The notes under the pieces were generated by a model. It was not told the origin of the DNA and did not search any database. It was given only the letters and a program-made list of their open reading frames with translations. A stretch of 64,000 nucleotides of DNA from Heptranchias perlo (lineage: Eukaryota). The first letter of the stretch is position 1; every line of letters starts with the position of its first letter. Where the stretch lies: contig NC_090357.1 of the NCBI RefSeq assembly GCF_035084215.1, positions 7,440,001-7,504,000 on the forward strand. The letters are read 5' to 3'. The position numbers were made by a program, and so were the translations under genes. Of the stretch, positions 1 through 64,000 are shown piece after piece.

Positions 1-383
1 TCCCTGCTCTTTCCCCATAGCCCTGCAAATTTTTCCTTACTAATGTATCATATCCAAATGATCTAATTGAAAGGCGCAACAGGCTCGAGGGGCTGAATGG
101 CCTGCTCCTGCTCCTATTTCTAATGTTTTATATTCACTACCAACCCCCCTCCCCTCCAAACGGACCCACTTGTGCCCATCTGGAAGCTGGTATGTCCCAT
201 CTCCGTCAACATACTGGCGTCCAATTGAGCCGGGAAGTGGGAACCTCAGCCTAGCAAGTCCCCGTCCCTGGTTCCACCCCACATCTGGCTCCTGATATCA
301 TTGGCTTTGTAAGGGATGGGCTGAGGTTCTGACCCTTCCCAGTTCATTTGCTGATGGAGGAATAAATGGAATGAGTTACATAC

Positions 384-470
384 CTGATAGAAGAAGGAAT
401 TGCGGAAAGCATTGCGTGTGTAATTGTTAGTTGGCAAACTGGAGGCAAGAAGTATATTGATCTCTGGAGC
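384..470 (-). CDS. Exon 50: APEINILLASSLPTNNYTRNAFRNSFFYQ (gene continues beyond the window)
   Basis: ctttaaag| acceptor, CAG|gtatgt donor, phase 0 to 0. Confidence 0.88.
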
Positions 471-3400
471 CTTTAAAGAAATATGAAAATGTTACTCTTA
501 TGTTACGTGACAGACAGTAACAGCTAGATATAAAAGGTTTGGATGCAACTAGTCAATAGGGGTCATTTCTCAGGACTCCAATGCTGGCACCGAGGCTCAT
601 TACCACTCGCTCGAACACTGGTTGGACCATCGGGACTAAAGTGTTGAAGCTGGGTCTCTGACCAGTGCTTGTGTCCAGCAAGGGTCTGCACTGGCCTCAC
701 GAAATTACCCCTCATGTTCATTTTAACTTGAGGGAAATGAATCTAAAGTTTTTATACCATGGAAATAGCTTTGAGAACCATTAATTACCACTCAGTACTT
801 ATCAGGAAGTAGTCATGGAGCCTGCTGTCATTTTGTAATAATGACATTTCTGAACTGTTCAAAATTATTATTCTGAAAATTAAAGAGGGGTCCAGACTGC
901 TAGACTACTGGGGAACCTTGTTATGGCACTGAGGGAGTGTTAAACATGCAAGATGATTTTGCACAATTATACCCATAAACAATAAATTTATTTCTATTCA
1001 ATTAACGAAAAATATGAAAGGACATTTTTTTATTTAAGGTGAAGGATCAAGGCCAATAATATGGGCCTCAGTATTGAAGAGAATAGAAGATTGCAATGCT
1101 CCTGAGGGACTGGACTGTTCACCACAGCGGTTCAAGAAGAAAGCCCACCTCCATCTTCTCAAGGGCAACTAGGGATGGGCAATAAATGCCGGCCTTGCCA
1201 GCGACACCCACAATCTGAGAATGAAATAAAAAGATAGAGTCGTGGCTCCTCCCACCCCTGGGGAAAGGGAGGGGGAGTTTGGTATAAATTGCCAAAGCTA
1301 GAAAGTTCTGAGGAGTAAGAAAGGGACAGAGAAAGGCAAAAGATCAAGTGTTGATATAGTTTTGGACGTGTATCTTTGTTATTACCAGTTATTATTAAAT
1401 ACACTCTGGTCTACACACATAGCCATATTTGGAGCTTTGTCTGTAAGAGGTTGAAGACCCTGCTATCCAGTGCTTATATGGGTCTTCACAAGAGAAAAGA
1501 CATGTTAACTCAGGAAGTAGCATTTAAGCAAAGCCAAGGTTATATTTTAAAATCCTGAAATTGTTGTAGGAAAAGAAACAAAGAAATTAAAGCAAAGAAA
1601 GAGGCCATTCGGCCCATTCAGTCCAAGCTAGCTCTTCAACTGGAGCTATCTACTATAATTCCATCTCCCTGCTCGATCCTAATTTCCTTTTATGTTCCTG
1701 CTTTTCAAATATCCAGTTTCATTTTTCAATTATGCTATAGGCTCTGTCTCAATAGTAACATGTTGTAAAGCATTCCATGTTCTAATAACCCTGTGTATGT
1801 GAAAACATTTCTGACTCCCCTTTTGTTCTTCTAGTAATAATCCTCAGTAGATGCCCCCTGGCTACCGATTCACCAACCAATGGAAACAACCTTTCAGCAT
1901 TTACCGTTTCAAAAACTTTCATAATTTTGAAAACCTTTATTAAACTCCTTCTTAACTCTCCGTTTCAGCGGGGAAAAAACCCATCAATAATTATGAAGGA
2001 AGACTGAGGGAGGTTAACAAGTTTCATAGTTTTGAGATCTTAGCAAAGAATGAATGAGAGTAAAGTAGAGACTGATGAATCTTGACTTCAAGACATTGAG
2101 GATGCAGGATTCCAGTTATAATTTTCCCCCGTATTATCACTAAAGCCACAAGAAAATCTCACGTTGATCGATCTCTTCACCAGCTGAACAATGAAGATTC
2201 CAAAACGATAGATCACAAGCTCGGTCACTGAAATCTTCTCCAGAGTCAGTGGCACCAGCTTCCCTTCACAAGTCCATTGTGCATCCATAATATCTATGAA
2301 AGGTCTGTGTGTCTCTGTAATGAAAAGGTACCTCATTTCAATCGACTATCCCAAGAGAGTATCAGATGAAAGATTTCTTTTACCAGAAATTACGGAAGTC
2401 AAAGATCAGAATTTTCAGTTTACTCAAAGAATATTCCAGGTAAGTTCTATAGTTTCACTTGCCTCTGGACTGATCAGTTATTAAGTCACTGTACCTTGGT
2501 ATTTGGCTTCGGTTTGACTTGTGCCCTGTTGATGGTCTTTAGTCGATGAAAGCTCTTCTGCCTCTGGATTTGCTTTCAGGTGTTCATTTATTTCCTTTAG
2601 GAGTTTGAAGAGTGGAGATTGTGCCAGAAGATTGGCCCAATCTTCCTCTGCAAGAATGAAAAGATCTACCATTAAGTCAACGGAACGGAAACCCGATTGC
2701 ACAAAATTCCCATCTTGCTCTTCAAATGCTCATCTGGGCTGGGCAGCTAATTTGAACAGAGGTGTATTCAGATGGGCTGAGCTTTGCATTTGATCCTTTT
2801 CCCTGTCAGTACTTCCTTTTGGATGGCATGTCTCACCCTTGTTTCGCCTTCTCCCATGCCAACTTTGTATTTATTATGTGCCATATTCACGTTGGTCACC
2901 CTTATTGGGCCATCGAGGTTCTTTGGGCAATTCTCTGCATTGCTTAGGGTTTGAAGACCGTATTAATTTTATGGACTATGTGCCGAGACATTTTGACACT
3001 CAATTCCTGTGTGAAATTTACTGTTGGAGCCCATTATGTTTTCATTTATTTTAAATGAAATAACTGCCCTTTAATTGGGGCCTTATCACATACACAAGAT
3101 GTCCCAAAGTGCTTTACATCCAAGGAGTTGCTTCTGAAATGCAGTCACTGCTGTTACATAGGAAAATGCAACTGTTAATTTGCACACAGCAATGTCCCAC
3201 AATGGGATGAATGATCAACCTGTTTTTGGGTGGTGCTGGTTGAGGGAGGATCTTTTATGTTCATCTGAAAATGCAGACAGGAGTCTCGGCTAATGTCTCA
3301 TCTCAAAGGTGGTACCTTTGACAATGCATGACTCCCTCACTGCACTGAAGTGCCAGCCTAGCTTAGATCCTGAGGTGGGTCTTGAAGCCACAATCTTCTG

Positions 3401-6400
3401 ACTCAATATAGCAAGAGTGCTACCAACTGAGCCAAGCTGATATTCTGACACCAAAAGAAACTTCTTTGGTAAAATGGATGGTTTTCGCTTTTGGTTTGGG
3501 CAGCCAGTCTGCCATAAACCAGGCTGAGTATCAGAGATCAAATAATTGATTTCCAGTTACTAAAATAACAAGAAAGCTTTGTATAAAGAAAGCACTTCAG
3601 CTCACTTGATCCAATTACAATAAGTCCTGGCCTCATCCACCCTTCCTGGCAGCCTGTTCCAACTGTTGAACAAAGGAATCAAATCTACATCATATGAACC
3701 AATTTGCCATTGCTCGGCTTGACATACACCCGACAACAAACCAATAGGTGGAAATACAAAAAATTGGTGATTGTGGCTTAGCAATGTATACTTGCTTTTT
3801 ATTGGCTGCCCAACCTCCTCAACAGCAAAATAGACCCCTAGAAGTCTAAACCACACTGTAAACCTGTGCATCAGTAACACTTGAGTATTGAAAGCTCCAC
3901 CTGATCGCTGACAATGCTTACCCAAGGGCTGACTGGGTCTTGGCTGAAGCAAAGGAATCTTCAGGGCAACAAAACTTGCTATTTGCTCAAAGGCTCTTGT
4001 AGCTAAGGGGGAGTAAAAGGGAAGAAAAAAAAACTTTTCATTATGAAATATTAAAATCATATAATAGATTTACCATTGGTTTTATTGAGGTTGCGATGTT
4101 TGCTAATTTTGGAATTTCAAGTATTTTTTAAGTCAGAAAAGACAGTGTTTGAAGTGATGAACCAAATGAAGGAAAACAAATCTCCCTGCATGGTTACCTC
4201 TGCCTGAGGATAGTCTTAGAGTCTGAAGAGCCATTAAACAGGTCATTGATCTGGAAATATAAACTGAACGTTCCAGTGAGAGCGTATTAAAGAAAAATTT
4301 AGTCTTTGCTTTATTTTGCGCCAGTTCCTCATGATTTCTGAAGTCACTTTTATGCTGCTCTTCAGGCACCGGCTCCTGTAGCTTTGATGTCTTGGAGCTA
4401 ACGGCCCCGTCAATGTAAATCTGCCAGACTGTTTTTGACCAGTTTTTCACTGGGCCTTCCTGGCTGTTGCCAATCTTACCAGGGGGGTCGTAGGGCGCAA
4501 TGGTGATGACATCATCATGCATCACGACGTCTTCATGCACGCACATATCTATTACCTCTATCGTGATGTCTAACATTTAACAAGCTATACATATAAACAA
4601 GAAAATGCAGGGGAGGGGGGGATTACAAGCAAAACTTTATTTGGTGGCTGAACACGATGGAACATCGGTGCACGGTGTCAGAAGATAGGTTGGAACAATT
4701 CCCCGTGCCCCTCCCCATCATTGAGATGCCAATCTTGGTTTGAATGGACATCATTCTTACAGAAATTGGCGGATCATTTCGAGGACACCATTATCCATCA
4801 CCCTGTAACCAGTTCATTGACATTAGCAAAAGCCTGGGAGCAGGTCCCCCCCTCACCCCCTCCATTTTCCAGGGAACAGTTGGCGTGCGGCCCCTTGAGC
4901 AAAGAAAAGTACTTTGACACAAAAAACAATCCAGTCCCTCTCACACCTTCATTCAGAATCTGTTGAACCTGTTGAGAATGTCTCGCCTCTTCCTCCTGCT
5001 CCTCCGCTGCTAATTTTCCTGTGATTCTTCGGCGATCGTCAGCTCGTTTCTTTTCCCTCTTCACTTCCTGATCCTTCTTCACTTGCGTGATCTCTTGCTG
5101 AAGTGTGTCCTCCAGGAGACGCTGCCTTTCGCTGTGCTCTTTAGTGAGCTTCTGCAAGAAAGAAGTTTTTAAACTCGTGAAGAATTTTCATCCTTTTACT
5201 GTTGTGGAGAGCTTTCACCTCAGTGAGTGGCACTTTAAAACTAAAGCCCAACTGAAGTGTTGTCAAATCTAACATTTCAGAACCTAGAAGAACGTGCAAT
5301 TAAAGCAGGTGGCAGAACTCATGCCTGATGTAGACAGATCTATAACAGTGCAAGATACTTATCTTGTGATCTTATGAATAGGTCAATCAAAATGGCAATC
5401 CAGTACCTCTTTGAGTATGTGAGTTAGCTCCCCTCGTTCCAGTTGGTCCTGTAATTTGACTTTTTCCTCCATCATCTGCAGGTTCTGCCGTCTTTCCTTC
5501 TTCAACTGCTTCTGCATGACTATCTCTTCGTCTACCTTCTGTTCCTTCTCTATCTCTGCCTCAAGTTCCTTAATCTGCACAGAAAAACCATCGACAGAAA
5601 AACCATGAACAGAATGTTTGGATTTCGGGGTATTGAGGTAGAAAGACGCCTGTTATAGCTAACAAAATGGCGGAGTAGGTTCAATGGGCCAAATGACCTA
5701 CTCCTGCTTCTATGATTGGACAGAAAGCCTGGTGATCAAAGTGAAAATGACCTCTTGTGTATCTCAAAGTAGTACTGCACGAACTAAAGCGATGTTGCCC
5801 TGCCACGCTTTCAGAATGTAACTGTGTCTTATTGCTCATCCTCAAGTGAGCAATGAAAAGGTTTTGCTAAATTTCTATTTAATGAAGCAAGTAAGTGGAG
5901 ATTAATGAGGAAAACCAATTCCACCATAAAAAGTCTTATCAAGTCCAAGCTTTTTTTTTTGCTTACCCCAATAATTGTGATGTTGGTTGAGGGATAAATG
6001 TTGGTCAAGAGAGAACTTTCTTGCTATTCTTCAAATAGTGCCATGGGATCTTTTACATCCAACTGAGAGGGTGGATGGAGCCTTGGTTTATGAGCATACA
6101 AAGTTGACGGGCAGGAAAAGACCAGTTGGTCCATCAAGCCTGCTCCACACACCACGATGGCTGGAGTATCATGATTAGACACTTCCCACTACCTCACCCC
6201 CCCCTGCCACGTAATCTCCTGGGAGAGGCAAAAAAAAAAGCAAAAACCCAGGGCCAATAAGGGAAAAAATATTCTGGAAAATTCCTCTCCGAAACGTAAC
6301 ATCGTATCTGAAAGTTGGCACACCCTCAGTACTGCACTGAAGTGTCAGCCTGGATTGTGAGACGTACATTGAGATTTGCTGTTCACTTTTCTCAAAGTCA

Positions 6401-9400
6401 TGCGGCTACCAGTAATTCACTCTCCCTCTCTCCCAGCTAAACGAGTGTGTGTATACAGGAAGCACCTTAGCAGGAAGATGGGAAGAGAATCTGAAACAGA
6501 TACGAAGAATTACACACTCATTAAACGCTCATTTTTTTTAATGGCTTAGTTTCACCTTTTTTCTGAACGCCATTTCCCTTTCTTCCTGGTTCAGTCTTTT
6601 CTTGCTGTTCATATTCTCCAGCTGTTTCTGTAGTTCGTTCATCCTTGCCTGCCTGAATCTTTTCAGCTCATTTGCAATGCGTTCAGCTTCTTCAACACAC
6701 TGCAAAACAACAGCAGACTGTGATGCCAAGTTTTTTGTCCATAGAATGGTTACAGCACAGAAGGAGGCCATTCGGCCCATCGAGCCCATACTGGCTCTTT
6801 GTAAGAGTTAATCCCAGTTAATCCCATTCCCCCGCTCTTTCTCCGTAGCCCTGCAAATTTTTTACCCTTCCAGTATTTATCCAATTCCTTTTTGAAAGCC
6901 ACGATTGAATCTGCTTCCACCGCCCTTTCAGGCAGCGCATTCCAGATCATAGCAACTCGCTGCGTAAAAAAGATTTTCCTCATGTCGCCTTTGGTTTTTT
7001 TGCCAATCACCTTAAATCCGTGTCCTCTGGTTCTCGACCCTTCCACCAATGGAAACAGTTTCTCTTTATTTACTTTATCTAAACCCTTCCAAGAGGTGAC
7101 CAGACTCTGCAATAATCGCTTTGCCATCCAGGCCTTCGCTTTATTAGATATCTCAATATATTCTAGGTCTACAAAAGATCCAGAAAAAGCCTCACCCTTT
7201 AAACATCCTACCAGCAAATTGCTCAGATGTTTCAATGAATAATAATGTTACAAACCTTATCTGAGATGAATGGTTTCAAGCTGTCAGCAAACTCCTGAAG
7301 CCTTTCTTCTCTTAGCTCCAATAAGGCAGCAATAGATTTCAGCTCCATCACAGCTAACGCATGGCCTTCTGCTTTTTCACACAAGATTTTCATCTCTTTG
7401 TCTTCATCTTCCGTCAGCACTTGCTGGAATGCAAATCATTATTCTAGGGTTGCCATATAAACCAAAGATCTATCCACAAACATACACAGGCCAGCAGCAG
7501 AGCAGTCATATAACAGTATACTGTACTCGCTGCTCACGATGCGGTCTCCTCTATGTTGGGAAGACAAACACGGATTGGGTGATGGCTTTGCTGAACAACT
7601 CCGTTCAGTCCGTAAACGTGACCCTGAGCCTCCGGTCGCTCGTTACTTTAGTTCTCCGCCCCACTCTAACCTCACTGTCCTCGGCCTCCTACACTGTTCC
7701 AATGAAGCTCAACGCAAGCTTGAAGAACACCACCTCATCTTTCGATTAGGCACTTTGCAATCGTCCGGCCTCAACAATGAATTCACCGACTTTAGATCAT
7801 AATCACCGCTCCCATTTTCTCGGACATAAGGTGCTGTGACCATTTACATCTCCTCTGGACCCATCTTTTGTTTTTTTTACTTGTCCCATTACCACCCACT
7901 TTTGACTTGCACCATCATCCTTTTTGTCATTTAATTACTCCTGCCCTCCACCCTATCACAGGCCGTTTCCCCTTTGTTCTTTCCTGCTCCCTCCCCCCCC
8001 TTTTCCCTAGGCTCTGTACTCGCTTAAAAACAGTTAAATCTCTAACTTCTTCCAGTTCTGATGAAAGGTCATCAGCCTGAAACATTAACTTTGTTTCTCT
8101 CTCCACAGATACTGCTGAGTGTTTCCATCATTTTCTGTGTTTATTGCAGTTAGTATGTCTACTTCACACCGCTATACTGACTTGATTCCCATCTGTGGTG
8201 AACTCTGGATTCAGACTGGTTACCCGATGAGGTCAGCTCACTGACACGCAGGTGCATCCAGTCCTTGGATAACTCTGGTATTGGCAGCCATGTGTTTGGG
8301 GGGTGGGGTATATTGGGCCCATACACTATTGAGGACTGTTTTGAGCTCAGTCCAGTACTTTGCAAACCAATGGACATCGGGAATGATGACATGGAGGAAG
8401 GAAAAGTGAGGAAAGTGCCTTTGTAGGTCCGGTGTCTCCGTGCAAAGGTTGCTCTCCCAGTACTTTAGCTTCTACATTAAAACAGCATTACACTGCTGAA
8501 CCTAGAGAATGATATCTCTAGATCGGAAATGAGATTCCATAAATTAAACCCACCATCACCTCGTCCTCCCATAATCATTTAAAAAAAACCAGAAAATCCA
8601 GGCCATTCAACCAATGGAAATCAGCCTTCAGCAGACTTTAATAGGTTCAGAATTTATTTTGGGTTGCTGAGTGGATTATAATTTTTAAAAGTTATGGAAA
8701 ACTAAGGCCAGTGAGATATACCAACCGCTATACTGCAGTGTGGTGCTGCTGCCCGGAGATCCTGCTGTTGTTGCTCGAGCTTCTGCTCCAGCAGGATGTA
8801 CTGGCGAAGGTGACGGTGTAATTGGATATGGTAAACCACGCTCCCGACATCACTTCTCCCGTCTCCCGTCCTTGCTTCCGTGATTGCTTGTTCCTCCTGC
8901 AACTGCAACTAAACATTTGGAAGAAATTGAAAATCAGAATCAGAATCAGAAAAGGGAAAGATCATTAGGCCCAACAAGCCTGTCCCCTCTTAATAGAGCT
9001 CGGTCCTGCCAACATGTCTTCTCACCACAGCCCTCAGTTCCTTCTCTCTCTAGAAATACATCTAATTATCTTTTGAACCCTTTTACACTGTCTGCTTCCA
9101 TATTAGCCTATTCCAGTAGTCTATTACCTTTTGGGTGAAAATGTTTTGCCTGATGTCACATCTTTCTCCTAACTTCTAACTTGTGTCCACTGGTATTTCG
9201 AACTCTTCACCACAGTGAACAATATACCTGGATCAACTTTGTCGATTCCCTTCATAATCGTGAAAGCATCAATTAGGTCACCTTAAGGCCTCTTTACCAA
9301 AGAAAACAAGCCCAACAAGCCTCCAGTGATGTTACCTGAAGTGTCTATTGACACCACTGTGTCAGCCAATGAGTTGGAGGTGGGGCTGGACTCATGGCAG

Positions 9401-12400
9401 TTCTCACAGCAAACAGTCTATTTTACGGCAAACAAAGTCTATTATACTCAGCAAACAGAGTCTATTTAAAAAGAGCCTCTACGAACTATAGCAAATAGAA
9501 CTCGTGATTGAAACTACGGCAACTTCTCCTGATAAAAGCAGGGTTATTTCTCCAGCAAAATACAGTGAGTGAAGGATAGTTACATAATACAAATTGGTTA
9601 TTTTTCCAGCAAAGCTAAGTCTGAACAAAACACCATGTCATTAAATACAGAAACTGCTCCCTAAATCTTCCAGGATACTTTATATTGAAACTGGAACTCA
9701 GTTCTCTTTCAAAGTGGCAAATCCCAATTGGAATCCTAGTGCAACGACAGCTACATTCTACAGGGTAACACATAGGCCCTGAATTCCCTTGGATATTTCT
9801 GCTGCTGTGCCAGCGTAGTTTCGGTGGAGTGCGGCGGAATCCCTGTGGACGTACGTGAACGGCGTTTCCGCTGCATTTAAGGCAAAGTAGACTCAAACAT
9901 TACAAGGAAATTCAGGGCCAATGGACAGTTTGTTGCCTGAAAGTATAAAAGATACATTTTCTACAGGTACCTTTTACACACATGTTAAGAAAGTACCTGT
10001 TCCTCTATGAGATGCTCCCGTTCCTTGATTTGAAGGACGAGCTCTTTCCTCAGCCCCACCTTGTAGTTTCTGTCCATTTGCAGCGATGGATCCTCTCCAC
10101 TGATTCTCTGAGGAGCAGGGAGGTCTTCGTTTTCCATCTACATTTAAAACAGAATGAAGGGTGATTAAAAGTTTTTGCATCACGCAAGTTGTGTATTTGT
10201 GCCATTTTCCACTTATAGAATCATAGAAGTTACAACATGGAAACAGGCCCTTCGGCCCAACATGTCCATGTCGCCCAGTTTATACCACTAAGCTAGTCCC
10301 AATTGCCTGCACTTGGCCCATATCCCTCGATACCCATCTTACCCATGTAACTGTCCAAATGCTTTTTAAAAGACAAAATTGTACCCGCCTCTACTACTGC
10401 CTCTGGCAGCTCGTTCCAGACACTCACCACCCTTTGAGTGAAAAAATTGCCCCTCTGGATCCTTTTGTATCTCTCCCCTCTCACCTTAAATCTGTGCCCC
10501 CTCGTTATAGACTCCCCTACCTTTGGGAAAAGATTTTGACTATCGACCTTATCTATGCCCCTCATTATTTTATAGACTTCGATAAGATCACCCCGAAACC
10601 TCCTACTCTCCAGGGAATAAAGTCCCAGTCTGTCTAACCTCTCCCTGTAAGTCAAACCATTCAGACTTCTTAAAAAAAATTCAGATTTCCAGTGTTTGTA
10701 GTTTTTTCTTTCTATCTCATACATTAATGCTATTTATTACTCTTGGACGCAGGCAGGCAGCATTACGCGAGTACTATCTATAGTAATAGTTATCGAAATG
10801 AAGAATGACTTTGTTTGTGGAGGGGGTGCACCTTTTGACGGGTTAACGGATAATCATTCTTACGTGTAGCATCTTCCTCCTCCGTTTCTCCGCTGCCATT
10901 TTCTGCTCCTTTCTCTCTTCACTCTGCACCCGCAGGAGATTCGAGAGCCTTCCTACGTGATCCTCCTTCAGACACTTCCCTACAGTAAAAGCCATTTGCT
11001 CCCCAGTCACCTGACCTCGTCTCCTGAGAAGTTGGGAAACAGCTTCACCTGAGTTCTGCTCCTGAGAGTGGACAAAACAACATGAAGAGAAACCTGCAGA
11101 CAAAAGTGCTGCACACGTAAGAGGTGCAAAATAATTTTTAAAAATTCAATCTTGGGATGTGGGTGTCGCTGGCAAGGCCGGCATTTATTGCCCATCCCTG
11201 GTGGCCCTGAGAATGTGGTGGTGGTCCTTCTTCTTGAACTGCTGGTGGCGGTTTGGTATGACTGAATGGCTTGCCAGGCCCCTTCAGAGGGCAGTTAAGA
11301 GTCAACTAGGTTGGTGTGGGACTGGAGTCACTCCAGTGGAAACCAGGCGCAATGGGAGTTAAGATCCAAGCAGTAAACTTACCGTTCATTTCCCACCCTG
11401 CAGCTATATTAACATTGCTGTTTATTTGGGTAGATGAGGCATCTGTCTGACTCAAATATATGCCCTTCGATAGGACCCTGATGCTATTTTAACTGCCTAC
11501 TGTGCGGGGCACTCACTGAGGATTCCCTGCTCAATAAAACTTGGCGGTCACCCAGCAGAGGCCTTGGAAGGTAAGTGAAAACTTATTTTTGTGTGGCTTA
11601 GAGGAGCAGGAGTGCCCCTCCACACCCTGCAAAGAAAGTTAGGGACGCTGCCGCCCTGGGCTATCCTCCACCTACGTAACCCTCCTGAACCCTCCACATA
11701 CAGGGCTGGGAATGCACATGGTCAAACACTGGATGAGTACAGGGGGGTACATGTGGTCAAACACTGGATGAGTACAGGGGGGTACATGTGGTCAAACACT
11801 GGATGAGTACAGGGCTGGGGATCCATGTGGTCAAACACTGGATGATTTCAGGGCTGGGGCTACATGTGGTCAAACACTGGATGAGTACAGGGCTGGGGAT
11901 CCATGTGGTCAAACACTGGATGATTTCAGGGCTGGGGCTACATGTGGTCAAACACTGGATGAGTACAGGGCTGGGGGTACGTGGTCAAACACTGGATGAG
12001 TACAGGGCTAGGGGTACATGTGGTCAAACACTGGATGAGTACAGGGGGGTACATGTGGTCAAACACTGGATGAGTACAGGGCAGGGGATCCATGTGGTCA
12101 AACACTGGATGAGTACAGGGCTGGGGGTACATGTGGTCAAACACTGGATGAGTACAGGGCTGGGGGTACATGTGGTCAAACACTGGATGAGTACAGGGCT
12201 GGGGGTACGTGGTCAAACACTGGATGAGTACAGGGCTGGGGGTACGTGGTCAAACACTGGATGAGTACAGGGCTGGGAGGACACGTGATCGAACACTGAC
12301 AGCCTGATCTTCGTCGGCCCAATGAAGATGAGCTGCCTCTGAACTCCTGCTTCATGTGGGCAGCTGGCTGACGAGGTGTTAATGAGGCCCAGCTGTTAAA

Positions 12401-15400
12401 ATGGACCCGGCCTCTCAATGCAGCTCCCAGGTGGGCCTCTCACTGGCTTCCTGCCCGGGAGTTAAAATTTCCCCTCAGAAAAAATCTTCCTCTATACGTT
12501 TTAAAAAATCTTTCGGTTATATTTTTGAGTGCAAAGTATTCTGTAAGGAGAAAACCTTATGTCTAACTGTGTAATTGTACCTGTAACGTATTGTAGATAT
12601 CTATGCTTTTATACACATTGGCGTGCTTCCTGATTTCCTGCAGCACTATCTTTGAGGCCTCCAATCGGAACAGTGGCCATTCACTGCTTTGCTCCGTCTC
12701 AGCTTTTTGGGTCGAAACTCCCGCCTCTGAGTCCATACACTGCGCAACAGGATTTTCCATCTGGCTCTCATTTGGCACAGACTCCAAGGGTACATCCTGT
12801 GGAGAGATCACAGGGTAATTCACAGACCTGCCCATTGTATTATGATTCCACTCCAGCTTTAGTACATGCAAGGCTGCTGTCAGCAGGGATGATCAAGTGT
12901 CGTCAGTTTAGCTTGGTTAGTGGAACTCTTGCCTCTGATTCAGAAGATTGCAGGTTCAAGCACAGGTACAGACTTGATCACGTAACCTAGGCTGAGATAT
13001 CAGTGCGGTGCTGAGGGAGTGCTGCATTGTCGTAGGTGCCACCTTTCAGCTGAGCCATTAAACTGAGGGCCAGTTCAGGTGCATGTAAAAGATTCCATGA
13101 CACTTTTTGAAGAAGAGCAGGGAGTTCTTCCAGTGTCCCAGCCCTGACATTCCTCCCTCAACTAATACCATCAAAAAACAGATGAACTCTTCATTCATCT
13201 CATTTGCGCTTTTTAGGACCTTGCTGTGTGCAAATTGGTCACCGTTTGCCTACTTAGCAACAATGACTGCTCTTCAAAAGTAATTCATTGGCTGTGAAGC
13301 ACTTTGGTACTTCCCAAGGATCATCCTTGAGAACAAAGATAAGCACTGGCTTCTTTTCCACAACCCTTAAACCCCTCTCTCCTGCCCCCCTCCACCCTCA
13401 CCTTCAACAAGTGGGAGGAGCTCATGGACTAGGATTGAGACTTTCTGTTCATCTGCCTCTGCTTCCCCTGTTGTTTTGCCCACCGAGCCAAACCTTCCCA
13501 AGTCTCCCCCCATCCCTAGCCCCAAACCCACGTATCTCTCTAGTTACTGTCCCATCTCGCCTCATGCCCTTTCCAAGTTCATCTTGCCCAAGAGACCCAC
13601 CTCTGGCTCCCTTGACCCCCACCTCTGGCTCCCTTGACCCCCACCTCTGGCTCCCTTGACCCCCATTCCCACTAAACTGCTGACAATGCAAATTCCCTCC
13701 CTGGCCCCTTTGCTGGCTGATATTATACATGTTTTTGTCTCAAGTGCAATCCCCCGCCTTTTCAAAACTTCTGTCATCTTCCCTCTCCTCAAAAAAACCC
13801 ACTCTCAACTCCTCGGTCCTTGCTAGCTACTGCCCCATGTCCAATCTCCGTTTCCTCTTCAAAGGCCTTGAACATGTTGTCACCTCCCAAATCTGTGCTT
13901 ATCTTTCCCACAACTCCATGTTTGAAATCTTTCCAGTCAGAATTCCGCCCTTGCCACAAAGTGACCCTACTCGTCCTGGCTCAACCTCTCCGCAACCACA
14001 CCTTTCTCTTCCAATGTCTCTCCTTCGTTGTCCAGTTCAGTGGGACTACCCTCACGTCACCATTTCTCCGGAGTTCCCGCTGATCTTCCACCAAAGTTGC
14101 AGCGGGAGAACCCCTGTGGAAATTTAACCCCAGGAAGTCCGAAGTATAGTTGAACCCCCAGGACTGTCCCTATACCCACTAATTTATTTTGCAATTCTTT
14201 GACCTGTTTGTGCTCGATCTCTCCATAGACTTCTTGGAAATCAGTGACCAACCGCTTCAAGCTGCTCATTATGTCTTCCTCTGTTTCTAGAATGTTCTTG
14301 GGTGTCACCAGAACAGGGTCCAGTCCCAGTTCCATTAGCTCTGCGACATGCCGGACATGCAGTGCCTGCTTTGACATTCTGCGCTGTTTGGCCAAATCTG
14401 TCAGCACTTCCTTCATCTGGTCAGACTTTCCTCCATCCTCTTCTCTCTGTTGCTCTTGTAACTAGTTGAACAGCAAGAAACATCTTTAAGTTCTTTGTTT
14501 ACCTTAATGGCCCCTAATTTTATTTTACGGTAAGTGATATTAAAGAAACTGAGTGAAATATTTTATAACTTTTGCTTCTGAGGTCGCACCATCGCCGAAT
14601 CCCCCACCATCAACATCCTGGGGGTCACCATTGACCAGAAACTTAACTGGACCAGCCATATAAATACTGTGGCTACAAGAGCAGGTCAGAGGTGGGTATT
14701 CTGCGGTGAGTGACTCACCTCCTGACTCCCCAAAGCCTTTCCACCATCTACAAGGCACAAGTCAGGAGAGTGATGGAATACTCTCCACTTGCCTGGATGA
14801 GTGCAGCTCCAACAACACTCAAGAAGCTCCACACCATCCAGGACAAAGCAGCCCGCTTGATTGGCACCCCATCCACCACCCTAAACATTCACTCCCTTCA
14901 CCACAGGCGCACTGTGGCTGCAGTGTGTACCATCCACAGGATGCACTGCAGCAACTCACCAAGGCTTCTTCGACAGCACCTCCCAAACCCGCGACCTCTA
15001 CCACCTAGAAGGACAAGAGCAGCAGGCACATGGGAACAACACCACCTGCACGTTCCCCTCCAAGTCACACACCATCCCAACTTGGAAATATATCACCGTT
15101 CCTTCATCGTCGCTGGGTCAAAATCCTGGAACTCCCTTCCTAACAGCACTGTGGGAGAACCGTCACCACACGGACTGTAGCGGTTCAAGAAGGCGGCTCA
15201 CCACCACCTTCTCAAGGGCAATTAGGGATGGGCAATAAATGCCGGCCTCGCCAGCGACGCCCACATCCCATGAACGAATAAAAAAGTTTAAAAAGATTCT
15301 TTTATACTTGTTCTCAGGATGTGGGCGACACTCGTCAGGCCGCAATTATTGCCTGTCCCTACTTGTCCTGACAACCATGTAGTGTTGGGACTGAAGTCTT

Positions 15401-18400
15401 GAAGTAACGTGTAGGTCAGACTGAGTAGGGACAGCAGATTCCCTTTCCTGATGGGTATTAGTACGAACTCAAGATGGCTCCTCTCCTGGCAGCTCCCTAG
15501 GGAACTTCATTGCTGTGCAACTCTATCCATTGGCCATCCTTGAGACCTACCTCCTTGACCAAGCTTTTGGTCACCTGTCCTAATAACTCCTTATGTGGCT
15601 CGGTGTCAAACTTTGTTTGTTAATCGCTCCTGTGAAGCGCCTTGGGACATTTTACTGCATTAAAGGCGCTACATAAATGCAAGTTGTTGTTGTAGTGAAG
15701 CAGTTGGTTTTTTTTACGGCAATCTGGCGGCTTCATGATCATTTTTCTGGTGCCAGCCCACAAATTACCAGATTTGTTGAAATCAATTTCACAACTTGCC
15801 ATGGTGGGATTTGAACTCATGACCTCTGGGTTGCTAATCCAGGACCATAACTGCTACACTACAGTACCCAAATTAAAATAACTAAAATCTGTGTATCATT
15901 TTAATCTGTTATGGACGGTGAATTGGATTCCATCGGGGTAGATTTTAAACTTGCCACCCCAGGTGTAAAACCGGCCTGGATTTTACCTCCTGTTATAAGA
16001 ACCTCCTGATTTTTATTTCTGTTGAAATCAATGGAACTTCAATCAGGCGGTTTCGATGACGGGCGGCTGATCCGCAAAGCCAGTTCAATGCTCTGGCAGC
16101 AAGTTGAACATCCACCCCATTGTGTTGTAGTATGAATGCGGCGTTACATTTGGTGGCATGATACCGTGGTTCAGAATGATAAAGCCGGTTTTGAGGGTTA
16201 CATTTTGAGGACAGGTTGCATAAACTTGGCTTGTATTCCCTTGAGTTTAGAAGATTAAGGCGTGATCTGATCGAGGTGTTTAAAGTGTTAAAAGGATTTG
16301 ATAGGGTAGATAACGAGAATCTATTTCTTCTGATGAGGAAATCAAGAACTAGGGGGATATAATCTTAAAGTTAAAGTTTAGGCCATTTAGGAGGGAAATC
16401 AGGAAGTACTTTTTCCACACAAAGGGTAGTGGAAATCTGGAATTCTCTCCTCCCAAAAGGCTGTGGATGTTGGGACAATTGGAGCTTTCAAGACTGAGAT
16501 CAATAGATTTTTGTTGGGTAAGGGTATCAAGGGATATGGAGCAAAGGCAGGTAAATAGAGTTGAGGTGCAGATCAGCCATGATCTAATTGAGGGGCTGAA
16601 TGGCCTACTCCTGCTCCTATGTATAATAGCAGCCTAAGGTAACCCCTTTCAACTTAGCAGATTTAGAAAACACAATTCTTCCTCAACTGCACAGAGAGAA
16701 TACTTTACATGGAAATACTCCCCCCTACTCCTACCCTCTCCTTTAAGGCGAGTGCTGCGAGAAGACGGATAGGAACTAAAATACAATCAGGGAAAATAAC
16801 CAGAAAATAAGAGAAATACAAGGTCATCAAATAAAATGAGCCGCAACTGTTTTGTGTATCTTCAGAGTTTGCACAAGTGGGAAATGACAAGAGCAGAACA
16901 AGTGGGCAGAGTTTCGTTTATTGGCTGTAGCAGGTGCTTTGTTTTATACATACGGTTGAGTCTTGAACGGCTTGAGTTTCTGGCCTCTGTTGGTGTACTG
17001 ATTTGGAAACACAGTGAAGTATACATTTGACTTAAGCTCCAAGCATGCATCTCACACGCTCTTCAACCTCCCTGAATCCTCACTGTGTTGAAATCAAGGA
17101 TCATTGTATTAACTCCCTTCATTCCTCATTCATCCCCAGTTCTTCAAAATGGTGCAATTCCTTATCTCAGTCCATGATTCCACCATTAATCCACAGGCTT
17201 TTATAACTCAAGCTTGGTATCATTGGTGTCTCCTCTTGTGTCATACTCCTTTCCGACTTGGTGGTGTCCTGCACTATGACCCTTACCCTTCACTTAGGTT
17301 TTTGCAGCTAAAAGAAACAAAGTTTTAAGCCTGGAATGTTCCCTCTGTCCCCATCTTTCGAACACACCTCTTCCATAATCCAGCAGATTCTCTTCATTTC
17401 ATCTGTCAGCAAAGTCACCTCCAGATGGATTGTTTCGGCTGCGTGTTTCTCGATGTAAAACCTGACGTTATCAACAGAATTAAATGGAACAATTAGGAAA
17501 GTGGTTACTTCATGTGGAAATAATAGCCTGTGCTTTCTTTTTTTATATGTGACAGCAATTACTAAAATGGTTGTACATGTGATGAGGAGTGAGGAACACC
17601 AAGAGAAGCTGGGGTATCAGTGCACAGCTCCATAGAGTGCTAGGGTGCAGTCTTGAGCCTGGGGTGGGAGCTGTGGGTTTGTATCTGGGGGGCGGGCTGT
17701 GGGTTTGTAACTGTAATCCTCTATATGCCGAGAGAAACATTGAAGGGATAGTGTCTCTAGGCCACCATTGCACAACTCGAGGTAGTTGGTTTTTTGAAGT
17801 GTTGTTGGAGGCCTCAGGGTAGGTCACCTGATCACATCTTAGCTGTAGATGATTTGAAAGAACTCAGGAGGAGTAGAGGAAAACAGCACCATAAAAAGGA
17901 GTCCCATTTTAAAAATAATAGGACATAGGGACTCAACTCAATGTTAGGCACGTCCAAACTTTCTTGGATATTTTTCTCAATGTGTAAGAGATTCACACTG
18001 GGATAAGGTTTGACAAGTAATGCCCGCCCTCCAGCACCTAACCCAAAAGACCATTCTTCACAAGTGAGCCTAGCCAGTAAAAGTCAGCAGGCTGCTCAAC
18101 CATAGAAGGCAATTTGACTGAATCTAATCCTTTCTATGGCCACCATCCACTCACACGTGCTTTCCAGCGTGGATCACCTGATAATGATCAGGAGTCAAAA
18201 CCCTGGCTGATTTTTCAGCCCTCCTCAGTCAGGATGATGAGGCTGATTGCGATGCTTTACCACGGCCATAGCTAAGATCAGCTAACTCAGCTTGGACCAG
18301 GAATCAAACCTCCCTAGTTCATATTGCTCAGTTCCACACCAAATGGAGGGCATTTAGTCAACTGAACCATCAGAGGACTCCCTCTGTAATGGAAACAAGG

Positions 18401-21400
18401 AAACTGCTGTTAGAACGGCAATACCATCATTTCAGGTATCAGCGACATCATTATGGGAGCAGCGGTACCAAAGACCACTGATATTATCACCAGAAACAGA
18501 AAATAGACTAAAAACACAACAGGCAAAGGTGGGGATTAGATAGTTGAAATGACAAAACTACAACTAAAAACAAAACCACAAACTTCATCAAAAGAAGAGA
18601 AAGTTATGAGGGGTTTTGATAGAGTAAGTAGGGGGGGGAAACTTTCCCCTGGCAAGTGGGTCAGTAACCACAGGTCACAGATTTAAAATAATTGGCAAAA
18701 GAACTGGACGGGAAATGAGGAGAAGTTTTTTCACACAGAGGGTCGTTAAGATCTGGAACGTGCGACCGAACGGAATATTTTGTTCAAAGCACTCCCCATT
18801 CTATTTATAGAATCATAGAATCATAGAAGTTACAACATGGAAACAGGCCCTTCGGCCCAACATGTCCATGTCGCCCAGTTTATACTCAGCTAGTCCCAAT
18901 TGCCTGCACTTGGCCCATATCCCTCTATACCCATCTTACCCATGTAACTGTCCAAATGCTTTTTAAAAGACAAAATTGTACCCGCCTCTACTACTGCCTC
19001 TGGCAGCTCGTTCCAGACACTCAACACCCTTTGAGAGAAAAAATTGCCCCTCTGGACCCTTTTGTATCTCTCCCCTCTCACCTTAAATCTATGCCCCCTC
19101 GTTACAGACTCCCCTACCTTTGGGAAAAGATTTTGACTATCTACCTTATCTATGCCCCTCATTATTTTATAGACTTCGATAAGATCACCCCTTAACCTCC
19201 TACTCTCCAGGGAAAAAAGTCCCAGTCTATCTAACCTCTCCCTATAAGTCAAACCATCAAGTCCCGGTAGCATCCTAGTAAATCTTTTCTGCACTCTTTC
19301 TAGTTTAATAATATCCTTTCTATAATAGGGTGACCAGAACTGTACACAGTACTCCAAGTGTGGCCTCACCAATGCCCTGTACAACTTCAACAAGACATCC
19401 CAACTCCTGCATTCAATGTTCTGACCAATGAAACCAAGCATGCCGAATGCCTTCTTCACCACCCTATCCACCTGTGACTCCACTTTCAAGGAGCTTTGAA
19501 CCTGTACTCCTAGATCTCTTTGTTCTATAACTCTCCCCAACGCCCTACCATTAACGGAGTAGGTCCTGGCCCGATTCGATCTACCAAAATAATACTCACC
19601 GCTATTTGATTTGAGGCTTTTGTAGAAATACCAGTTTTATTGCTGACTTGGAGGCTCTCGGGCCTTGCAGAGCTGATCGCACAATCGGGCACTCCCAACG
19701 AGGGGCTGCGCTAGCAGACGGGGCTGCTGGCAGCCTTTGGGTTTCTGTCCATTAGTTTAATCGGGAGCACCCACTCGGGGATCGGTGACTTCAGACCGAG
19801 CCGGATGCCAACACAGGAGCCACTTGAGCACAGGATAACAGCACTCCCAATCGGGGAATCTGCATCCTCAGCCTGGGATTTCCTGGGCCCGGGAGGCTCC
19901 CTATCAGCTCTCTATTGAAGCCTTCCAGGACACACAGGGACACTCCAGCCGACCCGTCCTATCGCCAGGGCAGCCTAGCAAAATTGAGTCAAGACTCGGG
20001 GGGGGGGAATCCGCATTTGGTAATAAAATGTACATTGAGGAAAACGGCAAATCAAACAGTGGGGTGGAAATTAGTCTGGTCCCGTTTTCGGACCTGAGCG
20101 ACCAAAGCAAGAGGGCCTGAGAACCAATAAAAAAAATGGTCCTCGGGCCTCATCGGCGCACAGAGCTGCCGGCGCTGGTCACGTCTCCACAGGCAACTCG
20201 CCCGAGCGAAGACTTCAATCTTGGGCCACCTGCCCCACCGACAGCAGCTCTCAGATAAGTCCAGGGTGGGGGAGTTGGAGTGGGCTACGGAGGGGAGGGG
20301 GCGTGGGGGGAGCTACGATCATGACTGCTATGGAGTCGAGGGGAACACTCCTGCTCCCCTGGCTCCATAGGAATGTTTTAAAAAAAACCCACATTTTTCA
20401 AAACCCACCTTTGGTCGGTAGCAGACGGGGATCACTGAGGATTCCTGAGCAGGGTGGGGAAAACGCCTGCTCCGCTCGTCTGAGACAAATTTCTAAAAGG
20501 GGCCCTTAACAGGCATTAGGCCCCTCATTTACATATTTAAGGGGCCCTAAAATACGGGTCCTGAATTTAGCAGTGGAACCAACGCCTGCGCAGATTGGGC
20601 ACAGTCCATCCCATTGCTAAATTGGTCCGCTCTGGTCCTGTTTTATGCCTGAAAAACAGGCACGATGCATACCAATTTCTACCCCAATGTCTTTCCCCCA
20701 CCCCCCAAAAATGGAGGAATAGTTGGAATGCCAAATAATCCCCCTAGACTCTCCTTCCTTTTAAATGAATCCAGGCTGCTCCTCTCAAAGAAAGCTTACC
20801 TGGTTAATGCCTGCCTCTGTGGGCATACTCTTTTAGTCGCAGGTGATGGCCCACAGACTGGTGCTTTGGGAGGGGCTGTGAGGAGCTTGCTGGGAATTCT
20901 CGAAGGCTCCGGACATGGCGTAGGGCCTGCTTGCGGCCTACTGCTAATCCCAGGGCCTGTTTAGAAAGTATTGCAAATCATGTATTTTTAAAGTAGAATC
21001 AACCTTTTGAGGTCGACAGCAAAATCAAAGAAAGAACTTGCATTTATTATCATGTGTCTCAGGACGTCCCGCAGCACTTTACATGCAATGGATTAGTTTT
21101 GAAATGCAGTTACTGGAGCCTCGATTTAACATCTTATCCAAAGGTGCAGCACCTTCAACCGTGCAGCATTCCCTCGATACTGTGTAACACTGAGGTTTCA
21201 GCCTAGACTTTGGGCTGTAGCCAGGGAGTTGATCTTGAGCCATCTACTCAGAGGTGAGAGTGCTACCAACTAAGCCAAGCTATTGGAACAGGCAATCTGA
21301 ACCTCTGAAACAATTGGCCAAATCTTGCTGGAAAAAAAATGGCATGTTAACGACGCACGCCATTATTAATGTATAAATCGGCAAGCAAGTTCAGGGGGAT

Positions 21401-24400
21401 TAAGAGATAAGCCGTGAGTAGCGAATCTTCAGAACTTGCTGGTTGTTTTACGCCGTTTGCTTCACTCAAATGGCATCTTGCCATTATTTTTTTTTTTTAA
21501 GAACTTACTGGATTTGCACATTAATTGCCCATTAAACTCACCGCAGAAAGTTAGGGCTGGAACTTAACAGCGTAAGTACCTTTTTAATGCGTAATAATTG
21601 TTACTGCAATACCAATGAACCTTTCCAGCCCAGAAAGGGAACAATTTAAACTGTTCAATCTCATTCCTGCATGTAGTAAATTATTATAAGAGATTTTAAA
21701 AATGTCAAACTTTTAAATTTTATTCTTACTTTTCCTTTCTTTTTGCTTTCTCTTAATCCAATCTGTCATTCCCTCTCTCTATTTCTCCTTCTACGCCTGA
21801 TTCGACTCTAACTCACCCTCCTTCTCCGTCGTTCCTCCGTTTCTTTCTCAATCCTTAAATCTCACTGGTTAAGGTGATAGACTGTTGGTCCCGCCGTTCA
21901 CTAAGGTCCCAGATGCCCTGTTTCCCTCGTCACACCGTTATCAGCTCGCACTTCCAGCAAGTTACAGCGCAAAAAAATTTCAAGCTGAAGGGCTCAGGAA
22001 AAAATCTGACTAATGGCGTACGCTCCAAGATGCCTCAATCCAGTAGGATCTGGCCCAATTTCTTTTTGTACATTTACTCACTAAGGTGAAAAATAACAGT
22101 ACACTGAGAATGTGATATTTGTCCAAATATAAAACAGCAGGAGCCGACGTGTGTGAGTCCTATAAATGAAAATTCAAATGTAGCGACCTACATGTTTACC
22201 GTATGTAATTTGCAAGCATTGAGTACTTTCACAAACCACAGGTGAATCATGAGTGTTAGCCAAGCTGGAGCAAGAGATCATTTAGAAACTCGGAGTCCTC
22301 TTTTTATAATCCTTCTTTAATCTGGTTTTATTTCATTATAAAAAATAGAAAATACTGGATCAGCATCTGAACGATAAAAATAACATCTTCGGTGGGACTC
22401 ATCTTGCAGAATTCATCGTTTTTCTCTTTCTCAATATATTTCAGTAGCTTTGATAATGTAGCTATGTAACTCAACCACAGCATTGTATTAAAGTCTACAG
22501 CACAGAAAAAGGCCATTCGGCCCATTGGTCCATGCTCCACACAAGCCTCCTCCCTCCCTACTTCATCCAACCCTATCAGCATATCCTTCCATTCCTTTTT
22601 CTCCTCATGTGCTTATCTAGCTTCCCCTTAAATGCACTGAAGGTTTATTCAGTCCTGGGAAAGACATGTGTGTCACATCCACACCTCAATACACTACTTT
22701 TCTTCATGCCATCCTTTTTCCATATGCCTCTGCTGTTGGCTTGACAAAAAGTGGATGAACCTACCAACTGTTTGTTTGATCCAGGTGCTACGGAGGAAGA
22801 GGAGCTGGAGCTGCCTGGTACCATTTTTGTTTCATTGACAACACACGCAAGTGACTTGTGTCATCGCACTGCGTTTGGATGTTTCTCTGTGTTAAAGGCA
22901 CTATTAAAATGCAGGTTATTGTTGAGAGGTTATACTTATCAGGAAAGATTGAGCAGGCTGGGGTCTTCTCTCTAGAAAAAAGACTGAGGGATGACCTTAT
23001 AGAGGTCTTTAAGATTATGAAAGGGTTTGATGGGGTAGACGTGGAGAAGATGTTTCCACTTGTGGGGGAGACCAGAATTAGGGGCCATAAATATAAGATA
23101 GTCACTAATAAATCCAATAGGGAATTCAGGAGAAACCTCTTTACCCAGAGAGTGGTGAGAATGTGGAACTCATTACCACATGGAGTGGTTGAGGCGACTA
23201 GCATAGATGCATTTAAGGGGAAGCTAGATAAGTACATGAGGGAGAAAGGAATAGAAGGTTAAATGAAGTAGGGAGGGAGGAGGCTGGTGTGGAGCATAAA
23301 CACTGGCATGGACCTGTTGGGCCTGTTTCTGTGCTGTAAATTCAATGCAATTCTATGTAATTCTATTTGACAAGCCTTTTGTTTTGACCCATATTTGTAC
23401 TTGGCAAAATTTTTAACCCCCTGTTGCTGAGCACAAGACAACACAAGTCAAGAAACTGAACCTATTCTCACTGACAGTCACTAAAGTTACAAACTAATTG
23501 AATTTAAACTTTCACATTGTGCATGCAAGTTAGTAGCACCCAGTTTGATGGTCTCAACTGTGAGAATGTCCAAGATTGATAGTACGGAGACTGGATGTGT
23601 CATGCTGGAGTGGAAAGGAATGGCATATTCAAACCTGAGTGAAGGTATGTGATAGGGCAATAGGTGGGCAGGGGATTGGTGGATTTAGAGAACCATACCG
23701 GACAAAAAGCAACTCATGAGCACCACAAGAGCATTCAACGCTGAATTACTGAAGGTAAAGAAATGAAAAACCAATAGAAGCTGAGATAAGGAACAACGGT
23801 TACCTTTGTGCGATACGAGATTCAGAGTGTCTGGAGATAGGACGATGTTCCTGTCAGACTCCAACAGGCTTATCACCTGTTTCAGAAGAGGAAGCATTTC
23901 TCGGTTGGTAGAATCTGGAGTCCCATGAAAACGACCAGCAGCTCGGTTCCAGATCAGCTGATAGTCTCCAAAACAGTAGATACCCCCAAAGAGAATACCC
24001 TGAAACGGAAAGTTACATAAAGTGAGAGCAACTACTTACTGTTCTTAATGGTCGTTCTCCACGGCAGAGCTGGGGAAGGTGAGCTGGTGAGTTTGAATTA
24101 TCCAGCACTGGTTAGCAACATTCCTCTTCCAGACAATGTTAGAAAAAACTCATCCCAATAATATATTTTCTTGCAATTGATGCAGGAGGAGAGTTAATAC
24201 AGGGTGGGTGAAAACATAGTTTAGATTTAACTACTTAATGTAAAAGGTGGCGAATGTATAGAATGGACTGTTAAGGGAGGCAGTGGGGGCCGACTATCAG
24301 CAAATTCAAGAGAGGGTTGGTTAAATAACTGGAGAAAAATTTGACAGTGTGATATGAGAGGTATCGTGGAACCAGTTAGATGGACCACAGTGGTCTTTTC

Positions 24401-27400
24401 CTGTCCTGTATATGCCTATGTTCCTACAGATATTTCACAACCTGTCACACAGATAAGTGGATTTTCCACTGGGCGGTGTTCACCTTGGCCTCCTGCGCGC
24501 ACAGCTCTGCCAGATCTCGGAGATGTTCCAGCTTGACGTAGACCATGTCGAGGCCAGTCCATCTCATTGTGTTTTTCTGAAACTCTTGAGTCAGAAGGGT
24601 TTTCACCTGTGAGAAAAAGAGAGTGGCCAATCAGCAGCGTATTCAGGATAAGGCTTTCTTGGGAGGAACGATTGTATGGGTGAGAATCAAATGATAACTT
24701 AAATTCAGACTCGGGTGTAAGACTAACATTGCAAAATTGCACCCAAGATGTACACGCTGTGATTGGAGGTGCCCACCTGTTGGTACCTCAATCTTGAAAC
24801 TTCTTCTGCCTGTCGGTCGATACCCTCCTGTAGTTCCTGCAGTTGACCCCTCTGTCGAGCCTCATCCTGACGTATCTTTTGAATAAACTGTGTCACCTTT
24901 TCAAGGAATGTCTGAGCCATGGCTAAATACAGCAGCTGCTGCTCTGTTTCCTCCTTGTCCACTATATATTGAAAAACACAGGATAACGTGCTTCAGATTA
25001 ACAACAAAATAAGGTAGATGCACAAAAGAGCGATGAGTCAAAAGATACACAAGAATATTGCAGCTGTCCTGTGCTATGCCTTGTTACCCTGAAAGAATGA
25101 GATCAAATGGGCCAAATGACCCTCATCATTCCAAGCTACCTTGTGATCTCATATCAAAACAGGCCTCAATAAGGTCTGAAGGATTCACAATTGTCCCATG
25201 TTTTTAAGTGAAAGATCTGATGGGGTTTCAGCCTTCTTTTTTAGAATTACATTAACGCAAGGGGAGTGCTGTGGAATAGAATCATCCCATAGTCAAAATA
25301 CCACAATAGGCAAAAATAGAAGAATATGTTTAGTTTTAACTTTGGCTTTTTTAAATTAGTGTGTCATAATAATAAAAAAAACGTCCAAAAGCTTTGTTGG
25401 AGTTAAAAAAAATCAGTGGCAAGACGGCAGGACTGTCGTAGATACAGTCTTATGCTGCAATTACAAAATTGCAAGGTAAATATGGATAAGGAAGGCCAGT
25501 CAGCCAATCTTAGCTCATCTGTGTAGAGAAATGTATGGCTCCCCTTTTTATTGAGATATATGAAATATTAAGTGGTATAGAAAAGGAAAATCCAGAGTCT
25601 TCTTTGAAGCTATGCCATCAAAGTAGGTGGGCCGGGGTGGGGGGCACAGGTTCCAACTGGTGAGAGGCAAATCTAGGTCCACTGTCAGGAAGTTGCTTCA
25701 TACAAAGAGTGACCACAATGTTCAACCACCTCTCAGATCATTGTCTCTACTGCCTTTCCATCCATTCATCACTCATTGTCTCTACTGCCTTTCCATCCTC
25801 TCATCACTCATTGTCTCTACTGCCTTTCCATCCATTCATCACTCATTGCCTCTACTGCCTTTCCATCCATTCATCACTCATTGCCTCTACTGCCTTTCCA
25901 TCCATTCATCACTCATTGTCTCTACTGCCTTTCCATCCTCTCATCACTCATTGTCTCTACTGCCTTTTCATCCATTCATCACTCATTGTCTCTACTGCCT
26001 TTCCATCCATTCATCACTCATTGTCTCTACTGCCTTTCCATTCTCTCATCACTCATTGCCTCCACTGCCTTTCCATCCTCTCATCACTCATTGTCTCCAC
26101 TGCCTTTCCATTCTCTCATCACTCATTGCCTCTACTGCCTTTCCATCCTCTCATCACTCATTGTCTCCACTGCCTTTCCATCCTCTCATCACTCATTGCC
26201 TCTACTGCCTTTCCATCCTCTCATCACTCATTGCCTCTACTGCCTTTCCATCCTCTCATCACTCATTGCCTCTACTGCCTTTCCATCCTCTCATCACTCA
26301 TTGTCTCCACTGCCTTTCCATCCTCTCATCACTCATTGTCTCCACTGCCTTTCCATCCTCTCATCACTCATTGTCTCTACTGCCTTTCCATCCTCTCATC
26401 ACTCATTGCCTCTATTGCCTTTCCATCCTCTCATCACTCATTGGCTCTACTGCCTTTCCATCCTCTCATCACTCATTGTCTCCACTGCCTTTCCATCCTC
26501 TCATCACTCATTGTCTCCACTGCCTTTCCATCCTCTCATCACTCATTGTCTCTACTGCCTTTCCATCCTCTCATCACTCATTGCCTCTATTGCCTTTCCA
26601 TCCTCTCATCACTCATTGTATCTACTGCCTTTCCATCCTCTCATCACTCATTGTCTCCACTGCCTTTCCATTTTCTCATCACTCATTGCCTCTACTGCCT
26701 TTCCATCTTCTCATCACTCATTGTCTCCACTGCCTTTCCATTCTCTCATCACTCATTGTCTCTACTGCCTTTCCATCTTCTCATCACTCATTGTCTCCAC
26801 TGCCTTTCCATCCTCTCATCACTCATTGCCTCTACTGCATTTTCATCCTCTCATCATTCATTGCATGAAAAACTTTCTGACATTGCTTTTCACTGGTTTG
26901 AATCTGTGTCCCTTAGTCTGCTGGTGTACCTTGAAGGAATGCTCTGGATTTACTTTTTCTGAATTGTTCGATATCTGATGCCTCTATAATATCCCTTCTC
27001 TATCGCTTCCTTTCAGGCTGGAAAAAGTCCAAGCTTCTTCAGTTTTTCCTCATAATTCATTCCTTTACACTCAGGGTCAGCCTTGTTAATTTGCTCTGTA
27101 CCAGCTCAAGGATTTGAGTCTTCTCCTTGCGTCTCAGTGACTGAAACTGGACAGAATCTCAAGTCTCAGCAGCATTCTAAGGTGAATGAGGTGACATTGC
27201 TGCCTCTGGAAGCACTGAGATCCATCTAAAGAATTTGTTTTCTTCTCACACCTCTTCGGGGGGAAATCAACCCCAAGGCAGTATTGTAAATGTTGCCTCT
27301 GGAGATGCAGGTCATTCTCTTGCCTTGGCTGAGAGGCCATGCAGACTTTGGACTGCTGCATACCTCCCCCAGCCGTCTGCCTGCATGCAGCCACTTGTCC

Positions 27401-30400
27401 GTTGGCCCAGTGTGGAATCTATCCCATGATATAAACAGGGGAGGTCAGAGGGTAAACACAGCATCAGAGAACTACTAATATTGCTGTAAGGGGTAGAAGT
27501 GGGAACAGAAACAAAAGAGTGTAGTCGGTAACTCTTTGGTTTGGAAGCACTTGCGTTTGGGAAATGGAGTGAATGTTATGTGAGAATGGATTGGTTGAAG
27601 GCTGCATTTAGATTGCTGTTGACTGTTGATATAGGATTACCTCGAGAAACCAAAAGCACCACATCAGTTGGCATCAAGGATGCAAAGTGTGACTCCTCTG
27701 TGTGCCTGCGCTGTGCTTCACTCTGTGCATTGTCTTGCAACAAGTCAATGGTATCTTCAAGGGCCGCCACCTTCTCCTCAACCTAAAGGAGAATCAAGTA
27801 AAAAGATTCAGACCTGCTACACAATCCACAGAGGAGCATAATTACTGAAACAGTAAATGGAAGCAATAGATCCACTTAACTCTTCTCCAGGTTTGAGCTT
27901 GTGGTCTGAAGAGGCAAAGGCCTACGTCTTACTTATGTCGTCCAAAAAAAGACTTGCAGATGCATAACAGAAGTGCAATTGTATGTAACAAGAGTGAAAC
28001 TATTGATAAGTAAGGGAATTATACAAAATCTTGTTAGCCCAACAGAAAAAAAACCTCATTAAGTAAGGAAAACTAAAGCTATTGATGAGAGAAGTCAATT
28101 AAATTCTCCTTATATGGAGTTGTATTTTTACTTTAGTATAATCACGCAATGCAGAAATGTGTGGATTGTCATGTAGGGGGAGTGAGAGAAATGTATAAAA
28201 ACTGGCTGTTTGTAATGAGTAATTGGATTCGTAAATGCCTAAGACACTGAGCTCAAAAATGTAACATGCTTGAATCCCCAACCAACCATCATCAGATGTG
28301 GTAGTAAGTACAACCCTTTAATTGTATGTTTAAGTACTATTGCATGGACTGTACACTTAATAAACCTACGACACCTGACTTCAATGTTCAAAAGCCTTAT
28401 TGAAGACCATACGCTAACAATACCGTACCTTCTCGAATTTGCAATCGGCTTCGGTGTCAGATACCTCCTGCAGCAAACCCTTCAAAGCAATGAAGAGAGC
28501 TTCTTCCTTCTGTCGCTGATGGTGCCAGTATGCACGTCTACAACTGAGTTCCTCTTCAAGGGCATCGAGCTGAACAGAAACACGAATACAGTCATCAACT
28601 TGGAGCACTGAATGTTTTTGTAGCATTTTCACTGTGAATATTTTCGGGAGCGAGTGGGATACAGCCTGTGCTTTCACCTTTGCGACCTGGTTCTGAATCC
28701 AGCAAGAGTGATTGAAAGAAGTTCTTCTCTGTACTTTGGCTGTTAAGGTCTTTTGTGAAATGAGCTTGGGAAATCCCAATCCAGTTGCCCTTAATATGGC
28801 ACTAATTGACGATCTCACTCAGAGATGCTGCAGAATGACGGGTATGGGAAATGGAAAAATATTACACTGGCCGCAGTAGGGGACATTCTTTTGAGGTGAG
28901 ATTGAGGCACACTATTGGTGCAGATTACATAGGAACATAGGAATGGGAGTAGGCCATTCAGCCCCTCGAGCCTTTGCTCCATAATCCTTGATACCTTTAT
29001 GTAACAAAAATCTACCGATCTCAGTCTTGAAAATTTCAATTATCCCAGCATCCACAGCCTTTTGGGGCAGAGAGTTCCAGATTTCTACGACCCATTGTGT
29101 GAAAAAGTGCTTCCTGATTTCACTCCTAAATGGCCTAGCTCTAATTTTAAGATTATGTCCCCTAATTCTGGATTCCCTCACCAGAGGAAATAGTTTCTCT
29201 GTATCTACCCTATGGAATCCCTTTACCATTTTAAATACCTCGATTAGATCATCCCTCAACCTAGAGGTTTTGGCAACATCTAACCTGAGAACGTTTGTTA
29301 CTGATAAAGGGGAGTCCAAATGGAAAGGCTCCATTCACGAGCATGAAATTCATAAAAAGTACATTAGAACCATTTCTGTTCATATAACAAAGGTAACTTT
29401 AGTCACTTTGTCTTCCTCACAGCAATAACACACTAGTGCATGCCTTTCTTGGTAGTGAGTAATGGCATGAACCTGCACTCTCAGTGGGGAGACCTAGTCA
29501 CAGGGAGCATGGGTTGGAGATAAGGCTACAACACCACAGCCCTGATTCTCCAACCTGTGTTCCTTGTCAACATGGCACCTCCCTGGGAGCACGGGATCAC
29601 CCCTGGATAACGATGCTTTTGTAAGAACTGTTTTGTCTAACCATAGATGGGGAAGTTAGTAAGAAATCATATTGGAATTTCAATAAAGTCCCATTTCCCC
29701 AGTGTATTGTAAGCTTACCATTTCCACAGATGGTTTTCTTTTTGTGGAACCTCCTGGTGACTGTGTGACAGGCACCACAATCCCTGTTTGTGGCTCTATA
29801 CGAGCACCTACAACCGGACCAATTTCACCAGTGATGGGGTCTATACTTCTGGCACCAAGAGTGATCGGTATCAGCCCTAGAAAGCAAGAAAAGCACGAGC
29901 AGCACAAAAATTAGGAAACATATGAAACACATTCTGTATTTTGTTCTAATTTAAAAATCCCAAAGCCACATTGTAGAAGAACACCACCAAGGTTGAAAAG
30001 AGTTAGTAGGAAACATGAGATACATCAAGAACTGGTGACTACTGGGCATCAAGCAACAGTGTTAAAACGCTATAGGCTGTAGGAGGAAAGGAAGATTGAA
30101 GGAGATGAGGAGCTCTATGATTTGGAGGTATTGGGAAAGAAAGCATAACAATTGGAGATGGTGACGTGTCTCGATTTCAATTACAGCATGAAGGAAGAAT
30201 ATGTAGGATGGTAGATTTGAAGTTTAAGAAGAAGACGAGAGGAGAGTTCGAAGGAGGAATGACTTTAGTAGCCTTGATAAAATAGAAAAAGACAAGATTG
30301 ATGGATTGGAAGCGAGAGGTGAGAGTGGGATGGCCTATCAGATAACATGCTTTATTCTTCTGCAAGAGTGTAAGAGGGATGCCTGATGAGCTTCTCCAGC

Positions 30401-33400
30401 CATAGGAGCAGCAGTCAGGTCAAGACAAACGCAAATCTTGGACCACAGGTTTCAATTCGAACAGCCAATCTGATGAAAAGGGATAAAATGAGAGAATGCT
30501 GGAGATACAAAGTACGTTTGCCATTATCTGAAAGGAGAGAAGATGGGACACAAGTCAGATGTGGCCCCTTTATCCAGTTTCTACTTGAAACATTAACCTG
30601 TCTTTTTTTTCTTTTCAGATGCTGTTGGAATGTGTGCATTTCCTGAATTTTGCATTTCTATTTCAGATTTACAGCATTCATAGTTTGTTTTAATACTGTT
30701 ATCGCTCGAATGAAAAGGGACGAAGGTTTTCAATGATTGGATTCGAGTCAATATGATATGAGCTTATATAAAAAGTACCTTTGCCATCTGGGTCCTCCAT
30801 GGTCCCGGTGAGAGGGATAAGCTGGCCAGTGGCATGATTGTATTCGACCCCTAAAATAGGCACTTCCAGATCAGAACCTCCAGGATCAGGTATCTGGATC
30901 CCAATGACAGCCGGTACCAGCAGACCTGTGCTGGCAAATGGTATCATCCCTGTGGGAGAAGCAAAATCATCTTTACAATGAACTTACAATCCCGCATAGC
31001 TTCCCTGTGTTTTATCTCCTGCGTAAGTATGAAAACACAGGAATAAAAGTAACAGAAATGGCGACATGAGGAAACATTGTTTTAAGCAGCGAGTTGGAAT
31101 GCGCTGCCTGAAAGGGTGGTGGGAGCAGATCAAATAATAACTTTCAAAAGGAAATTGGATAAATACTTGAAGAGAAACAATTTACACGGCTACGAGGAAA
31201 GAGCAGGGGAGCGGGACTAATTGGATAGCTCTTTCAAAGAGCTGGCACAGGCACGATGGGCCGAATGGCCTCCTTCTGTATTGTAACATACTATGATACC
31301 AAACAATGAAACAATGTGCCACCATGATTGTGATCTTCAATTCCAACTCCTGCTGCCAACTGAAGATGCCGCCCGTTTTAGCAGCTGAAGGAACTTTGGA
31401 TTTATTTTATTTTAAATGGAAGAACTAAGTACTTAAATGAGGAATCCAACTCTGCCTCAAGGACTGGAGGCAATTATCAACCACCTGCCGTCTGTTTCTT
31501 GCTTAAAAAACGGGCAGCGGGCAACTTGGCCGACCCATTGATGCCCAAGGGCAACCTGATGCAATTGTCAGCACACCTGACCGCTTAAATGGGCAAATCG
31601 GGATCCTACATCAGTTGTAGGACTCCAAATGCAATTTTCAAGTGCAAATGGGCAGAGCCTGCGCTGTGCAAGGAGTGGCCTTAAAGGGATGGTTGGAGGC
31701 CACTCTGGCCCTCTCCCCTCCCTGCCCCCCCCACCCCTCTCTCCCCGGCCTCGGCACCCCCCCAGGCCCAACCTGCCGTCCAGCTCAGCGTGGGATCCCG
31801 GCTGATTTCCCACCCTCCCACAACCGGAGAGCTGCGACGGGACGCCTCTTTGGCTCTAGTAACTAGCCGGCAGCACTCAAATGAGGTCTGACCCTGAAAA
31901 TGGTTCGGGGCTTCCTGATGCTGGCTTTGGGCCTGTTTCGGGCCGAAGTTGAATTCCCCACCCCCTCCCCCATTTGTCTCAGCAGATAATCTGTTAATTA
32001 CGGCCATGTGTTTGAAGTAGGAGATCCTTGGGTAGCTGTCAAAAAAAATTCTACAAACTTGCTTTCTAAAAGCTTACCAACACTTCCACCATTGTTTGCA
32101 AGATCTTTGGTTTCCTTCCTCTGTCTCTCCAGGTTGTGTGCGGTGTGAACGATATGCGCCCAGTTTCTTGTCCGCGCCCACGCTAAGCCATCCAGTGCAT
32201 CCCTCAGCAAGCTTCGCTGCTTCTGGGGATGAGAAGCTTTCTCCGATTTCTGCACTGTCACACGGCCTCTGTAGTCCTTCAGTACTTCCAGCACCTGGAG
32301 CTCACAGGCCAGCATGGCAGCGTCTAGCAGTGCCTGGTAGCCACCCGCATGCGGCACCACCTGTGCGTCTTGAACGTAAGCGCCCGAAATCCGAGCCGAC
32401 TTTCCACTGAGGGGCTCCGAGAAGCTGTCCCCAATGATCAGGGGGGTGTTTGAAGACTTCAGCACATCTCCAAGAGGCACCACCACACCTGAACGAAAAT
32501 GACACAATTAAAGAGACACCATTTTTCTTTTCACAATTAGAAAGTGAAACTGTCAGTGTTCCATTAATCCTCGAGAAGTAAAATGTTTCTGACACTATAC
32601 ACACCGGGATTATTTACCTACAAGAAAGTTGGATGATAAGTCCCAACATTGAATATTAAAAAAAGTATGGTGACATGAATAGAGAATGTCTCTTGAATAT
32701 ATTGAAAACTTTAAGCCTTGTGGTGTATATTCCCCATCCCCAATTTTTTACCTCTTTTCCTGGGGGTGGTGGGTTCAAATCTGGGAGCTGGTCGGCACTT
32801 TGATTCCTTGCTCAACTACCCATTCTTCATGAGTGAGCCTATTTGACGATGGAGGGCGGCACACTTGGCTTAATGTCTGCATATCTGCACAAGTGTCAGC
32901 TTGGCTAAGTGGTAGCACTCTCACCTTTGAGCCAGAAGGTCATAGGTTTGAGCCCCATTGCAGGACTTGAGCACATAATCCAGGCAGATAACTCTAGCAC
33001 TGAGGGAGTGCAGCACTGTCTTGGGTATCGTCTTTTGGATGAGACGTTAAACCGAGGCCTCGTCCGCCTGTTCAGAATCCCATGAGGAAGGTCACGGAAT
33101 TTTGTTGATGGCCTTGCCAATCTTTATCTGTCAGTCAATGCTACTAAAAACAGATTAACTGCTTGCTTATCACATTGCTGTTTGTGGGATCTTCTTGTGT
33201 ATAAATCAGCTGCCCCATTTCCCGACATAACAACAGTGACTGCACTTTCAAAGTAAATCATTGACTATTTGGGACATCCGCAGGACATGAAAGGTGCTAT
33301 ATAAATGCAGGTTTTTTTTCTTCTTCTGTCACATGCAAGTAAATAAAAAAAAAATCACGTGGGATTTGTTTTGCAAACATGGCAGAAAAAGTCACGACAT

Positions 33401-36400
33401 GCTGCTTCATTTTTAAAATGACAAGGAGTCCGACAGCACAGCACAGAGGCAGTGGAGGGGTCGAAAGAGTTGGTGGTGAGGCAGAGCTGGGTGTCGTCAG
33501 CGTACATGCAAAAGCTGATCCCATATCTGTGGAAGGTGTTGCCAAGCAGCAGCATGAAGGTGAGGAAGAGGAGGGGGCCAAAAATAGATCCTTAGGGGTC
33601 TCCAGAGGTAATGGTGCAAGGTGGGAATGCTGGAAATGCTATGGCTCTGTTTGGATAGGTGAGAGCGGAACCAAATGAGAGCAGTTCCACTGAGCTGGAC
33701 AATGGAAGACAGGCATTGGTGGAGGATGGTGTAGACAACGTATCAAAAGCTGCAGAGGTGTTACGGAAGACAAGGAGGGATAATGCCACCGAGGATGTCA
33801 CTTGTGACCTTGAGTAGAGCCTTTCTGTACTTCTAATATCTTCTGGCCACCATCATGTTTAGAAATTCCTGGTTAATGAATTAATCTCTCCAGCATATCC
33901 TCAATCCCATTCAACGAGCATCTTCTTGCTCATCCAAACTCCACGTCAACTCTCCTGCCGTGAGCCCTATGAAGGTTTATAATACCCTATATCTCCGATT
34001 AAGGTTGCAGTACCTTATTTATTTCCATTACTATCCACATCTCATTGAACCATCACTGTTACCTGTATTGGGGTCCAATCCAAGCCCTATGATGGGCACC
34101 ATCTGACCAGTCTTCTCGTAGATCATAGGAGCTCCAATTTCAATCGGGGCCAACATCTTAGTGGCTGGGCTAATGTACGTTCCTCCCAGCGGATAGACCA
34201 GTCCTGTCTGTGGGTGAATAGTCACAGCCAAGATGGGCACTTCAATGCCCGTCTCTGGATCTGGCATTGGTCCTCCCACTTTCAACTCACTCTGATGATG
34301 CAGGCTGCTCAGCTGCAGCTTTGTTGGGAGCCCAGTGCCTGGACACAGTGGGTATGGTACGTATGGAATCAAATACTCCTCACTTTGACAGACTGCTTCT
34401 AGGATTTGAAAGTAAGAAGTAAAACGAGACGTACTTTGTGTGCATTGTTCTAAAATTCATAATTATACGAATAATACTTTAGCACCAATTATTCAGACAG
34501 CAGTAACAACAGTAACATTAGTATTTTTAGTTTTCTGCCCTCAAACAGAATGAGGTGCTCAAAACAACACAGGAAATTTCTTGTCGTTTATTGGCTTTGG
34601 GTGCCCAGATGTGCACAGTATCAGGACCAGAGAGGTAAGGAGGTTACTGTGTCACCAATTGTTCCCACTTCAACATGTTGCATAGCACTGACTATAAAAT
34701 GTTTAAAGATAGAACACAAACGTGTCACAAAAACCTGCTCGCCAGTGAACCCAGACAGAGGTGAAACTGCTGGAATGCAGAGACAGAGAGAGATTTGCAC
34801 ACTAGGGATACTTTCCAGTTTAAAAGGCACCATATAATTGAAACAAAAATGGAAAATGTGAAACACGCAGCAGGCCAGTCAGCATCTGCAGAGAGAACAG
34901 ACAAGTTTATGTTTTTGGATGCAGACCCTTCTTCAGAAGCACAGATGATTGAGTTATTGTTGTGCAGCGTTTAGTGGAGTAGAGAGAGAGCGAGAGCAAG
35001 AGTGCGAGAGAGCGAGAGTGCGAGAGAGAGAGTGCGAGAGAGAGAGTGCGAGAGAGAGAGTGCGAGAGAGCGCGAGCGAGATACTAGCTCAATTGCTAAA
35101 TTTAAATCTGAGATAGATAGCTTTTTGGCAACCAAAGGTATCAAGGGATATGGGCCAAAGGCAGGCATATGGAGTTAGATCATAGATCAGCCATGATCTT
35201 ATCAAATGGCGGAGCAGACACGAGGGGCTGAATGGCCTACTCCTGTTCCTATGTTCCTATGAGAGAGAGAGAGCGAGAGCGAGAGAGCGAGGGAGTGAGA
35301 GAAAGCTAGAGTTGGTGGATGGAGGGAGGGAGGGGTGAGTGAGAAGAATCACACCCGAGTGTAGAAAAGGGTTACGTAAAATCCGAGCCAGTCCTTATAT
35401 CCTACCATTAGATGCCCTTTTACGAGATATCTAGGTTGAAGAGTTAACTAACTGAGATATAAAAATTAACTTCTGGCCACACAGTCCACTCACCTTCGTG
35501 CCCAGTAGGGCTGGCAATGAAAATCCATGCCCACAAATTGCCAATTCCACCTCTTGTCAGTCATTAACAAAAGTTAACAGGTAAATATTTCATGAAGCAA
35601 TGCAGAATTAAATGTGATCCCATCTAGTTAGTATACAGGATGACTTACTGTGCTGTTTCTCTCATGATTTTTAAGATGCACTTAGTTCTGGTATTTAACA
35701 GTTGTTTTCTGCTTCGGGGAACTGACCTGTTGCTGAGTCTGTTACTGGGAGAAGTCTGGACCTGACGGAGTCGTAACACAGGTTACCAGCCACGGGGAGG
35801 ACCCGTCCAGTCTGAGGGTGAAGAAAGAAGCCTCTGGGCACAGACATGGTGTATTTATTGGCTAAAAGCATAACAGTGTCAGGACTCGGAGTAACCAGCC
35901 CCGTCAGCCGATCCACCTGCAGGAGATCGCAGGCAATGATGGTTCCATCAGCTCCTGTCACATGAAGGTAAAATTAGTTTTAAAAATGCAATATTCTGAC
36001 ATTTCAGAAGAAGGGCTGCCTGGGGCGGGGGAGTTGGGGGTTGGGGGTTGGGAGGGGGCGCTGTGTTCCAGGAATTATAAGTGTGATAGACTCACATTAT
36101 CTTCGACAAAAGTGAACGGATCTCTTTAATTCTCTTTCGCTGGTGCAATGATCTACTTTTCCCATGAGGCAATTTTTGTCTTTTATATTAACTCACCTTT
36201 TTGGAAAGTCATTTCATCCCGTTCTTAAACTTCCCTTTGTGCCATGAACCATCCTTCACCAAGAGGATGGCAGACAGGAGCCAGGAGTGTGATGGAATAC
36301 TCTCCACTTGCCTGGATGGGGGCAGCTGCAACAACACTCAAGCAGCTCGACACCATCCAGGACAAAGCGGCCCGCTTGATTGGCAGCCCATCCACTCCCT

Positions 36401-39400
36401 TCACCACTGGCGCACCGTGGCTGCAGTGTGTGCTGTCTATAGGTTACACTGCAGCAACTGGCCAAGAATTCTTCACCAGCACCTCCCAAACCCGCAATAT
36501 GAACATTTTGATGCCTTTTATGAAAGTGCAATTTTAACAAATAATTAAAACAACAGACAGACTCGACAGCTACACAGTTGTCAGAAAGACACTTGACATG
36601 CTTGACAGACTCAAAGAATGTTATAAAGATATATGATGTTGAGCACAATTTTCAATGAACCATACCAACAATCTAACAGCTTGTTCGACTTGTGTACAGT
36701 GTTTTTAACGTTACCTCACTGTCATAATCCATGCTGCAAAAAACAGCATTTTGGCGAAACCTTTTAGGCAGTATAACTGGGAAATCATAAAAAAATCTCT
36801 TGAAACATTGAAGGTTTCTTACCAATTAATTCCTCCCTGGAGAGGCCTTGCGAAGTCTCCTTGCTTACAAGTTGTGCGCCTAGTCCTTCTCCCAGTACAG
36901 CCCAGGCATTTAGTCTCTGACACTCGCTTGTGATGGCATCTGACATTTGCAATATCAATGCTTCAACCAGCCCAGCAACTCTGAGAAAGAATATTAAAGT
37001 AAAGTGGAACTCCAAAATCACATTTTTAATGCCTCTTTCATCTTCTTTGGTCCTCGTCGAAGTGAGGGAAACTCATACCGGGAAATGGAACGGTTCCATT
37101 TCAGACGTCGAGTATAGGCCAACTCCTGGTGCAATGCAATGCTCACAGATTCAGAGTAAAGCTTCCTCCACTCTGTCCCAGGAACATGCTTCAACCCCAA
37201 TCTCAGAAGAGTCCCAGTGTAACATTTATTCATTCATTTCTCACTATTAACCATTCTTGGGCCTGTCTGAGTGACAAGCTTGACAGACTCAAAGAATGTT
37301 ATAAAGATATATGATGTTATTAGCTGAATTAGATACTGTAGACCCATGCACACTCGGAACTCAATCGACACTGCTCAACCTCATTTCATCTCAGACTCTT
37401 ACAGAGGACACTTTCATCCCTTCAGTCTGGGCTGGTTTCGAACTCAGGTCCCAGAGGTGAAGGATCAATGTTTAACCCATTGCACCATCTACTTCCCGGA
37501 TATTTAATTTTTACAGAAAATAAATTGTAGCTTTCCGATCAGTGTGAACAGAAAAGTTGTGCAAGCAGCACGCCAATCATCAGATTAATCAGAAAAGAAC
37601 AGCAGATCCTAATTGGTTGAGGTTGAAGTCTTTTCTTCCACATCGTCATGTCCCACACACACTTCATCTTTCACACAGACACTCTCCCCATCTAGGGGAT
37701 AACACATTCTCTTCCATCTCTCGTGAACCTACACTCCTTTGTCACTCACTATCAGCTCGTCTCCTGAATGACTCCTGAAAATACTAATTCAAGCTTTCAA
37801 AAATTAAATTTTTAGACACACGTTGAACTTAAAAAGAACAATGACAGTAAATGCTTCTGGCAAAACCCCCCTTTCTACAATAGCACAAAGGTAAATACCG
37901 CCGATAGTCCGTGGAGTTCGGCAGTGTCTTTGTTTCCTCATTGTCCATGTTGTCAACGTGTTCCTCCAGTAACCGGACCGCTTCTCTCAGGGCTGTGTTG
38001 AACATGACGTGATGTCCTTCTCGGCAGCTCCAGTCGATGTGGAGTAGTTGCTGCTGTTTGTTCTGAATCTCTTCAAACTCTACGGCAATTTGCCTTCGCC
38101 TCTCAACCTCTACCCTGATCTGAAAGAGTAATATAGACATGAGGTCTTCAATTCCAATCCATTCAGGGTTGTGAATTCAAGACACAAGTCTTCAATTTTT
38201 AGAGTTTTCAGCTGAGTTCATGTTGCCTGCAGTGGGTGGCAATCCATTCTATAAAATAAAAACCCTTAGTTACAGTTAGTTCAGGTCAGGGTTTCCCCAG
38301 TTTGTAGTCTGTTATGTAGTGGCAGTTTGAGAAGTGAGTATACTGTTTATCTAGAGGGGCCTGGGGACATGCCCCCTCTGAAAAGTTTCATTTTTGACAG
38401 TTTCCTACATTTGTTAGTAGAATTTATTATATTCACCAGAATCCACTGAGCAGCAAATCACAATCATAAAATACTCGCTTGTCTTGTTCCAAACATTCAA
38501 GCCACTGGATGATTCATCTTGCTGTTTTGCGTCCTTAAAAGCCTATTTGCAAAAAGTACACAAATCTGCAGAAGATCTGAGGGAGAACCCAGGAACTGGA
38601 GAAAGTTTCAGGGAAGAGCTCAGGTGCTAGAGACACCCTAGAGTACAGCTCGAGACCCTGAGGAGGCCTGGACTTGAAGCAGGCCTGGGGAGAGCTTGAG
38701 ATGTGGAGGAGGTCTGGGGGAAGAGCTCAGGACCTGGAGAAGGATGGGAGAGATCAGTGGATCTGGAGGAGGATGGGAAAGATCTTCCAATCTGGAGGAG
38801 GCCTGGGAGAAGGTCGGCACATACAGCATGAGAATTTAGAAGAAGTTGGGCTCCCGAACTGTAGAATAAATTAAAGATTAAAAAAGCAACAGATATTATA
38901 GTCATGAGCCTTACAGGCAAGACAATTTTGGTTGCAGAAACCGATGTCCAATGCAATAAGAAATGTTTGCTGAAGAGACTTGTGTTGGTCCATTGTGCGG
39001 CGATCAAAGTACCACCAATTGAACATGACTCACAAAGCCAGAAAGAGGCATTTGGAATGAGGTGACTGGCACCTGCAAGAAACAAACAAGTCCTCCTACT
39101 GCTCTGTTCCCAACTTCAAAATCTACAATTGTGTGAGAACTGTATGCTGGTGTTTTTAGCAACTGAGAAAATCATACACTTAGCAGAAATTAGAAGCGAT
39201 TGTATGCTGTAAACAGCGTATACACCACTGCTTGCCATCATGCCCTTGAGGTCTTATCTCCTGGTTCAATAAAAAGAATCTTTCTACCTCTTTTCAGTCC
39301 AATTCATCTCAACCCCTGTTGTGACCTGCACTATGGGCCTTGGCTTTTATTTTCACATACACAATATCTTTTGATGGTGCCCATGTTGGACATTTATTGC

Positions 39401-42400
39401 AGTTACAGTAGTTAATACACACTGGTGCACAAGAAATGATGGACGGTGCAATTTGATACTGGTCTAAGACTGTTTGATTTCCAATTGTCATCCACAAAAT
39501 ATGAATGGCCATGTGCAAAGAGTCATGAAAACCAACATATTCACCTTGTGGCACATCTTCTCATACATTTCCATGTCTGTGCTGTTAATAACCATACGTC
39601 TTCCAGCAAAGTTCATTCTCTCCATCCAAAGTTCCTTGAGTGAATCGGTCTCCTTAGCTAATTTTTGATATAATGTCTTCACCTATACAGAACAGATTTA
39701 GAGTATGTTTTTAATTGCTTCACAAAAATGTATTGTTTTTTGTCTCCCAACTTTATGTGCCTTTGCACCACACAGCGTTTCATATCAAAAGGGTGCCCAG
39801 GCAACCTGGGAGGTGCACAAGGTCAGTCCAGGACAATTTGCAACCTAATGATCTTTATTAATGGATAGCCTCATACACTGCTTCTGAACGGCCTCTAACC
39901 CTTCTTCACCTGAAGGCCACACTTGGTCTCGATACCCCGTGTTCAATGCCACAGGAGACTGAGTAGATTGAATTAGATTTTGTTTTGTTTCAAACTTCCT
40001 TTTTAAAAAGCAAAAAATGGTTCTCTTGGCCTAGTCACTCCCCAGCATCTGCAGACGCTGCCATATTGGAATTTGGACTCCAAAGAGCCAAGCTATCATG
40101 CATTTGGTGCACCCCAGTAGAAATCTGTACTCTTATTAAAATGTATAAAATTGCTTATGAAATAACACCTGGTGCTGGAAAAGACAACAAATATGCATTT
40201 GAGGGATTCATTTAGTTAAAAGCTATTAGTGAGCCTACATCATGGTGCACAGTTGCTTTTATATCTTACCTCATTCTTATGTTGACTTAATCTGACTGAC
40301 ACAGCAAGTGACTGTTTCAGCAGAATTTGATAGAATGTGTTGCTGCTAAAGAATTCCAGATCGATTTGTTGCTCATAATCCCAAAATTCATCATTTTTCA
40401 GGATAGAATCTAAAATAAAATAACTTTATTTACTTTTTAAAACATTGCAAACTTGGAAAGATGGAAATATACAGAAGGTCGCAAGATTGTTTCATCCATT
40501 TGCTGTTTGTGGGATCTTGCTGTGCACCATTTGGCCACCATGTTTCCTACATAACAGCAATTCCTCTACTTCAAAGTAACCCCTAGGGTGAAGTGCTTCG
40601 TGATGTTCTGAGACGTGTAAGAAGGCAATCTATAAATGCAAGTCTTTTGTTCTACGTTCGGTTTACATCTTAGAAATATGCTGATGGCCTATTCAAAACC
40701 CAACTGCTCAGTCCAAAATTGGACAGTTTGCAGTCCTTGCAGCTAAATGCCAATCCAACCATAAGGAAAAGTCCTATTATTCATCTAGAATGAATTCTTG
40801 CTATATGGACTACATAACGGTACACCTGTATAGTTGCCATGTCTAATTACGTTCAACTTGGAATAAAAAAGTTTAAACACTCACCTTCTTTTCCTTCTCC
40901 AACCTCTTCATTTTCCTCAGTTTGTTCCTTGAACTGCAAACGGCGATGGAATTTTTTTACAGCAATGATGGTGGCTCCTTTAGAAGAGTAATCATCAAAG
41001 TTGTACGTCTTGTGGAGACTCCTGTACATTGGAGCAATAGGTGCTTTCTCAGGCCAACTGCACTTTCTAAAGAGAAGCTGAAGATTTGAATATAAATGAA
41101 TTTTCCACCACCCCCAATTTTGTCACCCTATCCTTCCTCATCTCCAGAAGACAGTGACTCACCCCGAGGCAGCTCTTCAGTATCAAACTCAAGTGACCAT
41201 TATTCATACAAGAGCTGAGACTCTTTCCAGTAGAGGTCACTGGGAGGTCACTAGACAGCAGTGTGTGTTAATCGTATCACATGGTTTATATCAATTAGTG
41301 TTAATTGTATTCAGGTGGTGTGTGTCAATTGGGGAATGTCTTGTATCCATTTTATATGAGAGCTTATCTAGGGGGTGGTGTGTGCGTGTAAGGGGGGAAT
41401 CTCTGTGAATAAAGGCTTGGAAGCAACTGAAGACCAGGCTCTATCCTTCGCCACCTGGTTATCCAATTTGTAACAGTGTGGAGAGAGGAACTTTGAGCTC
41501 TTCTCTATTCACGAGTCCAAGGAATGCTAAAGTCAATGGCAACACCCCTCACCACTGATCTGGTTAAGATCAGGTAACTTGGCTCCAACCTGGGAAATCA
41601 AGGGTTGCTCGTAGGACATTTCTGCTCCGTGTGGACTTACTATCCATTTAGTGCATTTACACAATGAGATACAGGATACGAGCTTTCACTAAGATTAAAC
41701 TCAACTGTTCTTATACAACGTGCTTTTGTAAATTAACATTATCTATTTTAATCAGAAGGAAATATGGGGAGAAGTTGTGCATCTTTTCCCCAGCTCCATA
41801 TATGTGGAGGATTCAGTCTGTTATGTTAAAAACCCCATTCATATTGGCTTTGTGTGACAAAATCCCCAGTGTTCTCATTCGGTCCAGAAGGAGATTTGCT
41901 AAATTTAGGCCAGTTATACTGGCTACGCGAAATGTAACCAAACTCTTTTAAGGTGCGCGTTGGGATTGCCCTAGAATATATTGCGCAACAACGCCATGAC
42001 ATCATGCACATGTATGAGACGTTCTGAGATAGTAAATCCAGAAATATAGCCGCACTTTAGCCAAAGTGCTGGACAAACTGGCCGAGAACCAGCATCTCCT
42101 GAATTGTGCAATAAATTAACGCTGGGCTCCTTATTTTTAAACTACTCACCAGTAATCCTGCACCGACACCGACCATTATTATGGATGCTATCAGCAAGCT
42201 GCAAATGACGAGCCAATTGGGTTTGAGCCGTAAGTCTGGGGTCCTGCTGATTCCGGTGCGGATTATGTATCTAGGTGTGGTGGGGAAGAAGGGGCCGTCT
42301 TCATAGCACTGGCCCCCAACAGGCATCACTCGGACATACTGAAATAGCAGAAAAAGACATTGACCCGAGTATATCTCTCATCATAAAGTTGAAGTAATCA

Positions 42401-45400
42401 GTGTACATTGTCACCAAAATAGCCACGGAGGGAATCGTGACTTTGGAGTCATGTAAGCTGCTTTTTTACGACACAACTCTTACATTAGTTGTGAATTTGG
42501 GTTGAATGTTCTTTATTTAATCCAAATAACTGAAGAGTGTGAAGGAAAAACAAACTAAATACATTCGGGAACATAACAGCCTTAAACTATATGCCAAAGT
42601 ATATGGGGTGTTAATCCATCTGATTAAGAAGTGTGAACAAAACAACTTAAGTACATTCCAGACTTCCATCTCCTTTTAGCTTGCAGACTTTGCATGACTC
42701 CCGACTGGTGCAAGTTAAAAGGAGTGCAATATTGTAGTAACTCAACATTCAACACATTTAATGCTTCTTCCATCACTCCCCAGTCCCAAAAATAGCAGTC
42801 ACCAAACATTTCTAATTTTTTTTTTATTGCCCATCCCTAATTGCCCTTGAGAAGGTGGTGGTGAGCCGCCTTCTTGAACCGCTGCAGTCCGTGTGGTGAA
42901 GGTTCTCCCACAGTGCTGTTAGGAAGGGAGTTCCAGGATTTTGACCCAGCGACGATGAATGAACGGTGATATATTTCCAAGTCGGGATGGTGTGTGACTT
43001 GGAGGGGAACGTGCAGGTGGTGTTGTTCCCATGTACCTGCTGCTCTTGTCCTTCTCGGTGGTAGAGGTCTTGGTTTGAGAGGTGCTGTCGAAGAAGCCTT
43101 GGCGAGTTGTTGCAGTGCATCCTGTGGATGGTACACACTTGAAGAAGAAACTAGTGGGCCTGAGCTAAAATGGCACAATTTCAGTCTCACTGAAACTCTC
43201 CTTAAAACCTCTCTCTTTGACCAAGCTTTTGGTGACCTGTACTAATATTTCTTTATGTGGCTCGGTGTCAAATTTTTGTCTGATAATGCTCCTGCGAAGC
43301 GCCTTGGGACTTTTTATTATGTTAAAGGCGCTATATAAATGCTGTTATTGCTGTTGTTGGAACAGGCCAGAAAGAAGGAGGTTTGGGAAATGGAAGTCAC
43401 ACTGGTGCCATTGGAGGTGGTCTTCTGAGGGATAGGTTAAGGAGCATTATTGAGGCAAAACCAAGGGAGCATTATTTGGAACATGGCCTTATTATACCTG
43501 AGCGCTTTGATTGCGACACTGAACAACCAAAGTGAAAAGTGTTCCTTTCTCCCTCTTTCTTCTCGATGAGTGGAAAGCTGTGTTCAATCCAAGAAGTTCA
43601 CAACTGAAAAGCTAACTTAATGAGATATGTCATTCATGACAATCTTGCACCATTAAGGATTTAAAGAAATTATGAAACTAGAGAAAGATTATGACCAGTA
43701 AATGGAACACGCACCATCTTTTTGTTGGGGTTGCTGCTCAGTTGGAAGACGTACACACCAGGTTGTGTGAAGCGATATGAGAAGAGCCAGGATGTGCTCG
43801 AGGTGAGTCTCATCTCCTCAATAAGGTCACGGAATCCTCCCCAGTCAAACTCGCTGTTAGTGTTGTAAAGGTTTTCACTAGAAAGAAAGAAAGAGCAATT
43901 ATTTTCTTATCAATTTTCTACTGTTAAATCAAGTACATTGTGGGAAAGATGTTAAACAATAAGATGCAACACGTTACATACATGTCATACACCGGGTAAT
44001 GTTCATTGGACACTGTGAACATGATGATGCTCCCAATGTGGATGCAGGTGGTGGGATTGAAGATGCCTGAAAACCGGGTGCCACTTATAGGAGAATCAAC
44101 GAACTGGCGACTGCTCGACCAACGAGCTTCAGGATCATCAGGACTGAACGATGTCACAGGCAAGGTCATGTTTTCTAAAAGATACAAACACAGTCTGAGA
44201 AAAGAGAAGACTAAAGGGTGACCTGATACAGGTCTTTAAGATGATGAAAGGATTTGATAGAGTAGACGTAGAGAAGATGTTTCCACTTGTTGGGGGAAAC
44301 CAAAACTAGGGGCCATAAATATAAGATAGTCACCAATAAATCCAATAGGAAATTCAGGAGAAACTTCTTTAGCCGAATCATAGAATCACAGACTGATACA
44401 GCACAGAAGGAGGCCATTTGGTCCATCGTGCCTGTGCTGGCTCTTTGAAAGATCTATCCAATTAATTCCACCCCCCCTGCTCTTTCCCCATTGTCCTGCA
44501 AATTTTTCCACTCCTTCCAGTTACGATGAAAGGTCATCAACCTGAAACATTAAAGAGTGGTTAGAGTGTGGAACTTGCTATCACAAGGAATAGTTGAGGA
44601 GAATAGAATAGATGCATTTAAGGGGAAGCTAGATAAGCACATGAGGGAGAAAGGAATAGAAGGATCTGCTGATAAGGTTAGATGAAGAGGGATGGGAGGA
44701 GGCTCGTGTAGAACATAAACGCCGGCATAGACCAGTGGGGCCGAATGGCCTGTTTCTGTGCTGTAGACTCTATGCAATTCTATGTAATAAACTCAAAATT
44801 GAGCCTCACACCAAAGAATAAGTGTGCTTCAGAGAAATTATTTTTTGTGACACAACATGGATTAGCCCAGGTTTAAAAGGACACTGGGAGTGTAATGAGT
44901 CCACAGCAGGAGATGTACAAGTGTAAAATATAGTCGAGTCAAGACAGGTTCAGATTATAATGAGAGAGAAGTGCTGCACAAGTACCTGGAAACACATTTG
45001 AGACTAGCAACGGATGTTGATCCAAGTTCATTAACAGCAAGCTCTTTAACTTCTTGGGATCTGGATCATACACCCCCAGGAAACCTTTTTCTGCAAAACA
45101 CCATGAAGTACAGATATCATTTTCTATCTCCCTGTGCGTCTTGATTCAAAAGTTTGTTCGAAGCACGATTGACAAAACTAAGCATCAGCTATTTGCTATT
45201 TCTCATTAAGGGTATCAGTAATCAATGAAGAGTTCAGGGCTGCTTCTTGTTTAAACAATGATGTATTGTGCACTACACCAATCTCCTCCAGCATGTGTTC
45301 CTAGATCACGTACTATTCTGAATTTATTCCTGTTTCGACCTCCTGACTGCATCAATTAGAAAACAGGGTGAAGAATTTATTGAATGAAATGGAATGGATG

Positions 45401-48400
45401 TGGGCATCATAAAGCAGGCGCTAAATTGGGGTAGAACTTGGATAGCACCAGCCTGTCGCCGTAAACTGGGCACAAAAAACGATCCCTGCGCCAGAGAAGG
45501 TTGGCCCGAGGCCCGATCAAAATTGGGCCCTAGGACTTATTTAAATTAGATGTCCGCAGTGAAGCTGGGAGGAGGGGGAGGCGATTGAGGGGGTGCTGAG
45601 TGGGGGCTGGCAATGGTCTTTGGGACTGTTGTAGAGCTGGGAGAAGCACTCCTGCTTCTCCTGGCTCTACATTCAGGTAAGAATTTTTAAAGAAACTTAC
45701 CTTTTTGATAGCGGCCTCCAGCGGTCCCTTTATGGGCCGTTGGTTTGGCCGCAGATAGAGCTGGTTATCCTGAACACAGCAGGCCTGGCACCGGCTGACT
45801 TCAGGGGAGCCTAATTTTGGGAGGGGGTCTTAAAACAGGCATTAGGCCCCTCGAATATGTTAATGAGGGGGCCTAATGCCTGTTTTAGGCAGCCCGAGGG
45901 ATGCCTGAAAAATCACCTGACCCAATATGGAGTCCGACATATTTCAGGCATCTTTGTGGCATGGGATGTAGCCCTGCAAAATTGGCCCTTTTTGAGTCCA
46001 TTTTCCACCCGGAAAACAGGCATAATGCGGTCCAATTTCTAGGCCATTGTGTCTAACGACTGTGTCACCATCCTCTGTATCACTGCCGTAGCCAACTTCT
46101 TTTCTTTTGAAAGTTTTTTTTAAAAATTACCTTTGGTACAGGTACCTCAACAGGGACCATATGTGCTCACCCCTCCCATGGACAACACCCAACATAAGTG
46201 CAAAGATACAAGCATTTAGCCTTAGCTCATTACCATATTATTTAAATATTAATTTCCCTTCTCAATAAATAAAGAAATATTGCTTATTGATGCAAATCAG
46301 AGCTTTGTTCATATGTTTGTGTTCATGAGGATAAATGGACCCCTTAGTGCACCATAGAAAGAATCAGATTTATTTATTTCTCCATCTTAAAAGCTGAGTT
46401 TTAAGAGAATCCGGTGGTTTTTCTTCTACAATGAGATATGAAAATATGTAATTAAGCGCTCACCAGATGTTTCCACTAAGTGCACTGGCTGAGTGAAGCC
46501 ATATTGTGGGGGACATTGGCTCTCATCGATGGTGTTCCTGCTGTTCAGGACTCTTCCAACGTGGTTCAAAGACACCTCAACCTGCGGAGATGAATTTCCT
46601 TTACAATAAAAATGACCAGGCTTCAGCTTCAAATACCTTCTTCCTCTGTTAACCTCGCACCAAAGTTATTTCATTCCTTTAACTCCTCTCTGTGCTCACA
46701 TTCCTGGCAGGGTTCTGCAGTATTTTAAGCATGGCTAATTTTGTTAAAGCAATGGAATCCGATTCTGAGGAAGAGATTAGGTTCGATCCAGACTTATGTA
46801 CGACACTAGACAATGAGAGCTAAGTAGAGTGAAATTGGGGCCTGATAATGATTTGCATGAGTTGGCATTTCATTTTATTATATCATTAAAGAGGAGATTT
46901 GATTAACGAAGACTTAAAGCTAAAATATTTTCCTAGTTTTCAGGCAGTGTGTACCAATTTCGAATACAAATCCATTGGAGTTTCTAGCTGGGTAAATGCA
47001 ACAATGGAATGACCATCTCTTTGCCCTGTCAATGTTCTTCGCCCGTCTCCTGATGTTGGGGTCAGGCTCCATGAGCAAGGCTGCCCATCAGTCCCGTACA
47101 CCAGTGACCTAGACAGTTAGCATCAGCAGGCTGTGGGGGCATCAAAAATGAGCCCAGTGCTGTCCTTGCTTATGTTCACTGTGTAGCAGGGGTCGCTCAA
47201 TGGAGATCAAGGGGTAGACTTTCTTCATCACCTGGGCAGTAATCTAGCAGAACGGATCGCCCACCCTGTCCGATTTTCATTCAGTTGAAAGGAATGGAGT
47301 GAAAATTGGATGGGTTCTACAATGGGCGGGCGCTCCACTCCACCAGATTACTGCCCAGGTGGTGAAGATGGAAATCTGCCTCCTAACAGGAACCCTGGGT
47401 GACTTATCAACCTCCCACGTACAGAGGTACTGAGACTAATTTTAGTTCCCCCCTCCACCACTGTCTGGCTGAAATCGGCTAACTCAACACAGACCAGAGG
47501 TGGTACTGGAGATTTCCCTGCTCTACCTGAGTCAGTGCAGTTACCAGCTGGTCAATCGAGGAAGCGTTTTCCTTTCAATTACTTTTATTACCTTCAAACC
47601 ATTTCTGTAAGTAATGAGAAACTGAGCTCCTCCTTTGCAGAGTAGCTGCAGTGTGCTGCGCTGTGACCGTCTGCACTCCTGATTGCACACAGAGTCCAAG
47701 CCTTCTGCCCGACAGAGACACAGGCCCAGAACTCCATCGAAACCCTGGTAATCTGCAGGGGAAGTGCAAACCTGAAAAATAACAATACATTCAGTTGCCA
47801 ACAACCTCAGAACGATTAAAACAGCACGGTTATATAAAAAAAACCGAATCGCTCATGGAACTGTTCAATAATAAAGTAGTTTGGGAGTTATTGTTCAAAC
47901 ACAGGGTCTGTCCAGGTCAGTGTGCAAAAGAAAGAGACTTTATCTAGTGCCTCTATACAGCAGTTTATCACCACTCTCAAAAACATCTAAATCTTTACTT
48001 CGAAGAGCAATGACTGTTATGTAGAGATGTTATGAGCAAGTGTCCCACTGACTAATAATACAAGCTACGATGCCAATGGGCCCTTTAACCCCCCCTTATG
48101 ATTTTGCTGGGATTTGCTATTTTTAACACAACTCCATTAATTTGGGAGTGGTGCAGGTAATGGAAAGAAAGTTTAGACATGACAAAAATGGAGGGAACAC
48201 TGACACTAATGGATGGTAATCACTGTTGAGCCCTCATTGGCTTAATCAGATCAAATATCAAAAGAAGGATAGTTACTGAAGGGCCCCATTAAACCCAAAA
48301 CCGCACAACGTATTATTTTCTGCAGATTAATTCCACCAATGATGGTCTGATGGTTATGAGCAAAGTTGGTGTGAACTGAGACGATCTAAAGAAATTATCT

Positions 48401-51400
48401 CTACTCTGATCGGAAGCTGCCCTATTTTACAGATCCTCCTGTTAATGTACTGTTACTAGACTGTGTATTAATACAGACTCCAGCCTTGGTTCAGTTGGTA
48501 GCACTCTCGCCTCTGAGTCAGAAGGTTGTGGGTTCAAGCCTCACTGTAGAAACTTGAGCGCATAATGTAGACTGACGTTGGAATGCTGTTCTGTCAGAGG
48601 TGCCGTCTTTCGGATGAGGCGTTAAACTGAGGCCCTGTCTGCCCTCTCAGGTAGATGCAAAAGATTTCATAGCACTATTCGAAGGGGCAATGTCCTGGCC
48701 AACGTTTATCCCTCAACACCGCCTAAAACAAATTATCTAGTAATTTAGCTCAATGCTGTTTGCAAATTAAGTGCCACATTTCCCTACATTACAACAGCGA
48801 ATGCTGGACTACTTCGAAAAGGATTTAATTGACAGTGAAGCACTTTGGGGTGCCCCGTGGTCATGACAGACGCTATATAAATGCAAGTTCCTTCGTTTAA
48901 ACAGACCTTCAGTGAACAATATTCTGCCCACTCATCGTTAGTGAGACAGGCTCCATCCTGATTTCTGCTGGAACCCTCTCGGCAGATGTCGTACAGCTGT
49001 CTGACACATTCTCTTGTTCCTTCAGATACCATTCGATGTCTCACAGCACATGTGCAACGAGAGTCGCTGGGCTAAGAAAGATTAAATACTTCAATTATAT
49101 TGACATAAAACACCTCCTCCCTGCGCCTTTAATGTAGGAAAATGTCCCAAACCTCTTCACAGAGGGAAAAAAATAGTTAAAAGGAGCAGATACAGAGCCA
49201 CAGTGGGTGAGGTGACCAAACGCTCGGTCAAAAAGATTGGTTTTAACAAGATTTTAAAGGTGAAGAGAGAAGTAGAGAAAGGAGGAACTTCCAGGCAGCT
49301 GAAGGCTCCTCAAACAAAAGTCCAGAGTCAAAGGACCAATAGGCGCAGGAGGGGTGGTCGTCAAGTATGTGATTGGGGAAAGCCCGGGGCAGGGGAGGCC
49401 CAACTCCTTTATAAATGTAAAACAGGCCAATTACCTGGGCTTTCTCTGGTCCGGATCCTTGCTGCCGCCAGCTTTCGGCGGTGTGGTTGGAGACTCTGCC
49501 GGCATTCGTCGGGCCTGCGGCTAAAATGGATTGTTCGTCCCGATGACGTCACCGGGACACGGCACTGCCGTTGAAATTAGGCCCCCGCTCCGTTGGGGCG
49601 GGCGGCCTTCTTATGCCTGAATTCAGGCAAGTAAGAAAAGGGTGCGGGGGCTATACCGTGTTGGGAACACGGCCCGAACCCCCCCATTTGCCATCTTAAG
49701 CCCACCCCCCCACCCAGCCGCACCGTTACCGCCGGGAACAGGGGAGTGGTTAAAATTGGCCATTAATATTCCAAATGAAGTTTTATAGATTGACATTGAG
49801 CTCCTGCAATGCAAATGGCACTAGTTGGAAACAGCTAAATGTCAACAAGGTGAGGCATCTACAAAAAAATGATTCCGCCAAGAAATGGTTTAAAATAAGA
49901 AGGCCGATATTCTCACCTGGAAGGTCTGCCCATTCCGAAGGCAAATGCAACGGTCCTGCCCTTCTTCAGGCTGCACGGCCTGCGAACCACATGAGAAGCA
50001 GGCTGCCTGTCCTGTTAGATGGTTGAAGTAGCTTCTGGGACACTTCAGGCAGCTGTCCGCACTTACTGCTCCTTCACTTGGATTGTAAGTACCCTTACGG
50101 CAAGGGATTGGCTCTGCGCTCACTTTAGGGCAGTAGTGACCTGTAAACAATTGTGAAGAAGGTATTCTTTTGAGGAATTATCCATTGCAGCAACTCTCAT
50201 TCTCCAGCAGACCCTAAATGGCCTATTCCTAGCAAACTGTACCTCAAGTGCCTTTCAGTCCTCATTCTGTCCATAAAAGTTTTAGAAATGCTGGGGGGGG
50301 GCGGGGGAGAACCAATATGGAGAGGAATAAGAAAGTAGCAGGGCAGCAGATACTAAATCTGCTGAGAATGTTAGTAAACTGTGGCCTTGCATTTTCTTCT
50401 AAGTCTGCGTGGCTCAGTGGGTAGCACTCTTGCCTTCTGAGTCAGAAGGTTGTAGGTTCAAGTCCCACTCCAGAGATTTGAGCACATAATCTAGGTTTAC
50501 ACTCCAGTGTACTCATGAGGGAGTGCTGCACTGTCGGAGGTGCCATCTTTTGGATAAGACGTTAAACCGACTGCCCTCTCAGGTGAATGTAAAAGCTCCC
50601 ATGGCACTATTTCGAAGTACAGCAGGGGAGACCTCCCCGGTGTCTTGGCCAATATTTATCCCTTGACCAACATCACTAGAAAAGAGACCATCTGGTCATT
50701 ATCACATTGCTGTTTGTGGGACCTTGCAAATTGGCTGCTGTGTTTTCTATATTATAATAGTGACTACACTTCAAAAGTACTTAATTGGCTGTAAAGTGCT
50801 TTGGCACATCCGGAGGCCGTGAAAAGTACTGTACAAATGCAAGATCTTTCTTTCTGCAAATTGAATATTGCAACCTACAATTAGCTGTGTGAATCCATGT
50901 AAACTGAGATTAGGATGCAAAGACATAAAGATAAAGAATGTCAGTCCCAAAGGATGGAACCCTTTCTGATTTAGCACCCAGAGGCACTGCTTTACAGTGC
51001 AGCGACAAGTAGGCACTGCTGGGCAGGGCTGTGCCAGTGCTGTGGAAGAATTTCTTATTTCAGAATGAGCAATGACTGTTGAACCTATGAAGATACGTCA
51101 GAGTATATTTCAACAGTACACTCCACCTTCGAGACATGCAGTACTGCAGACAATTGTTTTCAGCTGTAATGATGTTGCATGTTATAGTGAAGCTTCTGTT
51201 TATCCCTCCAATTTTCACCCCTTCCCGGGGACACAGTGGAGACACATTGCATTGGCAAATCCACAAGGCAACTGGAAAAATATTTGGCAGAAGAAACGAT
51301 TGAGGGTCATGAGGGGTTGAGTTGTGTACGGTATTTTTCAAACTTTGGGACCAGTTGGATGGGGGGCAATTGAATCTCCCGATTCTGTAGATGCCTGTGT

Positions 51401-54400
51401 TTCTAGTTCATCATCGAAACAACAGGAAACGGGTTGCACAATTAGCTTACTGTGCAAAGAGTTAAAATCCATAAATATAATCAAAAATGACTGCAGTTGT
51501 GTTGTTGAACCTGACCCTAGGTCAGATATCAATCGTTCAGTTGAAAGAGAAGGTACTGCTCTCCAAACACACATACCTTTTGGACAGATGTAAGATCTGA
51601 CAGCTGCAATCCCATCGTCTGCGATGTTAGATGGTGGATCAGTGGTGGCAGCTCCTTGAAGACAGACCACTCCTGCCCGGCATTCCAGACAGACTTGACG
51701 ATCATTATGGTTCCCATAGTAACCAGCAGGGCATGGCTCACAAGTGTTCTTGAAGGTGCTTCTGTTGGATCCACCATACTCCCTGTATCCCAGTGGACAT
51801 TTCACTGGCTTAATTGCACCAATGACTGATCAAAACAAATCAGGGTTAGAGATATTTTACTGTTATGTAGCCTTAGATTAGACTCTGCCATTCTATTTAC
51901 ACCATTCCTTTTTGTTGGCCTATCCTACTGAAGTCTTATGATAAAGTATGGAATGAGAAAACCTTTAGCCTTTTTACAGGCCGTGTACATTCTACCTGAT
52001 CATGGACTCTAGCCCACCATTTCATTTCTTTGAGTTTTTTCAGTTTAGAGTTCAAAATAGTTCATATTTAATGTGAAACACACTGAACATCTGGCTCTAA
52101 TTATTTCAATGTGCTTACCCCATCTGGAGCCTTCCTGGCTGACAGCAATGTCCTGAGGACAATAATGGCCAACTGGGCATTCAACCGGGGCCGCTGACCC
52201 CTCTGGGCAGTAATAACCAACTGGGCAAGGCAAACGAGGCATGGATCTACTGCAGTAATATCCTGGAACACAGAACAGAGTTTGGAGATTATCTTCTCAA
52301 ATATTTCGGATTCTACATGCAAATTATTCCAGGTTCCACAGCAATGTATTGCTTAGGGATATGTGTGATCTCCTCAGGCCCAAATACATGTGGACAAGTG
52401 TGCCAATGTACACCATCACAGGACGAGAGAGGACGGGGTAGGTTCTCGTCTTCCATTAATTTCAGTGCAATGAAAATCGGACGGGTTCTATAAAGAGTGG
52501 GTGATCCGCTCCTCCAGATTATTACCCAGGCAATGAAGGTGAAAATCTACCCCTTTTGCAGAAATGTCACTTTAGGCGACATGGGGAGAAGTGTTTTTCT
52601 GTTCTATACATCACAAAATTGTAAATCCGTTTATAAAGAATCATTTACAACTGCACTACACATATAGAGAAAATCTCCGCGCATTGTTACCAATGCTTAT
52701 TGGAAGTGAGACGGATAGTTAAACCCATACTTTTTTCCAGAGCCTTCACTAATGTCCATGGTCAGCAAAGTGCTGCCCGGAGACTTCCACTTTATATGGG
52801 GCGTGAATTTGCACAGTTTCTCTTGCTCACCGTAACTTTGGAGGAACAGCTGTGGAAATCCCGGAACAACAGTTTCTTCCGGAGGCTTCTGCAGCTCTTC
52901 CGCCGAGGTTACAGCAAACGAGCATGAGAACCTCTGAGGAAATTCACCCCCCCCTGCGGTTTATAGGGTAAATTCCCCAATCCCATGCTCTCAGTGGGAA
53001 GTCTCTCCTGAAGGGAGCATGGGTCAAAGATGGGGCTAAAATAGCATTGTCCCAATTATCTGACTCAAGGTCCCTTCAGGTGCGATTCCCTGCTGGGAGC
53101 TTGGGATTGGGGGAAATTTACCCTTTTATCCCAAGTTAGATATTCTAAAGCACTTCAAAAGCTGAGTACCTGCTGGGCAGTGGGTTTGGTTTTGTGTTCC
53201 TTCAGGACAGAACCTCCCAAGGTCACACTGGATGCACCTTGTGCTTTCTGGGAAAGGACCATAAGTCCCTGCTGGGCATGGCCAACAATCGAGAATACCT
53301 AGAGCGAAAAGAAAGCAGCAGGATTATAAATTTTATTTTGATGTCCCCCCGCCAAAGAATGTCCAAGACACAGGTTTAAGCAGAATGCCTCCAATTTCCT
53401 TGGAGTGGTCCGCTGGATTCCCACTGTAACTCCGCCTGGAAAACGGCAGGGATCTGTGGATTTTCTGGTTGGTCTTGCAATGGATGGATCGCCCACCTGC
53501 CACAATGACTTCAGGGGCAGTTCTGGAGACGGCAGACTTGCTATGCTGGTAGTTCCAGCTCAGTTGAGATTCACTGGAGGCTGGTACACCGAGTGAGATG
53601 AACGTACTGGTGTCTTGATGGGTACAAGTGGGCCCCACCAGCAAGAGGTCCAGGCAAGGGGAGAGGTCTGGATCCCTGAAGAAAGAGTAAGGTTTTAAAA
53701 AAAATAAGAAGATTGAGCAGGCTGGGGCTCTTTTCTCTAGAAAAGAGTGGACTGAGGGGTGACCTGATAGAGGTCTTTAAGATTATGAAAGGATTTGATA
53801 GGGTAGACGTAGAGAAGATGTTTCCACTTGCGGGGGAGACCAGAACCAGGGGCCCATAAATATAAGATAGTCACTAATAAATCCAATAGGGAATTCAGGA
53901 GAAACTTCTTTACCCAGAGAGAGTGGTTAGAATGTGGAACTTGCCACCAAAAGGAGTAGTTGAGGCGATTAGCATAAATACATTTAAGGGGATGCTAGAT
54001 AAACACATGAGGGAGAAAGGAATAGAAGGATATGCTGATAGGGTGAGATGAAGTAAGGAGGGAGGAGGGTGGAGCATAAACACCAGCACAGATCTGTTGG
54101 GCCAAATGGCCTATTTCTGTGCTGTACATTCTATGTAATTCTGTGTGATTTTTTGGATCAGCCTCCTTGCATATAAGGATCTGAGGGGGGAGGGGGACTT
54201 CGGGGTCTTGAGAGGGGAGGCTGTGGGAAACCCGATGGTGAGCAAGCACCAATTTTCCAACTGTATGGGGCAAGTGGGTGCATTAGATGTACCTCTAGTG
54301 GCATGGGTGCCCATCAGCCACAAGCAAAGGAGGTACCCCCTCACTGACTCTGCAATTATCGGAGCCAATACCTACTTCGTGCAATAAACAACGAACAGGA

Positions 54401-57400
54401 AAAGACCTACTGACCCATCCAGCCTGTCCCATAAGTGTTGTGATGCCAAATGCATCACAACACAGGCACTCCCCACCCTACAGAACTCATGTAACTTTCA
54501 GGGAAAAGCGAAAAACCAGATAAAAGCCCAGGCCATTTAGCAGAAAAAAAAGACTGGAAAATTCCTCTACGACCCCTTTAGGCGATGGAAATCTAGTCCA
54601 GTGTACAGTGTATCTAAAACAGAAACCACATTCCCAGTAAAATTCTGCTTTGATGAAATGGCCACCTAGCTGATTAAAATGTAGATGTGCGTCTCACCAC
54701 TGAAACAAGGGCTTAACGTCACCAGAAAGGACAAGTTCAGTTTGGATTCCAATGAAATATATAATAACTGTACAGACTGAATATCTCTAGTTACTTTATC
54801 AAATGGCAGCACCACATAATCAGAAACGTATTCAAAATAGTCATTCAAAAAATACGAGGCACCACATTTTACCTGCTCCCAATTCGATATCTCTGTAAGT
54901 CCCTGGAGGACACGGCTTGGGAAGATATTCGTCACCAGGAGTTCCTGTTCCCTTCAGGCAAAAGTGGGCAACAGGACAGGGGTAGCGTGTGTAATCTGAT
55001 AGCCCTAAGGGAATAGAGACAGAGAAGTAAGCACCATCAGCGATTACAATGACTGCTCGCCTGGGAGAACTTTCTGGGCCTCCACAGGCAGCTCGTGCAT
55101 TTTACCAAGATAAATACTGGGCCGCTGCCAGTGGGGGGGTTGGAGCAGCAAACGGGGGTGGGGCTGGTCGAGAGGACTGTGAAGTCAGGGGAGCAGTTTT
55201 TTAAAATTTAAACTTACCCGTTAGTGGCAGCGGCTGCTGAATAATCCTGGCACCAATGGGGATCATCAGAAACCAACTACCCAGAGGGGGGTCCTTAAAC
55301 AGGCGATAGGCCCCTTGTCAACACATGCCAGGAGCCGAACTCCTGTTTTAGGTGGCCTAAAAAATGGACACGAAGAATTTAGCAGTGGCCCGAACGCTCA
55401 TGTAGATTAGGCATGGGTCGTTTCACTGCTAAATTGGTCATCGTTGTGCTTGTATTACACCCGGAAAATTGGTGCAACCCCAAAATCCCTTGAAATTTCA
55501 CCAGAGATGGTGACAATCAACTTTTACAATACATTGTATGCTGAAGGTGAAGATATATTGACTTCCAGGACATATTTTGACAAACTAATCTTCTCATGCC
55601 TTTGTAAGATCTTATAGGATCCTATGGGAGAACGCCACTTTACTTGGCCATTCAATAATGCCAATGCAGGCATTGGTCAGAAGGCACAGGACAGCAGTCC
55701 AGTGACAACTCTCCATCCAACTTGTCTTTGCCCCTGTATCAAAGTACCAGGCCTCTGCTGGGTGTTTCTCCTCTGCAGCGGAGCTGAGTTCAGGATCTTA
55801 GCGACTTCAAGGACGATCCATCGCACTGTGACTGTGTTTTGCTGCACTGAAATGTGGCCTGGGGAGGAATCTTCAAATTTCTTAGTCTTAGTGACTTTAA
55901 CGTGAAGAAACTATAAGATCACTAGAAATGTTGCACATACCTTCAGTCTGGCACCGATACCCTGGCTCGCAAGGTTTGCAGGCAGTTTGGTTGGTAGCCC
56001 CGGAGTCAAAGGAGTATGTACCAATTGGACAAGACCTCTTAGCAGCAGATCCCATTGGACAGTAATACCCTGGTAAAAAAGTAAAAAGAATGTATCTCGC
56101 AGCCAAAGGCCAGGCCTCTGAACTTTGCTTTTTTAAAAAATTCATTCATGGGACGTGGGCATTATTATTTCTAATAATAATGATAAAGGTTCCATTAATT
56201 TATTAATTTTGATGACTGATTTTTCTTGGGAGCAGTTTACTTTATTTATAAAAAGTGCAATGCTAATGTTCTATGATGAAAAACCAATTATAAAATCGGC
56301 AACAGAGATCATCATGAAAGACTTATGGAAGCAAAATATCCTCAAAAGTTGGTACATACTCTCAAAAAATATATTCAGAAGGTAACAGATTAGAATGTGT
56401 AAACAGTTACTATTAAAGAAAGACATTGCATTCATATAGCAACTTTCACATCTGTGCTTTACAGCCAATGGACTTTTTTTGAAGTGTAGTCACTGTTATG
56501 TAGGCAAACAATTTGCAAACAGCAAGGTCCCACAAACAACAAATAAATGAATGACCAGTTAATCTGTTTTTGGGTTTGTTTGAGGGACAAATGTTGGCCA
56601 AAACACCAGAAGAATTCCCTGAATAGTGTCATGGGATCTTTAATATTCTGAGCAGGCAGAGTGGCTTCTGTTTCATATCTCATCGGAAAGACGGCATCTC
56701 CGCCAATGCAGCACACCCGAAGTACAAAGTCCGACAAACAGCAATGAGATGAATAAGCAGTTCGTCTGTTTATGGTGGTGGTGGTTGAGGGATAAATATT
56801 AGCGCCATGGGATGGTGAACAGGCAGACAGAACATTGACTCATCATCTTATATGAAAGACAGCACCTCTGACAATGCAGCACTCTCCTAGCACAGCACTA
56901 AAGTGTCAGCATAGATTATGTGCTCGTGTGGATCATGGGGCTCAAACCCATAACTTTCTGACTCAAAAGCAAGAGCGCTATCAACTGAGCCAAGCTGTCA
57001 GTCAAGAGGAACCAAACTGCCAGATTTGGTATTGAACTTTATCTGTACCTGGAGGACAAGCCACGGGAACAGAACTCTCTTCAGTACAGACGGAACCAGC
57101 TTGACACATGGTGCATTCTATAAGACTCGCAGCTCCCTCATATGCAATCATCTGACCTTCTGGGCAAGGCAGGGGCTTAGTACAGCCTGGAAAGTTAAAA
57201 GCACCTTGTTAAAAACTGATTAACCCAACTGATTTCACCGACACAGCGATTAGATTAAAAGAGAATCTTAGGCCTCAAGCTTTACATTGTACGTTACTTA
57301 GTTAGACTATTACCCCCATTGCATCCCATTTCTATCTCGTTCTTGGACTACCTGGAATGCTCAGCCAGCTCTCACCTGCAGGACAGTAATAGCCAAGGGG

Positions 57401-60400
57401 ACAAGGTTTGCCTTTCTCAGGGTCACTGGTGTTTGGAGCTGCTGTCGATTGACGTGCAATGCACAAAAATCCTGCAGCACAGAGACCTGCGATGTGACCT
57501 CCACGACAATATCTCCCTGGGAATAGAAGGAAGTGAATGAAGCAATTCCAGCAGGAAGTACTAGAAAACTCCAGCAGATCGTGTAAGAAAGCAAATCCAG
57601 CAGATAGCGTTAGAAACAGTTTATTAAACAGATTTGCACTTTGAACATTTAAATCCTGCTAATAAAATGCATCTTGTACAATTAATAGCCTGTAGTATTA
57701 AAGGTACCAATGTAGGTTGTCTGGGGCTATTATTAAATACAGCCTTGACCTTGTAAAGAAAATGGACCATTTCCTACATCAAATATGTCTTTAAGGACTA
57801 AAAACATTGTATAAACTGAGAGGCTCTGTTAAAGTCTTTACTTAGTATCCATGTTTCAGTATCTGCCTCCAAAATGCACAGCAGCTCTCAGTCTAAAGAG
57901 GGACTAATTTGCACTGGCTTGCTACTTACCCTAATAAACGTCTTTTTTTGAACGACGAGAATCAATATTACAATCTTCTCCTACCTTCCGATCCATTTTT
58001 CAATTTTTCCTTTTTGTTTTCTACTTCCCTCTCCAAGGAAAATGGAGAGAGCGACAGACAGACACACAGAAAGATATAACTTAAGTTAACTTCATACCCA
58101 TTGGACAGTCAGAACAACCTGAAGCAGTTGTCAGTCCTGCTGCATTCTCATCGGTGAACGTACCATCAGGGCAGGGGGTGGGTGAGAGGCTGCTGGCCGG
58201 GCAGTAACTGTATGGTGGACATATCGTAGGGATTGTGGAGTTTCCTTGGCAGTAGCTACCTGCAGGACATGGATTGCAGCCTATGCTGCCAACACTGGGC
58301 TGATAAGCACCTGTACAATGGACAGAATGATGCAGGTTAACGAGTCAGGAAAAACAGACACCTCAATTTTGATTACTATTGCTATTTCAGATTTTTCTCC
58401 CCTAATTGTCCATGGGTTTTTATCTGTTATTTTGCCTTTCCCAGGAGATGAGCTGGATCTGGGTGGGCTGGGACTGTCTTAATCATGAAGCAGAGAGCAT
58501 TGTAACCGTATGGGACAGGCTCGATGGTCTTATCCTGTCCGGCATTTTTCGCATGTTCGTAATCTGTTTTGGGTGTTGTTCATATTAAATTTTAGAAAGG
58601 TTAACAACAAATAAGCAATGAAGCTCTGACTCCTACCTGGTGGGCATGCGTGTGGTGACGCTGTAAAGTTCGGACAAAAGAAGCCAGCAGGACAAACAAA
58701 ATGTGGAGGATTTGGTACATCGACTGCTACGTTGCCAGGACAGTAATAGCGTTCCATGCAAGGCCCAGTGGGATTGGACAGCCCCACTCCTCCACAGTAA
58801 TAGCCAGGAAAACATGGATGGCAATCAGCTAAGGAGGCCCCATGTGTGCTCGGGTTCAGAGTTCCCCTGGGGCAAGGAACGGCTAAGATAGTGCCTGTCA
58901 AGAAAATAAGCATGATAAAATAAGGCCATTTTCCTTGATGCCGACATTAATCTGTTACAAAAACACGCATAAACTTGTGACCAATTTGTTCAACTAATTA
59001 TATCGCATTTAGAGCCTGCGTGTCGTGTTATAGAATGGAATGATCCTCTGGCTTCCGTATATCCAGTGCATTGCAGCTACGTCAAAGCCTAAAAGCCTCA
59101 AAGTAAAGTGGCATTGTACAAGCTTTGAGAGCAGGACAAAACCATTTGTCTTTAATCGGTGTGTGACTTCTGCTGGCATTGCCAAGTGTCCGGCCTGGCG
59201 ACACTGGTGGAGTATTATTGAAGGAAAAGTCATTCAAAATGGGTGACCAGTTAACTCTGTCACCTGCCACATTCCAGTCACCAAGTCACTGGAATGTTCC
59301 TGGCTAGAGATATTTTTTTAATATAACGAGTAAAAACTAGTATTTGTCATCAAATAGAACATGCTGTCTGCCAGCCCATGTTTGAATCCTCATGAAAAAA
59401 CACTGAACCCATTCACACAGCTTTCAATACACACAGGACTGCCACGGACACGATGGGCCGAATGGTCTCCTTCTGTGCCGTAAATTTTCTATGTTTCTAT
59501 GTAATAATTTTGACTTTGGGCGATCAGAGGGATGTACAATGAATGTATGAATCATCAATGCCCGAAGTCAAAATTACCCCCAGTTTTGAATATACATCCA
59601 TCCCATCCACCACCCTAAACATTCACTCCCTTCACCACCGGCGCACTGTGGCTGCAGTGTGTACCATCCACAGGATGCACTGCAGCAACTCGCCAAGGCT
59701 TCTTCGACAGCACCTCCCAAACCCGCGACCTCAACCATCTAGAAGGACAAGGGCAGCAGGCGCATAGGAACAACACCACCTGCACGTTCCCCTCCACGTC
59801 ACACACCATCCCGACTTGGAAATATATCGCCGTTCCTTCATCGTCGCTGGGTCAAAATCCTGGAACTTCCTACCTAACAGCACTGTGGGAGAACCGTCAC
59901 CACACGGACTGCAGCGGTTCAAGAAGGCGGCTCACCACCACCTTCTCAAGGGCAATTAGGGATGGGCAATAAATGCTGGCCTTGCCAGCGACGCCCGCAT
60001 CCCATGAACGAATTTAAAAAAACAGATGTGCACAATACCTTCCTCACAGAAATGTCCCCTGGGACAGGGGTGGTTTAACCCTTCCTTGGGAGTTGCTATC
60101 TTGGCTCCCGTAGCGCAGAGATAGCCAGCTAAGCAGTTGCCAGAAGGTTCCGACAGGCCTGGAGAGTCACAGAATCGCCCAGCCGGGCAGTGGACACAAT
60201 CTGAAGAGTTGGTCATTCCAGTTTTATTGGAAAAGGTTCCTAGGAACAAGAAACTGTATCAGTTAAGTGTTAACTGGTATAATGACTACAGCAAACTACA
60301 TGCTGAGGTCTGTAGATATTATGTAATTGTAGACAGCAGTAGAAGATAAGTTGTTTGTTGTGGTAAATGCGAGAAACAAATATTATTATTTCAGGGTCTA

Positions 60401-63400
60401 TGCTTACATTTTGCACCACATTTGGTAAGAAAGACAATGTTTATATAATTCCTTACCAAATTTCTCAGAAATGTCTCAAAGCACTTCACATAAAATGATT
60501 TATTTTAAAGTGCAGTGAATGTCGTTATTTCGGCAAACACAACAACTATTTTGGGGCACAGCAAGATCCCACAGCTGCGATGATTTGAATGATCACCTAA
60601 TCCGGTTTTCAGTGATGTTGGTTACAAGAAGAATGTTGGCCAGGATTGAACTCCCCGTTCTTCTCTGGATTGTACCAAAGGATCAAAACCACAGCATGGG
60701 CTGCTGAGGTATTGGTGTAATGTCTTATCTGAAGGATGACATCTGACAATACAGCACTCCCTCAGTACTGCAGTGGAGCATCCGCCTAGATTATGTGCTC
60801 AGGTCCAAGGGCTTGAATCCATAAACTTCTTATTCAGAGGCAGGCTGACACTTTTATTGGTTACTGTAGTTTTCTTTAAAGACATGTCACTTTTTCAGAC
60901 ATGTTCTTTGAGAAAATGCCTAACCAACTGATGAAACTCATTTTGTATATATAAGTCTCACAAATGTCCACTGGGTTTTGATAGAGCAAATAGGGAGAAT
61001 CTGTTTCCACTGGCAGGAGGACACAGATTTAAAATAATTGGCAAAAAATCCAGGGGGAAACTGAAAAGAATTTTTTTTTACGCAGCAAGTTATGGCGATC
61101 TGGAATACATTTCCTAAAAAGGTGATGGAAGCAGATTCAATAGTAACTTTCAAAAAGATATATGCTTGAAAAGCAGAAATTTGCAGGGCTGTAGGCAAAA
61201 AGCAGGGGAATGGGGTGAGACTAATTGGATAGCTCTTCCAAAGAGCTGGCACAGACACGATGGGCTGAACGGCCTCCTTCTGCTCTGTACGATTCTATGT
61301 GCTAACAAGTTTCTGATTGTTGACTTCATATTGACTCCAGTCAGATGAACACTTATGTTATAGGGATACGATTGGTTACCTATTGGACAGGGTGCACCAT
61401 CATTGTAAGTGCCAGCTGGACAGTAATGTCCAGAGGGACACAGATCAGCATTTTCCATCCCTCGGCGAGGACATGTTCTTCCTGAAGGACACGGCAAACA
61501 ATTAACTTGACCCTGCAAAAGACAAGATTGATGCTGATTTGATTCCATTCCACTCCCGGTAGTGTAACACATCACTTGCGTAAAAGTCGGGCAAATGATT
61601 TGTTGCAGCCAGTGATTCGTTGTTGTCTGGGAATCGCCATTTTCACTGCTTCAGACTTCTTATACAAAATTAGTGTACTCATGCAGCAAACCGTACTGCA
61701 CGCGATAAGGATAGAAACTCGCAGGATATTGTGCTACATCAAGTTACTTCCCCCTATTAGACTTTAGCTCAAAATGACAGGCTAAAGTGAATAGTTAAAT
61801 TCAATACTGATTGAATTTTTACACCTTTATAGTACAAATACCATGTGCAGTAGGCAAGTTAAATATGTCTCTTTGTGTTAGCCAATTAAGATCTTCTATA
61901 TAACTCACAAGTGACCACAGTTGTTACATATAAATGTGAATTACACACTTAACTATTACACATCCTCTATTTTCCTCCAAAAGGATTCCAACAAAAAAAA
62001 TCACTCGGTGAGCACAGTGTGCGAAGGGAGTAGCTGACAGTGTATTTATACCACAACTTCAGTTTTCACGTTGCCGTAACTGTAGCCTTGTAATTTAACT
62101 CTGGAGTCAGGATGGGACCCCTGAACTCACACCACTTGGGTTTTACACTGCATGGATTATAACTCAAGTATGGTGTGAAAATGGGTATAAAAACTGCTCG
62201 AGACTGTCTCCATGCATTCGAAGGTTACACAGAGTTGAGCGCTCTGTTTAAAGGTGACTTTGTACTCAGGAAGTAGACATTCCCATTTACACTCTTAAAT
62301 CTTTTAAAATGTAGCTGAGTTGGGAGCCATGCACAGCCCATGCACAGAGCACTTTGCTGCATTGATTAATTCCAATTGGAGGCAGACATTATAAACAAGA
62401 GAGGGGCTAGAGAAGCTGGGATTGTTCTCCTTAAAGCAGAGAAGGTTCAGGGGAGATTTAATCGAGGTGTTCAAAATCATGAAAGGATTTGACAGAGTAG
62501 ATAAGGAGAAACTGTTTCTAGTGGCAGAAGGGTCGGTAACCAGAGGACACAGATTTAAGGTAATTGGCAAAAGAACCAGAGGCGAGATGAGGAGAAATCT
62601 TTTTACGCAGTGAGTTGTTATGATCTGGAATGCGCTGCCTGAAAGGGTGGTGGAAACAGATTCAATAATAACTTCCTAAAGGGAATTGGATAAATACTTG
62701 AAGGAGAAAAATTTGCAGGGCCACGGGGAAAGAGTAGAGGAATGGGACTAATTGGATAGCTCTTTCAAAGAGCAGGCACAGGTACGATGGGTCGAATGGC
62801 CTCCTTCCGTACTGTATCATTCTATGATTCTGTGATTCTATGAAGGTACTGTCTGGCTAGTATCAATACTGCAGCTACCAGTCTCCGACCAACCTCTGGT
62901 ATCAGACCACATCACCCACCAGATTGTGCTATTGTAACACAATTGCGTGCAAGTTAGCATCTGGGGAGGGGAAACACCCCAAAGATTCCGGTCTCTGAAG
63001 TTCAAGGTAAAGGGGAAATCTGTTTGTTCATCAACATTATGAGCCAGTCCCTGACGTTCTTACCTCTCCTGGCTGGAAATAACCTCTTTCACAGGGAATC
63101 TCTTGGATAAAACCTTTGGGGCAGTAATGTCCAGCAGGACATGGATAACCTGTAACACCATCAGTTGGATTAGGTACTCTAGCTTGACCCAGACAGACAT
63201 AGCCAGGGTCACAGGGCAGACTGCGGCCTGCAGAAAAATACAATGCAAGGAACTAGGATAAGACATTTTTCAAAAGCTCAAACAGTGTGTAATGACCGTC
63301 TAACTATGCAAGAAATGAGAGTATCATTTCAATAACTTCTTAAACAAACAACTCCATCAGTTTTCAATGACCGTCCATTACAAGTTCGTTTTACACCTTC

Positions 63401-64000
63401 TCTCATGGTGCACAGCCCTTGTAAGAATCTTACTGTAGCTAATAATTAAAAGTCAGATCCTTAGTCCCTGTTTCAAAGTTATTTTTCTCCCCTTCTTTGC
63501 AACACTTCTTTTCCAGGTCAAGAAGTCAGGCAGGCAACTTTCTCTCAGGCCTCTGCTAATATCGCTCCATAAGCAACTGTCAGAAGGTGCTCAGGGGAAC
63601 TTGGAGATGACCTGTCCTCCAGTTTTCTCTTCTTCCTGAAGAAAAATCACCTTGTCTTCATTGAACACCACTTTCTGATGAACCGGGTGAGATCAGAAAA
63701 ACGCAATGTTGTCAATCATATCAAACTGCGACATCCATTCGGTATCAGATTGTCCACCAACACATGCCACGGGACCACGTTAAACCAGACATCATACTTC
63801 CTGCTCTTTAAAGACATTCTCATTTATGGCAAAGTAGATGGGTAGAGAGATTTTCCCACCAACACACCCGCTCCTGTCCCCCAGTTCTCGAGGCCCCACC
63901 ATGCTGATCACAGAATGAGATCCCATTTTGATTCCTTCCTCTGGGAGCTTTACTTTTCCTACTTACGTGTGATGGTTGTTCCTGGAAGGCAGTAGTGTCC
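384..64000 (-). CDS. Spliced gene, partial at both ends: giant Cys-rich (GCC2/GCC3, ephrin-receptor-like repeat) single-pass membrane protein with PxTG-repeat and coiled-coil cytoplasmic tail; 50 exons, 2931 aa in window
   Basis: 50 exons bounded by AG/GT with matching phases at every junction; lengths sum to 8793 nt with no internal stop; coherent domain order. From memory it resembles the uncharacterised family of zebrafish si:ch211-286b4.4 / mouse Gm9195 (not verified). Confidence 0.88.
1595..1970 (-). mobile_element. Degenerate CR1/HER1-like LINE 3' fragment
   Basis: ggccattcggccc tail plus decayed ORF2 C-terminal coding similar to other copies in the window. Confidence 0.7.
2163..2314 (-). 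CDS. Exon 49: RPFIDIMDAQWTCEGKLVP...VIYRFGIFIVQL
   Basis: cattacag| acceptor, AAC|gtgaga donor, phase 1 to 0. Confidence 0.9.
2495..2665 (-). CDS. Exon 48: DLFILAEEDWANLLAQSPLFKLLKEINEHL
   Basis: tggtag| acceptor, G|gtacag donor, phase 1 to 1. Confidence 0.8.
3075..3440 (-). mobile_element. DeuSINE-like tRNA-derived SINE, internally deleted
   Basis: Reverse complement of head cttggctcagttggtagcactcttg and of the body seen at 50405-50855. Confidence 0.75.
4198..4569 (-). CDS. Candidate optional (cassette) exon, frame-preserving; not counted among the 50
   Basis: Open 124 codons, gttag| acceptor, G|gtaacc donor, phase 1 to 1; sequence has no recognisable motif. Confidence 0.4.
4947..5151 (-). 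CDS. Exon 47: KLTKEHSERQRLLEDTLQQE (coiled coil)
   Basis: cttgcag| acceptor, G|gtgtga donor, phase 0 to 1. Confidence 0.83.
5407..5574 (-). CDS. Exon 46: IKELEAEIEKEQK (coiled coil)
   Basis: tgtgcag| acceptor, GAG|gtactg donor, phase 0 to 0. Confidence 0.87.
6556..6699 (-). CDS. Exon 45: CVEEAERIANELKRFRQARMNELQKQL (coiled coil)
   Basis: ttttgcag| acceptor, AAG|gtgaaa donor, phase 0 to 0. Confidence 0.87.
6740..7090 (-). mobile_element. CR1/HER1-like LINE 3' fragment
   Basis: ORF segment KGLDKVNKEKLFP-TRGHGFK-FFTQRV-WNALP-FKKELD plus gggccgaatggcctccttctgtgctgta tail. Confidence 0.9.
7256..7423 (-). CDS. Exon 44: QVLTEDEDKEMKIL...LLELREERLQEF
   Basis: attccag| acceptor, AAG|gtttgt donor, phase 0 to 0. 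Confidence 0.85.
7511..8148 (+). mobile_element. Penelope-like element 3' fragment (GIY-YIG endonuclease remnant)
   Basis: VYCTRCSRCGLLYVGKT then, after a frameshift, LGDGFAEQLRS...RKLEEHHLIFRLGTLQSSGLN; tail tctgatgaaaggtcatcagcctgaaacattaact. Confidence 0.85.
8726..8908 (-). CDS. Exon 43: LQLQEEQA...RHLRQYILLEQKLEQQQQ
   Basis: gtttag| acceptor, GCG|gttggt donor, phase 0 to 0. Confidence 0.8.
9775..9919. mobile_element. Short MITE with terminal inverted repeats
   Basis: Left ggccctgaattcccttg versus right (reverse complement) ggccctgaatttccttg. Confidence 0.75.
9997..10137 (-). CDS. Exon 42: MENEDLP...LRKELVLQIKEREHLIEEQ
   Basis: Translated by hand; atgtag| acceptor, CAG|gtactt donor, phase 0 to 0. 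Confidence 0.8.
10215..10660 (-). mobile_element. Young CR1/HER1-like LINE 3' fragment
   Basis: Open ORF2 C-terminus YRERLDRLGLYSLESRR-RGDLIEVYKI-TRGH-WNELP; near-identical to 18815-19260. Confidence 0.93.
10864..11061 (-). CDS. Exon 41: EQNSGEAV...LKEDHVGRLSNLLRVQSEERKEQ
   Basis: ctctcag| acceptor, CAC|gtaaga donor, phase 0 to 0. Confidence 0.82.
11700..12295. repeat. Minisatellite, 39-bp unit acatgtggtcaaacactggatgagtacagggctgggggt (about 15-16 copies, 33- and 37-bp variants)
   Basis: Direct tandem repeats without unique spacers. Confidence 0.95.
12581..12876 (-). CDS. Exon 40: ALHVLKLEW...LFRLEASKIVLQEIRKH...YNTLQ
   Basis: tgacag| acceptor (tandem CAGCAG, 5' boundary less certain), CAG|gtacaa donor, phase 1 to 0. 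Confidence 0.72.
12897..13320 (+). mobile_element. DeuSINE-like SINE
   Basis: tRNA-like head, gagggagtgctgcattgtc-ggtgcc-tttc core, L2-like tail. Confidence 0.8.
13596..13664. repeat. Tandem repeat, 22-bp unit cccacctctggctcccttgacc, 3 copies
   Basis: Three exact copies, next to an L2 fragment. Confidence 0.9.
13665..13965 (+). mobile_element. L2-like LINE RT fragment
   Basis: KKPTLNSSVLASYCPMSNLRFLFKGLEHVV resembles the KKP-LD-NYRPISNLPFLSK-LE motif of L2 reverse transcriptases. Confidence 0.75.
14176..14461 (-). CDS. Exon 39: LQEQQREE...MKEVLTDLAKQRR...ELQNKLV
   Basis: caactag| acceptor; donor G|gtatag chosen for phase match (nearby alternatives exist), phase 0 to 1. Confidence 0.78.
14585..15285 (+). 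mobile_element. Non-LTR retrotransposon (CR1/L2 group, second family) 3' fragment
   Basis: YKAQVRRVMEYSPLAW...IQDKAARLI...WNSLP; tail gggcaataaatgccggcctcgccagcgacgcccacatcccatgaacgaataaaaaa; siblings at 36277-36497, 42826-43139, 59598-60022, 1110-1230. Confidence 0.88.
15535..15692 (+). mobile_element. L2-like LINE 3' end
   Basis: gaccaagcttttggtcacctg...gtgaagcgccttgggac...aaaggcgctacataaatgcaagttgttg; sibling at 43195-43360. Confidence 0.75.
15935..16118. mobile_element. Foldback MITE with ggggtagatttt TIR
   Basis: Left ggggtagattttaaacttgcca versus right (reverse complement) ggggtggatgttcaacttgctgcca. Confidence 0.75.
16190..16622 (+). mobile_element. CR1/HER1-like LINE 3' fragment
   Basis: Decayed LEFRRLR-DLIEVFK coding and gggctgaatggcctactcctgctcctatg tail; sibling at 28925-29262 on the minus strand. 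Confidence 0.85.
17368..17461 (-). CDS. Exon 38: RFYIEKHAAETIHLEVTLLTDEMKRICWIMEE
   Basis: Translated by hand; cgtcag| acceptor, GAG|gtgtgt donor, phase 2 to 0. Confidence 0.75.
18807..19590 (-). mobile_element. Young CR1/HER1-like LINE 3' fragment with open 216-codon ORF2 C-terminus
   Basis: RDLGV...LYRALVRPHLEYCVQFWSP...LERVQKRFTRM...RGDLIEVYKI; short tandem tail (ttctatga)n. Confidence 0.95.
20800..20956 (-). CDS. Exon 37: Pro/Ser-rich linker GPGISSRPQAGPTPCPEP...ALTR
   Basis: Translated by hand; ctaaacag| acceptor, AG|gtaagc donor; its only open frame (phase 1 to 2) is the one needed to bridge exons 36 and 38. Confidence 0.72.
21030..21285 (-). mobile_element. DeuSINE-like SINE, internally deleted
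   Basis: Reverse-complement tRNA-like head at about 21250-21283 and tail at about 21030-21115. Confidence 0.7.
21315..22056. mobile_element. Non-autonomous DNA transposon (PIF/Harbinger-like MITE)
   Basis: TIRs tggccaaatcttgctgga / gggccagatcctactgga (reverse complement), flanked by 3-bp direct repeat AAT. Confidence 0.78.
22920..23370 (+). mobile_element. CR1/HER1-like LINE 3' fragment
   Basis: SLEKRLRDDLIEVFKIMKGFD-RGHKYKI-WNSLP; siblings at 44205-44790 and 53710-54150. Confidence 0.9.
23804..23999 (-). CDS. Exon 36: GILFGGIYCFGDYQLI...EMLPLLKQVISLLE
   Basis: gtttcag| acceptor, G|gtaacc donor, phase 0 to 1. Confidence 0.85.
24484..24606 (-). CDS. Exon 35: VKTLLTQEFQ...LEHLRDLAELCAQEAK
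   Basis: ctcacag| acceptor, AAG|gtgaac donor, phase 0 to 0. Confidence 0.87.
24777..24961 (-). CDS. Exon 34: VDKEETEQQLLY...RYQQ
   Basis: atatag| acceptor, CAG|gtgggc donor, phase 1 to 0. Confidence 0.87.
25737..26864. repeat. Minisatellite, 35-bp unit tcatcactcattgtctctactgcctttccatcctc (about 32 copies)
   Basis: Direct tandem repeats; explains the three overlapping ~400-aa ORFs. Confidence 0.97.
26865..27200 (-). mobile_element. Old CR1-like LINE fragment running into the minisatellite
   Basis: Reverse complement reads decayed YEEKLKKLGLF...RRDIIE...TKGHRFK...RKFF. Confidence 0.7.
27641..27782 (-). CDS. Exon 33: VEEKVAALEDTIDLLQ
   Basis: ctttag| acceptor, G|gtaatc donor, phase 0 to 1. 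Confidence 0.87.
28429..28569 (-). CDS. Exon 32: LDALEEELSCRRAYW (coiled coil)
   Basis: gttcag| acceptor, AAG|gtacgg donor, phase 0 to 0. Confidence 0.87.
28925..29262 (-). mobile_element. CR1/HER1-like LINE 3' fragment
   Basis: RLRDDLIEVFKMVKGF-RGHNLKI-WNSLP-FKTEI. Confidence 0.9.
29719..29876 (-). CDS. Exon 31: GLIPITLGARSIDPITGEIGPVVGARIEPQTG
   Basis: ttctag| acceptor, ATG|gtaagc donor, phase 1 to 0. Confidence 0.92.
30779..30949 (-). CDS. Exon 30: GMIPFASTG...IPDPGGSDLEVPILG...MEDPDGK
   Basis: cccacag| acceptor, G|gtactt donor, phase 1 to 1. Confidence 0.9.
31060..31300 (+). mobile_element. CR1/HER1-like LINE 3' end
   Basis: tggaatgcgctgcctgaaagggtgg...gatgggccgaatggcctccttctgta tail. 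Confidence 0.85.
32078..32488 (-). CDS. Exon 29: GVVVPLG...EPLSG...helical insert...NNGGSV
   Basis: cgttcag| acceptor, G|gtaagc donor, phase 1 to 1. Confidence 0.9.
32895..33315 (+). mobile_element. DeuSINE-like SINE
   Basis: tRNA-like head, cttttggatgagacgttaaaccgagg core, tail aaaggtgctatataaatgcag. Confidence 0.82.
33440..33830 (-). mobile_element. L2-like LINE RT fragment containing YADD
   Basis: HRYGISFCMYADDTQL and SAAFDT motifs in adjacent frames. Confidence 0.82.
34063..34398 (-). CDS. Exon 28: PxTG region (CPGTG, DPETG, HPQTG, EKTG, DPNTG)
   Basis: tcctag| acceptor, G|gtaaca donor, phase 1 to 1. Confidence 0.92.
34978..35080. repeat. GA-rich compound microsatellite, interrupted by a CR1 tail (35085-35260) and resuming at 35261-35300
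   Basis: (GA)n with GAGC/GTGC variants. Confidence 0.9.
35727..35954 (-). CDS. Exon 27: PxTG region start (DRLTG, HPQTG, DSATG)
   Basis: tgacag| acceptor, G|gtcagt donor, phase 1 to 1. Confidence 0.9.
36823..36980 (-). CDS. Exon 26: VAGLVEAL...ECQRLNAWAVLGEGLGAQL
   Basis: ttctcag| acceptor, G|gtaaga donor, phase 2 to 1. Confidence 0.88.
37899..38119 (-). CDS. Exon 25: IRVEVERRRQIAVEFEE (helical)
   Basis: ctttcag| acceptor, CG|gtattt donor, phase 0 to 2. Confidence 0.85.
39545..39682 (-). CDS. Exon 24: VKTLYQKLAKETDSLKELW
   Basis: tatag| acceptor, AAG|gtgaat donor, phase 0 to 0. Confidence 0.88.
40270..40409 (-). CDS. Exon 23: DEFWDYEQQIDLEFFSSNTFYQILLKQS
   Basis: Translated by hand; ttttag| acceptor, GAG|gtaaga donor, phase 1 to 0. 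Confidence 0.9.
40885..41077 (-). CDS. Exon 22: LLFRKCSWP...YNFDDYSSKG (cytoplasmic juxtamembrane)
   Basis: Translated by hand; cttcag| acceptor, G|gtgagt donor, phase 0 to 1; basic RK directly after the hydrophobic helix. Confidence 0.9.
41266..41475 (+). mobile_element. Solo LTR (210 bp)
   Basis: Ends TGTTA...TAACA, perfect 5-bp TSD GTGTG (41261-41265, 41476-41480), internal AATAAA near 41408. Confidence 0.85.
42150..42338 (-). CDS. Exon 21: YVRVMPVGGQC...KPNW plus transmembrane helix LVICSLLIASIIMVGVGAGLL
   Basis: tttcag| acceptor, CTG|gtgagt donor, phase 0 to 0; about 24 uncharged residues continuing into LLFRK. Confidence 0.92.
42826..43139 (-). mobile_element. Second-family LINE 3' fragment
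   Basis: Reverse complement of about 14925-15240. Confidence 0.88.
43715..43877 (-). CDS. Exon 20: IENLYNTNSEFDWGGFRDL...FSYRFTQPGVYVFQLSSNPNKKM
   Basis: Translated by hand; ttctag| acceptor, ATG|gtgcgt donor, phase 2 to 0. Confidence 0.9.
43982..44174 (-). CDS. Exon 19: ENMTLP...FSGIFNPTTCIHIGSIIMFTVSNEHYPVYD
   Basis: cttttag| acceptor, AT|gtatgt donor, phase 1 to 2. Confidence 0.88.
44205..44790 (+). mobile_element. CR1/HER1-like 3' fragment split by a nested insertion at about 44370-44553
   Basis: Collinear with 22981-23360 on both sides of the insert. Confidence 0.82.
44986..45090 (-). CDS. Exon 18: EKGFLGVYDPDPKKLKSLLL...NVFP
   Basis: Translated by hand; ttttgcag| acceptor, G|gtactt donor, phase 1 to 1. 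Confidence 0.82.
45428..46045. mobile_element. Non-autonomous DNA transposon (PIF/Harbinger-like MITE)
   Basis: TIRs ggggtagaacttgga / ggcctagaaattgga (reverse complement), 3-bp direct repeat ATT; related internal sequence at about 20140-20685 and 55070-55480. Confidence 0.75.
46464..46581 (-). CDS. Exon 17: VEVSLNHVGRVL...PVHLVETS
   Basis: ctccgcag| acceptor, G|gtgagc donor, phase 0 to 1. Confidence 0.8.
47211..47382. mobile_element. Foldback MITE
   Basis: Left cttcatcacctgggcagtaatct pairs with right agattactgcccaggtggtgaag; deletion derivative at 52435-52553. Confidence 0.8.
47592..47771 (-). CDS. Exon 16: VCTSPADYQGFDGVLGLCLC...CNQECR
   Basis: ttttcag| acceptor, AAG|gtaata donor, phase 0 to 0. 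Confidence 0.9.
48480..48895 (+). mobile_element. DeuSINE-like SINE
   Basis: tRNA-like A/B boxes, ggtgccgtctttcggatgaggcgttaaactgagg core, L2-like tail. Confidence 0.85.
48907..49071 (-). CDS. Exon 15: PSDSRCTCAV...YDICREG...EWAEYCSLK
   Basis: ttcttag| acceptor, AAG|gtctgt donor, phase 0 to 0. Confidence 0.88.
49917..50140 (-). CDS. Exon 14: GHYCPKVS...CRKGTYNP...CFSCGS...CICLRNGQTFQ
   Basis: tttacag| acceptor, CAG|gtgaga donor, phase 1 to 0. Confidence 0.92.
50405..50855 (+). mobile_element. DeuSINE-like SINE, near full length
   Basis: tggctcagtgggtagcac...ggttcaagtccc head, central core, tail gtaaagtgctttgg...aaatgcaagatctttc. Confidence 0.88.
51577..51825 (-). CDS. Exon 13: VIGAIKPVKCPLGY...CPAGYYG...CRAGVVC...CPKG
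   Basis: ttgatcag| acceptor, G|gtatgt donor, phase 1 to 1. Confidence 0.9.
52119..52262 (-). CDS. Exon 12: GYYCSRSMPRLPCPVGYYC...CPVGHYCPQ
   Basis: gttccag| acceptor, G|gtaagc donor, phase 1 to 1. Confidence 0.9.
52965..53124. mobile_element. Foldback MITE, almost fully palindromic
   Basis: agggtaaattccccaatcccatgctctcag pairs with ctgggagcttgggattgggggaaatttaccct; related copy at about 29472-29605. Confidence 0.82.
53170..53298 (-). CDS. Exon 11: GILDCWPCPAGTYG...CDLGRFCPEG...CPAG
   Basis: Translated by hand; ctctag| acceptor, G|gtactc donor, phase 1 to 1. Confidence 0.9.
53710..54150 (+). mobile_element. CR1/HER1-like LINE 3' fragment
   Basis: Highly similar to 22945-23365. Confidence 0.88.
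54873..55004 (-). CDS. Exon 10: GLSDYTRYPCPVAHFC...CPPGTYRDIELGA
   Basis: Translated by hand; cccttag| acceptor, G|gtaaaa donor, phase 1 to 1. Confidence 0.88.
55941..56069 (-). CDS. Exon 9: GYYCPMGS...CPIGTYS...CEPGYRCQTEG
   Basis: ttttaccag| acceptor, G|gtatgt donor, phase 1 to 1. Confidence 0.92.
56440..57000 (-). mobile_element. DeuSINE-like SINE(s), two partial copies
   Basis: Reverse-complement head at about 56940-57000 and duplicated core segments. Confidence 0.72.
57049..57186 (-). CDS. Exon 8: GCTKPLPCPEG...CTMCQAGSVC...ACPPG
   Basis: Translated by hand; ctttccag| acceptor, G|gtacag donor, phase 1 to 1. Confidence 0.9.
57376..57516 (-). CDS. Exon 7: GRYCRGGHIAGLCAAGFLC...CPLGYYCPAG
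   Basis: Translated by hand; ttcccag| acceptor, G|gtgaga donor, phase 1 to 1. Confidence 0.92.
58098..58310 (-). CDS. Exon 6: GAYQPSVGSIGCNPCPAGSYC...CPPYSYC...CPDGTF...CPMG
   Basis: Translated by hand (absent from ORF track); gtacag| acceptor, G|gtatga donor, phase 1 to 1. Confidence 0.92.
58637..58894 (-). CDS. Exon 5: PCPRGTLNP...CFPGYYC...CPAGFFC...CPPG
   Basis: cttgacag| acceptor, G|gtagga donor, phase 1 to 1. Confidence 0.92.
59598..60022 (+). mobile_element. Second-family LINE 3' fragment
   Basis: Near-identical to about 14868-15285; ends about 15 bp from the exon 4 donor. Confidence 0.9.
60039..60239 (-). CDS. Exon 4: GTFSNKTG...CPAGRFC...CPRGHFCEEG
   Basis: ttcctag| acceptor, G|gtattg donor, phase 1 to 1. 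Confidence 0.92.
60445..60850 (-). mobile_element. DeuSINE-like SINE, decayed
   Basis: cagcactccctcagtactgca and ctagattatgtgctca motifs in reverse orientation. Confidence 0.7.
60975..61300 (+). mobile_element. CR1/HER1-like LINE 3' fragment
   Basis: Similar to 62480-62845. Confidence 0.82.
61380..61512 (-). CDS. Exon 3: GQVNCLPCPSGRTC...CPSGHYCPAG...CPIG
   Basis: ttttgcag| acceptor, G|gtaacc donor, phase 0 to 1. Confidence 0.92.
62400..62845 (+). mobile_element. CR1/HER1-like LINE 3' fragment
   Basis: FSLKQRRFRGDLIEVFKIMKGFD-TRGHRFK; tail ttctatgattctgtgattctatg. Confidence 0.92.
63064..63227 (-). CDS. Exon 2: Cys repeats RSLPCDPGYVC...CPAGHYCPKG...CERGYFQPGE
   Basis: ttttctgcag| acceptor, GAG|gtaag donor, phase 1 to 0. 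Confidence 0.9.
63967..64000 (-). CDS. Exon 1 in window (5'-truncated): GHYCLPGTTIT
   Basis: GHYC Cys-repeat motif followed by donor C|gtaagt, phase 1; not in ORF track. Confidence 0.8.

Follow-up and report, generated by a model that had tools for sequence, protein, structure and literature searches.

The closest described systems include proteins with a fold of cysteine-rich repeats that the protein analysed here may share. In Chlamydomonas, MST1 combines such a fold with a poly(proline) helix and Ig-like domains, nine in number, is anchored through PKD2 and builds extracellular ciliary filaments; its Cys-rich domain covers 26 nm with 678 residues (PMC11015965). ELAPOR1 is a single-pass membrane tether with a similar Cys-repeat fold and about 1,000 residues, and is described with MAM domains, copper-bridged tetramers and no long tail. 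The CRMPs (cysteine repeat modular proteins) have 5-9 C-terminal transmembrane helices (PMC9670195). The literature drawn on here and below also includes PMC12337314, PMC12528612, 10.1101/650218 and 10.1101/2024.03.25.586530. Eph-type receptor tyrosine kinases, in turn, carry a cytoplasmic kinase. The protein described below is encoded in part by a 64,000-nucleotide stretch of the Heptranchias perlo genome (NC_090357.1, C36, positions 7440001-7504000; hereafter the window), on the minus strand. It has uninterrupted repeats and then a transmembrane helix of its own, unlike the MST1-like arrangement of Ig-like domains and poly(proline) with no transmembrane segment. The Cys domain of MST1 is ten times shorter than these repeats, and no sequence-level match was found between MST1 and the window family. 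In contrast to the CRMPs there is one hydrophobic segment, and unlike the Eph-type receptors no kinase family was found in homologues that together cover the tail.

In six-frame translation the minus strand of the window showed segments of Cys repeats and segments rich in charged residues. Homologue-guided mapping followed by a splice-site and phase dynamic programme, with six boundaries then corrected by hand and one exon added, gave 50 exons wholly inside the window (63227..384; 8,723 nt, or 2,908 codons). All introns of this chain are GT..AG and there are no internal stops. The initial annotation had also counted 50 exons, with 2,931 codons, the gap of 23 reflecting boundary choices; its division into about 1130 residues up to the end of the transmembrane exon and about 1800 after it agrees with the ~1,123 and ~1,785 codons of our independent reconstruction. 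Of the 50 exons, 49 had a match at E<=1e-3 in one or more of the 11 homologues compared, while exon 4569-4480 matched none and was placed by splice signals and phase alone. As had been proposed, both ends leave the window. The flanks analysed extended 360 kb on the upstream side and 40 kb on the downstream side. Below position 1 the gene continues for another four exons, all within 5.1 kb, and reaches its stop codon there, ending at about -5,066; on the other side a 51st exon (64160-63967) straddles the window edge and 104 modelled exons continue to about +321.7 kb, taking the gene at least 258 kb past the upstream edge.

Joined up, the model comprises some 159 exons and no fewer than 8,985 codons with a terminal stop only, and the window represents its last third, so that the gene is three times the share on which the initial annotation was based. 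Since several of the 104 upstream exons, which come from an automatic model, are visibly over-extended, the length may be off by a few percent; with no first exon located, it is also a minimum. No convincing signal-peptide exon emerged from scans of +322 to +392 kb, and the one good candidate exon there (348630-348404, Cys-containing and phase-compatible with 321717) is outside the exon counts. Over 464 kb the motif CxxGx[YFWH]C occurred 166 times in 106 frames on the minus strand, against five occurrences on the plus strand as a chance control, and it reaches about +322 kb. The model leaves out no repeat-like segment scoring more than 28.5 bits, and therefore passes over no broken exon. Its counterparts in other cartilaginous fish are 58-79% identical. 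Contigs from three runs of one sample, which we guessed to be RNA, were compared with window positions 32001-52000 and three terminal exons; the matches listed lay on repeats and contained no exon-exon joint. Judged from its sequence, the window gene is real, intact and giant, with predicted exon splicing.

Read from the upstream edge, the window contains the 3' part of a Cys-repeat exon (63967..64000) and 13 whole Cys-repeat exons (49917..63227) with CxxGxYC / CxxGTY units (Pfam Ephrin_rec_like) that are colinear with a protein of the annelid Owenia. They form the membrane-proximal end of a repeat stalk of ~6,600 residues (6,597 in the joined model, with 10.4% Cys, 204 CxxGx[YFHW]C motifs and 77 N-glycosylation sequons). 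Exon 50138-49917 scored 28.8 bits against Ephrin_rec_like (PF07699; cut-off 23.1) and the Owenia protein 26.8. Six exons (43715..49071) encode a membrane-proximal module of small Cys-rich domains and beta-rich domains with NLYNTN..FD.G.F and F..PG.Y.F motifs, which matched no Pfam family and is present in 26/26 rows of the family tree. The transmembrane helix, recognised by its hydrophobicity, is in exon 42150..42338, and a basic stretch occurs in the next exon. Only one 19-residue segment exceeded a Kyte-Doolittle mean of 2 (2.68; next 1.90), which bears out the single transmembrane segment first proposed. We infer a type I topology, and orthologues carry predicted signal peptides.

The tail begins with five exons (36823..41077) encoding a conserved DEFWDY motif and long helices. 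Five further exons (29719..35954) encode two [DH]PxTG repeat blocks, predicted to be beta-hairpins, with a helical hairpin between them. A predicted four-helix bundle and following helix (5 exons, 23804..28569) precede a charged, coiled-coil-like helical spacer of ~675 aa in 12 frame-preserving exons (4480..20956), and the last three exons in the window (384..2647) encode the first part of a C-terminal zincin-like domain, whose HCxxH motif and stop codon lie in the four exons 1.5-5.1 kb beyond position 1. In the joined model the tail is ~2,000 residues long. Pfam searches with homologues jointly spanning it found no kinase family; no distal head domain was found in the family and no MAM or mannose-receptor-like domain was detected. 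The description of an intact, uncharacterised protein with Ephrin_rec_like repeats, PxTG repeats, a long helical tail and no kinase was thus borne out. The name receptor given to it was not, as neither a ligand-binding head nor a catalytic domain was found in its support.

The C-terminal domain, which the initial annotation did not include, was modelled within the zebrafish tail (AlphaFold, 76 sequences, 1,089 residues; mean pLDDT 72, pTM 0.56) rather than alone. In the model the PxTG repeats form two beta-hairpin blocks (pLDDT mostly 80-95), followed by a bundle of four helices, and the C-terminal domain is compact and of alpha/beta type, with pLDDT ~90. No Foldseek match to the PDB reached E 0.001 for this tail model; the single viral match that did was rejected as an artefact with a 59-angstrom rmsd. 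Compact matches short of the threshold included selecase (E 0.5, TM-target 0.55), the BlaR1 protease domain, viral SprT and M48 (E 0.018-0.12). With minigluzincin, SprT-like and M48-M56 zincins the domain shares an HxxxH helix after a beta-hairpin, these Foldseek matches being weak. However, the catalytic Glu of the zincin HExxH motif is never found in the window family, and Pfam and PDB sequence searches gave no zincin match. The motif reads H-C-x-x-H with a conserved Asp nine residues on; in aligned orthologues the two His are kept in 72/74 and 71/73 rows, the Asp in 71/72 and Cys at position 2 in 70/74. Across the wider family the two His are kept in 114/145 and 112/145 aligned hits (148 examined), with A, C, S, T, V, I or F at position 2 and Glu in 0/145. 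Proteolysis is unlikely since this position is never Glu, and the domain could possibly bind metal. By its language-model features (ESM Atlas, 0.91-0.93) it resembles small unnamed proteins of 127-185 aa from phages and rotifers; as a lead only, these may possibly be stand-alone relatives. Nothing above 0.84 was found there for the transmembrane and PxTG region.

The part of the eel protein that begins with the last repeat and ends with the first PxTG block was modelled (mean pLDDT 66, pTM 0.40), and mastigoneme chains and ELAPOR1 ranked first against this model, followed by thyroglobulin, TNFR and Eph ectodomains. The predicted repeat fold, possibly a Cys-rich rod of growth-factor-receptor type, is nearest MST1 (best Foldseek match) and ELAPOR1 (top VIA match), at E-values that did not reach the threshold. 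VIA searches with whole models returned results filled by generic helical bundles. PDB sequence searches found nothing for the Owenia protein or the C-terminal domain, and EphB2 alone (E 0.009) with a family profile.

A search with the PxTG exon returned 113 proteins. Those of sharks and rays matched best, at 71-74%; coelacanth, lungfish and ray-finned fish proteins came next, and those with names were mostly si:dkey-103g5.4. The uncharacterised si:dkey-103g5.4 orthologues occur in ray-finned fish, sharks, rays, coelacanth, lungfish, a parrot and Owenia, and share the membrane-proximal module, transmembrane helix, DEFWDY, two PxTG blocks, helical bundle and HCxxH domain. In a tree of the membrane-proximal and C-terminal domains, the window gene, si:dkey-103g5.4 and Owenia formed one clade (100/100), with support falling to 88/84 on the C-terminal domain alone. 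The window gene is single-copy in this genome, and the zebrafish si:dkey-103g5.4 protein (XP_073779763) scored 831 bits on it against 100 on a paralogous locus. By homology and tree placement, then, the window gene is the cartilaginous-fish orthologue of zebrafish si:dkey-103g5.4. The ray-finned form is ~1,800 aa long and its spacer takes up about 280-440 residues, whereas the window gene has at least 6,600 repeat residues and a spacer of about 1,030.

The paralogue was found through a repeat exon as a second array on the minus strand at 17.51-17.80 Mb of C36, 10 Mb away. Its locus (17,512,000-17,800,000) holds 117 motif-bearing frames, with the array itself seen at 17.55-17.80 Mb, the transmembrane segment near 17,538,000, an HTMAH domain at 17,526,566-17,526,228 and the start at or beyond 17.80 Mb. 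It shares the membrane-proximal module, transmembrane segment and C-terminal domain with the window gene, and its tail is short and without PxTG repeats; the PxTG blocks are the mark of the si:dkey-103g5.4 type. The protein named si:ch211-286b4.4 gave seven non-repeat HSPs (401 bits) on this locus and none on the window locus, and the second locus grouped with it in trees (98/91). The initial annotation had likened the window protein to si:ch211-286b4.4 and to mouse Gm9195, which we take to be of the same type. Because the trees place si:ch211-286b4.4 with the second locus, these named relatives are of the paralogue type rather than orthologues. Members of that type (turkey 'zonadhesin-like', frog, caecilian, lungfish LOC122808514 and a crinoid) share the giant Cys-repeat ectodomain, module, transmembrane segment and HxxxH. 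However, they lack PxTG, have a much shorter tail in vertebrates, show about 24% identity outside the repeats and form a separate clade. No repeat colinearity was found between the two shark paralogues (Spearman -0.19, p 0.17, 55 windows). The two types seem linked in other fish, both mormyrid proteins lying on one 23,539,562-base contig, and the lungfish pair LOC122808494 and LOC122808514 likewise suggests linkage.

The family extends well beyond vertebrates. The paralogue's C-terminal exon matched 286 clusters at E<=0.001, and the 20 looked up among the 150 listed included si:ch211-286b4.4, turkey 'zonadhesin-like', frog, caecilian, lungfish, crinoid, parrot, two Chromosphaera proteins and a transcript of the flagellate Cryptobia. 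Chromosphaera and Cryptobia were the only two non-animal sources named among these, and they agree with the relatives in flagellated protists that had been suggested at the outset. Chromosphaera, a unicellular holozoan, has one protein of 7,076 aa with PxTG repeats and one of 6,410 aa without. Since both types are present there, the two paralogues likely predate animals; deep branches of the tree are moderately supported (89/86). Full-length unicellular homologues have a signal peptide, 2,700-4,400 residues of uninterrupted repeats and then the core, and the kinetoplastid member, from Cryptobia, has a signal-peptide-like start without a long stalk. The Owenia protein aligned over 2,931 columns at 36% identity and its longer isoform at 39% over 5,068 columns, which start at model residue 3660, cross the transmembrane segment and end at 8588. 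In this comparison, which is between gene predictions throughout, 15/18 repeat windows were best matched in register. The array has therefore not been freely shuffled, its repeat order having been kept since the annelid-vertebrate split. A divergent PxTG-type member, apparently intron-poor, is common in metagenome assemblies (clusters of 19-30 members).

A further departure from the initial annotation is the loss of nearly all repeats in ray-finned fish, in which the short form keeps about one. Their models begin near residue 739 of the window-based numbering. In 45 hand-picked N-termini (44 ray-finned fish or unnamed, one coelacanth), a hydrophobic 10-mer above 2.0 fell within the first 45 residues in 31, most of which read as signal peptides set directly before the last repeat. 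The spacer, by a rough motif-based measure, has 276-438 residues in ray-finned fish, 771 in the parrot, 1,028 in lungfish, 1,031 in the window gene, 1,330 in Owenia and 1,523 in Chromosphaera. Its 12-exon block is present in Mobula, lungfish, parrot and Owenia models and absent in ray-finned fish; the Chiloscyllium, Scyliorhinus, Heterodontus and Narcine models skip it and the Mobula model ends in it. Such a pattern may reflect either a large cassette or an artefact of annotation. The homologue searches were made with a limit of 2,000 or 5,000 residues. The membrane-proximal module, transmembrane segment and C-terminal domain are constant across the family. The notion that stalk and spacer are always lost together was rejected, as the paralogue has a long stalk with a short tail.

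The exon chain, open frame, single hydrophobic segment, orthology and conserved domain order are established directly, and from them a function may be proposed. Our reading, held at about even chances, is that the product is a type I membrane protein, 9,000 residues long or longer, and serves as a structural rod or tether on the cell surface and not in signal reception. A rod is favoured because there is no head domain and because the scale of MST1 (PMC11015965) would make the ~6,600 disulfide-bonded repeat residues an extended stalk of about 250 nm. Such a stalk would set a distance or build a hair-like filament, with the membrane-proximal module and transmembrane segment as conserved core. 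The tail, through its PxTG beta-repeats, helical bundles, long spacer and dead zincin-like domain, would bind the cytoskeleton or axoneme and so hold the rod. The most likely site, put forward at rather less than even chances, is the flagellar or ciliary membrane, including that of sperm. This placement draws, indirectly, on the flagellate Cryptobia, on the likeness to MST1 and, from two preprints, on the flagellated cells of Chromosphaera and the testis-enriched zebrafish paralogue. Testis enrichment would also suit a role at secretory vesicles or at extrusive organelles such as the acrosome and cortical or mucus granules, where the protein would tether membranes or sense their contact in the manner of ELAPOR1 or the CRMP complex, its repeats lumenal or outside the cell. 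ELAPOR1, the top VIA match of the repeat, is reported to tether proacrosomal vesicles, and in Tetrahymena and Toxoplasma exocytosis is reported to be controlled by CRMPs, whose Cys repeats are related. We nevertheless think this unlikely: CRMPs have several transmembrane helices and the window protein one, a 250-nm rod would be ten times the 267-angstrom span reported for the ELAPOR1 tetramer, and the MAM and mannose-receptor-like domains are missing from what was detected.

A signalling or mechanosensory receptor, in which the tail would respond to a force or ligand acting on the ectodomain, with HCxxH..D binding metal or recruiting effectors, seems rather improbable. The tail is better conserved across the family than the stalk, its His and Asp residues are nearly invariant in orthologues, and stalk-less forms persist in ray-finned fish, which fits a function independent of length; yet no catalytic domain, known signalling module or distal head was found, and roughly one family hit in five has other residues in place of the two His. 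The short forms raise the question of whether the locus is one gene. Ray-finned fish and coelacanth models start at exon 50140, cartilaginous-fish database models are fragments and no RNA junction was among the matches listed, all of which would accord with an upstream gene for a secreted Cys-repeat polymer and a short teleost-like receptor starting near that exon. However, the three frames of intron 51576-50141 contain no evident signal-peptide or stop-bearing exon, and the junction 51825-51577 / 50140-49917 is in frame with GT/AG and is spanned by homologue records including those of Owenia and Chromosphaera, making two transcription units highly improbable. A decaying or unexpressed gene can be almost wholly discounted. 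Nothing speaks positively for it beyond one degenerate-looking upstream exon (249449-249252, with a GC donor), and it is opposed by the 8,985 codons free of internal stops, the absence of repeat-like leftovers above threshold outside the model and the identity to other cartilaginous fish.

The structural rod thus remains our preferred reading, and its wider form is decidedly more speculative. It is doubtful, though conceivable, that the family is an undescribed pan-eukaryotic group of megadalton 'anchored rods' with two pre-animal paralogues, which would equip the cilia or sperm tails of animals with a self-anchored hair like a mastigoneme or with a molecular ruler of 250 nm. This reading takes in the register kept since the annelid-vertebrate split, and it would make the pseudo-zincin a binding domain at the end of the tail and ray-finned fish a natural stalk-deletion mutant. 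A filament on the ciliary or sperm surface, if true, would be the animal counterpart of protist mastigonemes. In the literature searched, the orthogroup is annotated but unstudied: no functional study of the si:dkey-103g5.4 family was found, nor a description of the long-stalk vertebrate form, the two-paralogue structure, the in-register repeats or the pseudo-zincin domain. The database models found are fragments named 'uncharacterized' or 'zonadhesin-like', for a family that spans kinetoplastids to birds and whose full-length form would rank among the largest vertebrate single-pass proteins. Zebrafish has the short orthologue and, by annotation, a long-stalk paralogue, and therefore the functions of core and stalk are separately testable.

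The surroundings of the exons were also surveyed. Introns in the window contain minisatellites at 11699-12298 and 25738-26863 (a 39-bp unit x 16 and a 35-bp unit x 32), and open frames at 18893-19636, 10296-10733, 28915-29334 and 6753-7247 resemble C-terminal fragments of LINE reverse transcriptase, presumably of the CR1 type. The gar model includes a fused LAYN, of which the flanks analysed showed no trace. The upstream neighbour, on the same strand at +386,500 to +394,000, has by eye ankyrin-repeat, IkB-like exons (the ankyrin-like ones at +386 to +391 kb), of which the one scanned had no Pfam match.
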